Shown here: piece by piece, positions 1 through 64,000 of the stretch | Layout: each line of letters begins with the position of its first letter | How positions within the stretch are numbered: the first letter of the stretch is position 1 | Source of the DNA: a virus | Lineage: Duplodnaviria > Caudoviricetes | Direction: 5' to 3' (one strand) | IMG/VR virus record: IMGVR_UViG_3300021400_000134 | Length of the DNA stretch: 64,000 nucleotides | The notes under the pieces: generated by a model | Told to the model about the DNA's origin: nothing | The model's input: only the letters and a program-made list of their open reading frames with translations | Databases searched by the model: none | Program-made: the position numbers and the translations under genes

Positions 1-1
1 T

Positions 2-1513
2 GGCTGGTTGATTGATGATGTTCTAACAAAACAAATCGGTACAATTAGATTTGCAGTAAGATTTGTAGAATGGACAGATAGAGGAGATGAAGCTGCTGTT
101 AACGCTCAATTATTATACAGCTTTAGTTCATTACCAGCAACAATTTCTATTTCAGATACTTTACACTACACCCTATTTGAAGATGATGAAGAGTTAAAAT
201 ATAATACAGATGCAAATGTCACAGCAATCCAGACATTCAGAGGAGCTTTTGAAAACGCAAATCCAGATTCTGCAGACGAAACAGCTCCTGCATTAGCTGC
301 AATTCCAGTATTTGTACGTAATCTTGATGTTAATGCAACATTAATGTCAGAAGGATTATATACTCGTAATCTAGAAGGTGGAGCAAAGAACCAGCCAGAA
401 GGCTCATTAAAACTTATTGGTGAAGCTTATTCTCCAGACAGTGGAAGTGTTACTTATATGTTTGGCTTCAAGGCTCAACAAGAAGATGGAACACAGGGCA
501 TGGCTACAAAGCATGACTTTATTGAAGTTACTGATTATAGTGATGAAAATAGAAGTTACTTTGTTAAGGCTGATAATGGTATTTATGAATCAGTATCACA
601 AACAGATATTGAAGCATTACCAGAAGGCACAAAGGTTTATGAAAAGATTGCTTATGCTATTGCAACTAGACCTGGATATTATAAAGTAAATGCTCGTAAT
701 AGAGTATCTGGTAAGAAGACTAACACTGCAGATAGTTATATGCTTTATATTCCTTATGCAGCAATGCCTGAAGTTACTACACAAATGGCCGATCATTTTG
801 TCATTAGCCAGGTAGATTATGAAGAAACTTTCAATGCAAATGCACAAAGTGGTGCAAATGCAACAAGTAATATCGAATATATTCCAACTGCCGCAGCCGC
901 AGCTAAATTAACTTTAGCCCCAGTAGTTAAGGCTAGTGATGGAAGTGCTGCTGGTCAGACTGAAAACCTAAGTTATCAGTGGTATAAGAGTGAAGATATC
1001 TATGATACAGCAATGGAAAATGCTGTATTAATGGAAGGTGCAACTGAAGCTACTCTTGAAGTAACTACTCCTGGTTGCTACGCAATGAAAGTAGACAATC
1101 ATTTTAATAATGACCATACTGAAACAGAGTTATTAGATGCTGGTGTTTGCCGAGTAACTAGAATGCCAGAAAAACCAACAATTAATTGGAGTGAATGGGA
1201 AGCAACAATTATCGCTGGTAGAGTAAATATTCCTGACCTTGAGGTTTCTGTTGGAGACCATGACAAAGTTTTATATGCATGGCATAAGATTACAGACAAT
1301 GCTGAAGATAAAGACCCAGTTGCTGAAGCTGATATGCTTCAAGCTTCTGGCGAATTAGAATTCAACGCAGAGGGTAAAGCAATGTTACCATTCAGACCAT
1401 TAACAAATGGTAGATATTATTTGATTCTTGAAAATCAATTAAATGGAGCAAGTGTATTCTCTAATTCAGCTTACGAATATGGTGTAATTTACGTTGAAGC
1501 TCAAAACAATTAA
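2..1513 (+). CDS. Virion structural protein, 5'-truncated by window edge (BppU-like segment followed by Ig-like beta domains)
   Basis: Frame open from window start. GTIRFAVRF resembles the next gene; LSYQWYK and YYLILENQLNG are Ig-like motifs. Ends TAA; Trp codons seen are all TGG. Confidence 0.55.
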   Translation, partial: GWLIDDVLTKQIGTIRFAVRFVEWTDRGDEAAVNAQLLYSFSSLPATISISDTLHYTLFEDDEELKYNTDANVTAIQTFRGAFENANPDSADETAPALAAIPVFVRNLDVNATLMSEGLYTRNLEGGAKNQPEGSLKLIGEAYSPDSGSVTYMFGFKAQQEDGTQGMATKHDFIEVTDYSDENRSYFVKADNGIYESVSQTDIEALPEGTKVYEKIAYAIATRPGYYKVNARNRVSGKKTNTADSYMLYIPYAAMPEVTTQMADHFVISQVDYEETFNANAQSGANATSNIEYIPTAAAAAKLTLAPVVKASDGSAAGQTENLSYQWYKSEDIYDTAMENAVLMEGATEATLEVTTPGCYAMKVDNHFNNDHTETELLDAGVCRVTRMPEKPTINWSEWEATIIAGRVNIPDLEVSVGDHDKVLYAWHKITDNAEDKDPVAEADMLQASGELEFNAEGKAMLPFRPLTNGRYYLILENQLNGASVFSNSAYEYGVIYVEAQNN

Positions 1514-1534
1514 TTCAAAAGGAGGTAAAAGCTA

Positions 1535-2326
1535 ATGATCACAACTCCTGAAGAATATGTAAAATATCTATGGGGGATTGAAACGCAAGAGCCTCTTTAT
1601 GGTAGCCAAGTAACAGCGGATGAACCAGACCAAGCAATTCTAGATTATCTGGAATTGCTTGGTATTAATCCAGCAGAATTGCAATTAGACGAGGAAGGAT
1701 GTGTGCTAAATCCAACTACTGGTGAAGTAGTAATGCATACAGTTAATCCTTATAATAATAAGCCAATTCTATCTGTTATTTTGCCATCTGATGAAAAGAC
1801 TTTTGATGTTGATTTAGACTCTAGAGAGATTTCAGTTCCAACATTTTTAAGTGTTTCTAAAGACCATAGGGCTGAAACGATTTACTTCCTTGTGGATAGA
1901 TATTATGACTATAAAGATTTATCTCAAACTTCTTGTATTATTGAATTTATTAATGCGGAAGGTGAAGGTGGATATTATGTAGTTCCATTTTATGACATTA
2001 GTTCATATCCAAGATATTTTGATGAAGATAATGTCGAACATGAAGCAAAAATGCTTATACCTTGGTGCATTGAAGGCAATGCTACTAAGGGTTCTGGCCC
2101 AGTTCAATTTGCAATTAGATTTTATCAATTAGATGATGCAAATAAAAATTTCATTTATAATTTAAGAACAAGAGTCGCAACAGCGCAAGTTCTTGAAGGA
2201 ATGGATGAAAGTGTTTTGGATGCACATCTTGATACTGATTTGATGGCTAATTTATTGCTACAAATTAATAATAAATTAGAAACCACCGAAGCAACAATTT
2301 ATTGAACTGATTTACCAAAATATTAA
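1535..2326 (+). CDS. Baseplate upper protein (BppU N-terminal-like domain)
   Basis: GGAGG RBS; DHRAETIYFLVDRYYD...IPWCI..NAT...GPVQFAIRFY. TGA at 2303 read as Trp extends the ORF (WTDLPKY) to TAA 2324-2326, just before a terminator. Confidence 0.6.
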
Positions 2327-2330
2327 AATT

Positions 2331-2368
2331 AAAAGGGTATCCTAATTTAGGATACCCTTATTTTTTTT
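2331..2368 (+). terminator. Rho-independent terminator
   Basis: AAGGGTATCCTAA-T-TTAGGATACCCTT stem followed by a T-run. Confidence 0.85.
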
Positions 2369-2414
2369 GGCCAAATGTATATAAGACATTTTCTATAAAA
2401 CTCAAATATTTTAG
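2369..2414 (+). promoter_or_regulatory. Candidate phage-specific promoter motif (GGNCAA..ATAA....TATA-like)
   Basis: Aligns without gaps to elements upstream of nrdD (30006-29961, -), 16491-16536 (+) and 23692-23647 (-). Confidence 0.45.
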
Positions 2415-2480
2415 AAAGAAAATAAGATTTTCTTTAATAGAGAAAATTTAATAGAATAAAAGGAGAAAGGAGCGTAATAA

Positions 2481-5405
2481 ATGTCTGATACATTGGTAAA
2501 ATTTAAAACCGGAACTGTTGAAGACCTAGCCTCAAAAAAGGTTATTGATGGAGTAGAATATCCTTCTATTCCATTGGAATCAGGTTCAGTATATTTTGCA
2601 GTTGATACGGAAAATTCTAATGGTAAAATTGTATATGACTATCCGCTTGTGCGAACAGGTTTAAGTAATTGAAACAGTACCACTTCATATGCAAAAGACG
2701 CAGAAGTAATTTATAATGGAAAATATTACAAATCCTTTGTTGCTAATAATATTGGACACGTTCCTTATGGAGCAGCGAATAGTTATAATTACTGAAGAGA
2801 AATTGTAACTCGAGTAGTAATGGGAAGTAGCTATGGATTGAAACTTGAAAATGGAAATTTAATACTGGTAAGAGATGGTCAAAATACTTCGGTATCATTA
2901 CCAGATAATAATACTTGGCAAGCAAATACCAATTCTCAAGAAGGCTATGTTGCTTCTGGCTCTGGACAAGCTAACAAGGTTTGAAAAACAGATGGCAGTG
3001 GAAATCCTGCATGAAGAGATGATGATAACAACACATATTCAACTGCGACTAATACAAATTTAGGTTTGGTGAAACCTTGATATAGTCATACTAAAGCCAG
3101 TACTGGGCCTACTACAGGCTCAAATGCAACCGCAGTAAATGTAAATGCTTTATCTTCTACTGTAGGAAAGTATTATGCAATAGAGAGTGATAGCAATGGT
3201 AGATTATTTGTTAATGTGCCATGAGCCAATGATAATACATGGCAAGCCAATACAAATGCCCAGGCGGGTTACGTTACTTCTGGAGCTAGTCAAGTTAATA
3301 AAGTATGAAAAACCGATGCAAATGGAAACCCGGCTTGACGCGATGATGCAAATACTACATATTCAACAGCAACATCTTCTGTCCTTGGATTGACAAAATT
3401 AGGTTCAGATACGGTTCAGTCTGTTGATGCAAACGCAGTTTCATCTGAAACAGGAAAAACATATGCAATTCAATTAAATGGTTCTAGCCAAATGGTTGTT
3501 AATGTGCCTTGACAAAATGATAATACTTGAAATAAAGCAACTACGGCACAAGATGGCTATATTTCTAAACTATCTGGAAATGCAACTCAGTATTTAAATG
3601 GTAAAGGCCAATGGTCAACGCCACCTAATGATAATACAACCTATGGGTTATCTATTTCCGGTCATACGGTTTCTCTCGTTGCAGGAGGTACAACTACGTC
3701 TGTTACAGTTCCAGATAATAATGACAACACTTGACAGGCTAATACGGCAACTCAAGAAGGTTATGTATCAGCGCCTCCAACAGGAGATGATGGAAAAAAC
3801 AAAGTTTGAAAAACAGATTCTTCTGGAGTTCCTGGATGGAGAAATGATAGTAATAATACTTATAGTCTTGCTAAATACAATAATTTAGGTCTTGTAAAAC
3901 CTGCTTATAGTTCTACTGGTGCTGCTACATTAACAACAGCAGCCGCACAGAATTCTTCTACTCCAACAATTGCAGCAAAAACAACCGATGCGGGAAGATA
4001 TTATGGGGTAGAAGCAGATAAAAATGGAATTTTATTTGTTAACGTTCCATGAACAGATAATAATACATGACAGGCCGCAACCACAGGTCAAGTAGGTTAT
4101 ATTCCAAAATTATCAGGTACCGCAACACAATATTTAAATGGCGCTGGTCAATGAACAACTCCCCCAAATGATAATACTACTTATGGATTGTCAATAAGTG
4201 GACATACAGTTTCTATTGTTGCTGGAGGAACAAATACTTCGGTAACAGTACCAGATAATAACGATAATACATGACAGCTTAATACAAAAAATCAAGAAGG
4301 ATATGTAGCCTCTCCAAACGGTGGAACAAATAAAATATGAATGACAAATTCAACAGATGGAACACCAGCATGGACTGCAATTGGGGATGTACTAAAAGTT
4401 GGCGATGCAATGGTTTTTAAAGGCGTTATTGCAGGTACTGCCACATCACCGGGTGCATTTACAAAAGCCGCAAATTGCGGTGATACATATAGAGTTTCTA
4501 CTGCTGGATATGTTAATGGACAAAAAGTTGAAGCAGGAGATTTGTTTATTTGTACTGCTGACGGCACAGTTGCTGCAACTTCTTCAAATTATTCAACGGT
4601 ACAAAATACATGAACAATTGCACAAACAAATTTAGACGGTGCAGTTATTGGTCCTGCTAGTGCGTCTACAGGTAATTTCGTTCAATTTGATGGCACAAGT
4701 GGAAAATTAATTAGTGATAGTGGATATTCATCAAGTAGTTTTTCGTTAGTAGGACACAATCATGACGGTGCTTATGTCAACGTTACTGGCGATACAATGA
4801 CTGGTGTATTAAAGGCATATGCTAATCAATACACGGATGATTATACTACATGTGGTATAAATATGCAAAATTCTGATATTGTGGGATTAAACAGTATTTA
4901 TACTGCCGATAGCGCAGACGGGGCAGGAGAAGGCATTCATTTTTATAGAGATTCAACCCATGTTGATACTTTATGAATGAATGGTGGAGATATTCTATTT
5001 GTTCCCAATAGAGCTTTAGGGACAAATACGTCTAAGGCGAATTCTCAAAAAGTTGGTAGATTTACAGCTAATCCAACTTCTGGACAAGTTGTAATTACAG
5101 ATGGAACTACTGGTGGGATGAAATCTAGTGGTTATACCATTGCTAAAAGTGTTCCAAGTGATGCCAAATTTACTGATACAGACACTAAGCAAAATATTAC
5201 ATTAAAAACAACAACAAAAGGATATATAACGGCTGTTGAAACAACTCCTACTGGCACAGCAGCCGCCCAGCCGGGTATTGCCGATACTGGAGTTTATTTA
5301 ACAACAACAGCTGGTCAAATAAATGCAAAAACATATAAAGTAGATGAAGCAGTAACGCTTCAATACAATTCAACAACAAAGTCATTAGACTTTATATTCG
5401 CATAA
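2481..5405 (+). CDS. Long tail fibre protein (974 aa, TGA=Trp) with a CBM5/12-like motif and internal repeats
   Basis: ORF-track fragments 2481, 4341 and 4977 share a frame and are separated by TGA. Repeats NTWQANT.SQEGYV...NKVWKTD.SGNPAWRDD; WNSTTSYAKDAEVIYNGKYYKS motif; ends TAA. Confidence 0.8.
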
Positions 5406-5410
5406 TATAG

Positions 5411-5452
5411 AGGAGAGTTAACTTGACTCTCCTTTTACTTTTATGTTATAAT
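5411..5452 (+). terminator. Terminator hairpin overlapping a sigma-A-like promoter (TTGACT-18-TATAAT)
   Basis: AGGAGAGTTA/TGACTCTCCT stem + TTT; TTGACT 5423-5428, TG-N-TATAAT 5447-5452. Confidence 0.6.
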
Positions 5453-5472
5453 AAGAGAGAAAGGAGACTACT

Positions 5473-7842
5473 ATGGCGTTAAGAGTTTGGCTACCGCTCA
5501 ATGGTAGTCTTGAAAATAAAGGGGTTAGTGATTATGAAATTAGAAGTGCTAATATCACTATAGCAGATGATGGGAAAATAGGAAAATGCTATAGCTTTAA
5601 TGGAAGTAATTCTTATATTAATATCACTAATTTTGAAATAGGAAATAATTGGTCATATGGATGTTGAATTAATACTCCAAATTCTGATTCTAGAGGTTGA
5701 GAAATTGTTATGATATTAAATAATTCTGGGTCAGATGCAGATTCTCAATTTGCTTTTTGAGTTCATCAAAAAGAGAATCGTTTTGAAAGTTTGGCAAATA
5801 CTCAATATGTATCTACCATTCCCTATACCAATTATTATAATAATTGACATCATTTTTTTGCAACTTTTAATGGCGCTTTATTAACAACTTATATTGATGG
5901 AAATGTAGTTAATACAAAAACTATTACAGCAACGCAATATAATGCCGTGAACTTAACAATTGGTGCACGAAGTACAAATGCAACAGGAACAGCTTTTGCA
6001 AATTGATTTCAAGGAAAATTAAATGATATTCGTGTTTATGACCATTGTCTTTCCGCAAAGGAAGTAAAAGAAATTTCACAAGGTTTAGTTTTGCATTATA
6101 AATTAGATAATCCTTCTATTACAAATTATTTTGAAACAGGAAATCTTATTCCAAATTATAGGGAAATGAATTTAGGTTCGGCCAATGTTTCTACAGGAAC
6201 TTGGCGTTTAGCTGGGACAAGTAATATGACTAGAGCAAGAATTCAAATTACAGATTCTCCAATTGGAACATGTTATTGTTTTCAAAACTCTGGTATACAA
6301 ACAGCTAATGATGGTTCATGTTATGGAATAGATAGTACAACTTATTTTGAACCAAATACTGAATATAGAATTTCAATGTTTGCAAGAATAACATCTGGAA
6401 CAGAAGGATATGCAGGTTATAATATTTATAATATTTCTTCAGAACTAGGTGGTTCTCATACGAAAATTGATAAAAATTATAGAGTAACTTCTTTAAATTC
6501 AGATGGTTCTTGAACTTATTGTTGATATCATTTTAAAACAAATTCAACGGCTACTAGAAATATTTATATTGGTATTACCACTGGAGAGACTTCTGTAACT
6601 ACACAAATGTGTTTAATTAGAATTGATAAATGAAATGATGGAATGGATACTACTAAAATTGTTGATTCTTCTGGTTATGGGAATGATGGAAGTGTAATTG
6701 GAAATACTTTAATTCAAAGAAATTTCTCTAGATATAATACATCTATTTATATGAACAATACAGGTACAACAAATCATATTGAATATAATGCTTTAAATAT
6801 TAGTGGCGCATTTACAATTAGTTTTTGAGTAAAGGCAGCATTGTCAAAAAATCAAGTAATTTTTATTGATAATGGACATGGTTATGAATTTGGTATTTTA
6901 AATAATTTATTTTATACATCAACAACGACAAATAAGGGATGAGCAACGTCAAAATTTTTAACAAATAATTGAAATCATATTGTTATAAGATCCTCTGATG
7001 GAACGACAGCAGAATTATTTATTAACGGAATTCAAGAAACTTCAAGAACGGGTGCGAATAATAATTATTTACATAATAAAACCAATCCTTGATTATTAAA
7101 TAGAGGTAATAATAGTAGCTATGCAGCTGATGCTAGTTTATCTGATTTCCGTATTTATGCAACTGCCCTTTCTGCAGAAGATATATTAGATTTATATCAT
7201 ACTCCAGCAAATATAGATAATTTACAAAATATGCATACTTTTGAATTTCGAGAAAATAGTGAAAAAACTTCAATATATCAAAATGGTATTACATCTACAA
7301 CAAATGAAATACATGAATCAAATGCAGAATTATTAAATACCATGAGTATTGGAGGTTATACTCCAGCAAAAAATATAGCAAATTCTTGCACTAATTTTGG
7401 ATATGCAAATTTTGATAATTATGCTTCTTTGGGCAAAGATTTAGCAGTGCATATAGAATGTGATGTTGAATGGACCGCATTTACAGCAGATACCGGAGGA
7501 ACTTTTAGAGGAGTTTGGTTTCAAGGAGCAAATTATGAAATTGCTTCAAGTTCTTTTAAATGAGCTGGTACGAATTATATATGTAGTGCTTTAAATTCAG
7601 CCTTTTCATTACAAACCATATCTACAATAACAACAGCTGGAAAACACCATTATAATATTACGACAACAATTCCTGCTAGTTGATTTGCAACATATAGTAG
7701 ATCTAATTTAGGTTGAAGATGTGATTATTCTGATGGAACAGGTCATATTGATATAAAAAATTTAAAAATAACTCCATTGCAATACTACAATGCTAAAATT
7801 GGTGAAGATTTTATTTCAGCAAATAATTTTATAGAAAAATAA
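5473..7842 (+). CDS. LamG/concanavalin A-like lectin-domain tail protein (789 aa, TGA=Trp)
   Basis: Fragments 5473, 6091, 6643 and 7231 are in one frame. LamG motifs NN(TGA)HHFFATFNG..TYIDG, FQGKLNDIRVYDHCLS and SLSDFRIYATALS; ends TAA. Confidence 0.8.
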
Positions 7843-7854
7843 GGAGGTGCCAGG

Positions 7855-8478
7855 ATGGCGCAATTAAATACATATACGGTATATTGTCATACCAATTTAA
7901 TAAATGGAAAAAAATATGTTGGTATAACAAAAAATGTGCCAGAAATCCGTTGAGGATATAATGGCATCAACTATAAAGGTTGTACTTTATTTTGAAAAGC
8001 GATAGAGAAATATGGTTGAAATAATTTTTCACATGATATTTTAGAAACTGGCTTATCAGAAAAAGAAGCTATAGAAAAAGAACGATATTATATAAAATTA
8101 TGAGACACAATGAAAACTAATGGATATAATTTGACTTCTGGCGGAGAAATTAATAAAGAAATTGACGAAGAATATAGACAGCGTTTAAGAGATTCTCATT
8201 TAGGTATAAAGTATTCTGAAACTACAAGAAAGAACATGTCTAAAGCAAAAATGGGTCATCCTGGTTATAATTGTAAACCTGTTTGAATGTGTGATAAAAT
8301 AACACATGAAAAAATTAAATATTTTAAAAATTCTATTGAAGCAGAAAAATTTTTAAATAAAGGCAACACGCGTGCTCATATTGGGCACGTATGCCAAGGA
8401 AAAAGACCTTCCGCTTATGGATATTACTGAATGTTTGCGGATAAGGCAGAAGGAGGTGTTGACCTATCGCACAATTAA
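7855..8478 (+). mobile_element. Free-standing GIY-YIG homing endonuclease with NUMOD3/NUMOD1-like C-terminus (207 aa; six Trp, all TGA)
   Basis: YTVYCHTNLINGKKYVGIT, AIEKYG(W)NNF, GYNLTSGG, TRKNMSKAKMG, SAYGYY(W)MF. Absent from the ORF track because of TGA. Confidence 0.85.
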
Positions 8479-9266
8479 AAGATAGCTTAATTACTGGTGA
8501 TTTGCGAGTCACTGGTACGATATATGGAGACGCCAATTTGAGTTCACTTAATGCGAGCGGAACTGGATTGGGGTCTAATGGACAAGTTTTAAAATCAACA
8601 GGAACTGGATTGGCTTGATTGACATTGGGAAGCTTGGCTTCTAAAAGTACAATTTCTAATCATTCTGTCACAATACCAACAGGAGAGACTAGTAGAACAG
8701 CGGATGTTGCAGTAAATACAACAACGGTTAACTCAATTACTGGTGTTGGTACATTGCCAAGTTTAACTGTTACGGCAACTGATGTAGTAACAGGCGGTAC
8801 TACTACTGCTATTCCAAATATTTCAAAGAAAACTGTTGTAACGGGTGTTACTAAAAAGACAGTTGTAACTGGAGGATCTACAACAGCAGTTCCTAACATT
8901 TCAAAGAAAACTGTTGTAACATCAGCAACTGCAGCAAAAGCTACCTATAGTTCTGGAGTATTGACAATTTCCGATGGAAGTGTGACGACCGGTGATTCAG
9001 TAACAGTAGGAACTGCAATTAATGCTTATACAAGTTTAACAACTGGAGATAGTGTTACTGTAACAACTGGTGATTCAGTAACAGTTGGTACAGCTATTAA
9101 TGCTTATACTGCTTTAACTACTTCAAGCATCGGTTCCGCTAGTAATTGAAGTGCTGGTACATTACCAACTAAAGGTTCTAATACAACTGTTGCTACTGGA
9201 ATTAAAACACAGCCTACATTTACAGTTACAACGCAAACAACAACATTAACACATACAATAAGTTAA
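8466..9266 (+). CDS. Thr-rich tail fibre/needle protein, probable ATC start
   Basis: GGAGG at 8452 then ATC GCA CAA TTA AAA GAT (AQLKDSLITGDLRVTGTIYG); in frame with ORF 8619 through TGA 8616 and 9147; ends TAA. Confidence 0.7.
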
Positions 9267-9278
9267 GGAGGTAATTAA

Positions 9279-10736
9279 ATGGCAAATGGTTTAATAGGAA
9301 AAATAACTGCCGGAGGTGGTACACATTTAATTGCCTCGACAGCTTACTTTACGTGTGCAACGGCTAAGGCTACTGCGGCAAAAGTGGCAGCTGCTGCAGA
9401 TACAAATTTAGATAATATAACTTTAATGACAGGCTTAACTATTTATGTAAAATTTACAAATCATAATGAAGTAGCAAATCCAACATTGGCTTTATATAAA
9501 TCAGATGGTACGACTAATTTAGTTGCTGCTAAACCTATTATGAGATATGGAACAACAACAGCTTATCAAAGTGCTGCTGGTTCTTGGCGCGATGGGGCAG
9601 TAGTAGCTTTTACTTATGATGGAACTAATTGAGTTGAGCACTCGAGTATTGATGATAATAGTAATGATACAGGATATTATGTTAGACATATCTATACAAA
9701 TATTAAAGCTGGTTCTGTTGGTATTTTCCCTTATACAATAATTATGCAAAGAAATGACGGACGTTGAGATTCTATTGTAACAAGTAGTTCTACTGGTACG
9801 TCAAAAGCGTGTAATACAAATGGATTCGTATTAGGTCAAGTCATGCTAATGTATGCGAATAAAACTTATGCCGCAGATGCTAATGTTGATACATATAATG
9901 TATGACAAATGCATAGCGGACTAGTTGATCATAGATATAGTTTTAATACCGCTAATAATGCAACAAGTGGTACTGCCGCTAGAAAACCTATATATTTAGT
10001 TGGGACTGTTACTAATGGATTATTCTATTTAGATACAACTAAATGATGAGCTACTGCTTTACCGACAAGTGCTGATGGGAAAGTCTATATTTATATAGGA
10101 GAATCTTATGATTATTATAGACTTACGTTTACTGGGTATCATCCAATATATCATTATACAAATGGAGCTTTAAGACTATACGGGGGAGACGCCTCAACGG
10201 TTAATGGACAAGTATTAGGTACATTAGCAACTAAATCCAGCATTGCTAATCATTCATATACGCCAGCTGGAAGTGTCTCCGTTTCTACTAATGCGACAAC
10301 CAATAAAACAGCTACGGTTAGCCCAGCGTCTTCTGGAACGGCTACATATACACCAGCTGGAACAATTGCTGTAAATACTGCAGGTTCTACTGTTGCTGCA
10401 GATGATATTACCGCATGAACAACTAATACGCCAACAGCGGTTACTAAAAAAACTGTTGTAACTGGTACGAGCGCAACTACAATTAGCGTATCTTCTGAAG
10501 TTTTAACAATACCTGCTTCCGTTATAACGTCTGCAACTACTGGTGATAGCGTTAGTGTAACAGCAGGTACAGCTGCATCATTATCATACACTGCACGTAC
10601 AGTTAAATCTGGAGATGCCAGTTATAAATTTACTGGTACTGGTGTGCGTTTGGTTACTGGTAATATTGCGGTTCCTAATACATATACCGCATCATTTACC
10701 GGCACAGCAGCAACATTGACTCATACAGTTTCATAA
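9279..10736 (+). CDS. Tail fibre protein (485 aa, TGA=Trp, including tandem TGA-TGA at 10044-10049)
   Basis: GGAGG RBS; single frame to TAA; C-terminal LGTLATKSSIANHS...TLTHTVS module paralogous to the preceding gene. Confidence 0.75.
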
Positions 10737-10746
10737 AATTTTTTTC

Positions 10747-10775
10747 TTGACACATCAAGAAAAATTTCGTATAAT
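10747..10775 (+). promoter_or_regulatory. Perfect sigma-70/sigma-A consensus promoter overlapped by an inverted repeat
   Basis: TTGACA-17 nt-TATAAT; TTTTTCTTGA-CACA-TCAAGAAAAA palindrome over the -35 box. Confidence 0.8.
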
Positions 10776-10780
10776 ACATA

Positions 10781-10948
10781 TAGGTTAAGATGGTAAGTCG
10801 ATACCAGAATGAAAAGTTTAAAAAATGGATTGGGAATATTTAGCTGGAAAATCCTTATCATCTTAATCTATTTTAAAAAATCGCCTCTTATTCCAAAAAA
10901 TAGGAGGGAGGGGGTAAGTTTTAAATCTCTTACCTCCCATATTTTTTT
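10781..10948 (+). ncRNA. Candidate small structured RNA
   Basis: Starts at the predicted +1. A 17-bp stem (10781-10797 with 10854-10870, two G-U pairs) is followed by a terminator-like hairpin (GGGGGTAAG/CTTACCTCC + T-run). Confidence 0.45.
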
Positions 10949-10963
10949 ATAGGAGGATACAAC

Positions 10964-11917
10964 ATGGCGGATATAAAACAGATAAAGGTAGGCACTACTA
11001 CCTATGATATAAAAGATGGTACCGCTAGAGAAGCATTATCTGAAAAAGTGTCTAAAGCTGGTGACACCATGACAGGAAACTTATGAATAAGTAATGGTTT
11101 AACCAAAGGAACAAACCCAAGTTCTGATACCACTCGCTATGTATCTTTTGTTGATGGTGAAGGAATCGCTGTAGATAATAGAACAGGTGCGATTATTAAC
11201 CAGATAAAAACAGATGGAACATCTTTTACTGGAATTTATGCCTATGATTTTACTGCTGATTCTACTCAAGCCCAAGTTTTAAGAACATTTAAACCGCAAG
11301 GCGGTAATGGATATTCAAATGTTAGTAGCGCTGATGTTTCTAATGCGGTTTTAAGAAATATTGGTTATGGTACAGGCTCTCCTAGTGGTGGCAGTGATGG
11401 AGATGTTTATATTCAATATAATACAACTTCCACACATCCATTTTTAGATTTAGTTTATCCAGTGGGTGCAATTTATTTATCTACTGTTAATACAAATCCT
11501 GGGACTTTGTTTGGAGGAACTTGAAGTCAAATTAAAGACAGGTTTTTGCTTGCGGCAGGTGATACTTATGCTGCTGGAGGTACTGGTGGTGCTGCAACAG
11601 TAACGTTAAGTAAAGCTAATATGCCGGCTCATACTCACAGTAGAGGCACCATGGAAATCAAAGGTAGTTTTCGTATTAATGATGATGGCAATAATGCTGG
11701 TCTTGATGCTGCTAGTTCTGGAAGCGGAGCCATTAGCGCGGTAAGCGGAACAGGAACAGGTTCAGATGTAGATGGAACTGGATGAGCAGTAACGAAAGGT
11801 TTTGATTTTCAAGCTTCTAAGAATTGAAGCGGGGCAACATCTTCAGAAGGCTCTGGTACTGCGCATGAAAATATGCCACCATATCTTACTGTTTATGTTT
11901 GGCAAAGGACTGCATAA
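10964..11917 (+). CDS. Tail/baseplate fibre protein with gp10-C/tail-collar-like domain (TGA=Trp)
   Basis: MADIKQIKVGTTTYDIKD...YPVGAIYLSTVNTNPGTLFGGT(W)SQIKDRFLLAAG...HENMPPYLTVYVWQRTA; TAA. Confidence 0.75.
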
Positions 11918-11930
11918 GGAGTAATATAAT

Positions 11931-13001
11931 ATGGCTGTTTATGTAGGAAGTAGTTGAGTAGAATTAGATAGATGGTCTGATGCTACTGGTTATGGTAATA
12001 ATGCTGAATGAAGACTAATGGCATATTCCAGACAAGGCGATGCAACAAGCAATAGTTCAACAGTTTATTTTAAATGACAGGTAAGTTGTTCTACCGGCTC
12101 TGTTTATAATTATGATGCTCATTATTCGAGTGTTTCTGGTACTGGCCCAATGGGGGACGGTCATAATGCAACACAAACCTGAGCTTTTGGAAGTGTACCT
12201 GATACGAGTTGGCATGAAGTTACTGGCGATTCTTCTGATATGTATTGGTCAGGATTGAAACATAGGGCAGATGGAACTTGTTCTCTTACTCTAAATGCTT
12301 CTGGTACAAGGTGGAATAATTCTAGTTTTAGTACAAATATTAGTATTACTTTACCGACAATTAGTAGAACCTATACTGTTTCATACAATGCTAATGGAGG
12401 AACAGGCGCCCCAAATAGTCAAACAAAAACGCAAAATGTTACTTTAACATTATCAAGTACAAAACCGACGAGAACCGGTTATACTTTTTCTAAATGAAAT
12501 ACCAAAGCAGACGGTTCTGGCACTAACTATAATCCAGGAGCATCTTACACTACTAATGCTGCACTTACGCTATACGCGCAATGAACAATTAATACCTATA
12601 CAATTACTATTAACCCTAATGGCGGTTCATTTACTTCAAGCAAAAATAGCACAGCGCAATCAACGGCTCAATCTTATACAGTAAATTATGGCAGTAGTAT
12701 TACAAATATTACTGCAAGTCGTTCTGGTTATATGCCAGCTGGATGATTTACTGAGTCTTCTGGTGGAACAAAAGTTATAAACAATGGTGGAAGTTTAAAT
12801 TCAATTTCTTCATCTCGTACTATATATGCACAATGGACAAAAGAAGACCCCCCACCAGACCCAATTTATGATGTTTATACAAAAATTGGCGGAACATGGG
12901 TGCCAGGAGTGATTTGAATTAAAGTTAACGATGTTTGGTATAGAGGCTTAGAAACAACTCTAAAAGTTAGTGGTTCTTGAAGAAAAATGAAAGCGCAATA
13001 G
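11931..13001 (+). CDS. Virion protein with InlB B-repeat / Listeria-Bacteroides repeat domains (TGA=Trp)
   Basis: YTVSYNANGGTGAP...PTRTGYTFSK(W)NTKADGSG...LTLYAQ(W); conserved repeat Trp positions are TGA; ends TAG. Confidence 0.8.
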
Positions 13002-13017
13002 AGAAAGGTGGTAGAAT

Positions 13018-13674
13018 ATGGCAGCGGTTAAACAAATTAAAATTGGAAACACAAATTATGATTTAAAAGCTCTCAATGCTGCTAATCAAAACCAAAGTGG
13101 TGCAGTAGTAAGAGATATACAATATGGCACTGCAGCTCCAACAGGCGGTTCTGCGGGACAGATGTATTTACAATATGTTAATACAGATACTGAAAATTTA
13201 TATTTATACGCAGAAGATACCGCTGCAGATACTACAGGAGTGGCTGATAAATATTACAGTAAAAGTGAAGTTGATGCTATGATTGCTAATCTTACTAATA
13301 AAACAACCTGACATAACTATGCTTGAGGAGGCAATACATCTTCAGGTCAAACTGTAACTATTACATGTTCTGGTCCTGGCTTTATTATAATTTCAGCTTT
13401 TATTAGAGCTAATAATAGTACAGATAACTATGGTCTTTTAGCTACCTCTATATCTAAATCAGATAATAATGGTTCTTCTTGGAACGAAATTTCTAGAGAA
13501 GAACATAGAAAACATGGATCAGGTTATTCTATAGCTCCTGCTGCTTTTGCTTCAACAGGAACTTCTACTTCAAGTGCTACAAGATTTAAAATTGAATTTA
13601 ATAGGTCTTATGAGGGAACTCATTATTGAAGAATAGAGGTTCTTTCTGTTGGATGTACTGTAACTAAATTATAA
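13018..13674 (+). CDS. Putative receptor-binding/tail fibre protein, paralog of 15246-15902 (TGA=Trp)
   Basis: MAAVKQIKIGNTNYDLKALNAANQNQS N-terminus shared with 15246; reads through TGA to TAA. Confidence 0.7.
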
Positions 13675-13688
13675 GAGGATAATCGATT

Positions 13689-14105
13689 ATGGCACAAAAC
13701 AAGTATATTAAGCAAAATGGTGAAGTAATATACCCTATTACGAAAACTGAAAATGTATTAAATAAAGCTGGATTGGATTGTTTTGGTTGATGTAATGGCA
13801 TAATGTGATGTTACGCAACTAGAAGTTCTACCAGTACGGTAGATTGAACTTTAAATGCAAATTTTGGTTCTAATGGAATAAAGATTAATACTTTAAAGAT
13901 GGATGGAACTGTGCAAAGGGTTACTTTTACGTCATCTTTAGCTTCAACAAACTATGGGGTTTGAGTTTCAGCAGAAGTTGGTGGAACAGCCAGCGAAATT
14001 CTTGGCGTATATGGTAGAACTACAAGTGGTTTTGCCATCGATTGTGCGAATTATAATGGAGCTGCAACTCAACCAGTCCAAATAAGTATTTTAATTATAT
14101 ATTAA
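13689..14105 (+). CDS. Small tail-associated protein (TGA=Trp), N-terminus paralogous to 15908
   Basis: GAGG RBS; MAQNKYIKQNGEVIYP vs MAQIQYLKKNGELIYP; not in ORF track. Confidence 0.65.
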
Positions 14106-14125
14106 TTAAAGAAAGGTGATAGAAT

Positions 14126-14215
14126 ATGGCGGCTGTAAAACAGATAAAAATAGGTAATATTAATTATAATATGCTGCTATATTTAACAGTTTACATGTGA
14201 AGAAGAACGGCATAA
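14126..14215 (+). pseudogene. 29-aa chimeric remnant of an internally deleted tail gene
   Basis: MAAVKQIKIGNINY fused to NMLLYLTVYM(W)RRTA*, i.e. the first and last ~14 residues of neighbouring paralogs; RBS retained. Confidence 0.7.
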
Positions 14216-14231
14216 CTAAAGGAGGTAAGAC

Positions 14232-15236
14232 ATGGCTACACTTGGAACTTCATGAACTAATATAGGAAGTCAAAGTTTCTCTGTTGGCGGTTATGGTCAT
14301 ACCGCCTACATATATGCAAAATTAAACCATCAATCTGGATTAACCTCTTATATTGATTTAGAATTAAGAATTAATTATAGTGTTTGATTACAATCTTATG
14401 ATACAGACTTTTATTTAACCGGTTATGGATGATTAGGCTATGCCTATAGAGAATGAATGAGTGCTGGAACATATACGATTATGTCTTCTAGCATAACGGT
14501 AGGACATGACTCAAATGGAAATGCATCCTTTGCAGCTCAAGGTGGTTATGAATACAAAGGAATGGGTGTCAGCGCAACCACATTCTGAAGTAGTACCTAT
14601 AGTCTGCCTAAAATTACTGTAAATTATACAGTAACTTATAATGCGAACGGTGGTTCTGGCCAACCTGGAAACCAGACCAAAGTTCATGGAACAAATTTGA
14701 CATTATCTTCAACTAAACCTAGTTGAAGTGGACATACATTTAAACATTGAAATACTGCGGCGAATGGTTCTGGTACATCTTATAATCCAGGAGGAACATA
14801 TTCTACAAATGCGAATGTTACATTATATGCACAATGAGATAATGAAACATATACAATTACATACAATGCAAATGGAGGAGATGGCGCGCCAGATACTTCA
14901 ACTAAAGTTTATGGTAGTCCAATGAGATTATCTACAATAACCCCAACGAGAGCAGGGTATACGTTTTTTAGATGAAATACTGCTTCTGATGGAACTGGAC
15001 AAGATTTTAGTCCAGGTGGATTATTTGGAATAGATGCCACTACAACATTATATGCTATTTGAATACCGAATGGTACTGCGCCGACTGGTTTGTTTGATTG
15101 CTACACTGCAATCAAAGGAGCTGGACAATATACTCCTTGCTTTATATGGATTAAAGTAGGAAGTACGTGATATTTTGTTAAAAAAACTGCGGTAAATGTC
15201 GGCGGGACATGGAAAACTGTAAGTAACAAAGGATAG
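14232..15236 (+). CDS. Second InlB B-repeat virion protein (TGA=Trp), paralog of 11931-13001
   Basis: GGAGG RBS; YTVTYNANGGSGQP...PS(W)SGHTFKH(W)NTAANGSG...TLYAQ(W); ends TAG. Confidence 0.75.
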
Positions 15237-15245
15237 GAGGAGAAT

Positions 15246-15902
15246 ATGGCAGCTGTAAAACAGATTAAGATAGGTAATACAAACTACGATTTAAAAGCAT
15301 TGAATGCGGCTAATCAAAATCAATCAAATGCTGTTGTAAGAGATGTCCAGTATGGAACAGCTACTCCTACTGGCGGAAGTGCTGGTCAAATATATTTACA
15401 ATATACTAATACAGATACCACCAATCCCTATGTTTATGCTGAGGATACTCCTGGAACTGAAGTTAATGTCAGTGATAAATATTACAGTAAAACTGAGGTT
15501 GATAATAAATTTGCTTGAAAAAAATTTGGTTCACATAGTGGAGCAGATAATTGAGATATAACTTCTTGTTGAAACCAATGTCAAGAATTATATATTGTTG
15601 TTAGTAAATACTTTAGAGGTTCTAACACTTCAGCGAATGAAGTCATAGAATTACAATGTCACGTATTAAAACAGCAGGTTGAAGAAGATTGGACTAGTTC
15701 ATACAATACTGGAAAAATTGTATTTATTCCAGCTGGAAATAGATATAATAATAATCAAGGAAATAGCAGTATTTGAAATGCCCTTTTTAGATTACATAAT
15801 GGTAATGGTAATGTTTATCTTCAGTTAAACGAATTATTTTGTGTATCACTCGCTTCAACAAATCAGAATGGCTCAGGGTATTATATATTATATTGAAGGT
15901 AA
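15246..15902 (+). CDS. Putative receptor-binding/tail fibre protein, paralog of 13018 (TGA=Trp)
   Basis: Conserved ~90-aa N-terminus, unrelated C-terminus; reads through TGA to TAA 15900-15902. Confidence 0.7.
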
Positions 15903-15907
15903 TTATT

Positions 15908-16384
15908 ATGGCACAAATACAATATTTAAAAAAGAATGGGGAATTAATATATCCTCATATTTCAGTTGACCAAATATACCCAGTGGGGAGTATTTATATG
16001 AGCATAAATAACGCGAATCCTGAAGACCTTTTTGGTGGAACATGGGAACAGATCCAGGGAAGATTTTTACTTGCAGCTGGTGGTGGTTATAATGCCGGTG
16101 CAACTGGAGGAGAAGCTAATCATACGTTAACCTCTAACGAAATGCCAAGTCATTATCACTCTTTTCAATGGTCTGCTTCTAATTCTGAATATGATGCTGG
16201 AGTTAGTGGTAGTACAAATCCTTGAAATTTTGGTAATTTAACAGATGAAGGACATTCTGTTATGGTACACTGAACATATAATGGTAGTGAAAGGCAGGGT
16301 AATACCAGCAGCACCGGCGGAGGCGCAGCACATAACAATATGCCACCATATTTAGTAGTATATGTTTGAAAAAGAACAGCTTAA
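15908..16384 (+). CDS. gp10-C/tail-collar-like domain protein (TGA=Trp)
   Basis: YPVGSIYMSINNANPEDLFGGTWEQIQGRFLLAAG...HNNMPPYLVVYV(W)KRTA; TAA. Confidence 0.75.
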
Positions 16385-16593
16385 TTAATAAGATCGAGGA
16401 AATACTAGATGAGCTTTTGTCTTTAAAATTGCTGATGGATCAGTGGATGCACATATTGATTAAAATAAAATATAATAGTAGATTTAATTTGGACAGGTTT
16501 ATATAATTTTGCCTGCCCATTTTTTATTTATAATGTACCGAGGGAAGGTACTCAATAGAAAAGTTTTACTAATAATGGAAAGGAAGTAAAGTT

Positions 16594-16974
16594 ATGATGA
16601 ATTATTCAGGATACCCTGCTCCAACGTATCCAACTTATGGAGCAATGGGTCAACAACAACTTTATACCCAGAGACAAGAAGTGGTTAGGGTCAATGGGCG
16701 AAATGGTGCAAATGCTTATCAAATGGCGCCAAATAGTAGTATACTACTTTTAGATGAGACTGCACCAATTATTTGGTTAAAAACAACAGACGGAGCATCA
16801 TATCCAACAGTAACTGGATATACGATTACTCCAATTGAAACTCAAGCAACAACTACGGCGAGTGTAGATTATTCAGCTTTAGAAGAAAGAATATCAAAAT
16901 TAGAAGAGGCATTCAATGCAAGGAAATCCGATGCTTCAGATTCTAAACCAATCAAGACCATTAATAAACAATAA
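16594..16974 (+). CDS. Hypothetical protein (conserved Firmicutes phage cluster, gene 1)
   Basis: ORF with RBS; VNGRNGANAYQMAPNSSILLLDET..IWLKTTDG. Confidence 0.6.
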   Translation: MMNYSGYPAPTYPTYGAMGQQQLYTQRQEVVRVNGRNGANAYQMAPNSSILLLDETAPIIWLKTTDGASYPTVTGYTITPIETQATTTASVDYSALEERISKLEEAFNARKSDASDSKPIKTINKQ

Positions 16975-17155
16975 TATGGTCTCAATGATAAAAAACTCGC
17001 CTAATCCTCAAGTTTTGCTAAATAATTTATTGGCGCAAAATCCTAAAGTATCTGGATTAATAAATCAATATGGCGGTGATGCAAGAACCGCTTTTTATGC
17101 GCTTGCGCAACAAAAGGGGGTAGACCCTAATTCAATATTAGACATGTTAAAATAA
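16916..17155 (+). CDS. Hypothetical Gln/Asn-rich protein (cluster gene 2)
   Basis: GAGG RBS; NPMLQ...AFYALAQQKGVDP. Confidence 0.6.
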   Translation: MQGNPMLQILNQSRPLINNNMVSMIKNSPNPQVLLNNLLAQNPKVSGLINQYGGDARTAFYALAQQKGVDPNSILDMLK

Positions 17156-17209
17156 GTCAACCTAATTAGTAAGACTTAACTATTGAATTACTAATTAGGA
17201 GGATTTAAA

Positions 17210-17875
17210 ATGGAAAATGGAAGTTTATCAGCTAGTGATGTTGCTTTACTCAGTGATCGCAATGGTTATGGTGACATGTGGGGCGGCAATTCCATGATGT
17301 GGATTTTTGCTTTATTGATTCTTGCTGGTGGCGGCTTTAATGGTTGGGGTAACAACGGCTTCGCTAACGCAATCGGTTATGAAAACTTGGCAACACAATC
17401 ACAAGTAGATCGTGGTTTTGATACCCAGAATATGATGGCAAATCAAAGAGAAACTCTTGCTGCTGTCAATGCTGGAACCGCACAAGCAGTAGCCGCAACT
17501 AATCAGACATTCCATGACACAGTTAATGCTTTAAGTGATAAATATAGTGAACTTGCTAGAGATATCAGTGGCTTAGCTGTTGGTCAGGCTAATTTGTTAG
17601 CAAAAGAAAATGAATGTTGCTGCCAGACACTTCGCGCAATTGATGGTGTAAATTATGCGAATGCTTTAAATACAGCTGCAATTAATGAAAACACAACTGC
17701 GCAGACTCAGAAAATCCTAGATGCTATTACTGGTAATCGTATGGCTGACATGCAAAATCAAATTAACCAATTACAGCTTCAGCAAGCTGTTGCTGGTGTA
17801 GTTCGCTACCCAAGTGCTAGCACTTATTACGCAGGAACAAATCCGTTCTGCGCTTGCGGTGGAGCAACACTTTAA
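17210..17875 (+). CDS. Hypothetical membrane-anchored coiled-coil protein with CCC motif (cluster gene 3)
   Basis: Strong RBS; Gly-rich hydrophobic segment, ECCCQT, C-terminal PFCACG. Confidence 0.65.
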   Translation: MENGSLSASDVALLSDRNGYGDMWGGNSMMWIFALLILAGGGFNGWGNNGFANAIGYENLATQSQVDRGFDTQNMMANQRETLAAVNAGTAQAVAATNQTFHDTVNALSDKYSELARDISGLAVGQANLLAKENECCCQTLRAIDGVNYANALNTAAINENTTAQTQKILDAITGNRMADMQNQINQLQLQQAVAGVVRYPSASTYYAGTNPFCACGGATL

Positions 17876-17885
17876 TATGTAAATG

Positions 17886-17919
17886 AAGGGCGACTATTTA
17901 AGTTGCCCTTTTTATTTTT
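17886..17919 (+). terminator. Rho-independent terminator
   Basis: AAGGGCGACT/AGTTGCCCTT stem + T-run. Confidence 0.8.
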
Positions 17920-17953
17920 AATCAAAAGGGAAAAGTTTAGGAGGAATGATTAA

Positions 17954-18364
17954 ATGTTAGAAGTATATTCTAAAAATGTAACAGTTGCGGAAAATGGAAT
18001 AATTCCACTAACTACCGTAGCTTTAGTTAAAGGAACAAGCACTCAATTATTAGGCACATCTACAATTCAGTTTAACAAATGCGGAATTTATGAAGTTACA
18101 GTATCTGGTAGTGTAACTGGAAGTGCGGCCGGAGAGATTGTAATCCAGCTTGAGAAAAATGGTGTTGTCCAGCCTCAAGCCGTATCATTAGCAACTGCCG
18201 CAGATGCAACTTCAATAATTCCATTTAGTTTTACAACTTTAATTCAAGTTCCAGATAGTAATAACATCAATTGCCCTTGTTCAACAACAACAACCATTTA
18301 TTTAAGAAATGCGGGAATTGAAGATACATATAATACAATTACTGTAACCGCAGTCCGCATTTAA
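17954..18364 (+). CDS. Beta-sandwich (BclA-C/C1q-like) protein (cluster gene 4)
   Basis: GIYEVTVSG...FSFTTLIQV pattern; family call tentative. Confidence 0.5.
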   Translation: MLEVYSKNVTVAENGIIPLTTVALVKGTSTQLLGTSTIQFNKCGIYEVTVSGSVTGSAAGEIVIQLEKNGVVQPQAVSLATAADATSIIPFSFTTLIQVPDSNNINCPCSTTTTIYLRNAGIEDTYNTITVTAVRI

Positions 18365-18378
18365 TAAAGAGGTGCAAT

Positions 18379-18939
18379 ATGACACTTGAAGAGATTTATT
18401 CTGAATTAAGTGCCCATATGATAAAGGGTCTAATGGTTCATGACCAAATGGCTAAATATTACTGTTTTTTAAGTCTAAAAGGCTATGCAAAATGTCATAC
18501 CTATCATTATCTTTGTGAAAATAAAGATTATATGGAATTAAATCATTATTATCACAAACATCATAATAGACTAATAAAAGAAAAGCCTATATCAGACCCA
18601 AAATTGATTCCAAATGCATGATATGCATATCAAAGGGTAGATGTTGATGCAACAACCAAGAGGAATGCTGTTAAAACCGGCATGGAGAAATGAATAGAAT
18701 GAGAAACAGAAACTTTAACATTATATTCTAAGATGTATAAAGAATTATTTGCTCTTGGAGAAATTGCGGATGCTGAATATGTTGCTTGTTTAATAAAAGA
18801 GGTAGATGAAGAATTAGCGCAAGCAAATTCTTTATATATAAAAAAGAAAACCTGTGATTTCGATATTAGCGCAATCATGGGCGATCAAGAAGAAAAGTTT
18901 AAAGAATACTATGAAAAAATAGAAGAAATTTGGAGGTAA
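18379..18939 (+). CDS. Ferritin-like four-helix protein (186 aa, three TGA=Trp)
   Basis: Fragments 18379 and 18733 are in frame; His/Glu-rich helices; K(W)IE(W)ETETL. Confidence 0.6.
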
Positions 18940-18943
18940 AACT

Positions 18944-20875
18944 ATGGCTTTAAAAGGGATTGATATCAGCAATTGGCAAAACGGAATTAACTTATCTACT
19001 GTCAAGGCTGATTTCGTAATCATCAAATCTTCTGAAGGTATTGGATGGACAGACCCAGCTTTTAAACAATTATTCGCTGCTGCGAAAAAAACAAGTAAAA
19101 AATTGGGGGTTTATCATTTCGCGCGACCAACCGCTGATAACGATCCAATTAAAGAAGCTGAGAGTTTTGTTAACATTATTAAGCCAGAAGGTGTTATTGG
19201 TAAAGCTTTACTTGTTCTTGACTGGGAGGCTGAAAATCAGCATAACACAGCTTGGGCAAAATCTTGGTTAGATAAAGTATATGCGCTAACTGGTGTAAAA
19301 CCTATGATTTACATGAGTGAAAGTGTGGTTAATGCTTATAACTGGGATGCAGTTGCTAACGCTGGATATGAGCTCTGAGTCGCCAAGTATTGAGACAACG
19401 CACCTGATTATAATTATGATATGTCTAATGCTGGCAATAAGCCATCAATTAGTCATTGGAAAAATTATAAAATGTGGCAATGGACTTCTACTGGAAGATT
19501 AGATGGTTATGATGGCAATTTAGATTGCAACGAGTTCTATGGAACAGCTGCGGATTGGGATAAATTAGTAAATGCCGCAGGAAAGAAAGAAGAACCAAAA
19601 AAGGAAGAAACAACTGAAACAACAACAATTGAAATTCCAGGATATTCAACAAATGTAGTCATGAGTCCAACAGATTGGTTCAATATGACTTATGGTCATA
19701 GCTATGATATTGATGGCTACTATGGTGCCCAGTGCTGGGATTACTTTGCATATTTCGTACAATATACTGGCATTGGTGTAAGCACATACTGTGCATTAAC
19801 TCACTATGTTGGTGACTTATGGACATTAAAAGACCAGTATGGTTATTCAGAACATTTTGAATATATTACAAATCCTAATGCATTACAAAATGGTGACTGG
19901 TTAATCTGGCCTCAGGGCTCTTCTAACCCATTATCACATGTCGCAATGTATTGGAATGGCCAGATTTTAGGCCAGAACCAGGGTGGAGCAAGAATTGTTA
20001 CTTTGGCTAACGCATATTTCGACATTGCTGGTGCATTAAGATGGAAAGGTTGGAATGGCGGAGGCGGTTCTCCAGCAGAGAAAATCAATCTTAAGAATTA
20101 CACTGATGCGGAATTAGCTCGCATGGTTATTGCTGGCAGATTCGGAAATGGCGATACAAGAAAGAAACTTCTTGGAACTCGTTATGATGGCGTTCAGGAT
20201 ATGGTTAACCGCATCTTAAATGGTGAAGCAGTAGATCTAAAAGACAATGAAACAGTCGCACGCGAAGTCATCCAGGGCCTATGGGGCAATGGAGACGACC
20301 GTTATAACAGATTAACTGCTGCTGGATATAACTATGATGCAGTTCAGAATCTTGTAAATCAAATCTTAAATGGCGGCGGAGGTTCTTCAAAGAAATCTAT
20401 TGATGAAATTGCTCAAGAAGTTCTTGCCGGCATCTGAGGTAATGGTGATGACCGTTATAACGCATTAACAAATGCTGGTTATGACTACAACGCAGTTCAG
20501 GCTCGTGTAAATGAATTATTAGGATATGGCACAGCCAAAGATTCTAATGAAACAGTCGCTGACCAAGTAATCGCAGGATTATGAGGAAATGGCGATGACC
20601 GCTACAATAGATTGACTGCTGCTGGATATGATTACAACACAATCCAGGCAATTGTTAATCAGAAACTTGGATATGGCGGTGGTGCAAGCATTGGTGTTGG
20701 TTCTAATATTCGCATTGGCTACAACGCTACTGACTTAAACAGCGGAACATTCTATGCTCCATTTGTTTATCAGAATGTATACCAGGTATTTGAAATCAGC
20801 GGCCGCAGAGTAGTATTTGGCACTAATGGAACAGTAATTGGTGCTACCGATATTGGTAATGTATCATTAGCATAA
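18944..20875 (+). CDS. Modular endolysin: GH25 muramidase + CHAP-like domain + CW_7 repeats (643 aa; four TGA=Trp)
   Basis: GIDISNWQ, GVYHFA, LVLDWE, L(W)VAKY(W), WQWTS..G.LD.N; AQCWDY...SHVAMY; repeats IQGLWGNGDDR / LAGI(W)GNGDDR / IAGL(W)GNGDDR. Confidence 0.9.
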
Positions 20876-20888
20876 GGAGGGTTTTAGC

Positions 20889-21218
20889 ATGGACAGTTTT
20901 TTCTCACTAATCGCTATTGCAACACTGATTGAAGCCCTTATTTCTTATGGTAAAACTATTGTCAATAAAGGCACAATCCAATGGCAAATTATTTTAGCGT
21001 TTATTATTGGAATTGTCTTTTGCTACGACACTGGTTTAAACTTCTTTGCAATGTTGGGCTTAAGCGAACAGTGGCCTATTATTGGGACATTAGCGACTGC
21101 TGTTACATTGTCTCGTGGTTCAAATTATATGTTTGAGTTTTATAATCAACTAACCACTTGGCGCAAACAAGCAACAGAACAAGCAAATAATAATAACAAC
21201 GGGGTTAGTTCTATTTAG
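20889..21218 (+). CDS. Putative holin
   Basis: Small multi-TM protein directly after the endolysin; LSRGSNYM motif. Confidence 0.65.
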   Translation: MDSFFSLIAIATLIEALISYGKTIVNKGTIQWQIILAFIIGIVFCYDTGLNFFAMLGLSEQWPIIGTLATAVTLSRGSNYMFEFYNQLTTWRKQATEQANNNNNGVSSI

Positions 21219-21236
21219 AACTAACCTCTTTTTTTG
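21201..21236 (+). terminator. Rho-independent terminator ending the lysis unit
   Basis: GGGGTTAGTTCTA/TAGAACTAACCTC stem + T-run. Confidence 0.8.
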
Positions 21237-21237
21237 T

Positions 21238-21266
21238 TTGACTTTTCTGGAAAAATTTTATATAAT
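21238..21266 (+). promoter_or_regulatory. Sigma-A-type promoter driving the hsp20-tRNA unit
   Basis: TTGACT-17-TATAAT. Confidence 0.75.
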
Positions 21267-21290
21267 AATCATTGTAAGGAGAAAAGACGA

Positions 21291-21467
21291 ATGAAGCTAT
21301 ATTTAAAAGATTATGAACAGTTAAAAACGGTAGAGAACTTCTTGTTCAGATTTATATATTCAAAGTCTTTTACCTTACAAATTTTTATAGAAGATACTAA
21401 TGACCAATTTAATTATGAAACAATTCATAACGATTTAGCTGGTGGATTAGTTCTTGTAACTTTTTAG
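21291..21467 (+). CDS. Small hypothetical protein
   Basis: AAGGAG RBS then ATG 21291 (track start 21234 lies upstream of the promoter). Confidence 0.55.
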   Translation: MKLYLKDYEQLKTVENFLFRFIYSKSFTLQIFIEDTNDQFNYETIHNDLAGGLVLVTF

Positions 21468-21481
21468 GAGGTATTTTTATT

Positions 21482-21853
21482 ATGATGTTTGATTATGATT
21501 CTTTTTTCAATTGGGATAAACCCGCTTACACTTTTAGTCGTTCAGTACATGATATGCATCCCTATTCTATTAAAACATTGGATGACAGGGTAGTATTGGT
21601 TCATAATATTGTCGGTGTTAAAGAAGACGATATTAAGGTTGATATTGTTAATAAAGATGGTAGAGACCAGCTTGTTATCGAGGGTGTAACTCATAACGAT
21701 TTGCTGAACTATGATTACAAAATTAATTCAAGATTCGATATTAAAGCAGATATGTTTAAGAATGTAACTTATTCTGTTGAAGATGGTTTGCTATATATCA
21801 ATCTATTTAAGAAAGAACCAGAAGCAACTAAATTAATAGTTACGAAAGCCTAG
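21482..21853 (+). CDS. Small heat-shock protein (Hsp20/alpha-crystallin domain)
   Basis: IVGVKEDDIKVDI...LVIEG...YSVEDGLLYINL pattern; 123 aa. Confidence 0.7.
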   Translation: MMFDYDSFFNWDKPAYTFSRSVHDMHPYSIKTLDDRVVLVHNIVGVKEDDIKVDIVNKDGRDQLVIEGVTHNDLLNYDYKINSRFDIKADMFKNVTYSVEDGLLYINLFKKEPEATKLIVTKA

Positions 21854-21887
21854 AGAATTTTTTAAAGAAGTTCTCTACTCTATTTAT

Positions 21888-22165
21888 AGGGGTATGGTGT
21901 AATTGGGAACACTACGGTCTTCAACCGGGAGATGTTAATCCTTAAATTGGTGCGTTGCGGTAGGGATGCCGCAAATGAAGGTGATGATATCGGTGAACCC
22001 TAAACGAAAGCATGGGAATACCGAGGGAACGAAAGGCCCGTAGAGACTAGATAATCACCCGGCTAGAACAGTCGAAGATATAGTCCAGACTACAAACAGA
22101 AATGGTGGCGAAAGTCATAGTAGTACGCAACACCGTCTATTCAGGTTCGAACCCTGATACCCCTG
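21888..22165 (+). tRNA. Opal (UGA)-decoding tRNA-Trp, anticodon UCA, interrupted by a group I intron (exons 21888-21921 and 22128-22165)
   Basis: Acceptor AGGGGTA/TACCCCT + G73; D-arm GTGT/ACAC; anticodon stem ACGGT/ACCGT; spliced loop CT-TCA-AC; T-arm TCAGG-TTCGAAC-CCTGA; 4-nt variable loop; CCA not encoded. Confidence 0.9.
21922..22127 (+). ncRNA. Group I self-splicing intron (206 nt, no ORF) inserted between U34 and C35
   Basis: 5' exon ends in U paired U.G in P1 (GUCUU/GAGAU); P3 GGTGAT/ATCACC; P4 TCGGT/ACCGA; core GTAGAGACTA and AAGATATAGTCC; GNRA-capped P2 and P9; terminal G. Confidence 0.9.
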
Positions 22166-22190
22166 CTTAAGCAAAATAAGGAGTGTACAA

Positions 22191-22583
22191 ATGTTTAATC
22201 TAGAAGATATGTCAATAGATGAATTAGCAAATTTGCAAAATCAATGTTCTAGTATTTTAAGTCAAAAAATAAAAGAAGAAAAAGATAATGAATTACATAG
22301 TATTAAAGAAAAATATGAAGGTAAGTATATTATTTTACATGGCACCCTTTATCATATAAAAGAAATTAATAACCGTTATAATTATGATTGCTCAAAAGCA
22401 GAATGTTCACATTCTCATTGGAGAGGTACTGATACGTATCTTATAAAAATTGGCGAAGGTGCCGATTTGTTAAAGATTGATACAGAAGGTAATTATCCAA
22501 TAGAACAAGGTGTCCTTACAACTGCGGAAGAAGCAGAAGATTTTTTAAACGAAATGTTTAAAGAAATTAAGGAAAAATTCTAG
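22191..22583 (+). CDS. Hypothetical protein
   Basis: 130-aa ORF with AAGGAG RBS. Confidence 0.6.
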   Translation: MFNLEDMSIDELANLQNQCSSILSQKIKEEKDNELHSIKEKYEGKYIILHGTLYHIKEINNRYNYDCSKAECSHSHWRGTDTYLIKIGEGADLLKIDTEGNYPIEQGVLTTAEEAEDFLNEMFKEIKEKF

Positions 22584-22591
22584 GAGGGATT

Positions 22592-23005
22592 ATGACAGCA
22601 CAAATGTTACAAGAAATTTTCTTTACTGTGTTAATTCCATTAGTTGGTATCTTGTGTACTTATGGAATTGCATTTTTAAGAAAAAAGACACATGAGATTC
22701 AGGTACAGGTAAATAGTGAACTATTCACTAAATATTCAGAAATGCTAATTGGATTAGTTGAAACTTGTGTTATTGCTACAAATCAAACTTATGTTGATGA
22801 ATTAAAAGCACAGGGCAGATTTGGTCCAGAAGAGCATGATATTGCATATCATAAAACATTCGATGCGGTAAAGGCATTAATGACAGAAGAAATGCAAAAA
22901 GTTCTTGGAGAAGTTTATAAAGATATTGATTTCTATATCTCACAGCTTATTCAGGAACAGGTTAATACGGCTAAACTTGTAAAGGTCGCAAGTCAAAATG
23001 GGTAA
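22592..23005 (+). CDS. LL-H-family holin-like membrane protein
   Basis: N-terminal TM; VIATNQTYVDELKAQGRF; LIQEQVN. Confidence 0.6.
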   Translation: MTAQMLQEIFFTVLIPLVGILCTYGIAFLRKKTHEIQVQVNSELFTKYSEMLIGLVETCVIATNQTYVDELKAQGRFGPEEHDIAYHKTFDAVKALMTEEMQKVLGEVYKDIDFYISQLIQEQVNTAKLVKVASQNG

Positions 23006-23050
23006 AAAAAATAAGGAGAATGATTAATTTTCATTCTCCTTATTTTTTTT
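23004..23050. terminator. Bidirectional terminator at the strand convergence
   Basis: Perfect 20-bp inverted repeat AAAAAAAATAAGGAGAATGA / TCATTCTCCTTATTTTTTTT. Confidence 0.85.
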
Positions 23051-23626
23051 GTTTTCATGTGCTCGCATATCTTTTGAGGTAACATGTAGTTCGAAATCTT
23101 CGAAATCATCTTCAAGGTCATTATTAATAGGCAAAGCTAATGTTTTATTATAATATAAATCACCTTGGCTATTACCACCTAATGCATTATAAATTTTGTG
23201 TAGTTCTGAAAGTTGATCAAACTGATTCTGTGTCATAGAACCTTGGCTTAAATACTTTTTGCAAGCGTTAATGAGCTGATATCTGTAGAACAAAAGATTT
23301 TGTTCTCTTAGAAGTAAGAAATCTTTTTCAACATTTCCCAAATGCTCAACCGCCTCTCAATATTTCTTTTGCCAATAGTCGAAAGTAGATTTAGCCTCTA
23401 ATTGAAATTCATTCATAGAAACAGTAATTTCTTTTCTAAAGGCATCACTGGATTCTTTGATAATACTTTCCATGGTATCTCTCAATTTCTGTTCGTCGTA
23501 GCTCTTAGCCTTTTCAGTAGTTTGCTCACCTTTCTTTACAAGGGAATCTCATAAATATTTGATAAGAAAACCACCAACAGCGACCAGTATATAACTCAAT
23601 AGTGCATCCGCGCTTATTGTCATCAT
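23024..23626 (-). CDS. Membrane-anchored lysis-associated/holin-like protein (two TGA=Trp)
   Basis: GGAGG RBS; TM LLSYILVAVGGFLIKYL(W); C-terminal HKIYNALGGNSQGD motif common in Firmicutes phage lysis regions. Confidence 0.6.
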
Positions 23627-23681
23627 AATTCATCCCCCTCCTGTTGTCTTATAAATTAAAAAAGGTATTAGATACCTTTTT

Positions 23682-24191
23682 TTAATTTGACCAATCAAAG
23701 CCTTCTTCTTTTACAATTGCGGAACTACCCTTGCCGCACACATGAGTCCCGATGCATATAGCATCGCATTCATCTTGTGTCGCTTTAACATTATATGTAT
23801 TGATAACAAATTGTTGAGCATTTCGCTTTTGGTCGGGTCGGCTACGACCCCTAATTTTTAATGTTGATTTCCAAGTTGAAGAAGGCACTATGACAAAATT
23901 TTTATTAAGCTCTACAGCAGTCTCAAGAACTACACCAAATACATTTGCTAATATTTTAAAGGTTTTCACATTGTTTCCAACTGAAGATTGCAGTTGTATA
24001 TCTTCAAAGGCAATTGTATCTATTTCTCACTCTTGGACTTTTGCGATAATAAAGTTTCTAATTTCTACTAATCTTTCGCCAACTTCTTCTTGATTAGTAG
24101 TTAAATGACCTCATTGTTTTAATTCCCCGTTTATAAAGACCGCTCATCCTGATACGCGACTGGCCTGGTCTAATGCCAATATATTACTCAT
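23682..24191 (-). CDS. ruvC: RuvC-like Holliday junction resolvase (three TGA=Trp)
   Basis: ILALDQASRVSG(W)AVF...IAFEDIQ...QDECDAICIG; the catalytic N-terminus exists only with TGA read-through. Confidence 0.8.
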
Positions 24192-24531
24192 CTATTAAAC
24201 CTAATAGACCTTCGTCATACAAGAACTCTTCAAAATCATCCCAGAGTTCTAACCTATCTTTAAACCCATCAGGGCAACAATAATTATCAAGGTATTCGGC
24301 GATTGTTCCAAAATTACCATCATCACCTAAACGATATTTCATCATTATATTGGTTAGTGCGTTTTGCGCATAAATATAACCCTGGTCTTGTTCTGTTAGA
24401 ATACCATGACCCCAGTCTTTAGTTTTCAGACGTTGAACCAAAGCCGCCTGTGCGGGCGTTAGTTGCTGCGTCTCCTTCGACTTTTTCATATTTCTTAATA
24501 ATGCCCTGGCCAATTTTATCGCCAGCCTCAA
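24184..24531 (-). CDS. Hypothetical protein (true start probably downstream, near the end of dut)
   Basis: ORF track; 5' part overlaps dut. Confidence 0.4.
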   Translation of the reverse strand: MRLAIKLARALLRNMKKSKETQQLTPAQAALVQRLKTKDWGHGILTEQDQGYIYAQNALTNIMMKYRLGDDGNFGTIAEYLDNYCCPDGFKDRLELWDDFEEFLYDEGLLGLIDE

Positions 24532-24964
24532 TTACAATGTCTACTGGTGAGAGATTAATAACTTGGAAGAAAATCTCACCTTCATTATCAGGATTGTTGT
24601 AATAATCCCCATCAATAATACCAACACCATTAGCAAGAATAATCCAATCATTTAATGGCGTTGAACTACGAACAGAAATCTCAAGATAACAACCTTCATC
24701 CAACTGACATTTAATGCCTGTTGGAATTAGAGTAGGCTGTAGTTTAGTTGTTTTTACAATATTCTTAAGTTCACTAAGCGGATAGGGAATTTTTGGGGCT
24801 ACATAATCAGAAAGGGCCTCCATAATATTTTTATATGCGGGGACTACAATGGTCTTAGCTGCGGCGAAATCATATCCAGCACTATGTGCTGTAGCACGAA
24901 CTGGAAGATTTACCGCACACTTATCACCATCAATATAAGAACTTACTACTTCAAACTTGCTCAT
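24419..24964 (-). CDS. dut: dUTPase (trimeric)
   Basis: SAGYD, IPTGI, RSS, GIIDGDYY, RTGGFGST motifs. Confidence 0.95.
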   Translation of the reverse strand: MSKFEVVSSYIDGDKCAVNLPVRATAHSAGYDFAAAKTIVVPAYKNIMEALSDYVAPKIPYPLSELKNIVKTTKLQPTLIPTGIKCQLDEGCYLEISVRSSTPLNDWIILANGVGIIDGDYYNNPDNEGEIFFQVINLSPVDIVIEAGDKIGQGIIKKYEKVEGDAATNARTGGFGSTSEN

Positions 24965-24974
24965 TTAATTCTCC

Positions 24975-25229
24975 TTAAATATCATAATCTACATCATATT
25001 CAACTTTAATATGCTGACTTGGTTCTTTAATATTGTTAAAGTTCTTTGTAAGGATAACCTTGAAATAAGAATCAACAATTTCACCCTTACTTGTTCTTTC
25101 TTTGTATTCAGAACTATATTTGCCAAGTTCAAACATTGAGGAGCTCTTGGCTTCTTCAATCAATTTTTTGGCTTCATCATCTGTGTCAACGCGATATGTT
25201 TCTACTGTGCTTACTAAAAACTTACTCAT
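24975..25229 (-). CDS. Hypothetical protein
   Basis: ORF in translationally coupled operon. Confidence 0.6.
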   Translation of the reverse strand: MSKFLVSTVETYRVDTDDEAKKLIEEAKSSSMFELGKYSSEYKERTSKGEIVDSYFKVILTKNFNNIKEPSQHIKVEYDVDYDI

Positions 25230-25486
25230 TAAATATTTACCTCAATCTTTCTATTATATCTTGCTACACTTTCTTTTTCAATTCTGTTTTTTAGTGGAAG
25301 CGTATATTGTCTAAGACCACCTAATTTTACCTGGCCTACATTATATTTATCACAGCAGGTTGTAATAAAATGGTCTAAATTGTCATAAGTTGATTTACCT
25401 AAAATTTGATTTGTACCATCATCTTTCATTAGATAAACTGTCTGTTCATAGTCAAAAATATTTACACCACAAGTAATTATTGACAT
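25229..25486 (-). CDS. Hypothetical protein
   Basis: ORF in coupled operon. Confidence 0.6.
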   Translation of the reverse strand: MSIITCGVNIFDYEQTVYLMKDDGTNQILGKSTYDNLDHFITTCCDKYNVGQVKLGGLRQYTLPLKNRIEKESVARYNRKIEVNI

Positions 25487-25986
25487 TTTATCACTCCTCC
25501 ATCATAATTAAATAAATAATAAACATAAGAATTATTGTCTTCTGTAATCCAGAATTCAATACCGCCATCTACTTTTGAAATATCTTGAATTTCGCCTTGA
25601 CTTTCTAAGCATTCAATTACTTCATCTTCAATAGCGGGGTATTCAAAATCCGTCCCAGTAGCATGACCTATGCTAAACAAAGTATAATATTTACGTTCAT
25701 TACTTAATAACATAAAATAATGGGCATGCGGAAAATCATCAACATAATCACTAATTGTTTGTTTAGCGGCTTCGATAGCGTCGGTCGGCATGGCTGGAAC
25801 CGCAGCCATCGCACTTTGATTAAGTTCATATAGAGAAACATTTACTCCTGTTGGATTTTTATAAACATTCCAATTTTCACCATCCCACTTATACAAGGTT
25901 CTTGTTTCTTCAACCAGGGCTAATTCATCTATTTTATTATTCGTCTTTAACTTCATTAAAGTCTTTAAGTCTTTTATTTTTAGCAT
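25477..25986 (-). CDS. Hypothetical protein
   Basis: 169-aa ORF with GAGG RBS downstream of a TTGCAA-17-TATAAT promoter (26032-26004). Confidence 0.65.
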   Translation of the reverse strand: MLKIKDLKTLMKLKTNNKIDELALVEETRTLYKWDGENWNVYKNPTGVNVSLYELNQSAMAAVPAMPTDAIEAAKQTISDYVDDFPHAHYFMLLSNERKYYTLFSIGHATGTDFEYPAIEDEVIECLESQGEIQDISKVDGGIEFWITEDNNSYVYYLFNYDGGVIKCQ

Positions 25987-26208
25987 AATTACCTCATATA
26001 ATTATTATATCATAAAAATAAAAAAATTGCAAGGAATATATTATAATATTCCTTGCAAAAAATTTGTAATCCAATAGAGCATTACAATGAACCAATAAAC
26101 TGCCAAGACTTCATTTTCTTCTCCGTGCTGATAAACACAAAGGCACAAAGAGAAAATTGCTAAAATAATTTTAAGAATATCTACCATAATTTTTATTATA
26201 CCAAAAAA

Positions 26209-26448
26209 TTAATTTATTGTAAAGACAATATCGCTATCAATATGTGCATTGCGATATTTTCAAACAATCTCATATGACTCAGCATATGGGCCTTCAATTC
26301 AAACTACTCTTAAATCCCTTTCGTTGTATAACCAAAAAAGAGTATTGGGAACATCTTTTAAATATACCCAATACTCTTCTCCATCATTATCACGTCTGAT
26401 TAACTGTTTTTCACGAAAGGGGTCTATGGAGCATGTTCATATGTCCAT
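26209..26448 (-). CDS. Hypothetical protein (79 aa; three TGA=Trp, first at codon 4)
   Basis: GGAGG RBS; MDI(W)TCSIDPF...; fills an otherwise empty gap; missed by ORF track. Confidence 0.65.
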
Positions 26449-26462
26449 AATTAATCCTCCCC

Positions 26463-26948
26463 TTAGAAATCTTTTCCTCTATATAGAATGCGCTGATTGC
26501 GGCTTCCGCGCAATGGAAGCGTTATATCTCGCTGCTCTGCGATATAAGGGCCGTCAATAAGAACATCAATCAATTCCAATGTTCCTTCAACAACAAACTT
26601 ATATGCACTGTTTTCTAAATTTTCTAAAACATATCCAGTCCAAACAAATGTTTTTATTTGAGGGAAAGTTTCTTTTACATGTTCTAATATTTTTCTTGTT
26701 AAAAAGATATTTTCTATACAAAGTGGTTCACCACCTAAAATTGAAAAATTTCTTTGTATGCCGTTTGCGGCAATTGCACTATCAATCTGTTCTAAATAGT
26801 CTTTTGGAAGTTCTTGACCTCCATCAAAATCCCAGGTCTCTGGATTATGACAACCGGGGCATCTATGCGGACAACCCTGGGTCCAAAATGAAACGCAGAC
26901 GCCATTTCCATCAGTGAAATCATTCTTAATTAAACCAGCATAGCGCAT
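26463..26948 (-). CDS. nrdG: Anaerobic RNR activating radical-SAM protein
   Basis: GCPHRCPGCHNPETW, GGEP, LIDGPY, LRGSRNQR. Confidence 0.95.
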   Translation of the reverse strand: MRYAGLIKNDFTDGNGVCVSFWTQGCPHRCPGCHNPETWDFDGGQELPKDYLEQIDSAIAANGIQRNFSILGGEPLCIENIFLTRKILEHVKETFPQIKTFVWTGYVLENLENSAYKFVVEGTLELIDVLIDGPYIAEQRDITLPLRGSRNQRILYRGKDF

Positions 26949-26950
26949 TA

Positions 26951-27625
26951 TTAATAGTACCTCCAAAAAAATCCATGAGTTGATTTTAATTTTCCTTTAC
27001 AGACTTTAATAATTGTAGAACTATCTGCTCCCGTTTCCCTACTCGCTTCTGCCGCACTTTTAAAGATATTAATAACTAACCCTGTTGTTTTATCTATTTG
27101 GGCTATTTTAATACCTCCTCCTTGATTGGAATCATAAGGCAGAATAGGAGTTGAATCATCATGATATTTAATTTGATATCCTTGAAAAGATTTTCTATAA
27201 CCTTGAAGTACTTGATAGGCCTGCTCTCTTGTAGCGTGCAAATCTTCAGCCATTTCGGTTACACTAGGATAGCTCTTTACAAAATTACCACTAAAATCAA
27301 AACAATCAACTTGACGACCTAAGTATTCACGTCTTCCGCCACCAGTGCTGGCATTATATCCTTTTTTATAAGATTCAAGCTTGTTAATCCAATATATTTC
27401 TCGTTCATTAAGAAGTTCTTTAGGGCATTCTTCTATTACGGTATACTCAAAATTATCTATCCCATATTTAGCCATCGCTAAATGTATTGGCATTTTAAAA
27501 TCTTTGCTTTCTGGGTGCATAGCTGAAAACTTATGTCCACGAAATCTAGCCTTTATGTCTTTGCTTTGTCCTATATAAATTTTATTATTTTTAAGATTTT
27601 TTATTTGATAAATACCGCATATCAT
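26951..27625 (-). mobile_element. Free-standing GIY-YIG homing endonuclease with NUMOD1-like repeats, between nrdD and nrdG
   Basis: CGIYQIKNLKNNKIYIGQS, EREIYWI, GYNASTGG; no TGA codons. Confidence 0.9.
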
Positions 27626-27629
27626 AAAA

Positions 27630-29912
27630 TTAACGCCTCCAATTATTAAGTTCTTTAGAGTGTTTATATCTCATTTCGGTTTCTTGGATTTTACCCTTAT
27701 TAAAAGCGGTTTTATAATTTCCTGTTAAATAACCAGTAACCCTTCTTAATCTTTGAATGTTATGACCCCCACACATAGGACAGGTATCATTTAATTCATC
27801 AGTATATCCGCAATCAAGACAGGTATCTACTGGAATATTCAAGGCAAAATAAGGTATATCTTTATCCATAGCATAGTTCACGATTTGTTCTAAAGCATCA
27901 AGGTTATTTTTAACACTTGACTCTAATTCAACATATGTAATGCAACCCGCATTTGAATATCCGGTTAATTGAGACTCAATATCAATTTTCTCGAACGGGT
28001 CCATCTGTTTCCAGACTGGAACGTGAATACTATTTGTGAAATATTCGTTTTCAGAAACATCTCGAATTACGCCATATTTTTTCTTAAATGCTTTCATGGC
28101 AGTATGACATAGATTTTCCGCAGGTGTGTAGTAAACACCAAAGTTTAAGTGTTCTTCTTGCTTGAACTGAGCGCAGCGGTCTTTGTATAACTGTTCAATG
28201 CGTTTTGCCAATTCCATACCTTTTGGTTCTGTGTGATCACAACCAATAAGGATTTGGAGAGTTTCTGCCATACCAAGTTGACCAATTACAAGAGTTCCAT
28301 GCTTTAATGCACTTCTAACGCCTTCTTCTGGCTTATATCCAAGCATTGTACCATTCTCATACATAAACTGGGCAGATGCAGGAGACTGAGAGCACATCCA
28401 TTCATAACGCTCTAAAAGCATGTCTCTTGCTTCATGAAGTTTAGTATCTAATAAATCCATGAACTCTTCAACAACATCATATTCAGATTCTTCACTGTTG
28501 GAAAGTTTAGCGAATGTTTCAACCTTTTCTTTTGCTTCCATTGCTAAGAAAGGAAGTAGAATTGTAACTGGTGCTAAATTACCACGACCATCTTTTGTTT
28601 GCGGATTTGTGCCAGGTTCAGCATTGATATCACTACCATTATAAGTGCGGCATCCCATCGTGCTAACATATGTATTTGGGTCATTGCGGTCATATCCCGC
28701 ATTTGTGCTCCAATCTACATTAACATAGTTTGGATATAATCTTTGTGCGGTTGATTTTAATGCTAACTTAAACAAATCATAGTTAGGGTCACCAGGAGCA
28801 CGATTAACACCTTTCATGCACTGGAAAATTCCACAGGGGAAAATAGATGTTTTATGCAATTTACCAAGGCCTTCAATAGAAACATTTAAAATTTCTTCTG
28901 TAATCATTCTTCCTTCTGGAAGTGTACATGTACCATAATTAATTGAGGTAAAAGGCAACTGGTTTCCAGAACGAGATTGAAGAGTATTCAAGTTATGATA
29001 CATGCCTTCAACCGCTTGATGAATTTCTTTTTTAGTCATTTCTAACGCATAATTATATACTTTTTCACCATACATTTTTGCCGAAATACTATCAATTGGA
29101 AAATTTGCTTTTTTATCTAATTCAAAAGATTTAAATTTTTCAGAATCAAAATTTTCTATATATTTAAGGCCATCCTCAAGGTGTTTCCAAAAGGACTTTC
29201 TTACATATGGTACCATAGTCCAGTCAATATGACTTGCGCTAACACCACCAAACTGCTGTAAAGATTGAAGCTGGAAAATTACTGCAACAAGCTGGAATGC
29301 TGTATTTACTGAATTGGCCGGACGCACATCTGTCTGACGAGTATTAAATCCAGTAGCAAGTAATTTGTCAAAAGGGATTGTTAGACAGTTATGCATACCA
29401 ACAGCATATGAGTCTAAATCATGAATATAGATATAGTGATTAAGATGATTGTTGCGAGACATTTCTGACATACAATAATCAAGTGCGAACTTTTTAGTTA
29501 ATGCTCTATTGGCTTCACCCATGCGGCCACCAAAGGAATGTTCGTCTACATTGGCGTTTTGATTTTGAACGTCACTGGCATCAAGTTTACGAGCAACCTC
29601 TTTCATAAATTGTGTGTTATGTTCTCTTACCCTTGTGCGCTCATAGCGATACTGAATGTAGGCTCTAGCAACATCTTTGCGGCGACAGCTCATTAGACCC
29701 TGCTCTACCAAATCTTGGATTTCCTCAACGGTAAGTTCATGGTCGCTTTTACTTGCCTGTGAATTAACATAAGTGGCGATATTATCTGCTTTGGCTTTTG
29801 CATATTCATCAATTTTGCCATCGACGTCTTCAAAAGCAGCTAAAACCGCATTCTCAATTTTTGTTCTGTCAAATTCAACAACAGAACCATCTCGTTTGAT
29901 GATTAATAACAT
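27630..29912 (-). CDS. nrdD: Anaerobic (class III) ribonucleoside-triphosphate reductase with ATP cone
   Basis: IIKRDG ATP cone, MGCRT, TPAENLC, CxxC..CxxC, RRVTGYL glycyl-radical motif. Confidence 0.97.
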   Translation of the reverse strand: MLLIIKRDGSVVEFDRTKIENAVLAAFEDVDGKIDEYAKAKADNIATYVNSQASKSDHELTVEEIQDLVEQGLMSCRRKDVARAYIQYRYERTRVREHNTQFMKEVARKLDASDVQNQNANVDEHSFGGRMGEANRALTKKFALDYCMSEMSRNNHLNHYIYIHDLDSYAVGMHNCLTIPFDKLLATGFNTRQTDVRPANSVNTAFQLVAVIFQLQSLQQFGGVSASHIDWTMVPYVRKSFWKHLEDGLKYIENFDSEKFKSFELDKKANFPIDSISAKMYGEKVYNYALEMTKKEIHQAVEGMYHNLNTLQSRSGNQLPFTSINYGTCTLPEGRMITEEILNVSIEGLGKLHKTSIFPCGIFQCMKGVNRAPGDPNYDLFKLALKSTAQRLYPNYVNVDWSTNAGYDRNDPNTYVSTMGCRTYNGSDINAEPGTNPQTKDGRGNLAPVTILLPFLAMEAKEKVETFAKLSNSEESEYDVVEEFMDLLDTKLHEARDMLLERYEWMCSQSPASAQFMYENGTMLGYKPEEGVRSALKHGTLVIGQLGMAETLQILIGCDHTEPKGMELAKRIEQLYKDRCAQFKQEEHLNFGVYYTPAENLCHTAMKAFKKKYGVIRDVSENEYFTNSIHVPVWKQMDPFEKIDIESQLTGYSNAGCITYVELESSVKNNLDALEQIVNYAMDKDIPYFALNIPVDTCLDCGYTDELNDTCPMCGGHNIQRLRRVTGYLTGNYKTAFNKGKIQETEMRYKHSKELNNWRR

Positions 29913-29990
29913 TTTTGTTTCCTCCTAAGTATTTATATATGTTAAGGAGTCACAATGACTCAATTATATATAAGTTTTATAATGTGGTTT

Positions 29991-30572
29991 TTATTTACTT
30001 TTGGCCTCTTCTATAATTTTAGCCAAATCTTCATAGATAAATTCGTCATCATCATATGAGTCAGTAGAATTATTTATAACGGAATAAAATGGAACCTGTT
30101 CACTGATTTTTTCAATTCTGTCTTCATTAAAGTCCTTTTCATCTGTTTTATATCTTCTGAAAATTTCTTCAATATCACTAGCATCTCTCTCTAATTGGCG
30201 AATTAGCCTAAGCGCATCATCTGTTTTTAGATAAATAATAGTTAAGTCAAGCTGCTTATTTTTAATTAACTGTTCAATACCTCTTAGGTTAAAAACTCCA
30301 ATATTAACTTTCTTAGGGTCTAAGTCACTATATCTTGTACCATATCGCCAGCCCCTAAATACACACTGCTCAATAAAATGATTGCTTAGAAACTGACTAT
30401 CTGAAAGAAAATGGTAATTAATATTGGGTCGTTCATTCCAGCGAGCTGGGCGAGTCGTACATGAGACAATCTCATGCAACGACTCGTCGTTATCGCATAT
30501 TTTTCTTAACCAAAAGTCTTTTCCAGAACCAGCTTTTCCAATTAACGCAATTATCTTAATCTTCTTCATCAT
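29991..30572 (-). CDS. gmk: Guanylate kinase-like protein
   Basis: GKAGSGKD, SCTTRPARWNE...YHF, WRYGT. Confidence 0.85.
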   Translation of the reverse strand: MMKKIKIIALIGKAGSGKDFWLRKICDNDESLHEIVSCTTRPARWNERPNINYHFLSDSQFLSNHFIEQCVFRGWRYGTRYSDLDPKKVNIGVFNLRGIEQLIKNKQLDLTIIYLKTDDALRLIRQLERDASDIEEIFRRYKTDEKDFNEDRIEKISEQVPFYSVINNSTDSYDDDEFIYEDLAKIIEEAKSK

Positions 30573-33500
30573 ATTCTCCCTGTGCTCTTGTTGACTGTAA
30601 TTTAATTTCAGTTCCATCTTCACTGATTTCTGAAATTCTATATAACTGATGGGCCATACCTGTATCAGCATATTTCTTAGGAATAAAAGTATCTTCCATT
30701 CTAATGCCCTGAACTACAAGCATATTACCTCTACTGAACCAGCTCTTTTCGATAACATGCTTAACACCATCTGTGCCCATCGCAGAAATTTGTTTGTCAA
30801 ATAAGGCGAAGTATTCTTTTCTAAACTTTACATCTACAACGCCAGTAGTAGTTAATAAAGTAACTGTTGAGCGGATTTTATCTTTTGCAATACAAGTTCC
30901 GCAAATTGTATATAACTGAAATTTCTTAATAGTGTGACCATTTTTTGTAGTCCATATCTTTGTAACAATTGGGGTTGTTGGCAAATCATTAAAGTTTGAA
31001 TAACCATACTTTCTTGTATCCAATTTTGCCAATTCATGCTCATGATAATAGAAACAAAGCACTTCCATCTCCCAAGCAGATAATGTACCCGCCGCATATT
31101 TATCCCAATCTGCTTTAAAAATGGTATCATTAAGTTTTTGTAAAATTTGAGTTTTGTTTTCAGAAATCCAATTTCTAAATACGTTCATCCATTTCTGATA
31201 AACCTTATCCCAAGTATTTGCTGGCAAGACACTGCCATCAATTAGATTATCATATTCCATTTCAAGCAAGAAATTCATTGCTCTTGTATCTAATCTATAA
31301 TATTTTTTAGTTGGATCAATACAAACCTTTTTTAAGTATCTATTAAACTCAAAGACACGTCTTGCGGCAACCTGCTCAGCGGTTTCTTCTGGTAATAAAC
31401 CATGTTTAATTAAACCTGGCATATTTTGCAGAGTTAAACGCTTTTTCTTATCACAGGTTTCCCAAATATACCAAGCCATTGTAAACCTTCTATCTTCCAT
31501 ATTATCAAAAGCGCCACCTTTAATCAAACTTATCATAGCCTGTTTATTAGGCTTGACCTTTTGAAGATAATCTTTTGGTGAACTATATGGACGCATTTCG
31601 ATGGTTTTTGCGATAACATCATCTCCAACATTCAACATACTCTTTAAGCCAAACAGAATCTGATTATTTTCAATGTCTGGCTCAAAACCAAGAGCAGACT
31701 TATTGATATCAACAAGACTTACTTTAATGCCCTCGCTCATAATATCTCCAAGAGCTTTTGCCATCTTAACATAATCTGTTGAACCACCAGCAGTAGTTCC
31801 GCTGTTAACAGTTAAGCAAGCTGTATTCCAATAAATTGGATTAAATCTTGTGCCGATATAAGCGGTTTGATAACCAATAAACGAATAAGCCAATGCATGA
31901 ATAATTGAGAATGAATAACCCATCTGCGGACCAACGCCATACTGCCAGACATAACGTCCAAGTGCCGGAGATTTAGCTCTTGTAAGAACCTGTTCTCTTA
32001 ACGCAGGGATTTTATTCATCTGCTTCTTACCAACAATCTTTCTTGCGGCATTGGCTTCACCAAGGCCAAATCCGCAAATGTTTTCATCCATAAGCATTCT
32101 CATTAACTGTTCCTGGCTTGGAGGAACGCCATAAGAAGATAAGAAGTAAGGCTCTAATGTTTTTTGCTCTTCTGGAGTTAATCCAGCCTTTCGCATTTCC
32201 TCATACCATAGACTAATGTTCTTTTTAAAACGAACATACTTATCCATGGGTGTTTCCGCACCTCGTTCCGCAGTCATAAGTCTCATAAGACCATTGGCAT
32301 CAGCCAACTCAAGAATAGTTTTTGGCTGAATCTTTTTTGCGGCCTGCGCTCCAACCATTGAATCAAACTGGAAGATATTAATAACAGTTCCATTTTCAAT
32401 GGCATCCCAAGCAGGTTTATAATCCAATGGTAATACTTCAGGATGGAAATATTTATCATAAACTTCTTTTAAAGTTAGATTTGGTTCAATTTCGCCATTT
32501 TTCTGTAATAAGTTAATTGTTTCAACTAACTTATCTTGAACATCAGTAACTAAGAAGTCAAATTTAGTCATTCCAAGACTTTCGCACATATGGAGGTCAA
32601 ACTGTGTAATAACATCGCCTCCTGGCGTCTTCATAAAAGCACCAAATTCATATGGGTCTTCGTCAAAAAAGATAACACCAGAAGCATGAGAACCTCTTTG
32701 TTTAACTAAGCCCTGAATACCCAACATAATGTCAACTAAACCAGGATAATTATTTATTTCATTAATAAAAGGTAATACTGGCTGACGTTCTTTTTCTACA
32801 TTACCATATATTACATCTTCAAGAGGCCATACAAAACCTCTTTCAGATGGGATAAGAGAAGAAAGATACTGTGCTTGGTCTGAATCAATGCCACTAGGAT
32901 ATTCTTCTGAACGATACCCTCTACAAGCTGTTAAAATTGCGCTCTTAGTTGATTCTGTACCATAGGTTGCAATTAATGTACATCCAAGATTTTTACGAGA
33001 CAAATCATCTACATTAGCATTAAAATTTTGACCTCGTTCTTCTTTAATCTTTTCAATAATCATTGGGCGCTTTGATGGACATAAATCCAAATCAATATCA
33101 CCAAGTTCAATGCGCTCTTTATTTAAATAACGGAAGAAAGGTAAGTTCCATTTTATAGGGTCAAGCTGAGTAACACCTAATAGATAATGATTAAGTCCTG
33201 AACAAGAAGAACCACGGCCCGCACCTACCATGCTCCCGCAATCCCAAAACATATTAATATAATGCTGCAATGTTACAGGATAACAGAACATATTGGTTTC
33301 AAGCTTTTCACTAATGGTTTTCTTTACATCGGCTTCTTCTTCTAATCGAGCAAGATATGTGTCATTATCTTTACCCAATTCTTTTAATTTCTTTAAACAT
33401 TCATCAACCCAATATCTTTCATAAATATCTTTCGACATTCTCATATTTTTAATAATTGGGAACTTATTTAAAGAGTTATCTTCATATGGGGGCGAAGCCT

Positions 33501-34443
33501 CTACTTTTACTCTTGGAATTTGCTGTTTATGCTGAATTGTAAAATTCTCAATTTTATTATAAATCTCCATTGAGTTTTCTGCTAATAAATCATACTTTTC
33601 AGCATAACCACATTCACATGGAGCTAAATGTTTTTTAATATCTTCTTCTGTTTGTAAATATGCGTACTCATAAAATGATGCGACTTCTCTTTCACCATTT
33701 TTTGAATTAAGATATGCTTCATGAACATATCTATCTTCTTTTTTAAGATAATGAGCGTCAGTTCCTATTACAATTTTTTTATCATATGCTCGCGCGATAG
33801 ATACCATTCTACGATTAACTGCAATTTGTTCTGGAGACATTCCTGGTGCAATTTCACAATAAAAGTCATCACCAAACAATCTATGCATAAAAGTCATAAA
33901 GGCATGAATTTTACCTTTTACTTCATTAATGTTTGCGGCGTTAGCCTGTTCTGCTTTAACAAGCTCTAAAATCGTTGAAGATAATTCTCCCCCGATACAA
34001 GCACTTGTCGCAATTAAATGACCTTTACCATACTTATTAATTATATTTTCCAATTCAGAATAAAGGGTTGGAACTCTCTCCATACCTCTATCCATATAAC
34101 TCTGCATCCAGGAGACAGATGATAATTCTCTCAACATGCGCCAACCAATTTTATCTTTGCAGATTAAAATAAAGTGATAATACTTCTGATTTCTATCTCT
34201 TGTTCCAGTAAGATAAATTTCATTTCCTATCGCTACCTTAAAATCTGGATTAACTTTTTGAATTTCTTGTGCATATAAATTAATTTCAGGTGCTGCCGCA
34301 ATCGTTTCATGGTCTGTAATTGCGATGCCCGCTAAACCAATTTCTATTGCCCTATTTATCAAATCTTTTGGTTTATTAATACAATCTAATAATCTAAAAT
34401 TACTATACATTGTATGTGAATGGACTTCAAAGCGTTTTATCAT
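30556..34443 (-). CDS. dnaE: DNA polymerase III alpha subunit (family C, with PHP domain)
   Basis: HSHTMYS, AITDHE, GRGS, DIDLD, HASGV, YSFSIIHALAY; no in-frame TGA. Confidence 0.95.
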   Translation of the reverse strand: MIKRFEVHSHTMYSNFRLLDCINKPKDLINRAIEIGLAGIAITDHETIAAAPEINLYAQEIQKVNPDFKVAIGNEIYLTGTRDRNQKYYHFILICKDKIGWRMLRELSSVSWMQSYMDRGMERVPTLYSELENIINKYGKGHLIATSACIGGELSSTILELVKAEQANAANINEVKGKIHAFMTFMHRLFGDDFYCEIAPGMSPEQIAVNRRMVSIARAYDKKIVIGTDAHYLKKEDRYVHEAYLNSKNGEREVASFYEYAYLQTEEDIKKHLAPCECGYAEKYDLLAENSMEIYNKIENFTIQHKQQIPRVKVEASPPYEDNSLNKFPIIKNMRMSKDIYERYWVDECLKKLKELGKDNDTYLARLEEEADVKKTISEKLETNMFCYPVTLQHYINMFWDCGSMVGAGRGSSCSGLNHYLLGVTQLDPIKWNLPFFRYLNKERIELGDIDLDLCPSKRPMIIEKIKEERGQNFNANVDDLSRKNLGCTLIATYGTESTKSAILTACRGYRSEEYPSGIDSDQAQYLSSLIPSERGFVWPLEDVIYGNVEKERQPVLPFINEINNYPGLVDIMLGIQGLVKQRGSHASGVIFFDEDPYEFGAFMKTPGGDVITQFDLHMCESLGMTKFDFLVTDVQDKLVETINLLQKNGEIEPNLTLKEVYDKYFHPEVLPLDYKPAWDAIENGTVINIFQFDSMVGAQAAKKIQPKTILELADANGLMRLMTAERGAETPMDKYVRFKKNISLWYEEMRKAGLTPEEQKTLEPYFLSSYGVPPSQEQLMRMLMDENICGFGLGEANAARKIVGKKQMNKIPALREQVLTRAKSPALGRYVWQYGVGPQMGYSFSIIHALAYSFIGYQTAYIGTRFNPIYWNTACLTVNSGTTAGGSTDYVKMAKALGDIMSEGIKVSLVDINKSALGFEPDIENNQILFGLKSMLNVGDDVIAKTIEMRPYSSPKDYLQKVKPNKQAMISLIKGGAFDNMEDRRFTMAWYIWETCDKKKRLTLQNMPGLIKHGLLPEETAEQVAARRVFEFNRYLKKVCIDPTKKYYRLDTRAMNFLLEMEYDNLIDGSVLPANTWDKVYQKWMNVFRNWISENKTQILQKLNDTIFKADWDKYAAGTLSAWEMEVLCFYYHEHELAKLDTRKYGYSNFNDLPTTPIVTKIWTTKNGHTIKKFQLYTICGTCIAKDKIRSTVTLLTTTGVVDVKFRKEYFALFDKQISAMGTDGVKHVIEKSWFSRGNMLVVQGIRMEDTFIPKKYADTGMAHQLYRISEISEDGTEIKLQSTRAQGEYDEED

Positions 34444-34516
34444 TTTCTCAACACCTCTTTTATATATTATAACATAAAAAAGTCTATTTTGCAAGACTTC
34501 TCTATTTTAACTGGCT

Positions 34517-35110
34517 TTATTCTCCTGCCGCCTCAATTTCATCAGGTTCTAAATCTTCTTGTTCGTAATAAATTACTTCACAAGTACAACCTGGATGATA
34601 AGGCGGAAAATCAACTTGATCTTCTAACATAACTTCACCATTTGTTCCAACGCAATCTTCGCATTCACCCGAAGTAATTTCTACATACGGGGTGGTAATT
34701 TTTCTTTTTTGAGATTGTGCTAAAATATTTCGTGTTCCAGTATCAAGAATTAAACTTAAATGATAAAGTAAATTCAAATCATCTTGATCATTGTCATATT
34801 TTGTAATCCATTTATCAACTCTATCTTCTAGAGTTAAACCATCCTCATGATATAGTAGTTCAGAAAAATCTAATAATTCTTTATCATTATAACTATTAGG
34901 ATACATTTTTTTTATTTCTGTTAAACTTGAAGAAAGAATTTCTGTAAAATTAGAATAAAATGCATCAGTAATGTCTTTTTTAAGATTTTCACTGTTTTTT
35001 ATAATCTTAAACAACTCTTCTTTATACTTTTCATTATTTGCGGAAACAACATTATATAAGTTTTTAGCTGCTTCTCGTCTTTTTGCCTTAATACTTTCTT
35101 TTACTTTCAT
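34517..35110 (-). CDS. Protein with Mu gpF/SPP1 gp7-like C-terminal Cys/His motif
   Basis: CEDC...PPYHPGCTC. Confidence 0.5.
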   Translation of the reverse strand: MKVKESIKAKRREAAKNLYNVVSANNEKYKEELFKIIKNSENLKKDITDAFYSNFTEILSSSLTEIKKMYPNSYNDKELLDFSELLYHEDGLTLEDRVDKWITKYDNDQDDLNLLYHLSLILDTGTRNILAQSQKRKITTPYVEITSGECEDCVGTNGEVMLEDQVDFPPYHPGCTCEVIYYEQEDLEPDEIEAAGE

Positions 35111-36315
35111 TATTTCCTCACTATCACTAATTTTTCTTTTGCTCTTGTTACTGCTGTATATAACCAACGCTTATGCTCTTCTCCACGAGGGAAATCTTCT
35201 TCAAATACAAGCACTTTATTATATTCGCTACCTTGGGCCTTGTGACACGTAATTGCATATCCATAGTCGAACTGATGCGGCATTAGCTGTCTTGGTATTC
35301 TACGGAAATTCTCTTTTGTCGCAGTTGGTTCCCAGGTTGTGAAAATTTTATAGTCCATATTTACTTGGTCAAAAACAGCATCTCCATAAAGGACAGCTTC
35401 TGATTCATTATCATAAAAGTCTGGAGTAAAATCTGCATGCATCAATATCGGCATTATCTTTTGTAGGTTTCTTGGTACATTAACATTTTCTTCATATGTA
35501 ATATTACTAATGTATCCAGTTAAACCATTAACCAGTACATCTCCCGCAATATTGAAACTATTCCAGTCATTATGCAAGCAAATAACTTTATCACCTTCTA
35601 ATGGCTGCTTTGGATGTTCGCCATATATATAGGTTCTCATTAGGTCATTATAATAATGTCTTGTAGCATTTTTAGCGACAATAATCTGGTCAGCCCATTT
35701 TAACATGCCACTAACGACATCCTCTTTATCAATAATTTGAACTTCTTTGCCTGAAAACTTTTGTAATGGTTTACCGGCTCTAATATCCATAGAAACCTGG
35801 ATAATTTCAGACTCCTGGGCCTGACGCATAATTTCATCTAGGAATACGTGCGGATTTTGCAACACGCCATTATCTTCTGCTAATGGCGGCAACTGGCCCG
35901 GGTCACCAAGAGCAATAACATAAATACGATGGCTTAAAAGCAAGTCCCACATTTCTTTTGGCAACATTGAAACTTCATCTACGATAATTGCTTTATATGG
36001 ATATTCAAGCGGTCTTCTTGGCATATGAAAAAATGTTCCATCCGCACGAGGATATGACTGATATAGAAGTCTATGTGCGGTCATTGCATTTTTATTACCC
36101 TTTTCTTGTAGCACAAGGGCGGCTTTGCCAGTGTAAGCAATGAAACAAACTTCATTTTGAGAAAAACCCAGTGCTTGAATTATAAAACGAACCAGCGTAC
36201 TTTTACCTGAGCCGGCATATCCACTTATGCAAGTATATGGCTTATGCTGCCTATATCGCTGTACAGCTATCTCCAAGCCTTCTTTTTGTTTATCTGTTAA
36301 AATAATATCTTCCAT
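35110..36315 (-). CDS. RecD/Dda-like SF1B helicase
   Basis: GYAGSGKS, IVDEVSM, LGDPGQLPP, YAITCHKAQGSEY, YTAVTRAK. Confidence 0.92.
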   Translation of the reverse strand: MEDIILTDKQKEGLEIAVQRYRQHKPYTCISGYAGSGKSTLVRFIIQALGFSQNEVCFIAYTGKAALVLQEKGNKNAMTAHRLLYQSYPRADGTFFHMPRRPLEYPYKAIIVDEVSMLPKEMWDLLLSHRIYVIALGDPGQLPPLAEDNGVLQNPHVFLDEIMRQAQESEIIQVSMDIRAGKPLQKFSGKEVQIIDKEDVVSGMLKWADQIIVAKNATRHYYNDLMRTYIYGEHPKQPLEGDKVICLHNDWNSFNIAGDVLVNGLTGYISNITYEENVNVPRNLQKIMPILMHADFTPDFYDNESEAVLYGDAVFDQVNMDYKIFTTWEPTATKENFRRIPRQLMPHQFDYGYAITCHKAQGSEYNKVLVFEEDFPRGEEHKRWLYTAVTRAKEKLVIVRK

Positions 36316-36374
36316 ACTTACACCTCTACTAATATATTATAACATATTTTATATAAAAAGACAAAAAAGAGGAA

Positions 36375-36647
36375 TTAATCCTCTGTTTCTGTACCACAAG
36401 TACAAGTAATTTTATTTGTTGTTATTGTCGGCATTTGGCGATGACAAGGAAGACAAGTTCTTTGACAATCGCCGCAAGGTAGACGATATGGGCATATATA
36501 TTCATAATATGGGGGATATATTCCCCACCAAGCGCTAATATATGGCTCAGATGTTTTAGAATCTTCTATACCAGTCCAGTCTCCTGTTCCTGATCCATAT
36601 CCAAACTTAATATTGGTATTTATCGTTTTACTCATATTTACCTCCAA
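36375..36647 (-). CDS. Small Cys-rich hypothetical protein
   Basis: CPYRLPCGDCQRTCLPC; GGAGG RBS favours the second Met. Confidence 0.5.
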   Translation of the reverse strand: MEVNMSKTINTNIKFGYGSGTGDWTGIEDSKTSEPYISAWWGIYPPYYEYICPYRLPCGDCQRTCLPCHRQMPTITTNKITCTCGTETED

Positions 36648-36727
36648 AATTTCCCAAAGGGATTTTTATTCCTGCTGTCGGCGCACACAGCCATCGCCGG
36701 CCGGCTCTGTCCTATTCAACTTTCAAT

Positions 36728-38467
36728 TTAGAAATAATACTCTTGTTTACGCACGATATTATAATCTGTTATAATCACTTCTGGGCCATTATCCCAGCCG
36801 CTATTGCGCATACATCTACCAACAATATCAAGAATATAACAACCTTCGCCAGGGTATAAACTATCAAACTCTTCTTGTGAACTCTTGAACTTAACAATTG
36901 CAATATTGTCAGGTAGAGTAATTTTCAAAGTTGAACCAAATAAATTGATATTATCTTTTGTAATTGAAACATTCTTTAAAGCAATCAGAGGTTCATCAAC
37001 TTCTTGACCCCAAACGTAATCAGCATCTGCTAATTCAAGAATATCTGCGGCGTCTATTTTATTTGCTAAAAACTCAATATCAACATTATATGTTAAAGAG
37101 AAATCATAATCTTTTAATAGTTCATTCGAATAAGCCAAGAAATCTTTTACATTTGAATCAGGAATGGCTAGACCTAAAGCGTTATCATGGCCTTGCGCTA
37201 GTGTAAAATATCCACTATTTTTTGCCAATTGCTGCAATGATTCTACTCCGGCCGCAGGGTTATTACGTCCAGAACCAGCCCACACCAGTTCTCCAGTTTC
37301 TTCATCAAAAGTCTTATTCAGTAGCATTACAGGATGACCGTAAGAAGACATTAACTTATTCGCAATTAAGCCTGTGATAGATCTAGTTTCTTCTGTTGGC
37401 TCATCAAGTTTTACAAGCAATATCTTATTATCCAAAAGATGCTCTGTTTTAATTTGAAAATCAATGTTATCCGCAAGAGTATCTCTCATTTTATTCTGCC
37501 TATTTTTTGCGTTATTACAAATGCGGCAAGCCTGTTCGACAACAGTTTCCATTTCACCAGCCTTATGACCTCTTTTAATTGAAGGAACTAATGAATATGC
37601 TTTGTGATTAAGAAATGATTCAAACAAAATTTCTTTTTCTTTTTGTGTGCCAACTCTAGTGATTGCGTTTACTGCTGGAGCAATATACCAAGCAACCCCA
37701 GTTGGAGTGAGCTTACCTTTTAATGAGTATTCATTCTTTGCAACCATTGCTTTAATAAATGGATTTTCTATATTAGCCAACCCTTTATCAATAAGTCGTC
37801 TTGTTTCATAATCTTTCAAAGGCATAACATCGGCAATAATACCCAACGCCGCAATATCCAAGAGTTCATCGGCAGTTGTTTTCTTATTTAATTCATCTAT
37901 ATAAGAGCAAAATTTATAAACCATGCCAACGCCACTTAATGATTTAGTTGGATAATTTTCATCAAGTTGGTTGTTTATTACTATGGCAAAAGGGCTATAA
38001 CCAGAAGTATTATGGTGGTCAATAACAATAAGGGCAATATTGTTTTTATTAAGTTCTTCATGCTTATCATATTCTTCACTCCCCGCGTCTGGACATATTA
38101 CTAATTGCGGTTTTCTTTCCATGATTTGGTCCATTAACAGACCATGACCCTTGTCTTGGTGCATTCCCCAAGACAGGTGATTTACTGAAAAACCGGGAAA
38201 ATTTTTATATAACCAATTAATTAAAAATGCTGAACTTGTATAGCCATCGCAATCGCTATCTATATTTACAAAAATATCATGTTCCGCAAATATATGTTGT
38301 ACTAAACAAGCTGCGGCTTCTTTCATATTCGTAATCGTTTCAGGCGGAATAATATCTTCATCTGTAGTATGTAAATAATGATATGGGTCCTCAATTCCCC
38401 TATTCTTTAAAACTCTATATAAGGCAGACCCAGCCCTATTTTCTTCATTTATTAATTTATATTGCAT
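36728..38467 (-). CDS. recJ: RecJ-like ssDNA exonuclease (DHH family)
   Basis: DSDCDG, IDHH, LSGVG, GHDNA. Confidence 0.92.
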   Translation of the reverse strand: MQYKLINEENRAGSALYRVLKNRGIEDPYHYLHTTDEDIIPPETITNMKEAAACLVQHIFAEHDIFVNIDSDCDGYTSSAFLINWLYKNFPGFSVNHLSWGMHQDKGHGLLMDQIMERKPQLVICPDAGSEEYDKHEELNKNNIALIVIDHHNTSGYSPFAIVINNQLDENYPTKSLSGVGMVYKFCSYIDELNKKTTADELLDIAALGIIADVMPLKDYETRRLIDKGLANIENPFIKAMVAKNEYSLKGKLTPTGVAWYIAPAVNAITRVGTQKEKEILFESFLNHKAYSLVPSIKRGHKAGEMETVVEQACRICNNAKNRQNKMRDTLADNIDFQIKTEHLLDNKILLVKLDEPTEETRSITGLIANKLMSSYGHPVMLLNKTFDEETGELVWAGSGRNNPAAGVESLQQLAKNSGYFTLAQGHDNALGLAIPDSNVKDFLAYSNELLKDYDFSLTYNVDIEFLANKIDAADILELADADYVWGQEVDEPLIALKNVSITKDNINLFGSTLKITLPDNIAIVKFKSSQEEFDSLYPGEGCYILDIVGRCMRNSGWDNGPEVIITDYNIVRKQEYYF

Positions 38468-38468
38468 C

Positions 38469-39572
38469 CTATAGCATAATCCTCTCTTTATATAACTGTA
38501 AAAACTTTTCTAATCCATCATCAATGGGAGAATCTTTATATCCTGTTTTCATATTTTTATCAAATATGAAACTTATCTTTATATAATTTCCATATTTATT
38601 ATATAATTTTATCAAGTTCTTTTTTAATTTTTTAAATTCATCATCGCCAATTTGCTGAAACTGGCGGTCAAGGGCAACAATAACTTCTTGAACCCCCAAG
38701 TCCATTAGAAGGTTCATTTGATAACCCGATATATTACTGCCGCAACAGGCAACAGATATATCATTTTCATGCCCGAAATAAGATTGATATTTTAAACAAG
38801 ATTTTTCACCTTCAAAAATAATTGCTCTATTGGATAAGGCTATATTTTTTTTAGCATTATTTAAGTTATATAAAGACATTCCAAGAGGATGATTGTACAT
38901 TTTTTTATTGATTATAATAGGACGATATTTACCATACATTTCGCCATCTTCTTTGCTAAGTGTGCGGCCCCTCAACCCGATAAAGCGATTATCTTTATCG
39001 AAATGAGGAATTGATATTTGATTTCCACCTGGATAGTAACCTATCTTATTAAAATCTATTACTTCTTGACTAATACCTTCATTTAACCAAGGCAGAATTT
39101 TTACATCGTAGTTAAGTACTTTTAGAATATCCTTATTGTAAGCTTCTAGTTTTACATTATATTGTTTAATTTCAATCTGTTGTATTCTATCATATTTGCT
39201 AAACACAGACCAGTCTTCTAATTGGTCGCTATCATCGTCCATAACGAACGAACCAGCGATACCAAATCTGAAAGCAATTAATCTAATAGCATCATTTAAA
39301 TTAATTCTTTGATTTTTTTGAATATCATATACTTTAATGGCAAGTTCAAATATGTCAAATGAATCATCGCCAGCAGTATATGATTTAAAAAGTCCACTGT
39401 TTTCATAGTAGTAGAGTTTGCGGCTGCCCTCTCCTGGCGGATTATGGTCAATAGTTTCTGCCAAGATACCGAAACTGGCATATTGGGGGTCACCACCCCA
39501 CTCTAACAAAAGGTCGAATATGTCATTAGTCGTTAAGGCCTCTCTTATTTCTTGCTTGTCGTAATTTATCAT
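38469..39572 (-). CDS. DNA primase (TOPRIM)
   Basis: IPH....IGLRGR, IFEGEKS, VALD. Confidence 0.85.
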   Translation of the reverse strand: MINYDKQEIREALTTNDIFDLLLEWGGDPQYASFGILAETIDHNPPGEGSRKLYYYENSGLFKSYTAGDDSFDIFELAIKVYDIQKNQRINLNDAIRLIAFRFGIAGSFVMDDDSDQLEDWSVFSKYDRIQQIEIKQYNVKLEAYNKDILKVLNYDVKILPWLNEGISQEVIDFNKIGYYPGGNQISIPHFDKDNRFIGLRGRTLSKEDGEMYGKYRPIIINKKMYNHPLGMSLYNLNNAKKNIALSNRAIIFEGEKSCLKYQSYFGHENDISVACCGSNISGYQMNLLMDLGVQEVIVALDRQFQQIGDDEFKKLKKNLIKLYNKYGNYIKISFIFDKNMKTGYKDSPIDDGLEKFLQLYKERIML

Positions 39573-39586
39573 GACTAATTCTCCGT

Positions 39587-41122
39587 TTATTCGGTATCAA
39601 ATGCTCCACGTTCTACCTTAATTTGATAATCATCCATCTCAATTAACTGATAACGCCAGTCTGTTGCGAATATTGGATTAACTCTACATGTTCCTAAATC
39701 TGCTTTACACCATAAGTAGATGCCTTTATATTGACCTCTACGGTTTTTGTAAATAGACAATTTTAGATTTGGTTTTTCATATACATTCTGTCTCAAGATA
39801 GCCTCTAACGAGTCAGTATCTTTTTGAGTTACTGGTAGAAGAATACTACCATAGTCAATTTTATCCGCAATTGCTTTGGCGCCACGCAGCAAGTTTTGGT
39901 CAGGAGTTTCAGACTCTTGGTAATCAGCATTTAGCTGTGTAGCAGACTCAATAAAGATACCATATTTATTACAAATATCTTTCAACCTAATTGATAACAT
40001 GAATAGTACGTTATCTTCTCTTAATCTTACCCCGCCAGAGCGACGAGTAACTTCTTCCAAAATTTTCATTGAGGTATGAATATAATCATGGAAAACATAT
40101 TTTATATTATGTTCTCTAATACCTTTTTTAATTCTATCTTCAACATCTTGAAGAGAAAAGTCAGGAAGTTCTTCTACATAAATAGGAGAGTTCTTTAAGA
40201 TTTCTGCGGCCTTACGGACACGCTCAACTTCATCGCCTTCATACTGATTGCTAATGATGTGTTCTTCATTTACAGAAGATAAGAAAGCAAGCATCATTGT
40301 TTGAATTTCTTCTAGTTCCTGTTCAGTAGAAATATACAAGCAAGGTTCCGCAATTCCATTTCCAATCCAACCTAGCATATCATCATAAATCATATCTGTG
40401 CCGATATAGCAACAGTCCGCAATCATGGAACGAGATTTACCGACGCCAGTGGGTGCTGAACGAAGATAAAACTTTTTAAGTCTTGCGCCACGAGTAACCC
40501 TATTAATGAACTTACCATATAATGGTGAACCTACTTCTGGATATGTCATTAATCTATCAATTAAGGCATCAATACCTTCACCGGCCTGGTGTGTATCTCC
40601 AAAAGTATCACTAACACATTCAAGGCGAATTGAGTCAACAATTGCATCTACTTTATCCGCAATATCTGTTAAACTCATATTATCCAGCTGTTCTTCTTGC
40701 AACTGTAGTTTTTTGGTATCAATTTCATCAGGATTGTAAATAAAATTAACATCAATGCCATATGAGTCATAGGCTCTTAATAGAGTCATTTTCTTCATTC
40801 TACTATAGTAGAAATCAAAGGCTGACGGGATGGCTTTCTCTGCTGCACTTTTTAGCCATTCTTCACCTTTGTTTACTGTAAAAATGGCTTCACTTTTTGG
40901 TTTTGTGGATAAGAAATCGCAAATACTCTCTATCGAAATAGAGGTAGCTCCAAGTTCATAAACTTTATAAATAGCACCAAAGACTACTCTATGAAAATCT
41001 GATACAAAATCTTCTTCTGTAATTACATATTTATCTGTCTCTTCAAGTAATTGTGGTTTTATAAACACACTTCCAATAACCTGAACGATTGCAACTGTAT
41101 CTAAATACTTACTCGCCATCAA
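39587..41122 (-). CDS. Replicative DnaB-like helicase
   Basis: SAPTGVGKS, YISTE, DYIH, ATQLN, KNRRG. Confidence 0.9.
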   Translation of the reverse strand: MMASKYLDTVAIVQVIGSVFIKPQLLEETDKYVITEEDFVSDFHRVVFGAIYKVYELGATSISIESICDFLSTKPKSEAIFTVNKGEEWLKSAAEKAIPSAFDFYYSRMKKMTLLRAYDSYGIDVNFIYNPDEIDTKKLQLQEEQLDNMSLTDIADKVDAIVDSIRLECVSDTFGDTHQAGEGIDALIDRLMTYPEVGSPLYGKFINRVTRGARLKKFYLRSAPTGVGKSRSMIADCCYIGTDMIYDDMLGWIGNGIAEPCLYISTEQELEEIQTMMLAFLSSVNEEHIISNQYEGDEVERVRKAAEILKNSPIYVEELPDFSLQDVEDRIKKGIREHNIKYVFHDYIHTSMKILEEVTRRSGGVRLREDNVLFMLSIRLKDICNKYGIFIESATQLNADYQESETPDQNLLRGAKAIADKIDYGSILLPVTQKDTDSLEAILRQNVYEKPNLKLSIYKNRRGQYKGIYLWCKADLGTCRVNPIFATDWRYQLIEMDDYQIKVERGAFDTE

Positions 41123-41639
41123 TACTCTCCTCGTCTAAAAATGTAAATCCAAGTTTGCGGCGACGCTCCTCGCGTTGCGGCTCTGGAATTGTTATTTCAA
41201 TTACTTTTGTCTCGGGTATTTCTAAAATTTTAGCCTCGTTTTGCTGATTTGCTAACCATATTGAATACCAATATTTATAGGCTTTATCATACATATATGG
41301 GACAATACCAATAGAACCATTACCCTTCTCTATTGGTTCTTTCTTTATTTCATATACATATTTCATTGTGCGCTCTATCCCTGAGAAAGAAAAATTATTT
41401 TTCTCATGGTAAGATTTCGCTAGTCTTAAAGTTTGGTTATAATTAAATAATTTACCATATAATTTCGCGCAATACTCCATTAAATGGTCTAAATCTTTTT
41501 CATCTTGGGATTTTGCGGCCTCTCGCTTTTCATAACAGTCTTTATGAGCATACCAGTTGCTTTTTCTAAAAAATTCAACTGTATTGGTATCAAATGACTT
41601 GCCGCAAATTCTACATTTTACTATATGTGGTTTTACCAT
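41109..41639 (-). CDS. Zn-finger protein upstream of helicase (possible loader)
   Basis: CRICG...HKDC; GIVPYMY. Confidence 0.55.
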   Translation of the reverse strand: MVKPHIVKCRICGKSFDTNTVEFFRKSNWYAHKDCYEKREAAKSQDEKDLDHLMEYCAKLYGKLFNYNQTLRLAKSYHEKNNFSFSGIERTMKYVYEIKKEPIEKGNGSIGIVPYMYDKAYKYWYSIWLANQQNEAKILEIPETKVIEITIPEPQREERRRKLGFTFLDEESIDGE

Positions 41640-41659
41640 GCAGAATACTCCTTTATATT

Positions 41660-41688
41660 ATTATATCATAATTAAAGAAAAAAGTCAA
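41660..41688 (-). promoter_or_regulatory. Sigma-A-type promoter with extended -10 (one of several; also 46972-46944, 54332-54304, 55102-55074, 58294-58267)
   Basis: TTGACT-17-TATAAT with TG at -15/-14. Confidence 0.75.
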
Positions 41689-41693
41689 GCCTT

Positions 41694-41945
41694 TTACGCT
41701 TGACCTTCTCTTTTAAAAGTTAAACAACTATATAAATCATCTGCTGTCAATGACAAGAAATCGTCAATTGATAATGAAGCATATTTATCATTGGCTACTA
41801 ATGCCGCAACAGGATAATCATAATCATTTTCTTGAAATTCTACCAATACTGGCAAATCCCCATATAGTTCTTTATATTCGGTTAACTGTTCTATTACTTC
41901 AGAAAGTTTTAAAGATTTTTCTTTTAGAGCATCTGTATAATTCAT
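41694..41945 (-). CDS. Hypothetical protein
   Basis: ORF coupled to upstream gene. Confidence 0.55.
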   Translation of the reverse strand: MNYTDALKEKSLKLSEVIEQLTEYKELYGDLPVLVEFQENDYDYPVAALVANDKYASLSIDDFLSLTADDLYSCLTFKREGQA

Positions 41946-42916
41946 TACTTAACAAGAGTGTCCTTAATTTCGCCAACAATTAAGTCAATGAATTCAGCCT
42001 GGTCTCTAGTTGTTTCAGAAACCTTCTTACCCTTACCAAGATACTTATCTACAATCTCAGTAATCTTAGGGCCATTACTTGGGTTCTTTCTCATTAAGTC
42101 TCCAGTAATTTTCTGGAATTCATTCATAAGTGCATCGTAATCGTAAGTTGGAGCAATTACATCTGCAACTCGTTCCTCTGTAACAAACTTATTGTTGGTT
42201 TCAGCGGCTTCTCTATCAATCGCCTTATTAAGAGCATTAACCAAATCTTGATAACTAAATGGAATTTCTGGTTCAATATATTTAAATCTACAACCAGTAT
42301 CTACGCTGCCGTCAAGAGAACGAAGAATTAATTTTCTTTCTCCATTTACAATATCCGCACATGCGAAGATATCAGCCATTCCCTTAACAATTTCATTAAC
42401 ACTTCTCTGTGCTGTTGGAACCATCTGATTATATTCAGTTCCATCTTTACGCTTGAAGGTTTTATCAGCAGAGTGCGAAATAAAGCAAACTGCATATCCA
42501 AGCTGAGTAATTGTTCGGAAAGAATCTTCAAACTCCTTCTTATATTTACTCCAACCATTGGTGCTCCAACCGCCATCGCCAATGTTTTCAATTCCTAACT
42601 GATTACAAATATACTTTTCGCAAAGCGCAGCCGCAATATCTACTGTATCAATGATTACAGATTTATAAACTGCCTGAACTTCTGGTTTCTTAAGTTCCCG
42701 AAGAACTTGTTTGAATTCACCCCAAGTTGTAATATCTTGTGCGATTACTCCAGGAAGAGCATTATAACCTCTTTCAAAAGCAAGAATTAGTGCTCCTGGA
42801 AACTGGCTTCCAAAGGTAGTTTTACCTACCTTTGGAACACCGTAGATATATGTAATATATCCAGATAAATCACGCGATACTTTATGAGGTTCAAGATTTA
42901 ATAGATTTATCGCCAT
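41945..42916 (-). CDS. AAA_24 / Sak4-like recombination ATPase
   Basis: YGVPKVGKTT, VIIDTVD, FISH. Confidence 0.8.
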   Translation of the reverse strand: MAINLLNLEPHKVSRDLSGYITYIYGVPKVGKTTFGSQFPGALILAFERGYNALPGVIAQDITTWGEFKQVLRELKKPEVQAVYKSVIIDTVDIAAALCEKYICNQLGIENIGDGGWSTNGWSKYKKEFEDSFRTITQLGYAVCFISHSADKTFKRKDGTEYNQMVPTAQRSVNEIVKGMADIFACADIVNGERKLILRSLDGSVDTGCRFKYIEPEIPFSYQDLVNALNKAIDREAAETNNKFVTEERVADVIAPTYDYDALMNEFQKITGDLMRKNPSNGPKITEIVDKYLGKGKKVSETTRDQAEFIDLIVGEIKDTLVK

Positions 42917-42929
42917 GATTTACCTCCAA

Positions 42930-43907
42930 TTAGAAATTATAATCTTCGTTTTTAGGTGCGGCAGGAGTTGCCTTTGCGGCCTTGGCATTACCGATTGCGT
43001 TGCCCTGAGAAGCCTTATATTCATCTCTACGCTGTTTTAATTCAGCCAGAGTATTTTCACGAGCCTGAGCCGCAGCCTTCAAATCTTCAAATGTAATTGT
43101 TTCTTCAAGTCCAAATTCATATGGTTCAGATGCTGCCCAAGTAACAACATAGTCTCTATTGGAACTCTGAACTTCTCTTACAGAATCATCTCCAAACGCA
43201 GATTCTTCTCTAATATATCTTGTAATCTGTTCTGATACAATCTGACCTCTAACCTTTGTAAAGACAGGTGTCTTAGGTGAGGCATCAAGGCTAAGGAAGT
43301 AATCAATTGCTTTTGGATTGATTGCGGAGAACTCAACAGGCATCATATCTTTTCTGAAATTGAAAATTCTACCATCAATGATTGCCTTTGCAGGAGTAAT
43401 TACATTACCACTGTCATCCTCTACCGCATCCTTTTCTCTAACGCCAACAATTACAATATCAGTTTCAAATGTGCTTCTCTGATTTTCATTTTCACTGATT
43501 GACTGCGCTACGTGGACAAATCCACCCTCATTTCTCTTAACAGAAACAAGTTCTTCTGCACCACTTCTGTCTGAATAGAATTCATTCAAACCAATAGCAG
43601 AGTCAATTCTTAACTTTGCGGCATTATCACCAACTTCTGGGTCTGTATAGCAACCAATCTTACCATCAATAATGTTCTTCAATGTGGTAAAAGTTGCATT
43701 TTCTTTACCGCTTGCAGTTACTGCTGTTACATATGTAAAGTGAACTGGAACGATATTTGTCTTCTTGTCGTTTGTTGCTACATCAATTGTACCTGAAATA
43801 AATTCTGTTCCAGGCTTCTTTGAGTTTGGTCCAGATACCTTAAGTTCAAGATTGTGCTGATACAAAATACCTTCAATTCTTGTTGAATTTATTAGTTTTG
43901 CTTTCAT
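42930..43907 (-). CDS. Putative single-stranded DNA-binding protein
   Basis: Beta-rich, acidic aromatic C-terminus (NEDYNF), next to Sak4-like gene. Confidence 0.6.
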   Translation of the reverse strand: MKAKLINSTRIEGILYQHNLELKVSGPNSKKPGTEFISGTIDVATNDKKTNIVPVHFTYVTAVTASGKENATFTTLKNIIDGKIGCYTDPEVGDNAAKLRIDSAIGLNEFYSDRSGAEELVSVKRNEGGFVHVAQSISENENQRSTFETDIVIVGVREKDAVEDDSGNVITPAKAIIDGRIFNFRKDMMPVEFSAINPKAIDYFLSLDASPKTPVFTKVRGQIVSEQITRYIREESAFGDDSVREVQSSNRDYVVTWAASEPYEFGLEETITFEDLKAAAQARENTLAELKQRRDEYKASQGNAIGNAKAAKATPAAPKNEDYNF

Positions 43908-43921
43908 CTTTCTTTTTCTCC

Positions 43922-44272
43922 TTAATCAATTTTATAATTCTTACCTTTTTCGCTTAATGTATATATAACAGGGTCTTTACCAATTTTTTCAGCAAATCCA
44001 TCATTTACAAGTTTTCTTAAAGTGCCCGATACGGCTCTTGAAGAAATACCGAGACCTTCAGCAATATCTTTGGATTTTGCCATTTTAACATTGTTATCTT
44101 GCATATACTTTAAAACGACTTTTCCATTATCTGTAATTTCTGGCTTAGAAGTATCTTCACCAGTTCTTAAGATTTCAAGGTATGCTTTTACATCTTCTGT
44201 CATAATACTTTTTGCATAATCTTCATTATGTGAAATTAAATTATCAATAAAACTTAAAAACTCATCCTTCAT
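43922..44272 (-). CDS. Winged-helix DNA-binding protein
   Basis: SKDIAEGLGISSRAVSGTLRKLVNDGF. Confidence 0.75.
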   Translation of the reverse strand: MKDEFLSFIDNLISHNEDYAKSIMTEDVKAYLEILRTGEDTSKPEITDNGKVVLKYMQDNNVKMAKSKDIAEGLGISSRAVSGTLRKLVNDGFAEKIGKDPVIYTLSEKGKNYKID

Positions 44273-44322
44273 TTATTTAATTACCTTTCAATCATTGTAA
44301 TTATATTATATCAAATTTTTTA

Positions 44323-45135
44323 TTAAAAGGCAACTTCATGGTCGAAAATGAGTTGTTCGGCATATGGTAAAGTATGCGCCCACTCAATAAATGCATTCCA
44401 TTCAACCAGTTTATGCCCTGCACGTTGATGGCAAATAGTACGAATAACCTCGTAATTTAGAGTGACTGTTCTAGTTTGAAGCCATCCATTAGGCAACCAC
44501 CGCACAAGTTCTTTCCAATAACGCTTATCTTTTGTTTGGTTATACAACTGACGCAACTGTTCTAAATCACTTAAAAAACTATCAACTCTTACACTAATAA
44601 TTTCTGGATCAATAAGTTGAAGATTATCTTCATAATCATCAGTTTCAAAGCAATCAAGAGTAATTGGTGTTGATGCTAATTTATGCATAGTTGATGTACT
44701 ATTGGCAGCAGTGCCAACTTTATAGGTATCAAATTCTTTATACCAATATAGAGGTGCAGTAATGTCTACACATACCTGGATTTGGCGTAAAAATTTGCGG
44801 TGTTCCGGCCCAGCTTTGCAAAGCCGCATAGCTAAACTCATATCATTTGGACCAATAAACGCATATTCATAAATGCCATCTCCATCAGTTTGTAATATTC
44901 CATTATCTCTTAACCATGCGGAATAGATATCTTCAAGGTCAGTAAACTCAGGACTATCAATATCTAATCCTGGGTATCTGGATTCAACCCAATTAAATGC
45001 AATATCATATTCTTCTAAGTCGTCACAATTGGCTATACCAAATAAACTATCTGCTTTTTTCCAGCTTGCTAACGGGTTCCGCATACCTCTAAAAGCACCG
45101 CTAAAATTGCTTACATTAGTATTTTCAAATTTCAT
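44323..45135 (-). CDS. ThyX-like (flavin-dependent thymidylate synthase-related) phage protein
   Basis: HRKFLRQI...APLYWYKEFDTY...STSTMH...QRAGHKL.EW. Confidence 0.6.
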   Translation of the reverse strand: MKFENTNVSNFSGAFRGMRNPLASWKKADSLFGIANCDDLEEYDIAFNWVESRYPGLDIDSPEFTDLEDIYSAWLRDNGILQTDGDGIYEYAFIGPNDMSLAMRLCKAGPEHRKFLRQIQVCVDITAPLYWYKEFDTYKVGTAANSTSTMHKLASTPITLDCFETDDYEDNLQLIDPEIISVRVDSFLSDLEQLRQLYNQTKDKRYWKELVRWLPNGWLQTRTVTLNYEVIRTICHQRAGHKLVEWNAFIEWAHTLPYAEQLIFDHEVAF

Positions 45136-45326
45136 TATGAGTCTCTCCTAAATTCCAATAGGCCAAGGGTTAATAGTTGCTTTAACTGCTCCCCATGGAT
45201 ATTAGTTTTATCACAGAAATATCCGAGGATTTCAGTATCTTCATGAGAAATCTTATGAAGATCGCAACTATTAAGTCCTTCATTAGGGTCTGGAATAAAA
45301 TCGTCCCAGTTAAACATTCCCACCAA
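45135..45326 (-). CDS. Hypothetical protein
   Basis: Short coupled ORF. Confidence 0.45.
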   Translation of the reverse strand: MVGMFNWDDFIPDPNEGLNSCDLHKISHEDTEILGYFCDKTNIHGEQLKQLLTLGLLEFRRDS

Positions 45327-45576
45327 AACCCTTACAATGACAACCTATTATGTCTAAAAATTCATCAATATCATCAATGTAAGCATTTTCTTTATTATAT
45401 TCTGCGGTTTGTAAGAAATCTAAATAAGAAATAATATTAATATCATACCCGTAAGCACGAGCCTTTACTAACATTGCTTCTGGATTTCTACAAACTAATG
45501 TGGCGCTTTCTTGCTGGCATAAAGCCATTAATTTTTTTGTTTTTCCGGAACCCGGTTCTCCAATAATTTTTACCAT
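45310..45576 (-). CDS. Small P-loop protein
   Basis: GEPGSGKT and YIDD. Confidence 0.65.
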   Translation of the reverse strand: MVKIIGEPGSGKTKKLMALCQQESATLVCRNPEAMLVKARAYGYDINIISYLDFLQTAEYNKENAYIDDIDEFLDIIGCHCKGFGGNV

Positions 45577-46568
45577 TAATTTCTATTCCCCTGGAGTGTA
45601 TTATAACCCCAATCTGTACTGCTATAAAAATCAATTCAATATCTTTCACGTTCGTTTAATGCTTCTCTCTCGCATTCTTCCAGTATTTCATACATAAATG
45701 CTTCTGGACCAGAAGTCTTCATTTCTGTATAAAATCTATTATTTGAGGAAGCAATACCGAGACCTGCTTTTATATGATCTCTTAAACGGTTTCGTAAATC
45801 TACTGATTGGCCTATATAGCACTGCCCTGAATTTATATTTGTAATTTTATAAATGCCACAATGAGTTTGTCCAGTAGGAGTTAATCTACCTAATAAATCC
45901 ATTGTAGGTCTCTTGTAGTAAAGTTCCCAAATAATTTTATTTATTGGTTCAGGGTCTTTATTTAATTTCTTTGCTACATCTTTTAACATTGAAATATCTT
46001 CAATATCTTCTTCTGAAACCTTTATTTTATAGTAATCTTTTGACTGTTCATCAAGCATACGTCTTTTATCTGCGGCGATTGCGGAATCTGCTTTTTCTTT
46101 TAGAATTGCAAGTTCGTTGGTGACAGTTTCTAATTCCAACTTTTTTTCGTTAATCGTATCAGTAAAATACTTGGTGCTTTCTTCAAGAGTTTTTAGATAT
46201 TCATCCTTATGTTCTTTCTCTGCTTTTTGATAGTGATACATTGCTATTTCCGCAGATTGAGACATTTTCTCTTGCATTAAATCATAAGATTTCTTGTAGA
46301 TTTCTTCTGTTGCGGCTGTTGCCTGTTTGCTTATTGTGTCAATATCAGCATATAATGAGCTCTTGTGGCGCTCTAATGCGGCGGTTTCAGTTTCCGCAGA
46401 AGCAACTTCCGCATTTAGTTTGGCTATTTCATCTTGTAAACTTGAATTTTCAATTTTTAATCTATTGTTCTTTTGGACTATTTCTTCATCAACTTTATGT
46501 TTTGGATATAAATAAATGATAATTCCAATTAATAGTCCAATTATAGCCGCACAAACTCAAATCATCAT
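45576..46568 (-). CDS. Membrane-anchored coiled-coil protein with C-terminal GIY-YIG nuclease (330 aa; TGA at codon 4 and in ERERY(W)I)
   Basis: AAGGAG RBS; MMI(W)VCAAIIGLLIGIIIYLY; CGIYKITNINSGQCYIGQS; TAA overlaps the next ATG. Confidence 0.8.
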
Positions 46569-46639
46569 TTTCTCCTTAAAAAAGAAGGGGTAGATATTAG
46601 TTATTACCTACCCCAGTATACTTACTGAATTAACCCAAA

Positions 46640-46906
46640 TTACTCAGCATCTGCATCTGGGTCAAATGCCATACCTTCATCGGTAAGACTTAGAAGCTTA
46701 ATAGCCTTGTGAGAACCATCATCAAGTTCTACTTCAGCAGGAGTACGAACTCCAAGACCCTTACGCTGAATAGCGGATGTGAAGATACCATCTACACTTC
46801 TCTTTTCGAGACCAAGTGCAGCAGCAACGTCAGCAGCTGTTAAATCTTCACCATTGTGTTCCTTAAGATAAACTAATACTTTCTTTGAATTTTCCTTCAT
46901 TGCCAT
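46640..46906 (-). CDS. HTH DNA-binding protein
   Basis: LTAADVAAALGLEKRSVDG. Confidence 0.7.
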   Translation of the reverse strand: MAMKENSKKVLVYLKEHNGEDLTAADVAAALGLEKRSVDGIFTSAIQRKGLGVRTPAEVELDDGSHKAIKLLSLTDEGMAFDPDADAE

Positions 46907-46972
46907 AATATTTTTTCTCCTTATTTTTTATTTTTATGTAAAAATTATATCACAAATTTTTATTTAAGTCAA

Positions 46973-47167
46973 TTATCTTTTCAAAATTTTTTGAACCATA
47001 TCATCTATTTCTACCATATCTTCCAATCCTAAATTATACTTGACGGTTAGATGCATGATTTCATCTTTGGCTGATTCTACAGCTTGCCTATCACTATTGT
47101 TCCGAATAATCTGCTCTGCTACTGCGATTTTTTGAGCGATTTTCTTTCTTAATGACTTACTTGCCAT
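46973..47167 (-). CDS. Hypothetical protein
   Basis: Short ORF with RBS. Confidence 0.55.
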   Translation of the reverse strand: MASKSLRKKIAQKIAVAEQIIRNNSDRQAVESAKDEIMHLTVKYNLGLEDMVEIDDMVQKILKR

Positions 47168-47210
47168 ATTCGTTCCTTAATTTTTACAATGATATTATAC
47201 ATAAAATTTT

Positions 47211-49166
47211 TTATTCTTGCAAGAATTTTTCAATAAATTCCTGTTCGGTAATAATCGGCACGCCCAGCTTTTTCGCAGTAAGGTTTTTAGATGAGGTGCT
47301 TGTGTTGTCGTTGTTGATTAAATAGTTTGTTTTTGCGGAAACGGCACTTGAAACTCTACCGCCTCTAGATTCAATTTCAGATTGAAGTGCTGCTCTGTTT
47401 TTATACTGCTTTAATGAACCGGTAATTACAACTACAATATCTTTTAAATTATCTAAATTGTCTTCTTCTTTTGTGGACGTAGGCCACTTTTCTAATGCCG
47501 CACCAGCCAAGATAGCTTCACCATAATCAAAGTTTAGGATTGAGCCTACTCGTTCTGGGCCAAAACCATCAATGGTATAAAAGTCAAAGCCAGACCCCTC
47601 TTCAGTTGCATGTATAAAAGATGGAAAATCTTTGAAATGTTTAGCCAATTCTTTTGCCTGACTCAAACCAATTAATGGTATTCCAATAGCAGAAATATAT
47701 CTTTCTAATGGAATATCTGAAGTTCTGATATTTTCAATCGCTTCAAGAATATTGTCTACAGATTTAATCCCAAAACCAGATTTTGAAACCCACTCATCTC
47801 TATGATATTTTAACTCAAAAATATCGTGGAATTCTTTTACCCAATCCCAATCAATTAATTTCCCAAGAGTTGCTTTAGAGAGACCTTTAATATCTAAGCC
47901 TTTCTTGCCACAAAAATGGTCTAAATGATTGACTAATTTGCCTTCACAGTTTGGATTAGAACAAACTAAATTTTCAACGCCATCACTGGATGTAATGATT
48001 GCGGTCGGTGCTCCACAGATAGGACAAATCTCGGGTATTTCGATCGGTTCATCGAGATCCGCAGGTTCAGCACTTAATATCTGTGGTATTATCATATTTG
48101 CTTTATAGACCTTAACTTTTAAGCCTTGTTTTAATACCTTTAAAGTGCTTTTCATTACACTTAAATTATGAAGTGATGCACGTTCAATAACAGAACCATC
48201 TAATTCAATAGGTTCAAATACTGCTACTGGTGTTAAAATACCGGTTCTTCCCATAGTCCAATCTATATATTTTAATGTAGATTCAACCACTTCTATTTCT
48301 GGTTTCCAAGCAATTCCATTTTTGAAATGATGAGAAGTTTGCCCCAAAGAGTTTCCATATTCAGTATCATTAAATTTCCAAACAACACCATCACAAGGAT
48401 ATTCGTCTTTGAAAGATATAATTATATTATTCGTTGATTTAATTTCATCCATTGGTATATCTGTAATAAAATAAACTATTTCAAATCCGTAGGATTGAAT
48501 TTCAGCTAACTTTTCACTTAATAGTTTATAATTACTACCAACAATAACATCCCAAGCAATAAAAGATAATTTTCTATCTTTTACTAATTGAGTATCTAAT
48601 ACATTAAGAGCACCTGCTGCTGCGTTTCTTGGATTTTTGAACTCATTATTTTTATTTATTTCTTCAAAATCTGGTATTTTAATTATAGCTTCACCATCAA
48701 CAATAAGCTCTTTTTGATATGGAATTTCCATTGGAACATTCTGAAATTGTTTAATATGCTCAGTAATGTCAGTACCTTCAACTCCATTACCGCGGGTGTT
48801 TGCGGAAATCAATTTACCATTATTATATTTGATGCGTACTGATAAACCATCTAGTTTTAACATCGCTATCATTTTGTGATTATTCGCAAAATCCGCAACC
48901 TCCTCGTCGGAGTGGCACTTGTCTAGACTAAGCATTGGTTTCGGTGTAATAGGAACTCTTTTTAAAGAGGATAAAACCGGTGCTCCAATTTTTTGTGTCG
49001 GACTAATGGAAAGGATAAAATCATTTTCTTTTTCAAAATTGGAAATCTGCTGAAACCAGTAGTCATATTCTTGATCCGACATAATTGGATTTTCTGAATT
49101 ATAATATGCATCGGAGGCTTCATTTAATCTATGAACGAGTTGAGAGTATTCTTCTTTTAATAACAT
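47211..49166 (-). CDS. ligA: NAD-dependent DNA ligase
   Basis: KLDG, TRGNG, NPRNAAAG, DGVV, GRTG, Zn finger, BRCT. Confidence 0.96.
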   Translation of the reverse strand: MLLKEEYSQLVHRLNEASDAYYNSENPIMSDQEYDYWFQQISNFEKENDFILSISPTQKIGAPVLSSLKRVPITPKPMLSLDKCHSDEEVADFANNHKMIAMLKLDGLSVRIKYNNGKLISANTRGNGVEGTDITEHIKQFQNVPMEIPYQKELIVDGEAIIKIPDFEEINKNNEFKNPRNAAAGALNVLDTQLVKDRKLSFIAWDVIVGSNYKLLSEKLAEIQSYGFEIVYFITDIPMDEIKSTNNIIISFKDEYPCDGVVWKFNDTEYGNSLGQTSHHFKNGIAWKPEIEVVESTLKYIDWTMGRTGILTPVAVFEPIELDGSVIERASLHNLSVMKSTLKVLKQGLKVKVYKANMIIPQILSAEPADLDEPIEIPEICPICGAPTAIITSSDGVENLVCSNPNCEGKLVNHLDHFCGKKGLDIKGLSKATLGKLIDWDWVKEFHDIFELKYHRDEWVSKSGFGIKSVDNILEAIENIRTSDIPLERYISAIGIPLIGLSQAKELAKHFKDFPSFIHATEEGSGFDFYTIDGFGPERVGSILNFDYGEAILAGAALEKWPTSTKEEDNLDNLKDIVVVITGSLKQYKNRAALQSEIESRGGRVSSAVSAKTNYLINNDNTSTSSKNLTAKKLGVPIITEQEFIEKFLQE

Positions 49167-49230
49167 ACGAGTCCTTTCTTACACATTTATATTATATCAT
49201 AATTTTTATAAAAAGAAAAGGTATAATTTC

Positions 49231-51552
49231 TTATACCTTTGAAACAGATTGTAATCTATCTTTTAATACTATATTGCCAGCTGCGGTTCTGCCTAAAATT
49301 GGGATTTCTTTTGCGGAAATACAAATGGATTTAGAAACCCCAATAGCCAAGACTGAATCTTCGTCACTTAGTAATGCCGCAGATGCTACATCATCAGATG
49401 ACTTGTAGCAAGTAATTCCCTTACCACCTCGCTTCTGGAGGACTAAATCACTTGCCGCAATTCTCTTACCAAAACCGCCAGTAGAGAAAATACCGAGCGA
49501 GTCATTACTATCTCTTACTACAAGGGTAGAAACAACTTCATCTCCATCATTTAAGTTAATACCCTTAACGCCAGAAGTTGCTCTTGATGTTGGCGAAATC
49601 TCGGTTGAATTAAATTTAATGCACATACCCTTTTTGGTAATTAAGATAATGGGTTCGTCTTTAACAAGTGATACATTAGCAAGATTATCGCCTTCTCTTA
49701 ATGTAATTGCGCCAATACCAGTTTTCTTCCTTGTCTTAGTATATTCTTCAAGAGAGGTTTTCTTTACTAATCCATTTTTGGTTGTAAATAACACATATTT
49801 AGCATCAGTATCTCTATAAATTGAATAGATTACTGTTGGATTTTCATTTGGCTGCATCTGAATTAAATTCTTAATAGATACACCCTTTGTGGCGTTGGTG
49901 CCTTCTGGAATTGAATCAACGATTAAGCGATACATATTACCCTTGTCAGAGAATATCATTAGTGAATCAATTGTGTTCGTTCGAATTACCGCATTCACAA
50001 TATCATCTGCGGTTTTAACCCCCTTGCCACCTCTACGCTGGGTGCGGAATGAGGAAGTTGGTATTCTCTTAATTAAACCTGAATCTGTCATTACAACAAC
50101 CACTTTTTCAGGTTCAACATATTGGATTTCTTTATCTTCTTTTTTAACTTCAATTTGAGCCAATTCAGTTTTTCTAGCATCCCCATATTTCTTAACAAGG
50201 TTTGCCAGGATGTTTTTAATTGACTGATATTGAGTATCTGGTGTTGCTAACCAGTTTTTAATATCCTTAATAGTTGAAACTAATTCTTTTTGCTCGTTTT
50301 GAATTTCAACTTTTTCCAAATTGGCTAAACTACTAAGTCTCATAGCAAGGATAGCTTTCGCTTGCTCTTCTGAGAACTTATATACTTTTATAAGTTCCTC
50401 TCTTGCAGTCGCCGCAGATGAAGATTTTCTAATTAAAGCAACAATATTATCAATATCTTCAAGAGCTTTCAATAATCCCTCTACGATATGAAGTCTATTT
50501 TGAGCCTTTTCTAAATCAAATTGCTTTTCTCTCTTTAAGCATTCAAGAGCATTTTCTACATAAATCTTGCAGCAGTCTTTTAGATTTAACTCTGTTGGAG
50601 TCTTACCCACAAGTGCAACTTGATTATATGAGAAACTTGATTGTAAATTTGTTTTAGCGAATAACTGATTTGCTATATAATCAGAATTTCTATCACATTC
50701 AACTACAATTCTGACACCTTTTTTATTAGTTTCATCTCTTACATCAACAATGCCCTCAATATCTTCAGCAACTTCACCAATTTCCGCAACTAAAGACTCA
50801 ACATTTGTTCCATAAGGGATTTCATAGAAGATAAGATTATTTTTTTCTTTCTTATATTTTGCTCTAATTTTGACAGAACCATGACCTGTTTTCATGATTG
50901 CGGGGATATCGTTTTTATTGATGATAATTCCACCTGTTGGGAAATCAGGACCAGGTAGTGTTGGCTCTTTACCGTCGATGTAATCATCAATTGCCTGTGC
51001 AACTTCAGTTAAATTATGTGGAGCCCAGGAGCAAGCCAATGCCACACCAATTCCGCTATTAGGATTACAAAGAAGGTTTGGGAAATATGATGGTAAAACT
51101 ACTGGTTCTTCCATAGTTTCATCATAATTTGGAATAAAATCCACATTATTTTTCTTTAACCCCTGCAATAAACCATCTTCTGCGATTTTTGCTAATCTTG
51201 CTTCTGTATAACGTGCGGCCGCAGGTCCATCACCAACGATATTACCATTATTGCCATGCCAGTCAATAAGAGGATATCGCATAACCCAATCTTGTGAAAG
51301 TCGAGCCATTGCTCCATAAATTGAACTGTCACCATGGGGGTGCAATTTACCCATAACATCGCCAACAATACGAGCCGCTTTAACATGCGGTTTTGAAGCA
51401 GTACGACCTTCCATAAGGCAAGAATATAAGATGCGTTTTGCTACTGGTTTTAAACCATCTGCGGCGCTGGGGATAGCACGATCGGAATTAACGGCATACG
51501 CATATTCAATAAAATTAGTATGTAATTCATTATAAATATCGTTATTCTGCAT
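49231..51552 (-). CDS. gyrA: Type II topoisomerase subunit A (GyrA/ParC)
   Basis: DGLKPV, HPHGDSS, AAARYTE, QRRGGKG GyrA-box, beta-pinwheel repeats. Confidence 0.95.
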   Translation of the reverse strand: MQNNDIYNELHTNFIEYAYAVNSDRAIPSAADGLKPVAKRILYSCLMEGRTASKPHVKAARIVGDVMGKLHPHGDSSIYGAMARLSQDWVMRYPLIDWHGNNGNIVGDGPAAARYTEARLAKIAEDGLLQGLKKNNVDFIPNYDETMEEPVVLPSYFPNLLCNPNSGIGVALACSWAPHNLTEVAQAIDDYIDGKEPTLPGPDFPTGGIIINKNDIPAIMKTGHGSVKIRAKYKKEKNNLIFYEIPYGTNVESLVAEIGEVAEDIEGIVDVRDETNKKGVRIVVECDRNSDYIANQLFAKTNLQSSFSYNQVALVGKTPTELNLKDCCKIYVENALECLKREKQFDLEKAQNRLHIVEGLLKALEDIDNIVALIRKSSSAATAREELIKVYKFSEEQAKAILAMRLSSLANLEKVEIQNEQKELVSTIKDIKNWLATPDTQYQSIKNILANLVKKYGDARKTELAQIEVKKEDKEIQYVEPEKVVVVMTDSGLIKRIPTSSFRTQRRGGKGVKTADDIVNAVIRTNTIDSLMIFSDKGNMYRLIVDSIPEGTNATKGVSIKNLIQMQPNENPTVIYSIYRDTDAKYVLFTTKNGLVKKTSLEEYTKTRKKTGIGAITLREGDNLANVSLVKDEPIILITKKGMCIKFNSTEISPTSRATSGVKGINLNDGDEVVSTLVVRDSNDSLGIFSTGGFGKRIAASDLVLQKRGGKGITCYKSSDDVASAALLSDEDSVLAIGVSKSICISAKEIPILGRTAAGNIVLKDRLQSVSKV

Positions 51553-51739
51553 TAATTCCCTCCAATATATCTGCCATAGCTTCTTCAAAAATATATAATC
51601 TTTCCATAATTAATTGTATTTGTTCATTAGTAAGGTCTTCTGCATAATCACCTATATTTCTATAAATGCCTTTTTTATTTGGGCCTATATATAAAACAGT
51701 TCCCCATTGATTCTTTATAGTTAAACGATTATTCTGCAT
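51542..51739 (-). CDS. Small inserted ORF (MQNN...INAE*)
   Basis: GGAGG RBS; start and stop lie in the repeated AATGCAGAATAA junction. Confidence 0.6.
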   Translation of the reverse strand: MQNNRLTIKNQWGTVLYIGPNKKGIYRNIGDYAEDLTNEQIQLIMERLYIFEEAMADILEGINAE

Positions 51740-51944
51740 TAACTGCCTCCAATTTATCCCAGGTTGTGTCATATCGTCGATTATTCCACAATACTTTAAC
51801 ATAATTCCCATAAAAATTGCGAAATTCTCCTAAATATTCTACAATTTCTCCTTTTGGAATATTTGGATATTTTAATGCTGCTTGAGTCATAAAATCTTCG
51901 TCATATATTTCTCTCAATGCTCTTAACTTTATACTATTCTGCAT
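51729..51944 (-). CDS. Small inserted ORF (MQNS...VNAE*)
   Basis: GGAG RBS; repeated junction motif. Confidence 0.6.
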   Translation of the reverse strand: MQNSIKLRALREIYDEDFMTQAALKYPNIPKGEIVEYLGEFRNFYGNYVKVLWNNRRYDTTWDKLEAVNAE

Positions 51945-51973
51945 CAAACCACTCCTTTTTATCTCTATATAAG

Positions 51974-52189
51974 CTATTTAACCTTTTTATAAAATATATT
52001 ATAAGTGTTTTCATGAAAAAAGAAAGTGTAATTATTTTGATATTTATAATTAAAATAATCTATTAATAAATTACATAATTCTATATCTTTTTCATCAAAA
52101 TGAAACCATCCTTCGTTATAATCTTTATCTAACCTTTTTATATCATTTAAGAACTTTACTTCATATTTTTTAGCAATTCTACTCTGCAT
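51974..52189 (-). CDS. Small inserted AT-rich ORF (MQSR...)
   Basis: ATG overlaps the gyrB end (NAE*). Confidence 0.5.
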   Translation of the reverse strand: MQSRIAKKYEVKFLNDIKRLDKDYNEGWFHFDEKDIELCNLLIDYFNYKYQNNYTFFFHENTYNIFYKKVK

Positions 52190-54104
52190 TATATAACCCC
52201 GCTTCATTACTATATTCCTTAATATATTCTTTTCTTAAACTAGCACTTTGACCCATAAGAGTTTCAAACAGTGTTTCAGTTGCCGCAATATCTTCAACAG
52301 TAATTTGTTTAATAATTCTGTTTTCGGGATTGGTTAAAGTTTCTTCAGTCTCTTCGACTGACATCTCTCCAAGTCCCTTAAGCCTATTAATTAGATATTT
52401 TACACCCTTATTCTGCTCTCTAAATTCATCCAAAGCCGCATCGTCTTTTAGGTATTTATAACCCTTATTTCCAGGTAGCGTAATCTTATAAAGAGGAGGT
52501 ACTCCCGCATATACATATCCATCTTCAATTAACTGTGGACAAAAATTCCAAATAAACGTATAAAACAGATTCTTGATATGCGCACCATCGACGTCAGCAT
52601 CAGATTCGATAATAATTTTGCCATATCTCAAATCTTCTGGCTTATAAGTAATCTTCATTGTCTTTGTGTCAACAGTCAATCCAAAAGCGTCAATCATTGT
52701 CATAATTTCAGCATTCTTTTGGATTTTTTCAAGGGTTGCTTTTTGAGTATTAAGTATCTTACCTCTTACTGGCATAACCGCTTGAAAAGAGTTGTCTCTT
52801 GCTAGTTTAAGGTTGCCAGAAGCAGAATCACCCTCTGTAATATAAATTTCACACTGATTGCGGGGTTTACCTTTACAATCAGCAAGCTTTGAATCAAATT
52901 TTAAAGCTTTTTCCTTTTTCTTTACTTGCGCACGGGCATTATCTCTAGCCTTTTTTGCGGCTTCTCTAGCCTTGCGGGCATTGATAGCCTTATCCGCAAT
53001 TAACTTAACCTCTTTTTCATTGACGTTCATCCATGCTTCAAGATTATCAATAATTGCTCTTGTAAAAGGCGTCATATCGATTTTAGTAATTCTTGATTTA
53101 ACTTGAGCATCATATGCTATTCCTGGTGCTGTAATATTAAAAACAACATACAAGCCTTCTTGAATATCATCACCAGTTAAATTTTCATCTTTATCTTTGA
53201 GCCATTTCTTTTCCTTAAAGAATTTGTTAAATTCTCTTGTTAAAATGGTTTTTACCTGCGTAATGTGTTGGCCTGACTCAGTAAGACCGGTATTAACATA
53301 AGGAACAATAGTAGAGCCATAGGCAGATGTATAAGTCATTACCATATCCATTTTATTCTTGCCATTGGTAAAATTCATTACAAATCTATTATCAATCAAT
53401 TCCTTGTCTTTTACGGCATTATCTACTAAATCATTAATACCATTTTTTGAGAAGTAAACGGTTTCTTTTCCGTTATCATTAAGATTGATTGTTAATCCTG
53501 GACATAGAGCTGTGATGGTTCTGCAAAGATCTTTTACTTTAGAAATTTCTACTTCAGTATGAGTAAAAAATTCTTCAGAAGGTTGCCATTCTACAACAGT
53601 ACCATTTTGAAAATTAGAGCTTTTTAATGAACTACGTTTATCAAAAACGCCCTCTTTGAACATAATATCTTCTGAATCACCGTCTCTATAAGTACATACT
53701 CGTAAAGTATGAGATAAAAAAGTGGTAATTTTACTACCAATACCGAAAGAACCAAGAGAAGTTCCTTCATATGTTCCATCTTCACGATATTTTCCTGAAG
53801 TATTTAAAACACTAAATGCTGCTTCAAGAATTGTTTTCCCATCTTCTCTAAAAGAATTAGGGATAAAACCCTGCCCATAATCTCGAACTTTAACTTTATC
53901 CTTATCAATGAATATTTCAATTTTATTGCCATGACCCAATCTAAATTCATCAATAGAATTAGATAAGATTTCAACCAAAAGTTGAGTAGAATATGTAGTA
54001 TCACCTGCATATACACCAGGACGAAGTCTAGTAAACTCTAATGGTGAAAGAGATTCAATACTAGCTTCATTATATAAAGTTTTATCTATTTTCTTTTTTA
54101 CCAT
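52179..54104 (-). CDS. gyrB: Type II topoisomerase subunit B (GyrB/ParE)
   Basis: LRPGVY, EILSNSIDE, DYGQG, EGDSA, PVRGKILN, DADVDG, KGLGEM. Confidence 0.95.
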   Translation of the reverse strand: MVKKKIDKTLYNEASIESLSPLEFTRLRPGVYAGDTTYSTQLLVEILSNSIDEFRLGHGNKIEIFIDKDKVKVRDYGQGFIPNSFREDGKTILEAAFSVLNTSGKYREDGTYEGTSLGSFGIGSKITTFLSHTLRVCTYRDGDSEDIMFKEGVFDKRSSLKSSNFQNGTVVEWQPSEEFFTHTEVEISKVKDLCRTITALCPGLTINLNDNGKETVYFSKNGINDLVDNAVKDKELIDNRFVMNFTNGKNKMDMVMTYTSAYGSTIVPYVNTGLTESGQHITQVKTILTREFNKFFKEKKWLKDKDENLTGDDIQEGLYVVFNITAPGIAYDAQVKSRITKIDMTPFTRAIIDNLEAWMNVNEKEVKLIADKAINARKAREAAKKARDNARAQVKKKEKALKFDSKLADCKGKPRNQCEIYITEGDSASGNLKLARDNSFQAVMPVRGKILNTQKATLEKIQKNAEIMTMIDAFGLTVDTKTMKITYKPEDLRYGKIIIESDADVDGAHIKNLFYTFIWNFCPQLIEDGYVYAGVPPLYKITLPGNKGYKYLKDDAALDEFREQNKGVKYLINRLKGLGEMSVEETEETLTNPENRIIKQITVEDIAATETLFETLMGQSASLRKEYIKEYSNEAGLYNAE

Positions 54105-54295
54105 TATCTTAATACTCCCCAAGAACAACCCATTGGCTGCGTATCAAAACCGCATTTTCGCAATTGACTAGCAATCCATTCAGCCACTTCTTCATCAGTT
54201 TTTCCTTGGAACCATTCACTGTTATGAATTGTTAAACCAATTTGAAACATAATATCTATTAATTCTTGTTCATTACTTTTTATATACTTTTTCAT
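54104..54295 (-). CDS. Hypothetical protein
   Basis: Short ORF directly after a sigma-A promoter. Confidence 0.5.
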   Translation of the reverse strand: MKKYIKSNEQELIDIMFQIGLTIHNSEWFQGKTDEEVAEWIASQLRKCGFDTQPMGCSWGVLR

Positions 54296-54336
54296 ATATA
54301 ATTATTATATCATATTTAATTAAAAAAGTCAAGATT

Positions 54337-54573
54337 TTATTCTTGACGTAAGTATTCTATCATTTTTTGTAATATTTCTATAGCTTCATCTTTTTCTACT
54401 TCTTCCAGAGAGCAATCAGTTGAAAGACATATACATGTTCTATTTGGAAACATCTCTTGTAAAGTTTGAAAGGACTTATAAGTATCTTCAATTATCATAT
54501 TTTGAGTATCAACATATAGTATTAAAACTTTATCGTCCATAGTTTTGTAATACCTCTTCTGGTGTAATTGCAC
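54337..54573 (-). CDS. Hypothetical protein (likely start MDDKV)
   Basis: Short ORF. Confidence 0.45.
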   Translation of the reverse strand: MQLHQKRYYKTMDDKVLILYVDTQNMIIEDTYKSFQTLQEMFPNRTCICLSTDCSLEEVEKDEAIEILQKMIEYLRQE

Positions 54574-55012
54574 CAGTAGCGAGTTTATCTGCTAATTCAT
54601 TACCTGCAAAACCATTATGACCTTTAATATGGTCTATTGTAATATTATAATCGCCGCTTTCTAATAAAACTACGCCTTCTTTAATTATGTCCAAATTTTC
54701 AATGATTTGACCATTAGAACGAGTCCAGTTATTTTTTCTCCAATTCGGACCCCAAAGGGTAAAACAATTAATGGCATATATTGAATCGCTATAAACTTGC
54801 GGGCATCCCCAGCTGTCAACAGTACCGTATTTACGGATAACGTTCAATAATGCCATTAACTCCATTCTATTATTAGTAGTATTTTTAACTTGTTCAGAGT
54901 AAGCATCTACTATATAACCATCATCATATACAACATAACCAAAACCACCTTCATTATCTGCTCCTTTTTGGTTTTTTATTCTTGTACTTCCATCTGTATA
55001 TATAGTAAGCAT
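54530..55012 (-). CDS. rnhA: Ribonuclease HI
   Basis: IYTDGS, TNNRMEL, SDSIY, KGH...NELADKLA. Confidence 0.93.
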   Translation of the reverse strand: MLTIYTDGSTRIKNQKGADNEGGFGYVVYDDGYIVDAYSEQVKNTTNNRMELMALLNVIRKYGTVDSWGCPQVYSDSIYAINCFTLWGPNWRKNNWTRSNGQIIENLDIIKEGVVLLESGDYNITIDHIKGHNGFAGNELADKLATGAITPEEVLQNYGR

Positions 55013-55070
55013 TTTTAACTCCTTTTAAGTTTTGGTTTTTTGATTTATTTTTTTTCGATTTTTCCCTATT

Positions 55071-55619
55071 TTAATTATAGCAAAAATTTTCTTTTTCGTC
55101 AAGAAGTTTTTTTATCTCTTGCCGCACTCAATCAATAGAGTATCCGAACTTTTGAAACCAATAATTTGTATCAGGAGCATTAGATATTTCTGAAAAATCA
55201 TGAATATATGTTTCATCTCATTCAAAAACTTTGCAGATTTGATAGCATGTATCTATAACCTCTGCAAGACAGCGTTGTAAATATAGTTTATCCTTTAAGT
55301 TATCTTCACAAATACAAATATGAATATAATTATCATTTCAGGTTTTTATATTCATAGGATGTGTTAATACGGTAATAGGCATGTGTGTATCTGAACGCTT
55401 CCCTATCCAGTAGTGAAAGTTATGCGTGCGGTGAGTGTGATTATAATCATTATATTGCTTATTTTCACCAATCATTTTCTGCATTAATTCATAGTCTGCG
55501 CTACCTTTACTTGGCTGGACGTATCGCCGCAAATACGAGTTAGGTATTCCAGAACTATGAATTACAATGCCTTCTGGTTCCATCGGTCTGCTTAACACAA
55601 AAGCGGTGCTATTTTTCAT
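55071..55619 (-). CDS. Amidase_2 (N-acetylmuramoyl-L-alanine amidase)-like protein, possibly degenerate (182 aa; three TGA=Trp)
   Basis: GIVIHSSG...LRRYVQPS...HYWIGK...T(W)NDNYIHICICED; reads through TGA 55338 to TAA 55071. Confidence 0.65.
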
Positions 55620-55632
55620 TCAGCATATAAAG

Positions 55633-56082
55633 TTAAACATCTTTTCTTTCTTTTAACCTCTGATAAGCATCTCTTTTTTTTCTTAACCTTTGATGAAGCT
55701 GGTCTTTATCATTAATATATTCATATAAATCTAACTTCAAAACTGCTAACTGATGTATTGCAATTTCTAAGTCTGCTTCAATTAATTTAATTTGCCTATG
55801 AAGCATTTTGTTTTCGTAACTTTTTGGGTTAAATTGTTTACTCTGGTTCATTGAGTAATATAATTGTTTAAGAGCAGAAAGTTTAATTTTTAAATCATTG
55901 CGATATGTTTTCGCGGCTTCGATTTGAGCGCGCATTTCCGCAATAGTAGAACCCATTAAAATGCTTTCAAAATCTTTATCTTCATCTGCGCAATGTGCTT
56001 CACCAATAAATTTTCTACCTAAATTATCTTCAGTTTCGCATCGTGCATATCCATCTTTATAAGTAAAAATAGGACTTTTCAT
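55633..56082 (-). CDS. Hypothetical coiled-coil protein
   Basis: GEAHCADEDKDF motif; RBS. Confidence 0.6.
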   Translation of the reverse strand: MKSPIFTYKDGYARCETEDNLGRKFIGEAHCADEDKDFESILMGSTIAEMRAQIEAAKTYRNDLKIKLSALKQLYYSMNQSKQFNPKSYENKMLHRQIKLIEADLEIAIHQLAVLKLDLYEYINDKDQLHQRLRKKRDAYQRLKERKDV

Positions 56083-56163
56083 AAAACATTATCTCCTTTA
56101 TAAAATTATAACAAAAAATACAGAAATAATCAAATATAAAAAAAATAGGTGGATTTATTCCAC

Positions 56164-56382
56164 CTATTTCTTCTTAGTAGCGGGGATAAGAGCGACGCCA
56201 TTTTTATCCCCATAATCCTGCATTATTGCCAGGAGTTCAGTATGAACTGCGTCAAGGTCTCTCCTTAACTGATAATTCTCTTTTTCAAGCTTTGAATTGG
56301 TGTGAATTACCAGAAAACAGACTACCGCAAACATAAGCATTAAAACCGCTGAAAAAATTACAGAACAGTAAATTACACACAT
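56164..56382 (-). CDS. Small membrane protein
   Basis: N-terminal TM + coiled coil. Confidence 0.55.
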   Translation of the reverse strand: MCVIYCSVIFSAVLMLMFAVVCFLVIHTNSKLEKENYQLRRDLDAVHTELLAIMQDYGDKNGVALIPATKKK

Positions 56383-56399
56383 TTTACAACACCTCCAAT

Positions 56400-56864
56400 T
56401 TATTTAATTACTTCAATTTCTACATTTAAAGAAAGAAAATCGTTTACACTTGGACGCTTATATGATGCCAGCATATTTTTCATTCCTGCTTCTGGAACTC
56501 TTTCAAAGTCAGACCGAAGAGCATTTCGTTTTAAGCATTCATCTGCTGGAGTTTCAAGACAAACAAAGACAATTTTTTCAAAAGCATGACAATCAATGTT
56601 GTAAAGTAATTTCCAGCGAGATTTGTTGTTTAAATGAGTAGCGTCTACCCATATGGTATTGTATTTATGAATGCCATCATTAATTTGCTTACAAAACTCT
56701 TTAAACACTTCGGGTTCTTTTGAGAAATAAGGAATGCCAGGAGTAAGCATTGAGCGTCTAATTTTGTCTCTTGAAATTATCAAGTCTTCTGGCTTTGCAT
56801 GAGTTTTAATATAGTGCGTTTTTCCCGATGCCGGGGCTCCGCACATCACTTTTAACACTGTCAT
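56400..56864 (-). CDS. AAA_33 / polynucleotide-kinase-like P-loop kinase
   Basis: CGAPASGKT, ISRDKIR, VDATHL, CLKRNALR. Confidence 0.8.
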   Translation of the reverse strand: MTVLKVMCGAPASGKTHYIKTHAKPEDLIISRDKIRRSMLTPGIPYFSKEPEVFKEFCKQINDGIHKYNTIWVDATHLNNKSRWKLLYNIDCHAFEKIVFVCLETPADECLKRNALRSDFERVPEAGMKNMLASYKRPSVNDFLSLNVEIEVIK

Positions 56865-57075
56865 AGTCAAAATCTCCATTTTCAAACTTTCGCTTAAATT
56901 TTTCAACATCGGCTTGATTATAACATTCGTAATGATTCACTTCTTCTTGACAATAAATACAGTAGAGTTTCTTTAAATGTCCCTTACCTCTTTGTGCGGC
57001 AGGATTTCGCCATACCGGCAACCCCCTATTTCCGCATTTCGTACAATAAAACTGATGGTTTTCAAACCTTGTCAT
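56806..57075 (-). CDS. Zn-ribbon protein
   Basis: CTKCG...HLKKLYCIYC. Confidence 0.65.
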   Translation of the reverse strand: MTRFENHQFYCTKCGNRGLPVWRNPAAQRGKGHLKKLYCIYCQEEVNHYECYNQADVEKFKRKFENGDFDYDSVKSDVRSPGIGKNALY

Positions 57076-57188
57076 TCAATAAAATCACCTCTTACTTTCT
57101 AATAATCTCATTTTTTATTTTCCTTTCCTTTATATAATTATTATATCATATATTTTATAAAAAATAAAAAGGGAGATTTTCATCTCCC

Positions 57189-58217
57189 TTAATAGTCTGC
57201 AATATGCTCGCGGATTTGATTTGCGCGAATTGGATTTCGCAGTTTTCGCATTGCGATACTTTCAATCTGGCGAGCGCGTTCTCTGGTGACGCCAAGAGCT
57301 TTGCCAATATCTTCAAGTGTATGTCCGACACCATCCTCAAGACCAAAGCGCATTTTAATAACCAGCTGTTCTCTTTCAGAAAGAGTGCCAAGAACTTCAT
57401 AGATGGCTTCTTTCGTAGCCAGTTTACGCATGGCTTCTTCAGGTGTTTCCTGATTTTCATCTGGAATGATATCAGACATATCTGCTTCATCATCATCAGT
57501 TAAAGGCTTGTCAATAGAAAGCGGGTTTCTTGCGGCCTCTATATACATGCGGACTTTATCTCCGGTAAGGCCAATCGCCGCACCTACTTCATCGTCTGTT
57601 GGTTCATGACCGAGAGACTGAAACAATTCACTTTTTGCTTTCTTAATTTTAGATAGGGCTTCTACAACATGAACTGGTGTGCGGATAGTGCGGCTCTGGT
57701 CAGCGATAGCACGACTAATCGCCTGCCGCACCCAGTATGTTGCATATGTAGAGAATTTAAATCCCTTTGTGTAATCATATTTATCAGCAGCCTTATACAG
57801 TCCCATATTGCCCTCCTGGACCAAATCCAAAAAGGACAGAGAAGACTTGCCGATATATTTGCGAGCAATGGAAGCCACTAGTCGCAGGTTAGATTCAACG
57901 AGTTTGTTTTTCGCAACTACGTCTCCATCAGCAACTCTTTTAGCAAGATAGAGCTCCTGCTCGGGACTAAGTAACGGGATAGTATGGATTTGACGCATAT
58001 AAATCTTTGCAGAGTCACTGACCGATTTAAATTTTAAATCATCGCCACTCTCTTCATCAAAATCGGGCAGTAAAATCTTAATGCCCTTTTCATAGAAATA
58101 ATTATAGGCTTTTTCTAAATCATCATCATTTTCAAATGCATCCAAAATAACTGAATCTTCAAGGCAATTGTCTTTAACTTGTTTTTCAATTTCAGCAATC
58201 TTTTTTTCAAAATCCAT
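57189..58217 (-). CDS. RpoD/SigA-like RNA polymerase sigma factor
   Basis: [68 protein letters not shown]. Confidence 0.93.
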
Positions 58218-58267
58218 ACAAAAACACCTCCACACTTTTTTATTTTTTCTTTTTCTTTATATAATAA

Positions 58268-59074
58268 TTATATCATATTTTTATATAAAGTCAAGCAAAA
58301 TGCTAAATATTCAGAATAGGAGTATCCAAAAGGCAAAGCGCCATGAAATAACATAGTTCCATTTACCGCAGACACATCACGATTATCATGATAATGACCC
58401 CAATACCATCTCTTCCATTCAGTAGTAATTGCAACAGTATCTAAAAACTTTTCCATTGAATTATCTACTTCATCTTGATTTACTGTACTTAAAAATAAAT
58501 CTGAGATATATGACTGCCAAGAGAATGGGCAAGTATGAGATAAAATGTAATCGTAATCTCTTTTTAGCGAAGCCAAAATCTGAAGTTGTTCCGCAGAAGA
58601 CATTTGTTCTTCAGGAAACCAAGACCAGCCATTCTGAAGTCTAAACCACTTATCAACAGAGTATGCTCCTGGAAGAACCAAAACAGATTGGCAATTAATT
58701 TCATATTCACCGCCTTCATCAAGAGCATATAAGATATTAGGATGTTTATTTTCTACCCAAACAGTGTTGTTAAAGAAAACTTCTTTATGCCATTCTTTTG
58801 GATAAGCTTTAGCCAGAAGAGAAGGACGTTCTTCATGATTGCCACGAATAACGAAATACTTAAAAGGATATTTTTCTATTTTAGTTTTAAAGATTTCATC
58901 TCTCTTGTTTAGAAAGTAATTAGCCCCAAAGTCGCCAAGAACGATTAAAACATTGTCTTCACGATATGGCCAAAGTTCATCTTTATGCTGGGCATAAAAC
59001 TTTTCAATAGGAGAAAGTTCTCCATGAATATCGCCAATTAACCATGCGTTTTTCATGTTAAACTCATCTTTCAT
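58268..59074 (-). CDS. Calcineurin-like metallophosphoesterase
   Basis: GDIHG, LGDFG, RGNHE, SHT, GHYH. Confidence 0.9.
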   Translation of the reverse strand: MKDEFNMKNAWLIGDIHGELSPIEKFYAQHKDELWPYREDNVLIVLGDFGANYFLNKRDEIFKTKIEKYPFKYFVIRGNHEERPSLLAKAYPKEWHKEVFFNNTVWVENKHPNILYALDEGGEYEINCQSVLVLPGAYSVDKWFRLQNGWSWFPEEQMSSAEQLQILASLKRDYDYILSHTCPFSWQSYISDLFLSTVNQDEVDNSMEKFLDTVAITTEWKRWYWGHYHDNRDVSAVNGTMLFHGALPFGYSYSEYLAFCLTLYKNMI

Positions 59075-59075
59075 A

Positions 59076-59867
59076 TTAAATCACTCCTTTCTTGGCTAAC
59101 TCTTTGATTAAAGCGGTATTAACAAATTCTTCACAACAATCATCTAAAAGGGTACCTACATTAGAATCTGTCAATTCAACATTAGTTTGTTTTGCGAATG
59201 TATCTGCAATAAGTTTGATAGCATTAGCACTGTTATCTGCTATATATTGTAAAGCACTTTGACCTAATTCATTATTGCGGATTTGCATAATGTAATCATG
59301 GTCTTGCTCTATTGGATGGATACATTCTAGATAAGGTGCACCATCAATATACTTTTTTAAATAGTATTCTAAACGTACAAGATTTGCTACTTGTTTAGTG
59401 CGGATAAAGCCTTCTTGGTTATATAATCTTTCATATGCATTTAAGGCAATACCTTTGGTTGTGCGAACGGCGGTTCGTTTATCATATTTAGCAATCTGCT
59501 CTTTTGCCGTTTCTAACTCACCCCAAATATCTTCAAATAATGGGTTGATAATTTTATAATCTGTAAATAAGATTTCCAGCATATTAAGATTTTGCTTTTT
59601 AAATTCTGCAATTGCACAACGAATATCCTTAACTGCAATCTGTTCGCCAGAATCATCAGGCATTTTAAGGGTGCAGTTTTCGCCTCGTTTATTTGCATAT
59701 ATATCATCTAAGGTTGGTGTAATTAAAAGTTTTGTATCAACATCTGAAGTTTCTAGTGCTGTGCCGTAATTCTGGCTACCAGCCAAAAACAGACCGATAA
59801 TGCGGTCTTCGTCAAACTTTGTCTTTGCGTATTCATAATGAGCGTTTAGGCGTTCTACCACGGACAT
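59076..59867 (-). CDS. Pol-beta-superfamily nucleotidyltransferase (Nuc-transf/RlaP-like)
   Basis: GSQNYG....SDVD, KQNLNMLEILF. Confidence 0.75.
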   Translation of the reverse strand: MSVVERLNAHYEYAKTKFDEDRIIGLFLAGSQNYGTALETSDVDTKLLITPTLDDIYANKRGENCTLKMPDDSGEQIAVKDIRCAIAEFKKQNLNMLEILFTDYKIINPLFEDIWGELETAKEQIAKYDKRTAVRTTKGIALNAYERLYNQEGFIRTKQVANLVRLEYYLKKYIDGAPYLECIHPIEQDHDYIMQIRNNELGQSALQYIADNSANAIKLIADTFAKQTNVELTDSNVGTLLDDCCEEFVNTALIKELAKKGVI

Positions 59868-60178
59868 CTTGGGTCATCTCCTCCCGCAAAATTAATTTCA
59901 GCATTTTTAATTGCCTTTGCATAGGCATCGTCTGAATATATAATATCATTCCTATAATGAATATAAGAACTATTTGGATTTTTATACAATAACATAGCGG
60001 ATTTAGCATAATCATATGGGATATTGTCCTCTTTCAATCCGCCAAATTGAAGTAAATAATAAAGAAGTGTTATTGTATAACATTTAGAAGCATCTAAATC
60101 AGTTCCATTAGAAGCCAATAAAGCAATCTCTTTAATGTCCTTATATTCATCCAAAGTCAATGCTCTTGGATGTTTCAT
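59855..60178 (-). CDS. Hypothetical protein
   Basis: ORF with GGAG RBS. Confidence 0.55.
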   Translation of the reverse strand: MKHPRALTLDEYKDIKEIALLASNGTDLDASKCYTITLLYYLLQFGGLKEDNIPYDYAKSAMLLYKNPNSSYIHYRNDIIYSDDAYAKAIKNAEINFAGGDDPRCPW

Positions 60179-60266
60179 TTTTCACACACTCCTTCCTTTT
60201 ACTAATAAATTATAACATATTTTTTATATAAAATAAAAAATCCCCGTATGAAACGGGGATTCTTTA

Positions 60267-60860
60267 TTATTCTGCTTCTGGTTCAGCTGGGACCTCTTCT
60301 GTTGGCATATTAACAAATTTTTTAATTGTGTCAATTTGCGTTTGAAGGTTTTCAAAGGTCATGCTGAAATTCTGCTCTTTTAGAGCATTTAAATCTTGCT
60401 CAACAAAACTTATTCTATCAGTTAAGTTTTGTGTTTCATCAGTTTTGATATTGATGTTTGATTCAATTGTTTCAATTTGTGCAGTAGCACTATTTAATCT
60501 ATTTTCAAAATTGCTTAATTGTGGTTCGAAGACATTTAATCTTACATTAAAATCATCAACATCTTTCTGTAGATTTTTTACCATTTCGCCAACAGAGCTT
60601 ACGTCAATCATAACATAAATTTGTTTGCCGCTATCGTATTTCTTTTCAAGATGTACGATTTTTGTATATCCGCTAAGATTAGCTATGGTTTCTTCTCCAT
60701 TAACAATAGAAATGCCATCGTTATTAATTACATCAGTTTCAAGCATATCCATATCATAGTTTTCTTCTTCACAGTTGATAAACAGATGTAATCTACCGCT
60801 AGTTTCTGTATAATAATTATTTAAAAGATAGTTATTGTCATTAATAACCGCTATCATCAT
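60267..60860 (-). CDS. Coiled-coil protein
   Basis: Heptad-rich C-terminal half; followed by terminator ATCCCCGT/ACGGGGAT. Confidence 0.6.
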   Translation of the reverse strand: MMIAVINDNNYLLNNYYTETSGRLHLFINCEEENYDMDMLETDVINNDGISIVNGEETIANLSGYTKIVHLEKKYDSGKQIYVMIDVSSVGEMVKNLQKDVDDFNVRLNVFEPQLSNFENRLNSATAQIETIESNINIKTDETQNLTDRISFVEQDLNALKEQNFSMTFENLQTQIDTIKKFVNMPTEEVPAEPEAE

Positions 60861-60923
60861 AAATCTTTATCTCCTTTATAATCATTATTATTTTAACATA
60901 ATTTTTATGTTAAGACAAATTTA

Positions 60924-61220
60924 TTAGCTTTCTTCATCTGGTAATTCAGGAATTTCGCCAACTACTTTTTTGTCAAGAATAAAGCCATCAGCAGTCATTA
61001 AAATAACTGCTTGCATATCTCTATTTGCGGCAGTTGAGCAAATTTCACTTCAAGCTGTAGCAAAAGCAGCTGTTGCCGCAAGCAATGCCGCATCAATATT
61101 ATCTCCGTAAGCCGTAGCGTGAGAATCGAATACTTTTGGATATCCAGAAGCCATCGGAACATATCCACCAACGCTAGAACCTAAAGCCTTTTTATGAACT
61201 TCAAAAATTTGTCTTTTCAT
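60924..61220 (-). CDS. Hypothetical virion-associated protein (98 aa; one TGA=Trp)
   Basis: GGAGG RBS; MKRQIFEVH...ATA(W)SEIC...DEES*; missed by ORF track. Confidence 0.65.
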
Positions 61221-61234
61221 TATCTATTTCCTCC

Positions 61235-62707
61235 TTATGAAAGTAATGAAACTATTTCAGCCATTACAGTAGTTGCTTCAACATTTGTACCTGGGGTAAT
61301 TGTTCCATTTGCAGCGATTGCCGTAGTTACTTTATATAAAACTCCGCCAAATATAAAATAATCACCAACTTCATAATTTTTAGTTGCTTTATTGTTTTCC
61401 TGTAATGGAGCAATTAGACTACCGAGTAATCTTTGAGTAAATAAAGTGGTAGCAATTCTATCTGAAGCTGCTGCTATTCCAATAGTTGGTGCTGTTGCAT
61501 TACCAGTGAATGCCGGAGCAACAAGATTTGCTTTATCGTCAATTGATTCAGCCGCACGATTTCATCCTTGAACATCACTTTCAAGGATATCGGTTTCTCC
61601 TATCGTGGCTCCATTTGAAATAGTTATATGACTTACCCCAAATGTTTCAGCATAATAAGAGAAACTAACAATAACACCAGTGTCTGTTTTTAAATAGTTC
61701 GCATGAAAAAACATTGGAATTGTTTGTGGCGTAATATCATATTCGACAATATCTTCATCTGCTAATTTGTAGATAACTTCAGCACCAATAGAAGGAGTTT
61801 TTCCTTCTTCGTAAGTGTCTCTATCAGAGTATCAATTAGTAGATGGTAATGTTTCTCCATTATAAGAAGCAATATGTCCAGTAGTGGCATATAATTTTCC
61901 AGCTATTGGTCTATATCTGAAACCGTATAAATCACCTGCGGTCGCAGGTACCGTTACAGTATAAGTAGTGGCATTTGTGTATGTATCATCTGAAGATAAT
62001 TGAAATGAAGCACTGGAAATTGGACTAAATGGTGTAATATAATATGGTCAGTATTTATCTGGAGCACCGACACTAATCATTACATTAGTATCTTCAACAC
62101 CTCAAGATACTCTTATATATGCTCCATTCGAAGGAACAGTGCCATTAGTACTTCAAGCTTGTCCAACTTTTAAATTACTAGCAAAATTAAGTTGTTTAAT
62201 TCAGCGCTGGTTTGCGTCATATACATGAAGACGTCGGTTAATACTTCCTGAATTAGTTGGCCCAATAATACCAGTATAATATATATCATCTCCTGGTGAT
62301 ACTGGAATAAAATCTCCAACATGGTCATTCGTATTAGAAGCAAGATTACCATTACCACCAATATAAAAACCAGGAGTAAAATTATCAACATTTAATAAGT
62401 TACTGGTGCGGATTTGTTGTGAAATATGCGGTGATTCAATAATTTCTAAATCAACCATATTTTCTTGTTTTGCATTTATTACATGCGTTTCTGAAGCATA
62501 TATATCAGAAATTGTTGCACTTATATTTGGATTCATGTTATCCAATATTTGCTTGTCAGTTGCGGACATAAGTCCATTTGTAGTTGAGGTGGCAAGAGGA
62601 ATTGCTGAAATCGCATCTTCACTAATAGCTTCAATTGCCTCACGGGCCTGAGCATCTTTAAAATTATAAGTTACTCCATTTAATTTTACTTTTGATAAAT
62701 CTGCCAT
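61235..62707 (-). CDS. Tail fibre-like protein (490 aa, TGA=Trp)
   Basis: ORF 62201-62707 reads through TGA to TAA 61235; APAFTGNATAPT...RIATTLF fibre motif; YEVGDYFIFGGVLYKVT module. Confidence 0.7.
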
Positions 62708-62724
62708 TTTTTTATCTTTCCTTT

Positions 62725-63240
62725 CTATTCTTCATAAACATAAAGTAACCTATGATCAAATCCCTGGAAAACACCATTAGCACCCGATGATGGTGATGTT
62801 ATTGTTAACGTACCATTATTATAGGTAAAAGTACAGTTTTCATATTTATATATTAATAAACTACCACTGCTTCTATATGAAGTTAAATTATGAACTTTAT
62901 TTCCATCATATACTACATTATATATAGTGCGAGCAGATTGGAATGATCCTTGATCTTCTAACGTGCAAGAAAAGGCTAATGGTTGTGCTTTTAATCCAGT
63001 GAATGTAATTGTTTGTCCCCTTTCTGAAGGAGCAGCCACAATACTTTCAATTTTAACACCAAAAGTTCCAGTGGTTCCAAAAATATTAATTCCATGTTTA
63101 ATATTATTTGCAGTTAAATTAGAATCTGAAACATTAATAGTTACATCATCTTCCATATATTTACCAGATGTTTTTAATGTTTTTTCTCCCAGATTAAAAG
63201 ATGAAATTTGGTTATTTTTATAGTTTATTGTAGTTCCCAT
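62725..63240 (-). CDS. Tail-associated protein
   Basis: TLKTSGKYMEDDV; NIKHGINIFGTTGT glycine-rich fibre motif. Confidence 0.6.
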   Translation of the reverse strand: MGTTINYKNNQISSFNLGEKTLKTSGKYMEDDVTINVSDSNLTANNIKHGINIFGTTGTFGVKIESIVAAPSERGQTITFTGLKAQPLAFSCTLEDQGSFQSARTIYNVVYDGNKVHNLTSYRSSGSLLIYKYENCTFTYNNGTLTITSPSSGANGVFQGFDHRLLYVYEE

Positions 63241-63251
63241 ATGCTACCCTC

Positions 63252-63758
63252 CTATACAACTGTTCCGTCATAAATAGGAAGTGTAGATAAAGTTAGATAA
63301 CCAGCATCATTTGTAAATGAAGAAACTGTGGTTGGTTTATTAAGAATTACACCCATTCCAGTAGTTGCATTCCAGTTAGATTGAACTTGAGCGGCTGGGA
63401 TAACTGTTGTATCTGGCAAGGCTCCTACTTCTGCTGCAGTATAGCTGGGTTTTGTTGGTTCCTTGGCCCAGGCAGCAATATCTGTAGTTTTAAGGTAATT
63501 TGTTAAATCAATACTTCCCGCATTAATACTACCAAGTTTTTCTCAATTATTATTTACATATAAGTATTCATCATAAATATTTTGGCCTGTACCATTATTT
63601 GGAATTAAATAAAAAGTATGGAGGTCAATATTTGATACTGGTAAACTATTAACTATTTCTATGCTAAAAGGATTGATGTTAGCAATTGCACTGCGTGCTC
63701 ATCCATCCTTAAAATTATAAGTTATTCCATTCAGTTTAATTTTCGAAAGGTCAGCCAT
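63252..63758 (-). CDS. Tail fibre-like protein (168 aa; TGA=Trp), N-terminus paralogous to 62707
   Basis: MADLSKIKLNGITYNFKDG(W)AR; YDEYLYVNNN(W)EKLG; SSFTNDAGYL. Confidence 0.7.
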
Positions 63759-63760
63759 AA

Positions 63761-63982
63761 TTAAAAATCTCCTTTCGTATTAATAATCAAAGTATCTTCT
63801 TCAATATCGTATTTGTTATTACTAACAAATGGAAGGTCATTTACTTTGGTTTTACCATCACCAATTTTAATACTATTAAAATCAGTATAAATAATAACTT
63901 CATGTTCTTTTGGAATAAAGTTCTTGGCTTTATCCCAATTTACTGAAGTATCTTTTTTTATTAAAGTCTGTTCTTTAATCAT
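63761..63982 (-). CDS. Small protein with hyaluronidase/Mtd N-terminal-like motif
   Basis: W....FIP..E...IKIGDGKT.VNDLPF. Confidence 0.55.
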   Translation of the reverse strand: MIKEQTLIKKDTSVNWDKAKNFIPKEHEVIIYTDFNSIKIGDGKTKVNDLPFVSNNKYDIEEDTLIINTKGDF

Positions 63983-64000
63983 GTTTTCTCCATAAAAAAA

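Follow-up and report, generated by a model that had tools for sequence, protein, structure and literature searches.

TGA-recoded (code 4) phages of the gut and rumen, including the Agate and Jade clades, have been described by Borges et al., and the pattern published there is the same as that reported here (bioRxiv 10.1101/2021.08.26.457843). TGA suppressor tRNAs were detected in only 35% of the code 4 genomes, and the authors guessed that unusual tRNAs had been missed (bioRxiv 10.1101/2021.08.26.457843). In tRNA genes that are interrupted by group I introns, the base preceding the 5' splice site is as a rule U, and the intron ends in G (bioRxiv 10.1101/2020.01.27.920355).

The DNA analyzed here, hereafter the window, is a 64,000-nucleotide stretch of a Caudoviricetes genome; a nucleotide search of 20 kb of it against cultured phages returned no match. 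In its recoding, this phage is a further example of a phenomenon that is already well described. The preprint on the Agate and Jade phages reportedly appeared later in Nature Microbiology, in 2022. What is new is a TGA-reading tRNA that is split by a group I intron and hidden from standard tRNA finders; in the literature, we found no paper describing an intron-split suppressor tRNA of this kind. The features of the window are collected in Table 1.

Table 1. Features of the window, with in-frame TGA and TGG counts.
Positions	Strand	Feature	Remarks
2481-5405	+	Repeat-rich fiber-like protein, 974 aa	19 TGA / 5 TGG; stop TAA; PHROG 21765, function not known
5473-7842	+	Virion protein, two Laminin_G_3 domains, 789 aa	15 TGA / 5 TGG
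7855-8478	+	Free-standing GIY-YIG homing endonuclease	6 TGA / 0 TGG
8502-9266	+	Gene without assigned function	2 TGA
9279-10736	+	Gene without assigned function	6 TGA, including tandem 10044-10049
10964-11917	+	Tail/baseplate protein, Gp10_C domain	4 TGA / 1 TGG; ends YVWQRTA
11931-15236	+	Four genes; InlB-type Flg_new repeats in 11931-13001 and 14232-15236	9 and 11 TGA; two small ORFs with 3 and 4 TGA
15246-15902	+	Gene	5 TGA
15908-16384	+	Gp10_C paralog	3 TGA; ends YVwKRTA
16594-18364	+	Three TGA-free genes in late block	4 TGG in total
18379-18939	+	186-aa ORF directly 5' of endolysin	3 TGA / 1 TGG; no family match
18944-20875	+	Endolysin: GH25 muramidase, CHAP-like domain, 4 CW_7 repeats	4 TGA / 19 TGG
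21201-21228	+	Terminator-like hairpin	Sequence only
21238-21266	+	Putative sigma-70-like promoter TTGACT-17-TATAAT	11/12 consensus matches only
21482-21853	+	TGA-free ORF, first gene of putative tRNA operon	Weak Hsp20-like match
21888-21921	+	Suppressor tRNA exon 1, positions 1-34	Ends CUU
21922-22127	+	Group I intron, 206 nt, no ORF	U-1 at 5' splice site; last base G
22128-22165	+	Suppressor tRNA exon 2, positions 35-73	Begins CAAC; G73; CCA not encoded
22191-22583	+	TGA-free ORF	
22592-23005	+	Holin homolog	Zero Trp codons; PHROG 13712
23004-23050	+	Terminator-like hairpin	As for 21201-21228
23024-23698	-	TGA-bearing gene	3 TGA
23682-24191	-	RuvC-like Holliday junction resolvase	3 TGA
24419-60187	-	Replication/nucleotide-metabolism block: dUTPase, NrdG, NrdD, guanylate kinase, helicases, RecJ-like exonuclease, primase, Sak4-like protein, NAD ligase, topoisomerase II, RNase H	No in-frame TGA except in two embedded genes
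30556-34494	-	DNA polymerase	In replication block
45576-46568	-	Endonuclease ORF	2 TGA; embedded in replication block
55071-55640	-	Amidase-like gene	4 TGA; embedded in replication block
57189-58235	-	Sigma-70 factor	In replication block
60924-61220	-	Gene, second late-type block	1 TGA
61235-62707	-	Tail-fiber-like gene, second late-type block	6 TGA / 0 TGG
63252-63758	-	Gene, second late-type block	2 TGA

TGA is a tryptophan codon in late genes

Between 2481 and 20875, each ORF occupies a single frame that is broken only by TGA and that ends at TAA or TAG, just as the initial annotation had described, and ORF starts in this block are preceded by GGAGG-type ribosome-binding sites. Table 11 gave a coding density of 42.7% in this range; treating TGA as sense raised it to 94.2%, compared to 53% with TAG and 69% with TAA as sense. 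That such frames stay open except at TGA is far beyond chance; in a genome of 34% G+C, the 974 codons of the fiber-like gene include neither TAA nor TAG. TAA or TAG terminates each of the 66 genes, with TGA a possible end in only two. Table 11 splits the block into fragments, as would be expected were the TGAs true stops and the late genes pseudogenes or products of sequencing error, but this reading, of negligible probability, is already refuted by the data: TGA interruptions are never accompanied by TAA, TAG, or a frameshift, Pfam domains continue across the in-frame TGAs, and independent assemblies of sister phages display the same TGA pattern. The next base is A for 49% of TGA and 36% of TGG codons, and T for 13% and 22%, respectively, a bias that, at p = 0.04, is too weak to argue for selection of a leaky termination context.

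The repeats from which the initial annotation had assigned tryptophan, rather than glycine or selenocysteine, all proved to be correctly read. In the 2481-5405 fiber, the Trp of the NT-W-QAN repeat is encoded by TGG at 2916 and by TGA at 3732, and at the P(A/G)-W position copies 1 and 2 carry TGA where copies 3 and 4 carry TGG. In the endolysin, the CW_7 motif G(L/I)WGNGDDR has one TGG (20282) and two TGA (20435 and 20582) codons; the Trp codon in the paralogous Gp10_C ends is TGG in the 10964-11917 gene and TGA in the 15908-16384 gene, and the tandem TGA-TGA lies in frame.

Standard-code homologs, homolog alignment columns, and codon swaps between orthologs all support the same assignment. 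When the endolysin was aligned with segments from cultured standard-code phages of Erysipelothrix, Gardnerella, Streptococcus, Arthrobacter, and others, TGA codons 145, 498, and 547 corresponded to W in 6/6, 10/12, and 8/9 segments; TGA codon 150 falls in a column that is variable among homologs. For gene 14232 (120 homologs), W makes up 82% and G 0.8% of residues at TGA columns, compared to 0.2% and 11.7% in the background, and W accounts for 477 of the 479 residues in four repeat columns. For gene 5473 (150 cluster representatives), W reaches 52% at TGA columns and 65% at TGG columns, with 0.6% as the background. A lack of Trp enrichment in such columns had been named beforehand as contradicting the assignment; they are 52-82% Trp and 0.8-3% Gly. 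Two checked homologs translate under table 11 and therefore constitute independent evidence; homolog P0121 is itself called with TGA=W. In orthologs from two sister phages, TGG and TGA are exchanged at 22 aligned sites, and TGA never stands opposite Gly.

These data leave an exceedingly small probability that TGA specifies glycine, as it does in the code 25 phages that exist, or selenocysteine or cysteine. At the TGA columns, Gly stays under its 8-12% background, and the orthologous swaps, in which TGA never faces Gly, also speak against this reading. Although ARAGORN gives the label 'SeC' to any tca anticodon, selenocysteine is excluded because the in-frame TGAs number 113, far above any plausible count of selenoproteins, and because the proposed decoder, once spliced, is an ordinary tRNA (72 nt, 7-bp acceptor stem, 4-nt variable loop), rather than a tRNA of ~95 nt with a long variable arm and an 8-bp acceptor stem that serves a few SECIS-dependent sites. 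The 5473-7842 gene appears among public protein clusters as two fragments, P0147 and P0207, whose ends coincide exactly with TGA codons of the gene.

Recoding follows gene function

The 113 in-frame TGAs reside in 20 late-type genes. TGA outnumbers TGG by 94 to 46 in the 14 plus-strand late genes, whereas the 25 replication genes contain 0 TGA and 115-118 TGG (two counts), a contrast with a Fisher p of 1.5e-35. Recoding clusters in genes for structure and lysis and spares the replication machinery; replication genes are written without TGA, readable under the standard code, and in most genes for tail, virion, lysis, and DNA resolution, TGA is the commoner Trp codon. The initial annotation had placed recoding at 2481-20875 and termed it code 4. 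TGA genes do lie inside that range, but it is too narrow, since minus-strand TGA genes of late type occur at 23024-24191, 55071-55640, and 60924-63758; likewise, code 4 fits the late genes but not the whole genome.

Recoding is also not uniform among late genes. Upstream of the block, 8-1513 has no TGA and 1535-2326 has a single terminal TGA, possibly its stop (neither has an assigned function), and other TGA-free genes of the late region are the three at 16594-18364 and the holin. Only 17% of the endolysin Trp codons are TGA; the endolysin ortholog in the related genome G001 contains 11 in-frame TGAs. The amidase-like gene is surrounded by TGA-free early genes.

It is very unlikely that the host itself uses code 4 and that the phage only matches it. 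No window gene is clearly TGA-terminated, which would suit such a host, and UGA-to-Trp bacteria are reported from several phyla (bioRxiv 10.64898/2025.12.01.691617). However, avoidance of TGA in replication genes next to a ~2:1 preference for it in late genes is sensible only if, early in infection, TGA still terminates translation, and this argues against a code-4 host, as does the UCA tRNA of the phage itself. The GH25, CHAP, and CW_7 domains of the endolysin imply a peptidoglycan-walled host, so the wall-less Mollicutes are excluded, and Borges et al. predict standard-code hosts for Agate/Jade-type clades. TGA avoidance in early genes and the wall-directed endolysin point to a standard-code host that would be cell-walled and probably a member of the Bacillota.

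A tRNA(UCA) gene split by a group I intron

The phage encodes a suppressor tRNA for its recoded codon. A tRNA gene with anticodon UCA, split between U34 and C35, was read by eye at 21888-22165. ARAGORN run with its intron option placed a tRNA at 21888-22166 and gave it an intron of 206 nt, but default ARAGORN and Rfam did not detect it, and the Rfam tRNA and Intron_gpI models gave no match on 21700-22400 at E values up to 10; the Intron_gpI seed sequences include no bacterial one (Williams 2020). By identity elements taken from PMC2965240, the tRNA is of the tRNA-Trp type, with a G73 discriminator and with C35 and A36 kept. At 72% identity to the tRNA-Gln and 67% to the tRNA-Trp(CCA) of relatives, its body does not favor Trp. 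The acceptor stem starts with A1-U72, G2-C71, and G3-C70, as does that of E. coli tRNA-Trp. An isotype search matched six phage records, in which just one annotated feature is a tRNA-Trp, and had no match in E. coli genomes. Because only position 34 departs from the tRNA-Trp anticodon and G73 is kept, the host tryptophanyl-tRNA synthetase (TrpRS) should charge the spliced tRNA, as the Trp meaning of TGA at the protein level also suggests.

ARAGORN -i sets the intron one base earlier, giving the anticodon GCA. With about two thirds of the genome unseen and relatives possessing 22-30 tRNAs, the locus could be a tRNA-Cys(GCA), or a dead relic, with the TGA decoder encoded outside the window; we regard this as a slim prospect. 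The GCA reading yields an intron ending in C, whereas the UCA reading places the junctions at CUU/C...G/CAAC, and in 14/14 aligned homologs a U then precedes the 5' splice site and the intron ends in G, in accordance with the rule for tRNA group I introns. Relatives carry an intronless tRNA(UCA) at the same syntenic site that reads CUUCAAC, and the G73 discriminator also speaks against tRNA-Cys. Contrary to a relic, the window copy pairs in every helix, and the tRNA clusters of G001 and its fellow relative G002 hold no further UCA tRNA. A tRNA-like candidate suppressor in G001/G002 that ARAGORN had missed is an initiator tRNA-fMet (C1xA72 mismatch, GGG/CCC anticodon stem, anticodon CAT). The motif GTTCTCTAC, found 5' of the tRNA here and in relatives, is unenriched in the window (8 matches vs 9 expected).

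The structure of the intron is conserved. Across the 14 homologs, 95.9% of cells at paired positions are paired, compared to 82% in shuffles and ~43% when partners are slid, and compensatory changes occur in 39 base pairs, a number attained in 0/500 shuffles. Helices P2, P3, P5, P7, P8, P9, and P9a covary, so that the P3-P9 core, including the P3/P7 pseudoknot, has covariation support; P1, P4, and P6 are invariant and hence without covariation signal. RNAalifold independently recovered the cloverleaf together with P2-P6, P8, and P9, and the P1 that it proposed differs. Relatives do not preserve a P1 in which GUCUU pairs with GAGAU, and a P1 with U34·G63 is preferred.

The intron is predicted to self-splice, and because it separates U34 from C35, the UCA anticodon would exist only after splicing. 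Splicing of the suppressor pre-tRNA could therefore set when or how strongly TGA is read as Trp; if so, guanosine- and magnesium-dependent, folding-limited splicing would time tail and lysis protein synthesis. We consider it very unlikely that the intron is more than a passenger in this sense. In close relatives the gene is uninterrupted, which suggests that the intron is a mobile element the phage tolerates rather than a switch it requires.

A dual-code phage compared with known systems

We hold with high confidence an explanation in which a phage of a standard-code, walled host keeps its replication genes free of TGA, writes its late genes with TGA as Trp, and supplies an intron-split tRNA(UCA) as its own decoder. 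The window would cover roughly one third of the genome of a large phage with a lytic life cycle. Just 3' of the endolysin, a small TGA-free unit runs from promoter through ORF, tRNA, ORF, and holin to terminator. This unit should be expressible before the code change, and the tRNA would probably be expressed before the late genes; the tRNA at 21888-22165 would then decode late-gene TGA in competition with release factor 2, and recoding may delay late-protein synthesis. Pfam and PHROGs scans of the remaining ORFs found no release factor, TrpRS, or other translation factor in the window.

Standard gene callers fragment the late genes of such phages, and standard tRNA finders leave the suppressor unreported. 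Published 'recoded phages without a suppressor tRNA' may partly be an artifact of intron-blind tRNA searches; the lesson for annotation is dual-code gene calling and tRNA searches that allow long anticodon-loop introns.

In common with the Agate and Jade phages of Borges et al., this phage has a low G+C content, a TGA that is nearly unused as stop, a homing endonuclease favoring TGA over TGG, a standard-coded decoder-bearing unit adjoining the lysis genes, relatives of 138-196 kb, and a probable Bacillota-type host wall, a likeness of gene content only, as the window is without a terminase. Unlike their code 4 phages, the window has no RF1 or TrpRS gene, and the missed tRNA is identified, with a group I intron as the cause. 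Lak megaphages (Devoto et al. 2019, PMC6784885) likewise carry conserved introns in tRNA genes of a stop-recoded phage, with presence varying between close genomes; however, those introns, described as 'enigmatic' and without group I assignment, lie in tRNA-Tyr and tRNA-Thr and not in a suppressor, and Lak phages recode TAG, not TGA. The closest structural counterparts are cellular tRNA group I introns, which share the insertion between positions 34 and 35 after CUU, the U at -1 and the last base G, a compact ~200-nt P3-P9 core with a P3/P7 pseudoknot, exons held together by the anticodon stem, and, in longer relatives, a PD-(D/E)XK endonuclease ORF (PF11645). The phage intron, whose splicing is predicted from sequence, differs from these in escaping Rfam Intron_gpI and in residing in a phage opal-suppressor tRNA instead of tRNA-Leu, -Arg, -fMet, or -Ile.

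Reading frames of the late block and the meaning of TGA

Under the standard code (table 11), the plus strand between 2481 and 20875 yields only short broken ORFs; with TGA read as sense, the same stretch resolves into 18 tightly packed genes, 14 of which contain TGA. The initial annotation had described single frames interrupted by TGA and closed by TAA or TAG close to a ribosome-binding site. All 18 genes are preceded by a GGAGG-type site and stop at TAA or TAG, and the codon positions quoted in that annotation were all correct upon re-checking. Coding density rises from 42.7% under table 11 to 94.2% with TGA as sense, and reaches just 53% and 69% with TAG or TAA as sense, respectively. The minus-strand block at 24400-60900 is ~91% coding under both codes.

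The assignment of TGA to Trp (code 4), rather than to Gly or Sec, was likewise borne out by alignment to homologues. When the endolysin is aligned with those of cultured, standard-code phages, W stands opposite TGA codon 145 in 6/6 segments, codon 498 in 10/12, and codon 547 in 8/9; homologues vary at the fourth TGA column (150). Among 120 homologues of the gene at 14232-15236, mostly bacterial InlB-repeat proteins, W makes up 82% of the TGA columns (background, 0.2%) and G 0.8% (background, 11.7%); one such homologue, on a 1.06-Mb bacterial contig, is translated under table 11. For the gene at 5473-7842, W occupies 52% of TGA columns, 65% of TGG columns, and 0.6% of positions elsewhere across 150 cluster representatives, some of which (e.g. 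the public representative P0121) were called with TGA as W and are thus not independent. P0159, a homologue that translates under table 11, possesses W at 6/9 aligned TGA columns. Relative to the sister phages G001 and G004, TGG and TGA are swapped at 22 sites, ten of them within the endolysin, and Gly never lies opposite TGA in the orthologue alignments. On account of these columns and codon swaps, Trp is well supported by the sequence comparisons, and Gly and Sec are excluded.

Two public protein clusters match parts of the 5473-7842 product, P0147 at residues 560-696 (99% identity) and P0207 at residues 232-346 (87%), and they terminate precisely at TGA codons 697 and 347 of the gene, respectively. 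The gene calls now available for near-identical phages are thus truncated pieces.

Distribution of TGA among genes

In-frame TGA codons number 113 in 20 late-type genes, versus none in 25 replication genes that carry about 115-118 TGG. The contrast between the 14 plus-strand late genes (94 TGA, 46 TGG) and the replication genes (0 and 118) is pronounced (Fisher p = 1.5e-35). TGA use tracks gene function rather than position. An amidase-like gene (55071-55640, 4 TGA) is surrounded by TGA-free early genes. Also recoded on the minus strand are a RuvC-like resolvase at 23682-24191, with 3 TGA, and the tail-fibre-like gene at 61235-62707, with 6 TGA and no TGG. Conversely, TGA is absent from three genes at 16594-18364 and from four spanning 20889-23005. 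None of the genes in the window clearly stops at TGA; this is possible only for 1535-2305 and 45636-46277.

Features of the window and long-extra-arm tRNAs of relatives (L-numbers, IMG/VR loci)
Feature	Position	Strand	Remark
Repeat-rich fibre	late block	+	recoded
Virion protein, two Laminin_G_3 domains	5473-7842		recoded
GIY-YIG homing endonuclease	7855-8478	+	6 TGA, 0 TGG
Two Gp10_C tail proteins	late block	+	recoded
Two proteins with InlB-type repeats	late block	+	recoded
Several ORFs, function not assigned	late block	+	recoded
Endolysin: GH25 muramidase, CHAP-like domain, four CW_7 repeats	18944-20875		recoded
Terminator-like hairpin	21201-21228		closes lysis genes
Predicted sigma-70-type promoter, near-consensus	21238-21266		TTGACT-17-TATAAT; after the hairpin
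dUTPase, NrdG, NrdD, guanylate kinase	within 24.4-60.2 kb	-
DNA polymerase	within 24.4-60.2 kb	-	1312 aa
Helicases, RecJ-like exonuclease, primase, NAD-dependent ligase	within 24.4-60.2 kb	-
Topoisomerase II, RNase H	within 24.4-60.2 kb	-
GIY-YIG homing endonuclease	26951-27625	-	between NrdG and NrdD; no TGA
GIY-YIG homing endonuclease	45576-46568	-	330-aa frame, two TGA
Sigma-70-type factor, complete (regions 1.2, 2, 3, 4)	57189-58235	-	TGA-free
Long-extra-arm UCA tRNAs of relatives	L130:6521-6823, L131:8627-9329, L145:4418-5114, L152:5826-6489, L127:1413-1507

In the endolysin, TGA accounts for 4 of 23 Trp codons; the G001 orthologue (L165), 64% identical, carries 11 in-frame TGA, ten at TGG sites of the window, and recoding of one gene thus differs sharply in extent among sister phages. 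The window possesses three GIY-YIG homing-endonuclease genes. As the domain is confined to the C-terminal end of its two-TGA frame, the gene at 45576-46568 may be degenerate or fused.

Querying IMG/VR contigs with the DNA polymerase recovered 78 related loci, the closest at 79-86% identity and many on 130-200 kb contigs; no nucleotide-level match to the window was found among cultured phages. The phage is a large phage.

A split UCA tRNA and its intron

Default ARAGORN and Rfam searches found no tRNA in the window. The relatives G002 and G004 each possess one solitary UCA-anticodon tRNA, ~7 kb beyond the polymerase gene; the syntenic site of the window holds a 34-nt tRNA 5' half ending ...ACGGUCUU, a 206 nt intervening sequence, and a 38-nt 3' half beginning CAACACCGU. 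Joined, the halves furnish a 72-nt cloverleaf with the anticodon loop CUUCAAC, an acceptor stem of A1-U72, G2-C71, and G3-C70, and G73; CCA is not encoded. With its intron option, ARAGORN reported a tRNA spanning 21888-22166 and an intron of 206 nt, but set the boundary one base earlier, which gives a GCA anticodon. We rejected this reading, under which the intron would end in C. Under the UCA reading, all homologues have U at -1 and an intron whose final base is G; this reading also agrees with the unsplit homologues.

A conserved core motif search recovered 33 further IMG/VR loci; 14 distinct short versions were aligned. On a hand-drawn structure comprising the cloverleaf and P1-P9 with a P3/P7 pseudoknot, 95.9% of cells pair, versus 82% for shuffles and ~43% with partners slid; compensatory changes occur at 39/72 pairs, matched by 0/500 shuffles. 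An independent RNAalifold run recovered the four tRNA arms together with P2-P6, P8, and P9. P1 and P4 are invariant in the alignment and so give no covariation signal, and the RNAalifold P1 differs from that drawn by hand. The insertion position, CUU/...G/ (slashes, intron boundaries), is shared with the classical tRNA-Leu(UAA) intron, 'Leu.3Ug' (Williams 2020, bioRxiv 10.1101/2020.01.27.920355).

Relatives with ~600-nt introns encode a PD-(D/E)XK endonuclease (PF11645), the mark of a mobile family; the copy in the window has no ORF. Where the flanking sequence of close relatives is long enough, six loci (L009, L014, L042, L043, L049, L063) have the syntenic UCA tRNA in split form, and four others (L011, L012, L013, L015) have it intact. 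Late-gene TGA is found in phages of both kinds; recoding therefore does not require the intron, which is most simply read as a tolerated homing element.

Relatives, whose tRNA genes number 22-30, also carry UCA suppressor tRNAs of a second class, distinguished by a long extra arm that is absent from the tRNA of the window. The loop of this arm is CUCCAAA or CUCCAAC in most members and thus copies the CCA-containing anticodon loop of tRNA-Trp; L152 and the G002 copy (L127) retain CCA alone. The CCA-bearing arm might serve as a synthetase decoy. The tRNA cluster of G001 includes a tmRNA gene (L124:7275-7626), and initiator-type tRNA-fMet genes in G001 (L124:13633-13705) and G002 (L126:4924-4996) were both missed by default ARAGORN.

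Surroundings of the tRNA and relation to known systems

Two TGA-free ORFs follow the promoter-like site after the lysis genes, with the tRNA between them; the ribosome-binding site of the second ORF begins ~13 nt past the tRNA. A holin homologue devoid of Trp codons and another terminator-like hairpin complete the unit. We infer the expression timing of this unit. Candidate readers of the putative promoter are the phage sigma-70-type factor and a host sigma factor. Directly upstream of the tRNA, 21870-21887 comprises a conserved (A)GTTCTCTAC and a T-rich run ending TAT. This whole stretch occupies the same place in all relatives (L009, L014, L043, L063, L127, L128), and one like it lies just before the initiator tRNA of G001 and of G002; elsewhere in the window the stretch does not recur beyond chance.

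Introns are known in tRNAs of Lak phages (PMC6784885), as are group I introns in bacterial tRNAs (Williams 2020, bioRxiv 10.1101/2020.01.27.920355); our literature search found no paper reporting a phage suppressor tRNA interrupted by a group I intron. Borges et al. (bioRxiv 10.1101/2021.08.26.457843) described low G+C, the disappearance of TGA as a stop, and a homing endonuclease with TGA preference. They detected suppressor tRNAs in just 35% of code 4 genomes, and their guess was that unusual tRNAs go undetected. The tRNA unit of the window resembles the standard-coded 'code change operon' beside the lysis cassette of their Jade phages. As the pattern was already described in that work, the assignment of TGA to Trp made in the initial annotation correctly rediscovers it in one more genome.

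Follow-up and report, generated by a model that had tools for sequence, protein, structure and literature searches.

In the 64-kb window analysed here (the whole stretch of 64,000 nucleotides, taken from a phage genome that is larger by at least 46 kb), a tRNA gene with the anticodon UCA is interrupted by 206 nt, and many genes of the same window carry in-frame TGA codons. This locus raises two questions. One is whether the interrupting segment is a group I intron, the removal of which would create a tRNA that decodes UGA. The other is whether such an intron would act as a switch of the genetic code, as was proposed in the sequence-only reading of this DNA, or has simply been inherited together with the gene. 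The information on the tRNA gene itself, the structure of the segment, the usage of TGA, and the same locus in related phages is considered below in this order.

The transcription unit and the split tRNA gene

The tRNA gene lies on the + strand, as do the other features of its unit and all parts of the intron described below. A terminator-like hairpin with a 12-bp stem followed by a T run (21201–21228) marks the end of the lysis operon, and a sigma-70-like promoter, TTGACT-17-TATAAT, follows at 21238–21266 as a consensus match only, with 11 of 12 matching positions. The promoter that had been pointed out upstream of the tRNA is thus found at the expected place, ahead of a unit without TGA codons, and it is likely to be the start of the tRNA-holding unit; transcription of the tRNA from it may be 'early', as had been suggested. 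The unit contains an Hsp20-like gene (21482–21853; PF00011 below the cut-off, phrog_432), which is TGA-free and is the conserved upstream neighbour of the tRNA. Between its stop codon and the tRNA there is a conserved hairpin, TAGAGAA...TTCTCTA (21851–21877), which is kept in relatives. On the other side of the tRNA, a TGA-free gene for a holin-like membrane protein (22592–23005; phrog_13712, E = 2.7e-23) is found, which in most relatives is located directly downstream of the tRNA, and a terminator-like hairpin (23004–23050) closes the unit.

The 5′ exon (21888–21921), which was delimited by ARAGORN, the alignments and a covariance model (CM), corresponds to tRNA positions 1–34 and ends in CUU, U34 being the U(−1) of the intron. 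The 3′ exon (22128–22165) corresponds to positions 35–72; it starts with CAAC and ends in the discriminator G73, and CCA is not encoded. These halves had been read as the parts of one cloverleaf with the loop CU-UCA-AC, and ARAGORN agrees: the in-silico spliced 72-mer is returned as a 72-nt tRNA of this form with the anticodon UCA. When introns were allowed, ARAGORN reported a single gene at 21888–22166 with a 206-nt intron. Default ARAGORN, however, found no tRNA at all in the 64-kb window, and no Rfam match was obtained there at the gathering thresholds. Because both searches are blank, the split tRNA gene is hidden from routine annotation, as the sequence-only reading had anticipated.

The position of the splice sites follows from two features of the sequence. 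Only the register CTT|...G| provides both a U(−1) in front of the intron and a terminal G (omega-G) at its end. The junction predicted from this register, CTT^CAAC, gives the loop CTTCAAC, which is exactly the loop of the intronless orthologues described below; these orthologues score 62 bits with the Rfam tRNA model. The register that ARAGORN itself chose for the split gene is one base off and corresponds to Cys(GCA). It was rejected, since the last base of the intron would then be C instead of omega-G, and since it conflicts with the intronless orthologues.

The discriminator G73 and the pair A1-U72 are identity marks of tRNA-Trp. Direct reading of the sequence gives A1-U72, G2-C71, G3-C70 and G73, so that the Trp-type identity set ascribed to this tRNA is present; position 9 of the split tRNA is G, not A.

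Homology and structure of the intron

The segment between the exons (21922–22127) is an ORF-less group I intron of the IC3-like tRNA type; with 206 nt, it is too short for an ORF. A search by Infernal with group I models had been proposed as a check, and its outcome depends on the model. The Rfam model for group I introns, RF00028 (Intron_gpI), found no match in the window, even at E ≤ 10 on 21700–22350, whereas a CM built from 11 phage introns outside the UCA class (those of the Leu, Arg and Ile tRNAs) matched 21916–22133 over its full length with 131.9 bits (E = 2.3e-35). An HMM built from the same 11 introns gave a single match in the window, at 21945–22127 (E = 1.2e-23). RF00028 does match three homologous phage tRNA-Leu(UAA) introns with 58–69 bits. 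Its miss on the window can thus be attributed to a poor reach of the model for this subclass, and the three members tie the intron family to the curated model. According to Williams 2020 (bioRxiv 10.1101/2020.01.27.920355), the Rfam group I seed contained no bacterial sequences. Since RF00028 is silent on the window, homology and structure were tested independently of it.

When IMG/VR was scanned with the core strings of the intron as patterns, more than 100 loci were obtained. According to ARAGORN, some of whose long-intron calls are doubtful, 51 of 125 pattern matches are located inside split tRNA genes. Most of the split-tRNA matches occur at the CTT| site, and the gene concerned is most often tRNA-Leu(UAA), with Arg(UCU), tRNA(UCA) and Ile(UAU) next in order. 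When 19 genes were aligned, one architecture was found throughout, and the window intron could be aligned with 11 introns of Leu, Arg and Ile tRNAs at the same site. In GenBank phages, the only matches were short ones to the core of introns that belong to unrelated phages. Two pattern scans of 185,579 bacterial and archaeal species genomes gave no match to the UCA-class intron, a zero that is weak as evidence of absence because the patterns were exact and each species was represented by one genome.

The intron can be folded as follows. P2 (21955–21974) is a hairpin of 8 bp with a GGGA (GNRA) loop, and 6 of the 8 pairs show compensatory changes. The 5′ strand of P3, GGUGAU (21980–21985), pairs with AUCACC (22054–22059); this helix is 100% paired and has two compensatory pairs, and across the classes it takes the forms CTTGTT/AGCAAG and TGGTAC/GTACCA. 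P4–P5 occupies 21990–22024, where 21990–21995 pairs with 22019–22024 in P4 and 21998–22000 with 22014–22016 in P5. P6 (22025–22039) consists of GGG/CCC and a loop containing GAAA; in the relatives L003 and L006 it has an insertion of about 116 nt. The 5′ strand of P7, GACUA (22045–22049), lies within GUAGAGACUA and its partner, UAGUC (22081–22085), within AAGAUAUAGUCC, and one C-G pair of P7 is changed to G-C or G.U in five relatives. In the P8 hairpin (22060–22074), 4 of 5 pairs show compensatory changes. P9.0 (22089–22093 with 22120–22124) is formed around P9 (22105–22118), which has a GAAA loop, the two together spanning 22089–22124. The omega-G at 22127 is invariant in the alignments, and the matches of the HMM and the CM end there.

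This structure is reflected in the pattern of sequence changes. RNAalifold, applied to the 19 genes, recovered the tRNA stems together with P2, P4, P5, P6, P7, P8, P9.0 and P9, and 39 of 57 pairs were compensatory. We also wrote the full structure, including the P3/P7 pseudoknot, on 12 homologous UCA-class genes and used the same structure with slid partners as the control. The paired cells account for 96.5% in the structure and for 35–45% in the controls, and 33 pairs were changed on both sides, as compared with 5–7 in the controls. Every helix is 90–100% paired, compensatory changes being found in P2, P3, P4–P5, P7, P8, P9.0 and P9, and the core strings are invariant in the 12 aligned genes. 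The mean column identity across these genes, exons included, is 82%, while that of most flanks is approximately 70–80%. The group I core described in the sequence-only reading thus stands for P3, for GTAGAGACTA and AAGATATAGTCC, for the GNRA loops (GGGA in P2 and GAAA in P9) and for the terminal G, but its P1 does not. As far as can be judged from sequence, the gene is confirmed as a predicted UGA-decoding, Trp-type tRNA gene that is interrupted by a genuine group I intron between positions 34 and 35.

The P1 helix

The pairing GUCUU/GAGAU, which had been taken as P1, is confined to the subtype of the window; most of the other subtypes have AAG instead, and one has neither. The AAG of the other subtypes would pair U(−1) with A, and GUCUU/GAGAU was therefore rejected as the conserved P1. 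The segment concerned differs in every subtype and is a variable hairpin inside the P1 loop.

The conserved P1 is formed by CUU|CAA and the internal guide UUGGUG (21947–21952). When the sequences are aligned, this guide coincides with that of the Leu, Arg and Ile introns, and it occupies the columns that hold P1 when L150 is aligned to RF00028. The UUG of the guide pairs with the C-A-A of the intron or, once the first splicing step has taken place, with the identical C-A-A of the 3′ exon as P10. The GUG lies opposite C32-U33-U34 of the exon and contributes the pair G21952-C32, a U.U mismatch, and the wobble G21950.U34 at the splice site. This wobble, in which U34 is position 21921, occurs without exception in the 12 UCA-class genes and in the 19 aligned genes. 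The base opposite U33 is U in each of the 12 UCA-class introns and A in the other classes. The first pair of the P1 extension covaries between the classes: the UCA class has C-G at this place, and A-U is predominant in the Leu class. It may be noted that a short P1 with an invariant U33.U beside the splice-site wobble might slow or condition splicing.

A competing hairpin that mimics the anticodon stem, between CGGU of the exon and ACCG of the intron, was also considered and rejected, as it has no covariation support and its changes are uncompensated. The GCGG subtypes can form 6 bp of it and the window 4 bp, with one pair mismatched; in the L272/L002 type, where it is broken without compensation, there are 3 bp.

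Usage of TGA in the late genes

The window segment has a GC content of 34%. The block of late genes for the tail and lysis (1529–20875, + strand) is dependent on the reading of UGA as Trp: the long + strand ORFs at approximately 1500–20900 comprise tail genes and a GH25/CHAP/CW_7 endolysin, and many TGA codons occur in frame within them. In positions 1–20000, 90 TGA were counted against 54 TGG, and 14 of the 16 long + strand ORFs there contain TGA, as do several stop-to-stop ORFs of the − strand. The earlier figure of over 20 genes that need TGA as Trp is accordingly about right. Among the long − strand replication ORFs, those for Pol III alpha, NrdD, GyrA and NAD ligase have no TGA, and that for GyrB has one.

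The meaning of the codon was examined in codon alignments with the syntenic relatives. TGA of the window is aligned with TGA 160 times and with TGG 24 times, and TGA of the relatives is aligned with TGG of the window 155 times, all of these counts including near-duplicate loci. The next most frequent codons in the two directions reach 12 (AGA) and 11 (TCC). Since TGA is interchanged mainly with TGG, Trp is well supported by the alignments as the meaning of UGA. The recoding of TGA to Trp in the late genes, which had been claimed for this phage, is thus borne out by the interchange with TGG and by the 90 TGA in 20 kb.

The features A1-U72 and G73 are also found in the relatives' own tRNA-Trp(CCA) genes in their tRNA arrays. 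Of the array tRNAs, the tRNA-Trp(CCA) comes closest to 4 of the 5 suppressor types compared; for the window's own suppressor type, the best array match is tRNA-Gln, which is ahead by one point. We infer that the tRNA(UCA) is charged with Trp.

Distribution of the intron among relatives

Relatives were collected with the upstream Hsp20-like protein as the query, which is neutral towards the presence of the intron, and 18 syntenic loci were found (83–100% identity). The intron is present at 34/35 in 14 of them, while an uninterrupted tRNA(UCA) occupies the same place in the other 4. The introns of the 14 loci have lengths of 178–206 nt, one of them being ended by the contig end, and the L003/L006 type, which came from the motif scans, has an intron of 322 nt. 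A scan for intronless alleles with a 15-mer (CGGTCTTCAACACCG) gave 120 loci, none of which has a tRNA, and these were discarded as chance matches; the true intronless alleles were found by a longer gapped pattern.

In the tree of the flanking 616 nt, the four intronless rows are divided between two positions, both of which are nested within sets of rows that carry the intron. All of the UCA-class introns, on the other hand, group together as a single clade (support 100/100) that is separate from the introns of the Leu, Arg and Ile tRNAs. The single clade and the nested intronless rows fit one entry of the intron followed by descent, in the course of which there was some recombination and the intron was lost, or the gene replaced, at least twice. 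The nucleotide identity of the flanks among the relatives is 68–82%. That the intron has been kept in most of the relatives in spite of this divergence, as a useful element would be, is an observation that runs against a passenger.

The four near-complete relatives (138–178 kb) have arrays of 22–28 tRNAs, none of which carries the anticodon UCA, and no second UCA tRNA was found in the two intron-bearing relatives that are 93–94% complete. Thus, the split gene is the only UGA decoder found in these two relatives, from which it may be deduced that the gene depends on splicing for its function. The tRNA arrays of the relatives contain no additional copy of the intron; an intron called by ARAGORN in Thr(GGT) of G003 does not match the intron profile and is likely a false call. 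In the relatives, the intron is confined to the suppressor and is absent from their Leu(UAA), Arg(UCU) and Ile(UAU) tRNAs, which have the same CUU at the end of the 5′ exon.

The extent of recoding was expressed as the fraction of Trp codons that are TGA, counted over the 20 kb that lie upstream of the locus. It is 0.62 in the window, 0.75 in G001 and 0.78 in G002, all of which have the intron, and 0.58 in G003 and 0.74 in G004, which do not have it. The ranges for the intronless (0.58–0.74) and the intron-bearing (0.62–0.78) genomes are thus similar: the intronless lineages recode equally, which indicates that heavy recoding of late genes works without the intron.

Finally, an HDV-like ribozyme was found directly 3′ of the same intron-split tRNA in L274/L275 and in L003/L006. 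It shows a compensatory change in its P1 between L274 and L275 and a weak match to RF02682. In the window, no theta or HDV-like motif was found downstream of 22165.

Role of the intron

As a whole, these results are probably explained by an opal suppressor tRNA(UCA) with an inherited group I intron that is tolerated as a passenger and does not serve as a timer. The promoter at 21238 would drive transcription of the tRNA unit, the intron would fold into P1–P9 with the P3/P7 pseudoknot, and guanosine would attack after U34, which is held in the U.G wobble with G21950. The omega-G at 22127 would set the 3′ splice site, and the loop CUUCAAC would result from ligation of the exons. Once its ends had been processed and CCA had been added by the host, the tRNA would be charged by the host TrpRS and would insert Trp at the in-frame UGA codons of the tail and lysis genes. 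Entry of the intron into the tRNA(UCA) gene of this phage lineage would have taken place once; later, the intron would have been passed on by descent, with some recombination, and would have been lost or replaced on two or more occasions. Splicing would be obligatory for the function of the tRNA, yet the intron bears no sign of design as a timer. Judged from its sequence features, it appears to be an ordinary group I intron of the tRNA type in a functional-looking gene. Because two nested intronless lineages recode as heavily as the others, the intron looks like a passenger and not like a code switch, a verdict that depends on these two lineages.

The sequence-only reading had assigned the intron the role of a ribozyme-gated code switch, in which splicing acts as a timer or as a sensor of guanosine/Mg and licenses the translation of the tail and lysis genes. 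In the near-complete intron-bearing relatives, where no UGA decoder other than the split tRNA was found, late translation must indeed await splicing, but the late genes of the two nested intronless lineages are recoded equally. The location of the gene behind a host-type promoter and among TGA-free genes, and the retention of the intron in 14 of 18 relatives, would suit a switch; however, the same intron family occurs in ordinary sense tRNAs of many phages, so that no special role is needed. The invariant U33.U in P1 could weaken the docking of the 5′ splice site. Nevertheless, no regulation-specific sequence element was found, nor any sequence feature that sets the window intron apart from the Leu/Arg/Ile family introns, and the competing 5′ hairpin is disrupted in L272/L002 with no compensating change and has one mismatch in the window. 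For group I introns of this type, splicing takes seconds to minutes, a short time relative to an infection cycle. In favour of a switch, one may further cite the HDV-like ribozyme that follows the same tRNA in two lineages, as such ribozymes have been proposed as a control of code switches (PMC10879173). On balance, the timer or sensor role is given up as unlikely, and the sequence lends no support to the intron acting as a gate. A variant in which the intron and the 3′ HDV-like ribozyme of some relatives form a kept kinetic checkpoint, the rate of which is tuned by U33.U, appears quite unlikely. If it were true, one or two ribozyme steps that mature the only UGA decoder would set the timing of tail and lysis translation.

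Two other explanations were weighed against that of a passenger. The intron might protect or conceal the tRNA, either by shielding it from host anticodon nucleases or by avoiding an early toxicity of the UGA suppressor. It interrupts the anticodon exactly, so that the precursor cannot decode, and in the relatives it is found only in the suppressor and not in the Leu(UAA), Arg(UCU) and Ile(UAU) tRNAs with the same CUU end. The latter specificity, however, is more simply explained by the match between the guide UUG and the C-A-A of the 3′ exon, and the intronless lineages thrive; a protective role is thus considered very improbable. The gene might also be dead, with an intron that no longer splices, a tRNA that is a relic, and UGA read by something else, such as a tRNA of the host or another tRNA of the phage encoded outside the window. 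Such a possibility could be raised by the failure of both the Rfam group I and tRNA models on the window, by the weak P1, and by the limitation of the evidence to a 64-kb window of a larger genome. It is nonetheless highly improbable: the exons and all helices of the intron are kept by compensatory changes in diverged relatives, conservation is higher in the intron core than in the flanks, the 93–94% complete relatives have no other UCA tRNA, and a decoder is required for the roughly 90 TGA codons that occur in frame within 20 kb of late genes.

Comparison with known systems

The intron of the window resembles that of the cyanobacterial and plastid tRNA-Leu(UAA) (IC3; 'Leu.3Ug' in Williams 2020), which is inserted at the same site, 34/35 after CUU. 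Both have the U(−1).G wobble, the omega-G, a small ORF-less P1–P9 structure and GNRA loops; their cores can be aligned with each other (GUAGAGACUA, AAGAUAUAGUCC), and phage members in Leu(UAA) pass RF00028. They differ in that the gene interrupted here is a phage stop-codon suppressor tRNA(UCA). The guide is UUG|GUG here and UUU|GAG in Leu, and it thereby matches the C-A-A of the 3′ exon and leaves the U33.U mismatch. The present intron also has an extra variable hairpin in the P1 loop and is undetected by RF00028. The other bacterial classes, Arg.5Ug, fMet.2Ug, Ile2.5Ug (the Azoarcus type) and 17 more, are likewise self-splicing IC3 introns of the anticodon loop. In Williams 2020 (bioRxiv 10.1101/2020.01.27.920355), which presents a survey of bacterial genomes with phages not included, the classes are mapped by the same U(−1)/omega-G rule and have different insertion positions or isoacceptors.

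The phage itself is similar to the code-4 gut phages, such as those of the Agate clade, which have a low GC content, genomes of approximately 140–180 kb and TGA as Trp in structural and lysis genes. This likeness is one of genome size, code and host type, and the replication genes use the standard code in both; the host of the present phage is judged to be a Gram-positive anaerobe from the CW_7/GH25 endolysin and NrdD. The suppressors of the code-4 phages are intronless, were detected via tRNAscan-SE, and were found in only 35% of the genomes (Borges, bioRxiv 10.1101/2021.08.26.457843). Unlike them, the gene described here is split and escapes detection. In recoded phage genomes in general, a suppressor tRNA was found in only 35–40%, and the authors suspect unusual tRNAs (bioRxiv 10.1101/2021.08.26.457843, PMC12386605). 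The papers on recoded phages report introns in protein-coding genes only and none in suppressor tRNAs, and our literature search found no paper that describes an intron-split tRNA(UCA). Intron-split suppressors are one checkable reason for the low detection of suppressors and may help to explain the figure of 35%: with default tools, 14 of the 18 syntenic loci examined here would be scored as having no suppressor. An intron-aware search, combining ARAGORN -i with a tRNA-intron CM, would improve code prediction and gene calling.

Another ribozyme is known at suppressor tRNAs. Theta ribozymes, which are minimal HDV-like ribozymes, occur at the 3′ end of tRNA-Sup and have been proposed to play a role in the code switch (Kienbeck 2024, PMC10879173). 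As in the present case, a ribozyme is needed there for the maturation of a suppressor tRNA, but the theta ribozyme is a self-cleaving 3′-end processor and not an intron. The published tRNA-Sup with theta ribozymes are amber suppressors in 99.7% of cases, there are no code-4 genomes among those phages, and the word 'intron' is absent from the text (PMC10879173). The present locus extends the classical family of group I introns at tRNA position 34/35 to a nonsense-suppressor gene, which is a new host gene for a known family. In addition, the intron-bearing and intronless alleles of this gene constitute a natural set that is suited to a direct test of the timer idea.

Sequence features of the split suppressor tRNA and its relatives

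In P1, the helix formed between the intron guide (window 21947-21952) and the 5′ splice-site region (21919-21924), U33 was found to face U21951, and this was the case in all of the UCA-class introns (12 of 12). The Leu, Arg and Ile classes, which are the phage introns inserted at the same site, carry A at the matching position. U33.U21951 is an invariant mismatch of the UCA class that adjoins the splice-site wobble. Two further matches to the tRNA-intron covariance model, at window 46464-46549 and 58951-59083 (minus strand), were weak (11 bits, E ~0.1) and are most likely noise.

Variant forms of the tRNA(UCA) gene were found among the related phages. In the loci L003 (3334-3728, minus strand) and L006 (2524-2918), the tRNA and the intron are those of the window, except that the P6 loop is enlarged by about 116 nt of GC-richer sequence, an insertion that contains no ORF and brings the intron to 322 nt. 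In a relative of 178 kb (L270:3400-3491), the tRNA(UCA) is intronless and has a long variable arm, composed of a 5-bp stem and a 7-nt loop, GUCCAUA; this loop resembles the anticodon loop (CCA) of tRNA-Trp and might act as a TrpRS decoy. tRNA-Trp(CCA) itself is present in three of the four near-complete genomes of relatives, each of which has an array of 22-28 tRNA genes distant from the suppressor locus (G001:C1:141000-156000, G002:C1:139500-148200, G003:C1:124700-138000 and G004:C1:1-8300). The Leu(UAA), Arg(UCU) and Ile(UAU) genes in these arrays are intronless and have the same CUU at the 5′ exon end as the split gene.

Regions flanking the suppressor tRNA

A hairpin, TAGAGAA-N13-TTCTCTA (window 21851-21877), extends from the Hsp20 stop codon and lies 10 nt upstream of the tRNA. 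It is kept in all relatives, with varying loops, and could be a site of processing or attenuation; its 12-nt arm, GAAGTTCTCTAC, recurs inverted at window 21330-21341. The tRNA is separated from the holin-like gene by a 130-aa ORF (22191-22583), for which no family matches were found and which the window shares with its closest relative (L260) alone. It is absent from the other relatives compared, in most of which the holin-like gene directly follows the tRNA.

On the 3′ side of the intron-split tRNA(UCA), HDV-like (theta-type) ribozyme candidates were found in L274 (3681-3745), L275 (the equivalent position), L003 (3268-3334, minus strand) and L006 (2918-2985), each starting immediately 3′ of the discriminator base or one base further. 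They share the core GGGUAAYGCUAAC, and their P1 shows a compensatory change between L274 (GACCCAG/CUGGGUU) and L275 (GACUCAG/CUGAGUU), with GGCCUCA/UGAGGCU in L003. The motif is absent from the window. Where the intron and a candidate 3′ ribozyme reside on one suppressor tRNA(UCA), two ribozymes would therefore be needed for maturation. Among phages with tRNA-Sup-associated theta ribozymes, Kienbeck et al. (PMC10879173) found none with a code-4 genome.

Follow-up and report, generated by a model that had tools for sequence, protein, structure and literature searches.

A 64,000-nucleotide stretch of DNA from a virus of the Caudoviricetes (IMG/VR record IMGVR_UViG_3300021400_000134; hereafter the window) probably derives from a virulent-type, tRNA-rich phage that carries its own tRNA with a UCA anticodon, tolerates TGA in late genes and has purged it from early replication genes, most plausibly while infecting a Bacillota host that uses the standard code (code 11). 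The "early" and "late" classes were assigned from gene function, with expression timing presumed accordingly.

The replication arm (26463-54155, minus strand) comprised 28 genes and 9091 codons. A preliminary description of this DNA had proposed that the core replication genes avoid TGA both as a sense codon and as a stop, and its gene names were borne out by Pfam matches to NrdD, DnaE, an SF1 helicase, a RecJ-like DHH protein, DnaB, LigA, GyrA and GyrB, and by a PHROGs match to a primase. The following genes were identified in this arm:

26463..26966, minus strand: NrdG-like activase of anaerobic ribonucleotide reductase (PHROG phrog_626, E=1e-42; 0 TGA, 3 TGG, stop TAA)
27630..29912, minus strand: NrdD anaerobic ribonucleotide reductase (Pfam NRDD, E=2e-148; 0 TGA, 6 TGG, stop TAA)
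30556..34494, minus strand: DnaE-type DNA polymerase III alpha (Pfam PHP, DNA_pol3_alpha, finger, HHH_6; 0 TGA, 19 TGG, stop TAA)
35110..36315, minus strand: SF1 (UvrD/RecD-like) helicase (Pfam; 0 TGA, 5 TGG)
36728..38467, minus strand: RecJ-like DHH/DHHA1 exonuclease (Pfam; 0 TGA, 6 TGG)
38469..39572, minus strand: DNA primase (PHROG phrog_47; 0 TGA, 3 TGG, stop TAG; stop TGA in the ortholog of standard-code relative G008)
39587..41122, minus strand: DnaB-type replicative helicase (Pfam; 0 TGA, 4 TGG; stop TGA in the G008 ortholog)
45576..46568, minus strand: GIY-YIG endonuclease gene (PHROG homing-endonuclease families; the sole gene of the arm with in-frame TGA)
47211..49166, minus strand: NAD-dependent DNA ligase LigA (Pfam; 0 TGA, 9 TGG)
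49231..51588, minus strand: GyrA (Pfam; 0 TGA, 6 TGG)
52179..54104, minus strand: GyrB (Pfam; 0 TGA, 4 TGG, stop TAG)

Open reading frames at 26463-54104 were identical under translation tables 11 and 4 except in the GIY-YIG gene, which is the arrangement termed dual-coded in the Mgcod study discussed below, and the genes nrdD, dnaE, both helicases, recJ, primase, ligA, gyrA and gyrB are thus uninterrupted in code 11, as had been claimed. The arm held 100 TGG codons outside the TGA-carrying gene and, once one spurious TGA was removed, two in-frame TGA codons, both in the GIY-YIG gene. Codon 311 of that gene is a TGA within the conserved domain, the TGA at codon 4 depends on the start chosen, and one of its TGAs falls in a conserved ERERY-W-IDF motif. 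A TGA at "codon 4" of a long gyrB ORF was rejected as in-frame, as it lies upstream of the true start (ATG 54104), which is preceded by a GGGGAG ribosome-binding site and agrees with the end coordinate given in the preliminary description. Across 78 relatives, the Trp positions of the window's DnaE were encoded by 1099 TGG and 2 TGA codons.

Codon usage was different in the genes for tail, virion and lysis proteins, and a few genes of the minus arm also carried TGA:

2481..16384, plus strand: tail-fibre and virion-protein block (12 genes including a GIY-YIG endonuclease gene; 87 in-frame TGA, 26 TGG; stops all TAA/TAG)
18944..20875, plus strand: endolysin, GH25 muramidase with CW_7 repeats (4 TGA at conserved Trp positions, 19 TGG)
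23682-24191, minus arm: RuvC-like resolvase gene, carrying TGA
55071-55640, minus arm: amidase-like gene, carrying TGA
61235-62707, minus arm: fibre-like gene, carrying TGA

TGA was therefore concentrated in structural and lysis genes, with the replication genes compatible with the standard code, and made up 0/100 Trp codons early vs 87/113 in the late block, which is not the pattern of a uniform code 4. When TGA and TGG were tabulated gene by gene against function, the contrast was strong (Fisher p=6e-33 for the replication arm vs the tail/virion block, computed on uncorrected counts that still included the spurious TGA). Because the amidase-like, fibre-like and RuvC-like genes of the minus arm carry TGA, its use tracks function and not strand.

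Several lines of evidence indicate that TGA is read as Trp in the tail, virion and lysis genes. In comparisons of the endolysin with the homologs 4kru and 5i8l, TGA positions aligned with Trp, among them residue 145, which lies opposite a Trp in the solved structure of the GH25 lysozyme 4kru; in the CW_7 repeats, G(L/I)WGNG, the Trp also conserved in Cpl-7 is encoded by TGG, TGA and TGA. In-frame TGA codons of relatives aligned with a Trp of the window in 125 of ∼200 cases. ORF lists of the window were obtained under both tables, and ORF coverage of the sister genome G002 was 0.59 in code 11 vs 0.83 in code 4. The suppressor tRNA, a promoter-like site ahead of its operon and a phage sigma factor are as follows:

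21238..21266, plus strand: promoter-like TTGACT-17-TATAAT, 3' of a terminator (21201-21228) and preceding the TGA-free operon of the UCA tRNA
21888..22165, plus strand: tRNA, anticodon UCA (exons 21888-21921 and 22128-22165, with a 206-nt insert after U34)
57189..58235, minus strand: phage sigma-70 family factor (Pfam; regions 1.2, 2, 3 and 4; TGA-free; promoter-like site upstream at 58294-58267)

The unspliced tRNA gene was missed by ARAGORN and Rfam; once the exons were joined, ARAGORN folded a cloverleaf with anticodon tca. This tRNA bears A1-U72 and G73, like bacterial tRNA-Trp, and intron-free copies occur in three relatives (L004, L005 and L007). Contigs of such phages consequently call for two-code gene prediction and intron-aware tRNA searches. 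The sigma-70 family factor is a candidate driver of late transcription.

Composition does not explain the lack of TGA in the replication genes. It had been argued earlier that in an AT-rich genome under a uniform code 4 TGA should be common in these genes too; off-frame TGA is common there (24.6 per kb; late block, 13.4 per kb), with the in-frame codon purged. GC content is similar across the arms (about 0.33-0.37), and in the early genes 0.71 of Lys/Glu/Gln codons end in A, vs 0/100 of Trp codons. The avoidance extends to termination, as the preliminary description had also claimed: of the window's 53 TGA-free genes, 45 have TAA and 8 have TAG as their stop. Taking as the expected rate the 20% TGA stops of G008, the chance of finding none was P ∼5e-5 among the 43 genes that reach 80 aa, and P ∼0.003 among the 26 replication-block genes. 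G008 has an ORF coverage of 0.815 in code 11, with ∼20% of its genes ending in TGA, and where such a gene had an ortholog in G002, that ortholog ended in TAA (10/10). TGA stops have thus been lost relative to the standard-code relative.

Comparisons of sister genomes show that early genes are under purifying selection to stay free of TGA, and that late ones drift neutrally between TGG and TGA. Between the window and G002, none of 81 conserved Trp codons of early genes had flipped between TGG and TGA, vs A/G flips at 334/1243 (27%) conserved Lys/Glu/Gln codons (p=4e-11); in late genes 20/55 Trp codons had flipped, near the Lys/Glu/Gln rate of those genes. The second sister pair, G002 and G001, gave 0/165 Trp flips vs 28% at Lys/Glu/Gln codons in early genes (p=1e-22), and 24/77 Trp flips vs 27% in the late genes other than the capsid cluster (p=0.43). 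The proposal that early genes are neutral to the code therefore stands: they read alike in either code, and are kept so by purifying selection, as seen in both pairs.

It is conceivable, but in our view unlikely, that translation efficiency and not timing is the main driver of this pattern. Decoding of TGA against RF2 would then be leaky and costly, and TGA would be purged wherever the amount of complete protein counts (replication enzymes, major capsid and major tail protein) and drift in where a lower yield is tolerated. Consistent with such a cost, the G002 genes that occupy the major-capsid, scaffold and major-tail positions are TGA-free (13 TGG, 0 TGA; a small sample of 13 sites, p=0.13), and T at +4, the context of strong termination, follows sense TGA somewhat less often (13% vs 21-23%, p ∼0.02). 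However, the early genes with zero flips include those of the low-copy primase, RecJ-like protein, ligase and DnaE, and the low-copy late portal, terminase and fibres flip at the neutral rate. Late decoding must moreover be efficient, given genes with 19-24 TGAs (those of the window's 974-aa fibre and of 2055-aa and 2905-aa proteins in G002), for which a 50% full-length yield needs ∼97% read-through per codon. Because the capsid-cluster genes lack TGA though late, translation cost does appear to shape TGA use as well, in addition to the selection that acts on early genes.

Replication orthologs across the phage family differed in both sense and stop usage. The close clade, examined at ten loci, had 479 TGG and 2 TGA codons, with TGA at 0/99 stops. 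A clade at 61-67% identity had 581 TGG and 1 TGA, with 30/95 stops being TGA, and hence uses the standard code; a third clade had 171 TGG and 26 TGA, with TGA stops at 0/27. In one clade of relatives, RecJ, DnaB and NrdD carry TGA, so that early-gene neutrality is not obligatory in this family. A single phage family thus includes members with the standard code, members recoded only in late genes and members recoded more broadly.

The host is most likely a walled member of the Bacillota with the standard code and RF2, judging indirectly from phage and candidate-host genes. The endolysin domains are peptidoglycan-degrading and -binding, and the nearest cultured DnaE homologs belong to Enterococcus and Bacillus phages. 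Genomes from the family to which an Erysipelotrichaceae MAG belongs contain prophage-like tail-fibre and CW_7 lysin genes, a hint that is biased in that one bacterial family was searched. No CRISPR spacer match to a host was found. The RF2 gene prfB was present in 5/5 genomes examined of this candidate family, and has the classical CTT-TGA programmed frameshift site.

A host that itself reads UGA as Trp, with the replication genes lacking TGA for some other reason, seems very improbable. The low GC content (about 34%) would suit such a host, as would the candidate family, since the Erysipelotrichaceae are related to the Mycoplasmatota. However, TGA accounts for 80-90% of Trp codons in code-4 bacteria (bioRxiv 10.1101/2022.06.29.495998), a share far from the complete absence seen in early genes despite their preference for A-ending codons. 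The peptidoglycan-directed endolysin and the RF2 genes of the candidate family likewise argue against it. Because the same phage family has standard-code members with TGA stops, recoding is a trait of the phage lineage; together with the phage's own UCA tRNA, this upholds the earlier suggestion that recoding is driven by the phage and not by a code-4 host. Least probable of all is recent recombination of the replication module from a standard-code relative, too young for TGA to have built up, since, although phage genomes are mosaic and homologous modules exist in standard-code relatives, the replication genes of the recoded clade, at 79-86% DnaE identity, show 27-28% synonymous A/G flips at Lys/Glu/Gln codons and zero Trp flips, the ten close-clade loci all behave alike, and every TGA stop is gone where a source clade with 20-32% TGA stops would have left some.

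We therefore favor recoding by the phage, in which the lineage would have reassigned TGA to Trp through its UCA-anticodon tRNA, presumably charged by the host TrpRS. TGA would be tolerated only in proteins produced after this tRNA is active (tail fibres, large virion proteins, terminase, portal, endolysin, resolvase and homing endonucleases). Genes for replication and nucleotide metabolism would depend on the host's own, unaltered translation apparatus when infection begins, and selection would remove every TGG-to-TGA change in them because TGA there would truncate the protein. Early genes would still be translated once the suppressor is present, and their TGA stops would have been replaced by TAA or TAG because the suppressor would read through them. 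Near-consensus host-type promoters precede the tRNA operon and two TGA-rich virion/tail genes, so transcription timing may not cleanly separate the two classes.

The preliminary description had noted no release factor or TrpRS gene in the window, in agreement with the absence of either among the window ORFs scanned with Pfam and PHROGs; none was found in three 93-95% complete sister genomes, and near-complete sister genomes measure 161-178 kb. Rather tentatively, a tRNA alone may not suffice for the switch: either tRNA(UCA) itself would disturb host RF2 homeostasis, or an unrecognised phage protein would inactivate RF2. By the former route, tRNA(UCA) would read the prfB UGA as a frame-0 codon and so draw ribosomes away from the +1 shift on which RF2 synthesis depends, and RF2 would drop as suppression starts, giving a self-reinforcing switch. 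We found no paper proposing prfB-frameshift interference or phage inactivation of RF2. This family would be a good system for asking how a phage overrides host RF2, with prfB-frameshift interference as a concrete idea.

The pattern itself is not new: late-gene TGA is known from Borges et al., whose published version reportedly appeared in Nature Microbiology in 2022, and an either-code early block from the Mgcod preprint. Borges et al. described TGA-recoded (code 4) gut and rumen phages including the Agate clade, which was sampled from cattle among other sources and has a mean genome size of 154 +/- 27 kb (bioRxiv 10.1101/2021.08.26.457843). As in the window, TGA aligns with Trp in those phages, the TGA suppressor tRNA is phage-encoded, TGA occurs in structural and lysis genes with replication machinery in standard code, a strongly recoded homing endonuclease gene lies within early genes, and recoded and standard-code members are closely related. 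The codon pattern and genome size of Agate, compared by description, are compatible with those of the window phage. TGA stops end ∼20% of genes in the window's standard-code relative vs 2.7% in Agate's, and no RF1 or TrpRS was found for the window phage, unlike in two Jade genomes (bioRxiv 10.1101/2021.08.26.457843). In contrast to the Borges phages, the window tRNA is split by an intron and thus hidden from tRNA finders.

Mgcod (Pfennig, Lomsadze and Borodovsky; bioRxiv 10.1101/2022.06.29.495998) reported "dual-coded" early blocks adjoining a block that needs the alternative code. Like the window's arm, such blocks encode nearly the same proteins in either code and are enriched in early replication and transcription genes; however, the cases are mostly crAss-like and TAG-to-Gln, with codes 11 and 4 combined in only 17 likely complete genomes. 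There the recoded block has the suppressor tRNA at its 5' end, but in the window this tRNA comes after the lysis genes, where the two arms meet, and has a TGA-free operon of its own. Mycoplasma, Spiroplasma and their phages also read TGA as Trp through a UCA-anticodon tRNA and do not use TGA as a stop, but differ in that TGA makes up most Trp codons in all genes; most uniform code-4 genomes lack RF2 (PMC12421855). Beyond these systems, our analysis adds near-complete sister genomes without a release factor or TrpRS, and a clean quantitative case in which two independent sister comparisons show absolute purifying selection early beside neutral drift late.

The window has a GC content of ~34%, and its two arms are alike in GC. 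Genes for tail fibres, virion structure, endolysin and holin occupy the plus strand at ~2.4-23 kb; at ~23 kb coding moves to the minus strand and the GC skew switches too, and the following genes were recognized beyond that point.

Minus-strand genes
Beyond ~23 kb (-): RuvC-like resolvase, dUTPase, NrdG, NrdD, nucleotide kinase
Beyond ~23 kb (-): DnaE, SF1 helicase, RecJ-like DHH protein, primase, DnaB, AAA_24 ATPase
Beyond ~23 kb (-): LigA, GyrA, GyrB, RNase H, sigma-70 family factor

A megablast search of GenBank phages with 24 kb of the replication arm returned no match. The comparison set was drawn from IMG/VR and consisted of 78 loci around DnaE and three whole records, namely two recoded sister genomes, G002 (176 kb, DnaE identity 86%) and G001 (178 kb, 81%), and a relative using the standard code, G008 (196 kb, with terminal repeats; DnaE identity 63%). 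At four loci (L036, L046, L051 and L062) the DnaE match spans ~5.0-5.1 kb rather than 3.9 kb. The DnaE of several standard-code relatives holds an insertion of ~1.1-1.2 kb (an intron, intein or endonuclease gene), and in Enterococcus phages EF1 and EF5 DnaE is similarly interrupted by a gene for an HNH endonuclease.

The preliminary description held that the replication genes avoid TGA both as a sense codon and as a stop, and this observation was confirmed. Each of the replication genes it named is the same ORF under translation tables 11 (standard) and 4 (TGA read as Trp), and is thus neutral to either code, and all 53 TGA-free genes in the window end in TAA or TAG. Tabulated by gene function, TGA:TGG was 87:26 in the tail/virion block (2481-16384, plus strand) versus 3:102 in the replication arm (Fisher p=6e-33), the latter counted on the uncorrected arm, 26463-54155, and including one spurious TGA. 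This codon, in gyrB, lies upstream of the real start (ATG 54104, preceded by a GGGGAG ribosome-binding site); the apparent in-frame TGAs of window gyrB, G002 DnaE and G008 GyrA all reflect overrun of the alignment or ORF 5' of the true start. The two remaining TGAs are both in a GIY-YIG endonuclease gene (45576-46568, minus strand), without which the arm has 0 TGA and 100 TGG. Trp-type codons (TGA+TGG) number 25 per 1000 in 2481-16384 versus 11.5 per 1000 in 26463-54104, a difference of about twofold.

That TGA at these positions is read as Trp is seen in the endolysin, where the TGA at residue 145 aligned with a Trp of a solved GH25 lysozyme (4kru), and where the three G(L/I)WGNG motifs of the CW_7 repeats carry TGG, TGA and TGA at the Trp conserved in Cpl-7 (5i8l). 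Similarly, in-frame TGAs of relatives mostly fell opposite Trp residues of the window's proteins. TGA is therefore Trp in this phage, and the tRNA that decodes it is within the window.

Decoding tRNA
21888-21921 and 22128-22165: exons of tRNA(UCA)

Joined, the two exons form a regular cloverleaf (anticodon UCA; A1-U72; G73), and intron-free copies occur in relatives L004, L005 and L007. Neither ARAGORN nor Rfam (gathering and E-value modes) reported a tRNA or an intron in the unspliced window, and in five standard-code relatives the suppressor tRNA as query found nothing beyond T-arm hits on other tRNAs. The operon that contains the tRNA is TGA-free and follows a terminator and a TTGACT-17-TATAAT site matching at 11/12. 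Immediately 3' of the tRNA is a TGA-free ORF of 130 aa (22191-22583, plus strand), for which Pfam, PHROG and Atlas gave no lead and tblastn no homolog in G008.

Composition does not account for the absence of TGA from the early genes (assigned as such from gene function). Out of frame, the replication genes contain TGA more often than the late block, at 24.6 versus 13.4 per kb. Of the two-fold Lys/Glu/Gln codons of early genes, a share of 0.71 ends in A, and the Trp share is 0; the late-block values are 0.86 for Lys/Glu/Gln and 0.77 for Trp. Selection was assessed by counting A/G differences in the third codon position where the residue is conserved. For the window and G002 (7967 aligned replication-gene residues, 84% identity), Lys/Glu/Gln codons of replication genes differed at 334 of 1243 sites (27%) and Trp codons at 0 of 81 (p=4e-11), whereas in late genes Trp codons differed at 20 of 55 sites (36%), near the 17-33% found there at Lys/Glu/Gln. 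An independent pair, G002 and G001, behaved in the same way. In 52 early and replication genes on the minus arm, the Trp codon was TGG in both genomes at 163 sites and TGA in both at two; none had flipped, against 28% flips at Lys/Glu/Gln (p=1e-22). The genes of G002 at the scaffold, major-capsid and major-tail positions are TGA-free (13 TGG, no flip), a sample too small for significance, and this indicates a cost attached to TGA decoding; in the other late genes Trp codons flipped at 24 of 77 sites versus 27% (p=0.43). The counts from both pairs show that TGG and TGA are neutral synonyms in late genes and that TGA is strictly excluded from early ones, a pattern that excludes chance, composition and insufficient time as explanations for its absence.

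G008 is well read under code 11, and the "TGA codons" it shows under table 4 fall almost entirely within the last few codons of ORFs and are thus real stops; TGA ends 39 of its 190 ORFs. Among 38 orthologous pairs of G008 and G002 with aligned C-termini, 10 of the G008 genes end in TGA; all 10 G002 orthologs end in TAA, and no G002 ortholog (0/38) has a TGA stop.

TGA use in replication orthologs of relatives (TGG:TGA; TGA stops)
Close clade (10 loci): 479:2; 0/99
Clade at 61-67% identity: 581:1; 30/95
Third clade: 171:26; 0/27
Remaining distant loci: 940:1; 16/149

From these counts, the family holds three states: standard code, late-only recoding, and a broader recoding that includes RecJ, DnaB and NrdD. 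Six loci with ~60% DnaE identity (L020, L064, L023, L028, L032 and L033) have TGA at Trp positions of RecJ, DnaB, NrdD and NrdG (171 TGG to 26 TGA) and retain no TGA stops; recoding has gone further in their clade, within the same phage family. A possible TGA stop is left in the window at 1535-2326 (plus strand), seven codons ahead of TAA, and several small genes of G002 outside the replication arm (e.g. L079:14512-14988) carry TGA 1-3 codons ahead of their TAA or TAG. Such TGAs may be remaining stops, each with a second in-frame stop as backup, an arrangement that would yield a near-identical protein under either code.

The occurrence of TGA goes with gene function and not with strand; TGA is also found in the following minus-strand genes.

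Minus-strand genes with TGA
23682-24191 (-): RuvC-like resolvase gene, 3 TGA
55071-55640 (-): amidase-like gene, 4 TGA
61235-62707 (-): fibre-like gene, 6 TGA

The GIY-YIG genes vary: 7855-8478 (plus strand) has 6 TGA and 0 TGG, 45576-46568 (minus strand) has 2 of each, and 26951-27625 (minus strand), between nrdG and nrdD, has 0 TGA and 2 TGG, and matches to it in relatives have 5 TGA and 5 TGG where it has Trp. T at +4 is described in PMC5289835 as a strong-termination context; it was slightly less common following sense TGA and more common following real stops, a marginal effect (sense TGA versus all codons, p ~0.02 for the window, 0.27 for G002).

Promoter-like sites matching at 11/12 or better number 11 in the window, 10 of them intergenic, and nine of these 10 precede a same-strand gene by 9-216 nt. 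A perfect 12/12 TTGACA-17-TATAAT (10747-10775, plus strand) lies 189 nt 5' of a gene for a tail fibre (4 TGAs), and an 11/12 site (5423-5452, plus strand) lies 21 nt 5' of a virion gene with 15 TGAs. If host RNA polymerase uses these sites early, translation of the tail genes would be gated by TGA independently of transcription. The sigma-70 family factor (57189-58235, minus strand) is full length (regions 1.2, 2, 3 and 4) and TGA-free, and has its own 11/12 site at 58294-58267; its G008 ortholog has a TGA stop.

The endolysin has a GH25 muramidase and CW_7 repeats that bind the cell wall; among cultured phages, the closest DnaE homologs (38-40% identity) belong to phages of Enterococcus and Bacillus. 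Two weak hints come from the endolysin, whose CW_7 region is 68% identical to a Longibaculum muris protein and whose C-terminal module matches an Erysipelotrichaceae MAG. The host-genome search covered the family of this MAG, which includes genomes with prophage-like genes for a tail fibre (47%) and a CW_7 lysin (61%), and together these matches hint at a host there. Short near-exact matches (25-37 nt) in the family were rejected as CRISPR spacers, being flanked by no CRISPR repeats. RF2 is encoded in all five genomes of the family that were examined.

The lack of a release factor or TrpRS gene, first described for the window, was followed up in five close relatives and five further, incomplete ones: no RF-1 domain protein or class-Ib synthetase is encoded in three sister genomes that are 93-95% complete, nor was one found in seven less complete relatives, where a blank in a fragment is weak evidence. 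Late read-through must be very efficient, since proteins with 19-24 TGAs exist. In the candidate host family, prfB has the classical CTT-TGA site for frameshifting, and we infer that a UGA-reading tRNA would decode this TGA in frame 0, lowering RF2 synthesis; our literature search found no paper on such an effect.

The interpretation offered initially, of phage-driven temporal recoding rather than a host with code 4, is supported, with a standard-code host probable. TGA-recoded phages of animal guts were described by Borges et al. (bioRxiv 10.1101/2021.08.26.457843), in which structural and lysis genes are recoded, replication genes keep the standard code, homing endonucleases inside early genes are recoded, TGA stops are depleted and close relatives use the standard code; a mid-infection code switch was proposed. 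Pfennig et al. (bioRxiv 10.1101/2022.06.29.495998) reported that in such genomes the early block encodes almost identical proteins whichever of the two codes is used. The idea is thus correct yet previously published. To this known picture our analysis adds the negative release factor and TrpRS searches in near-complete genomes, the prfB idea, the selection test and a family holding three states of the code.
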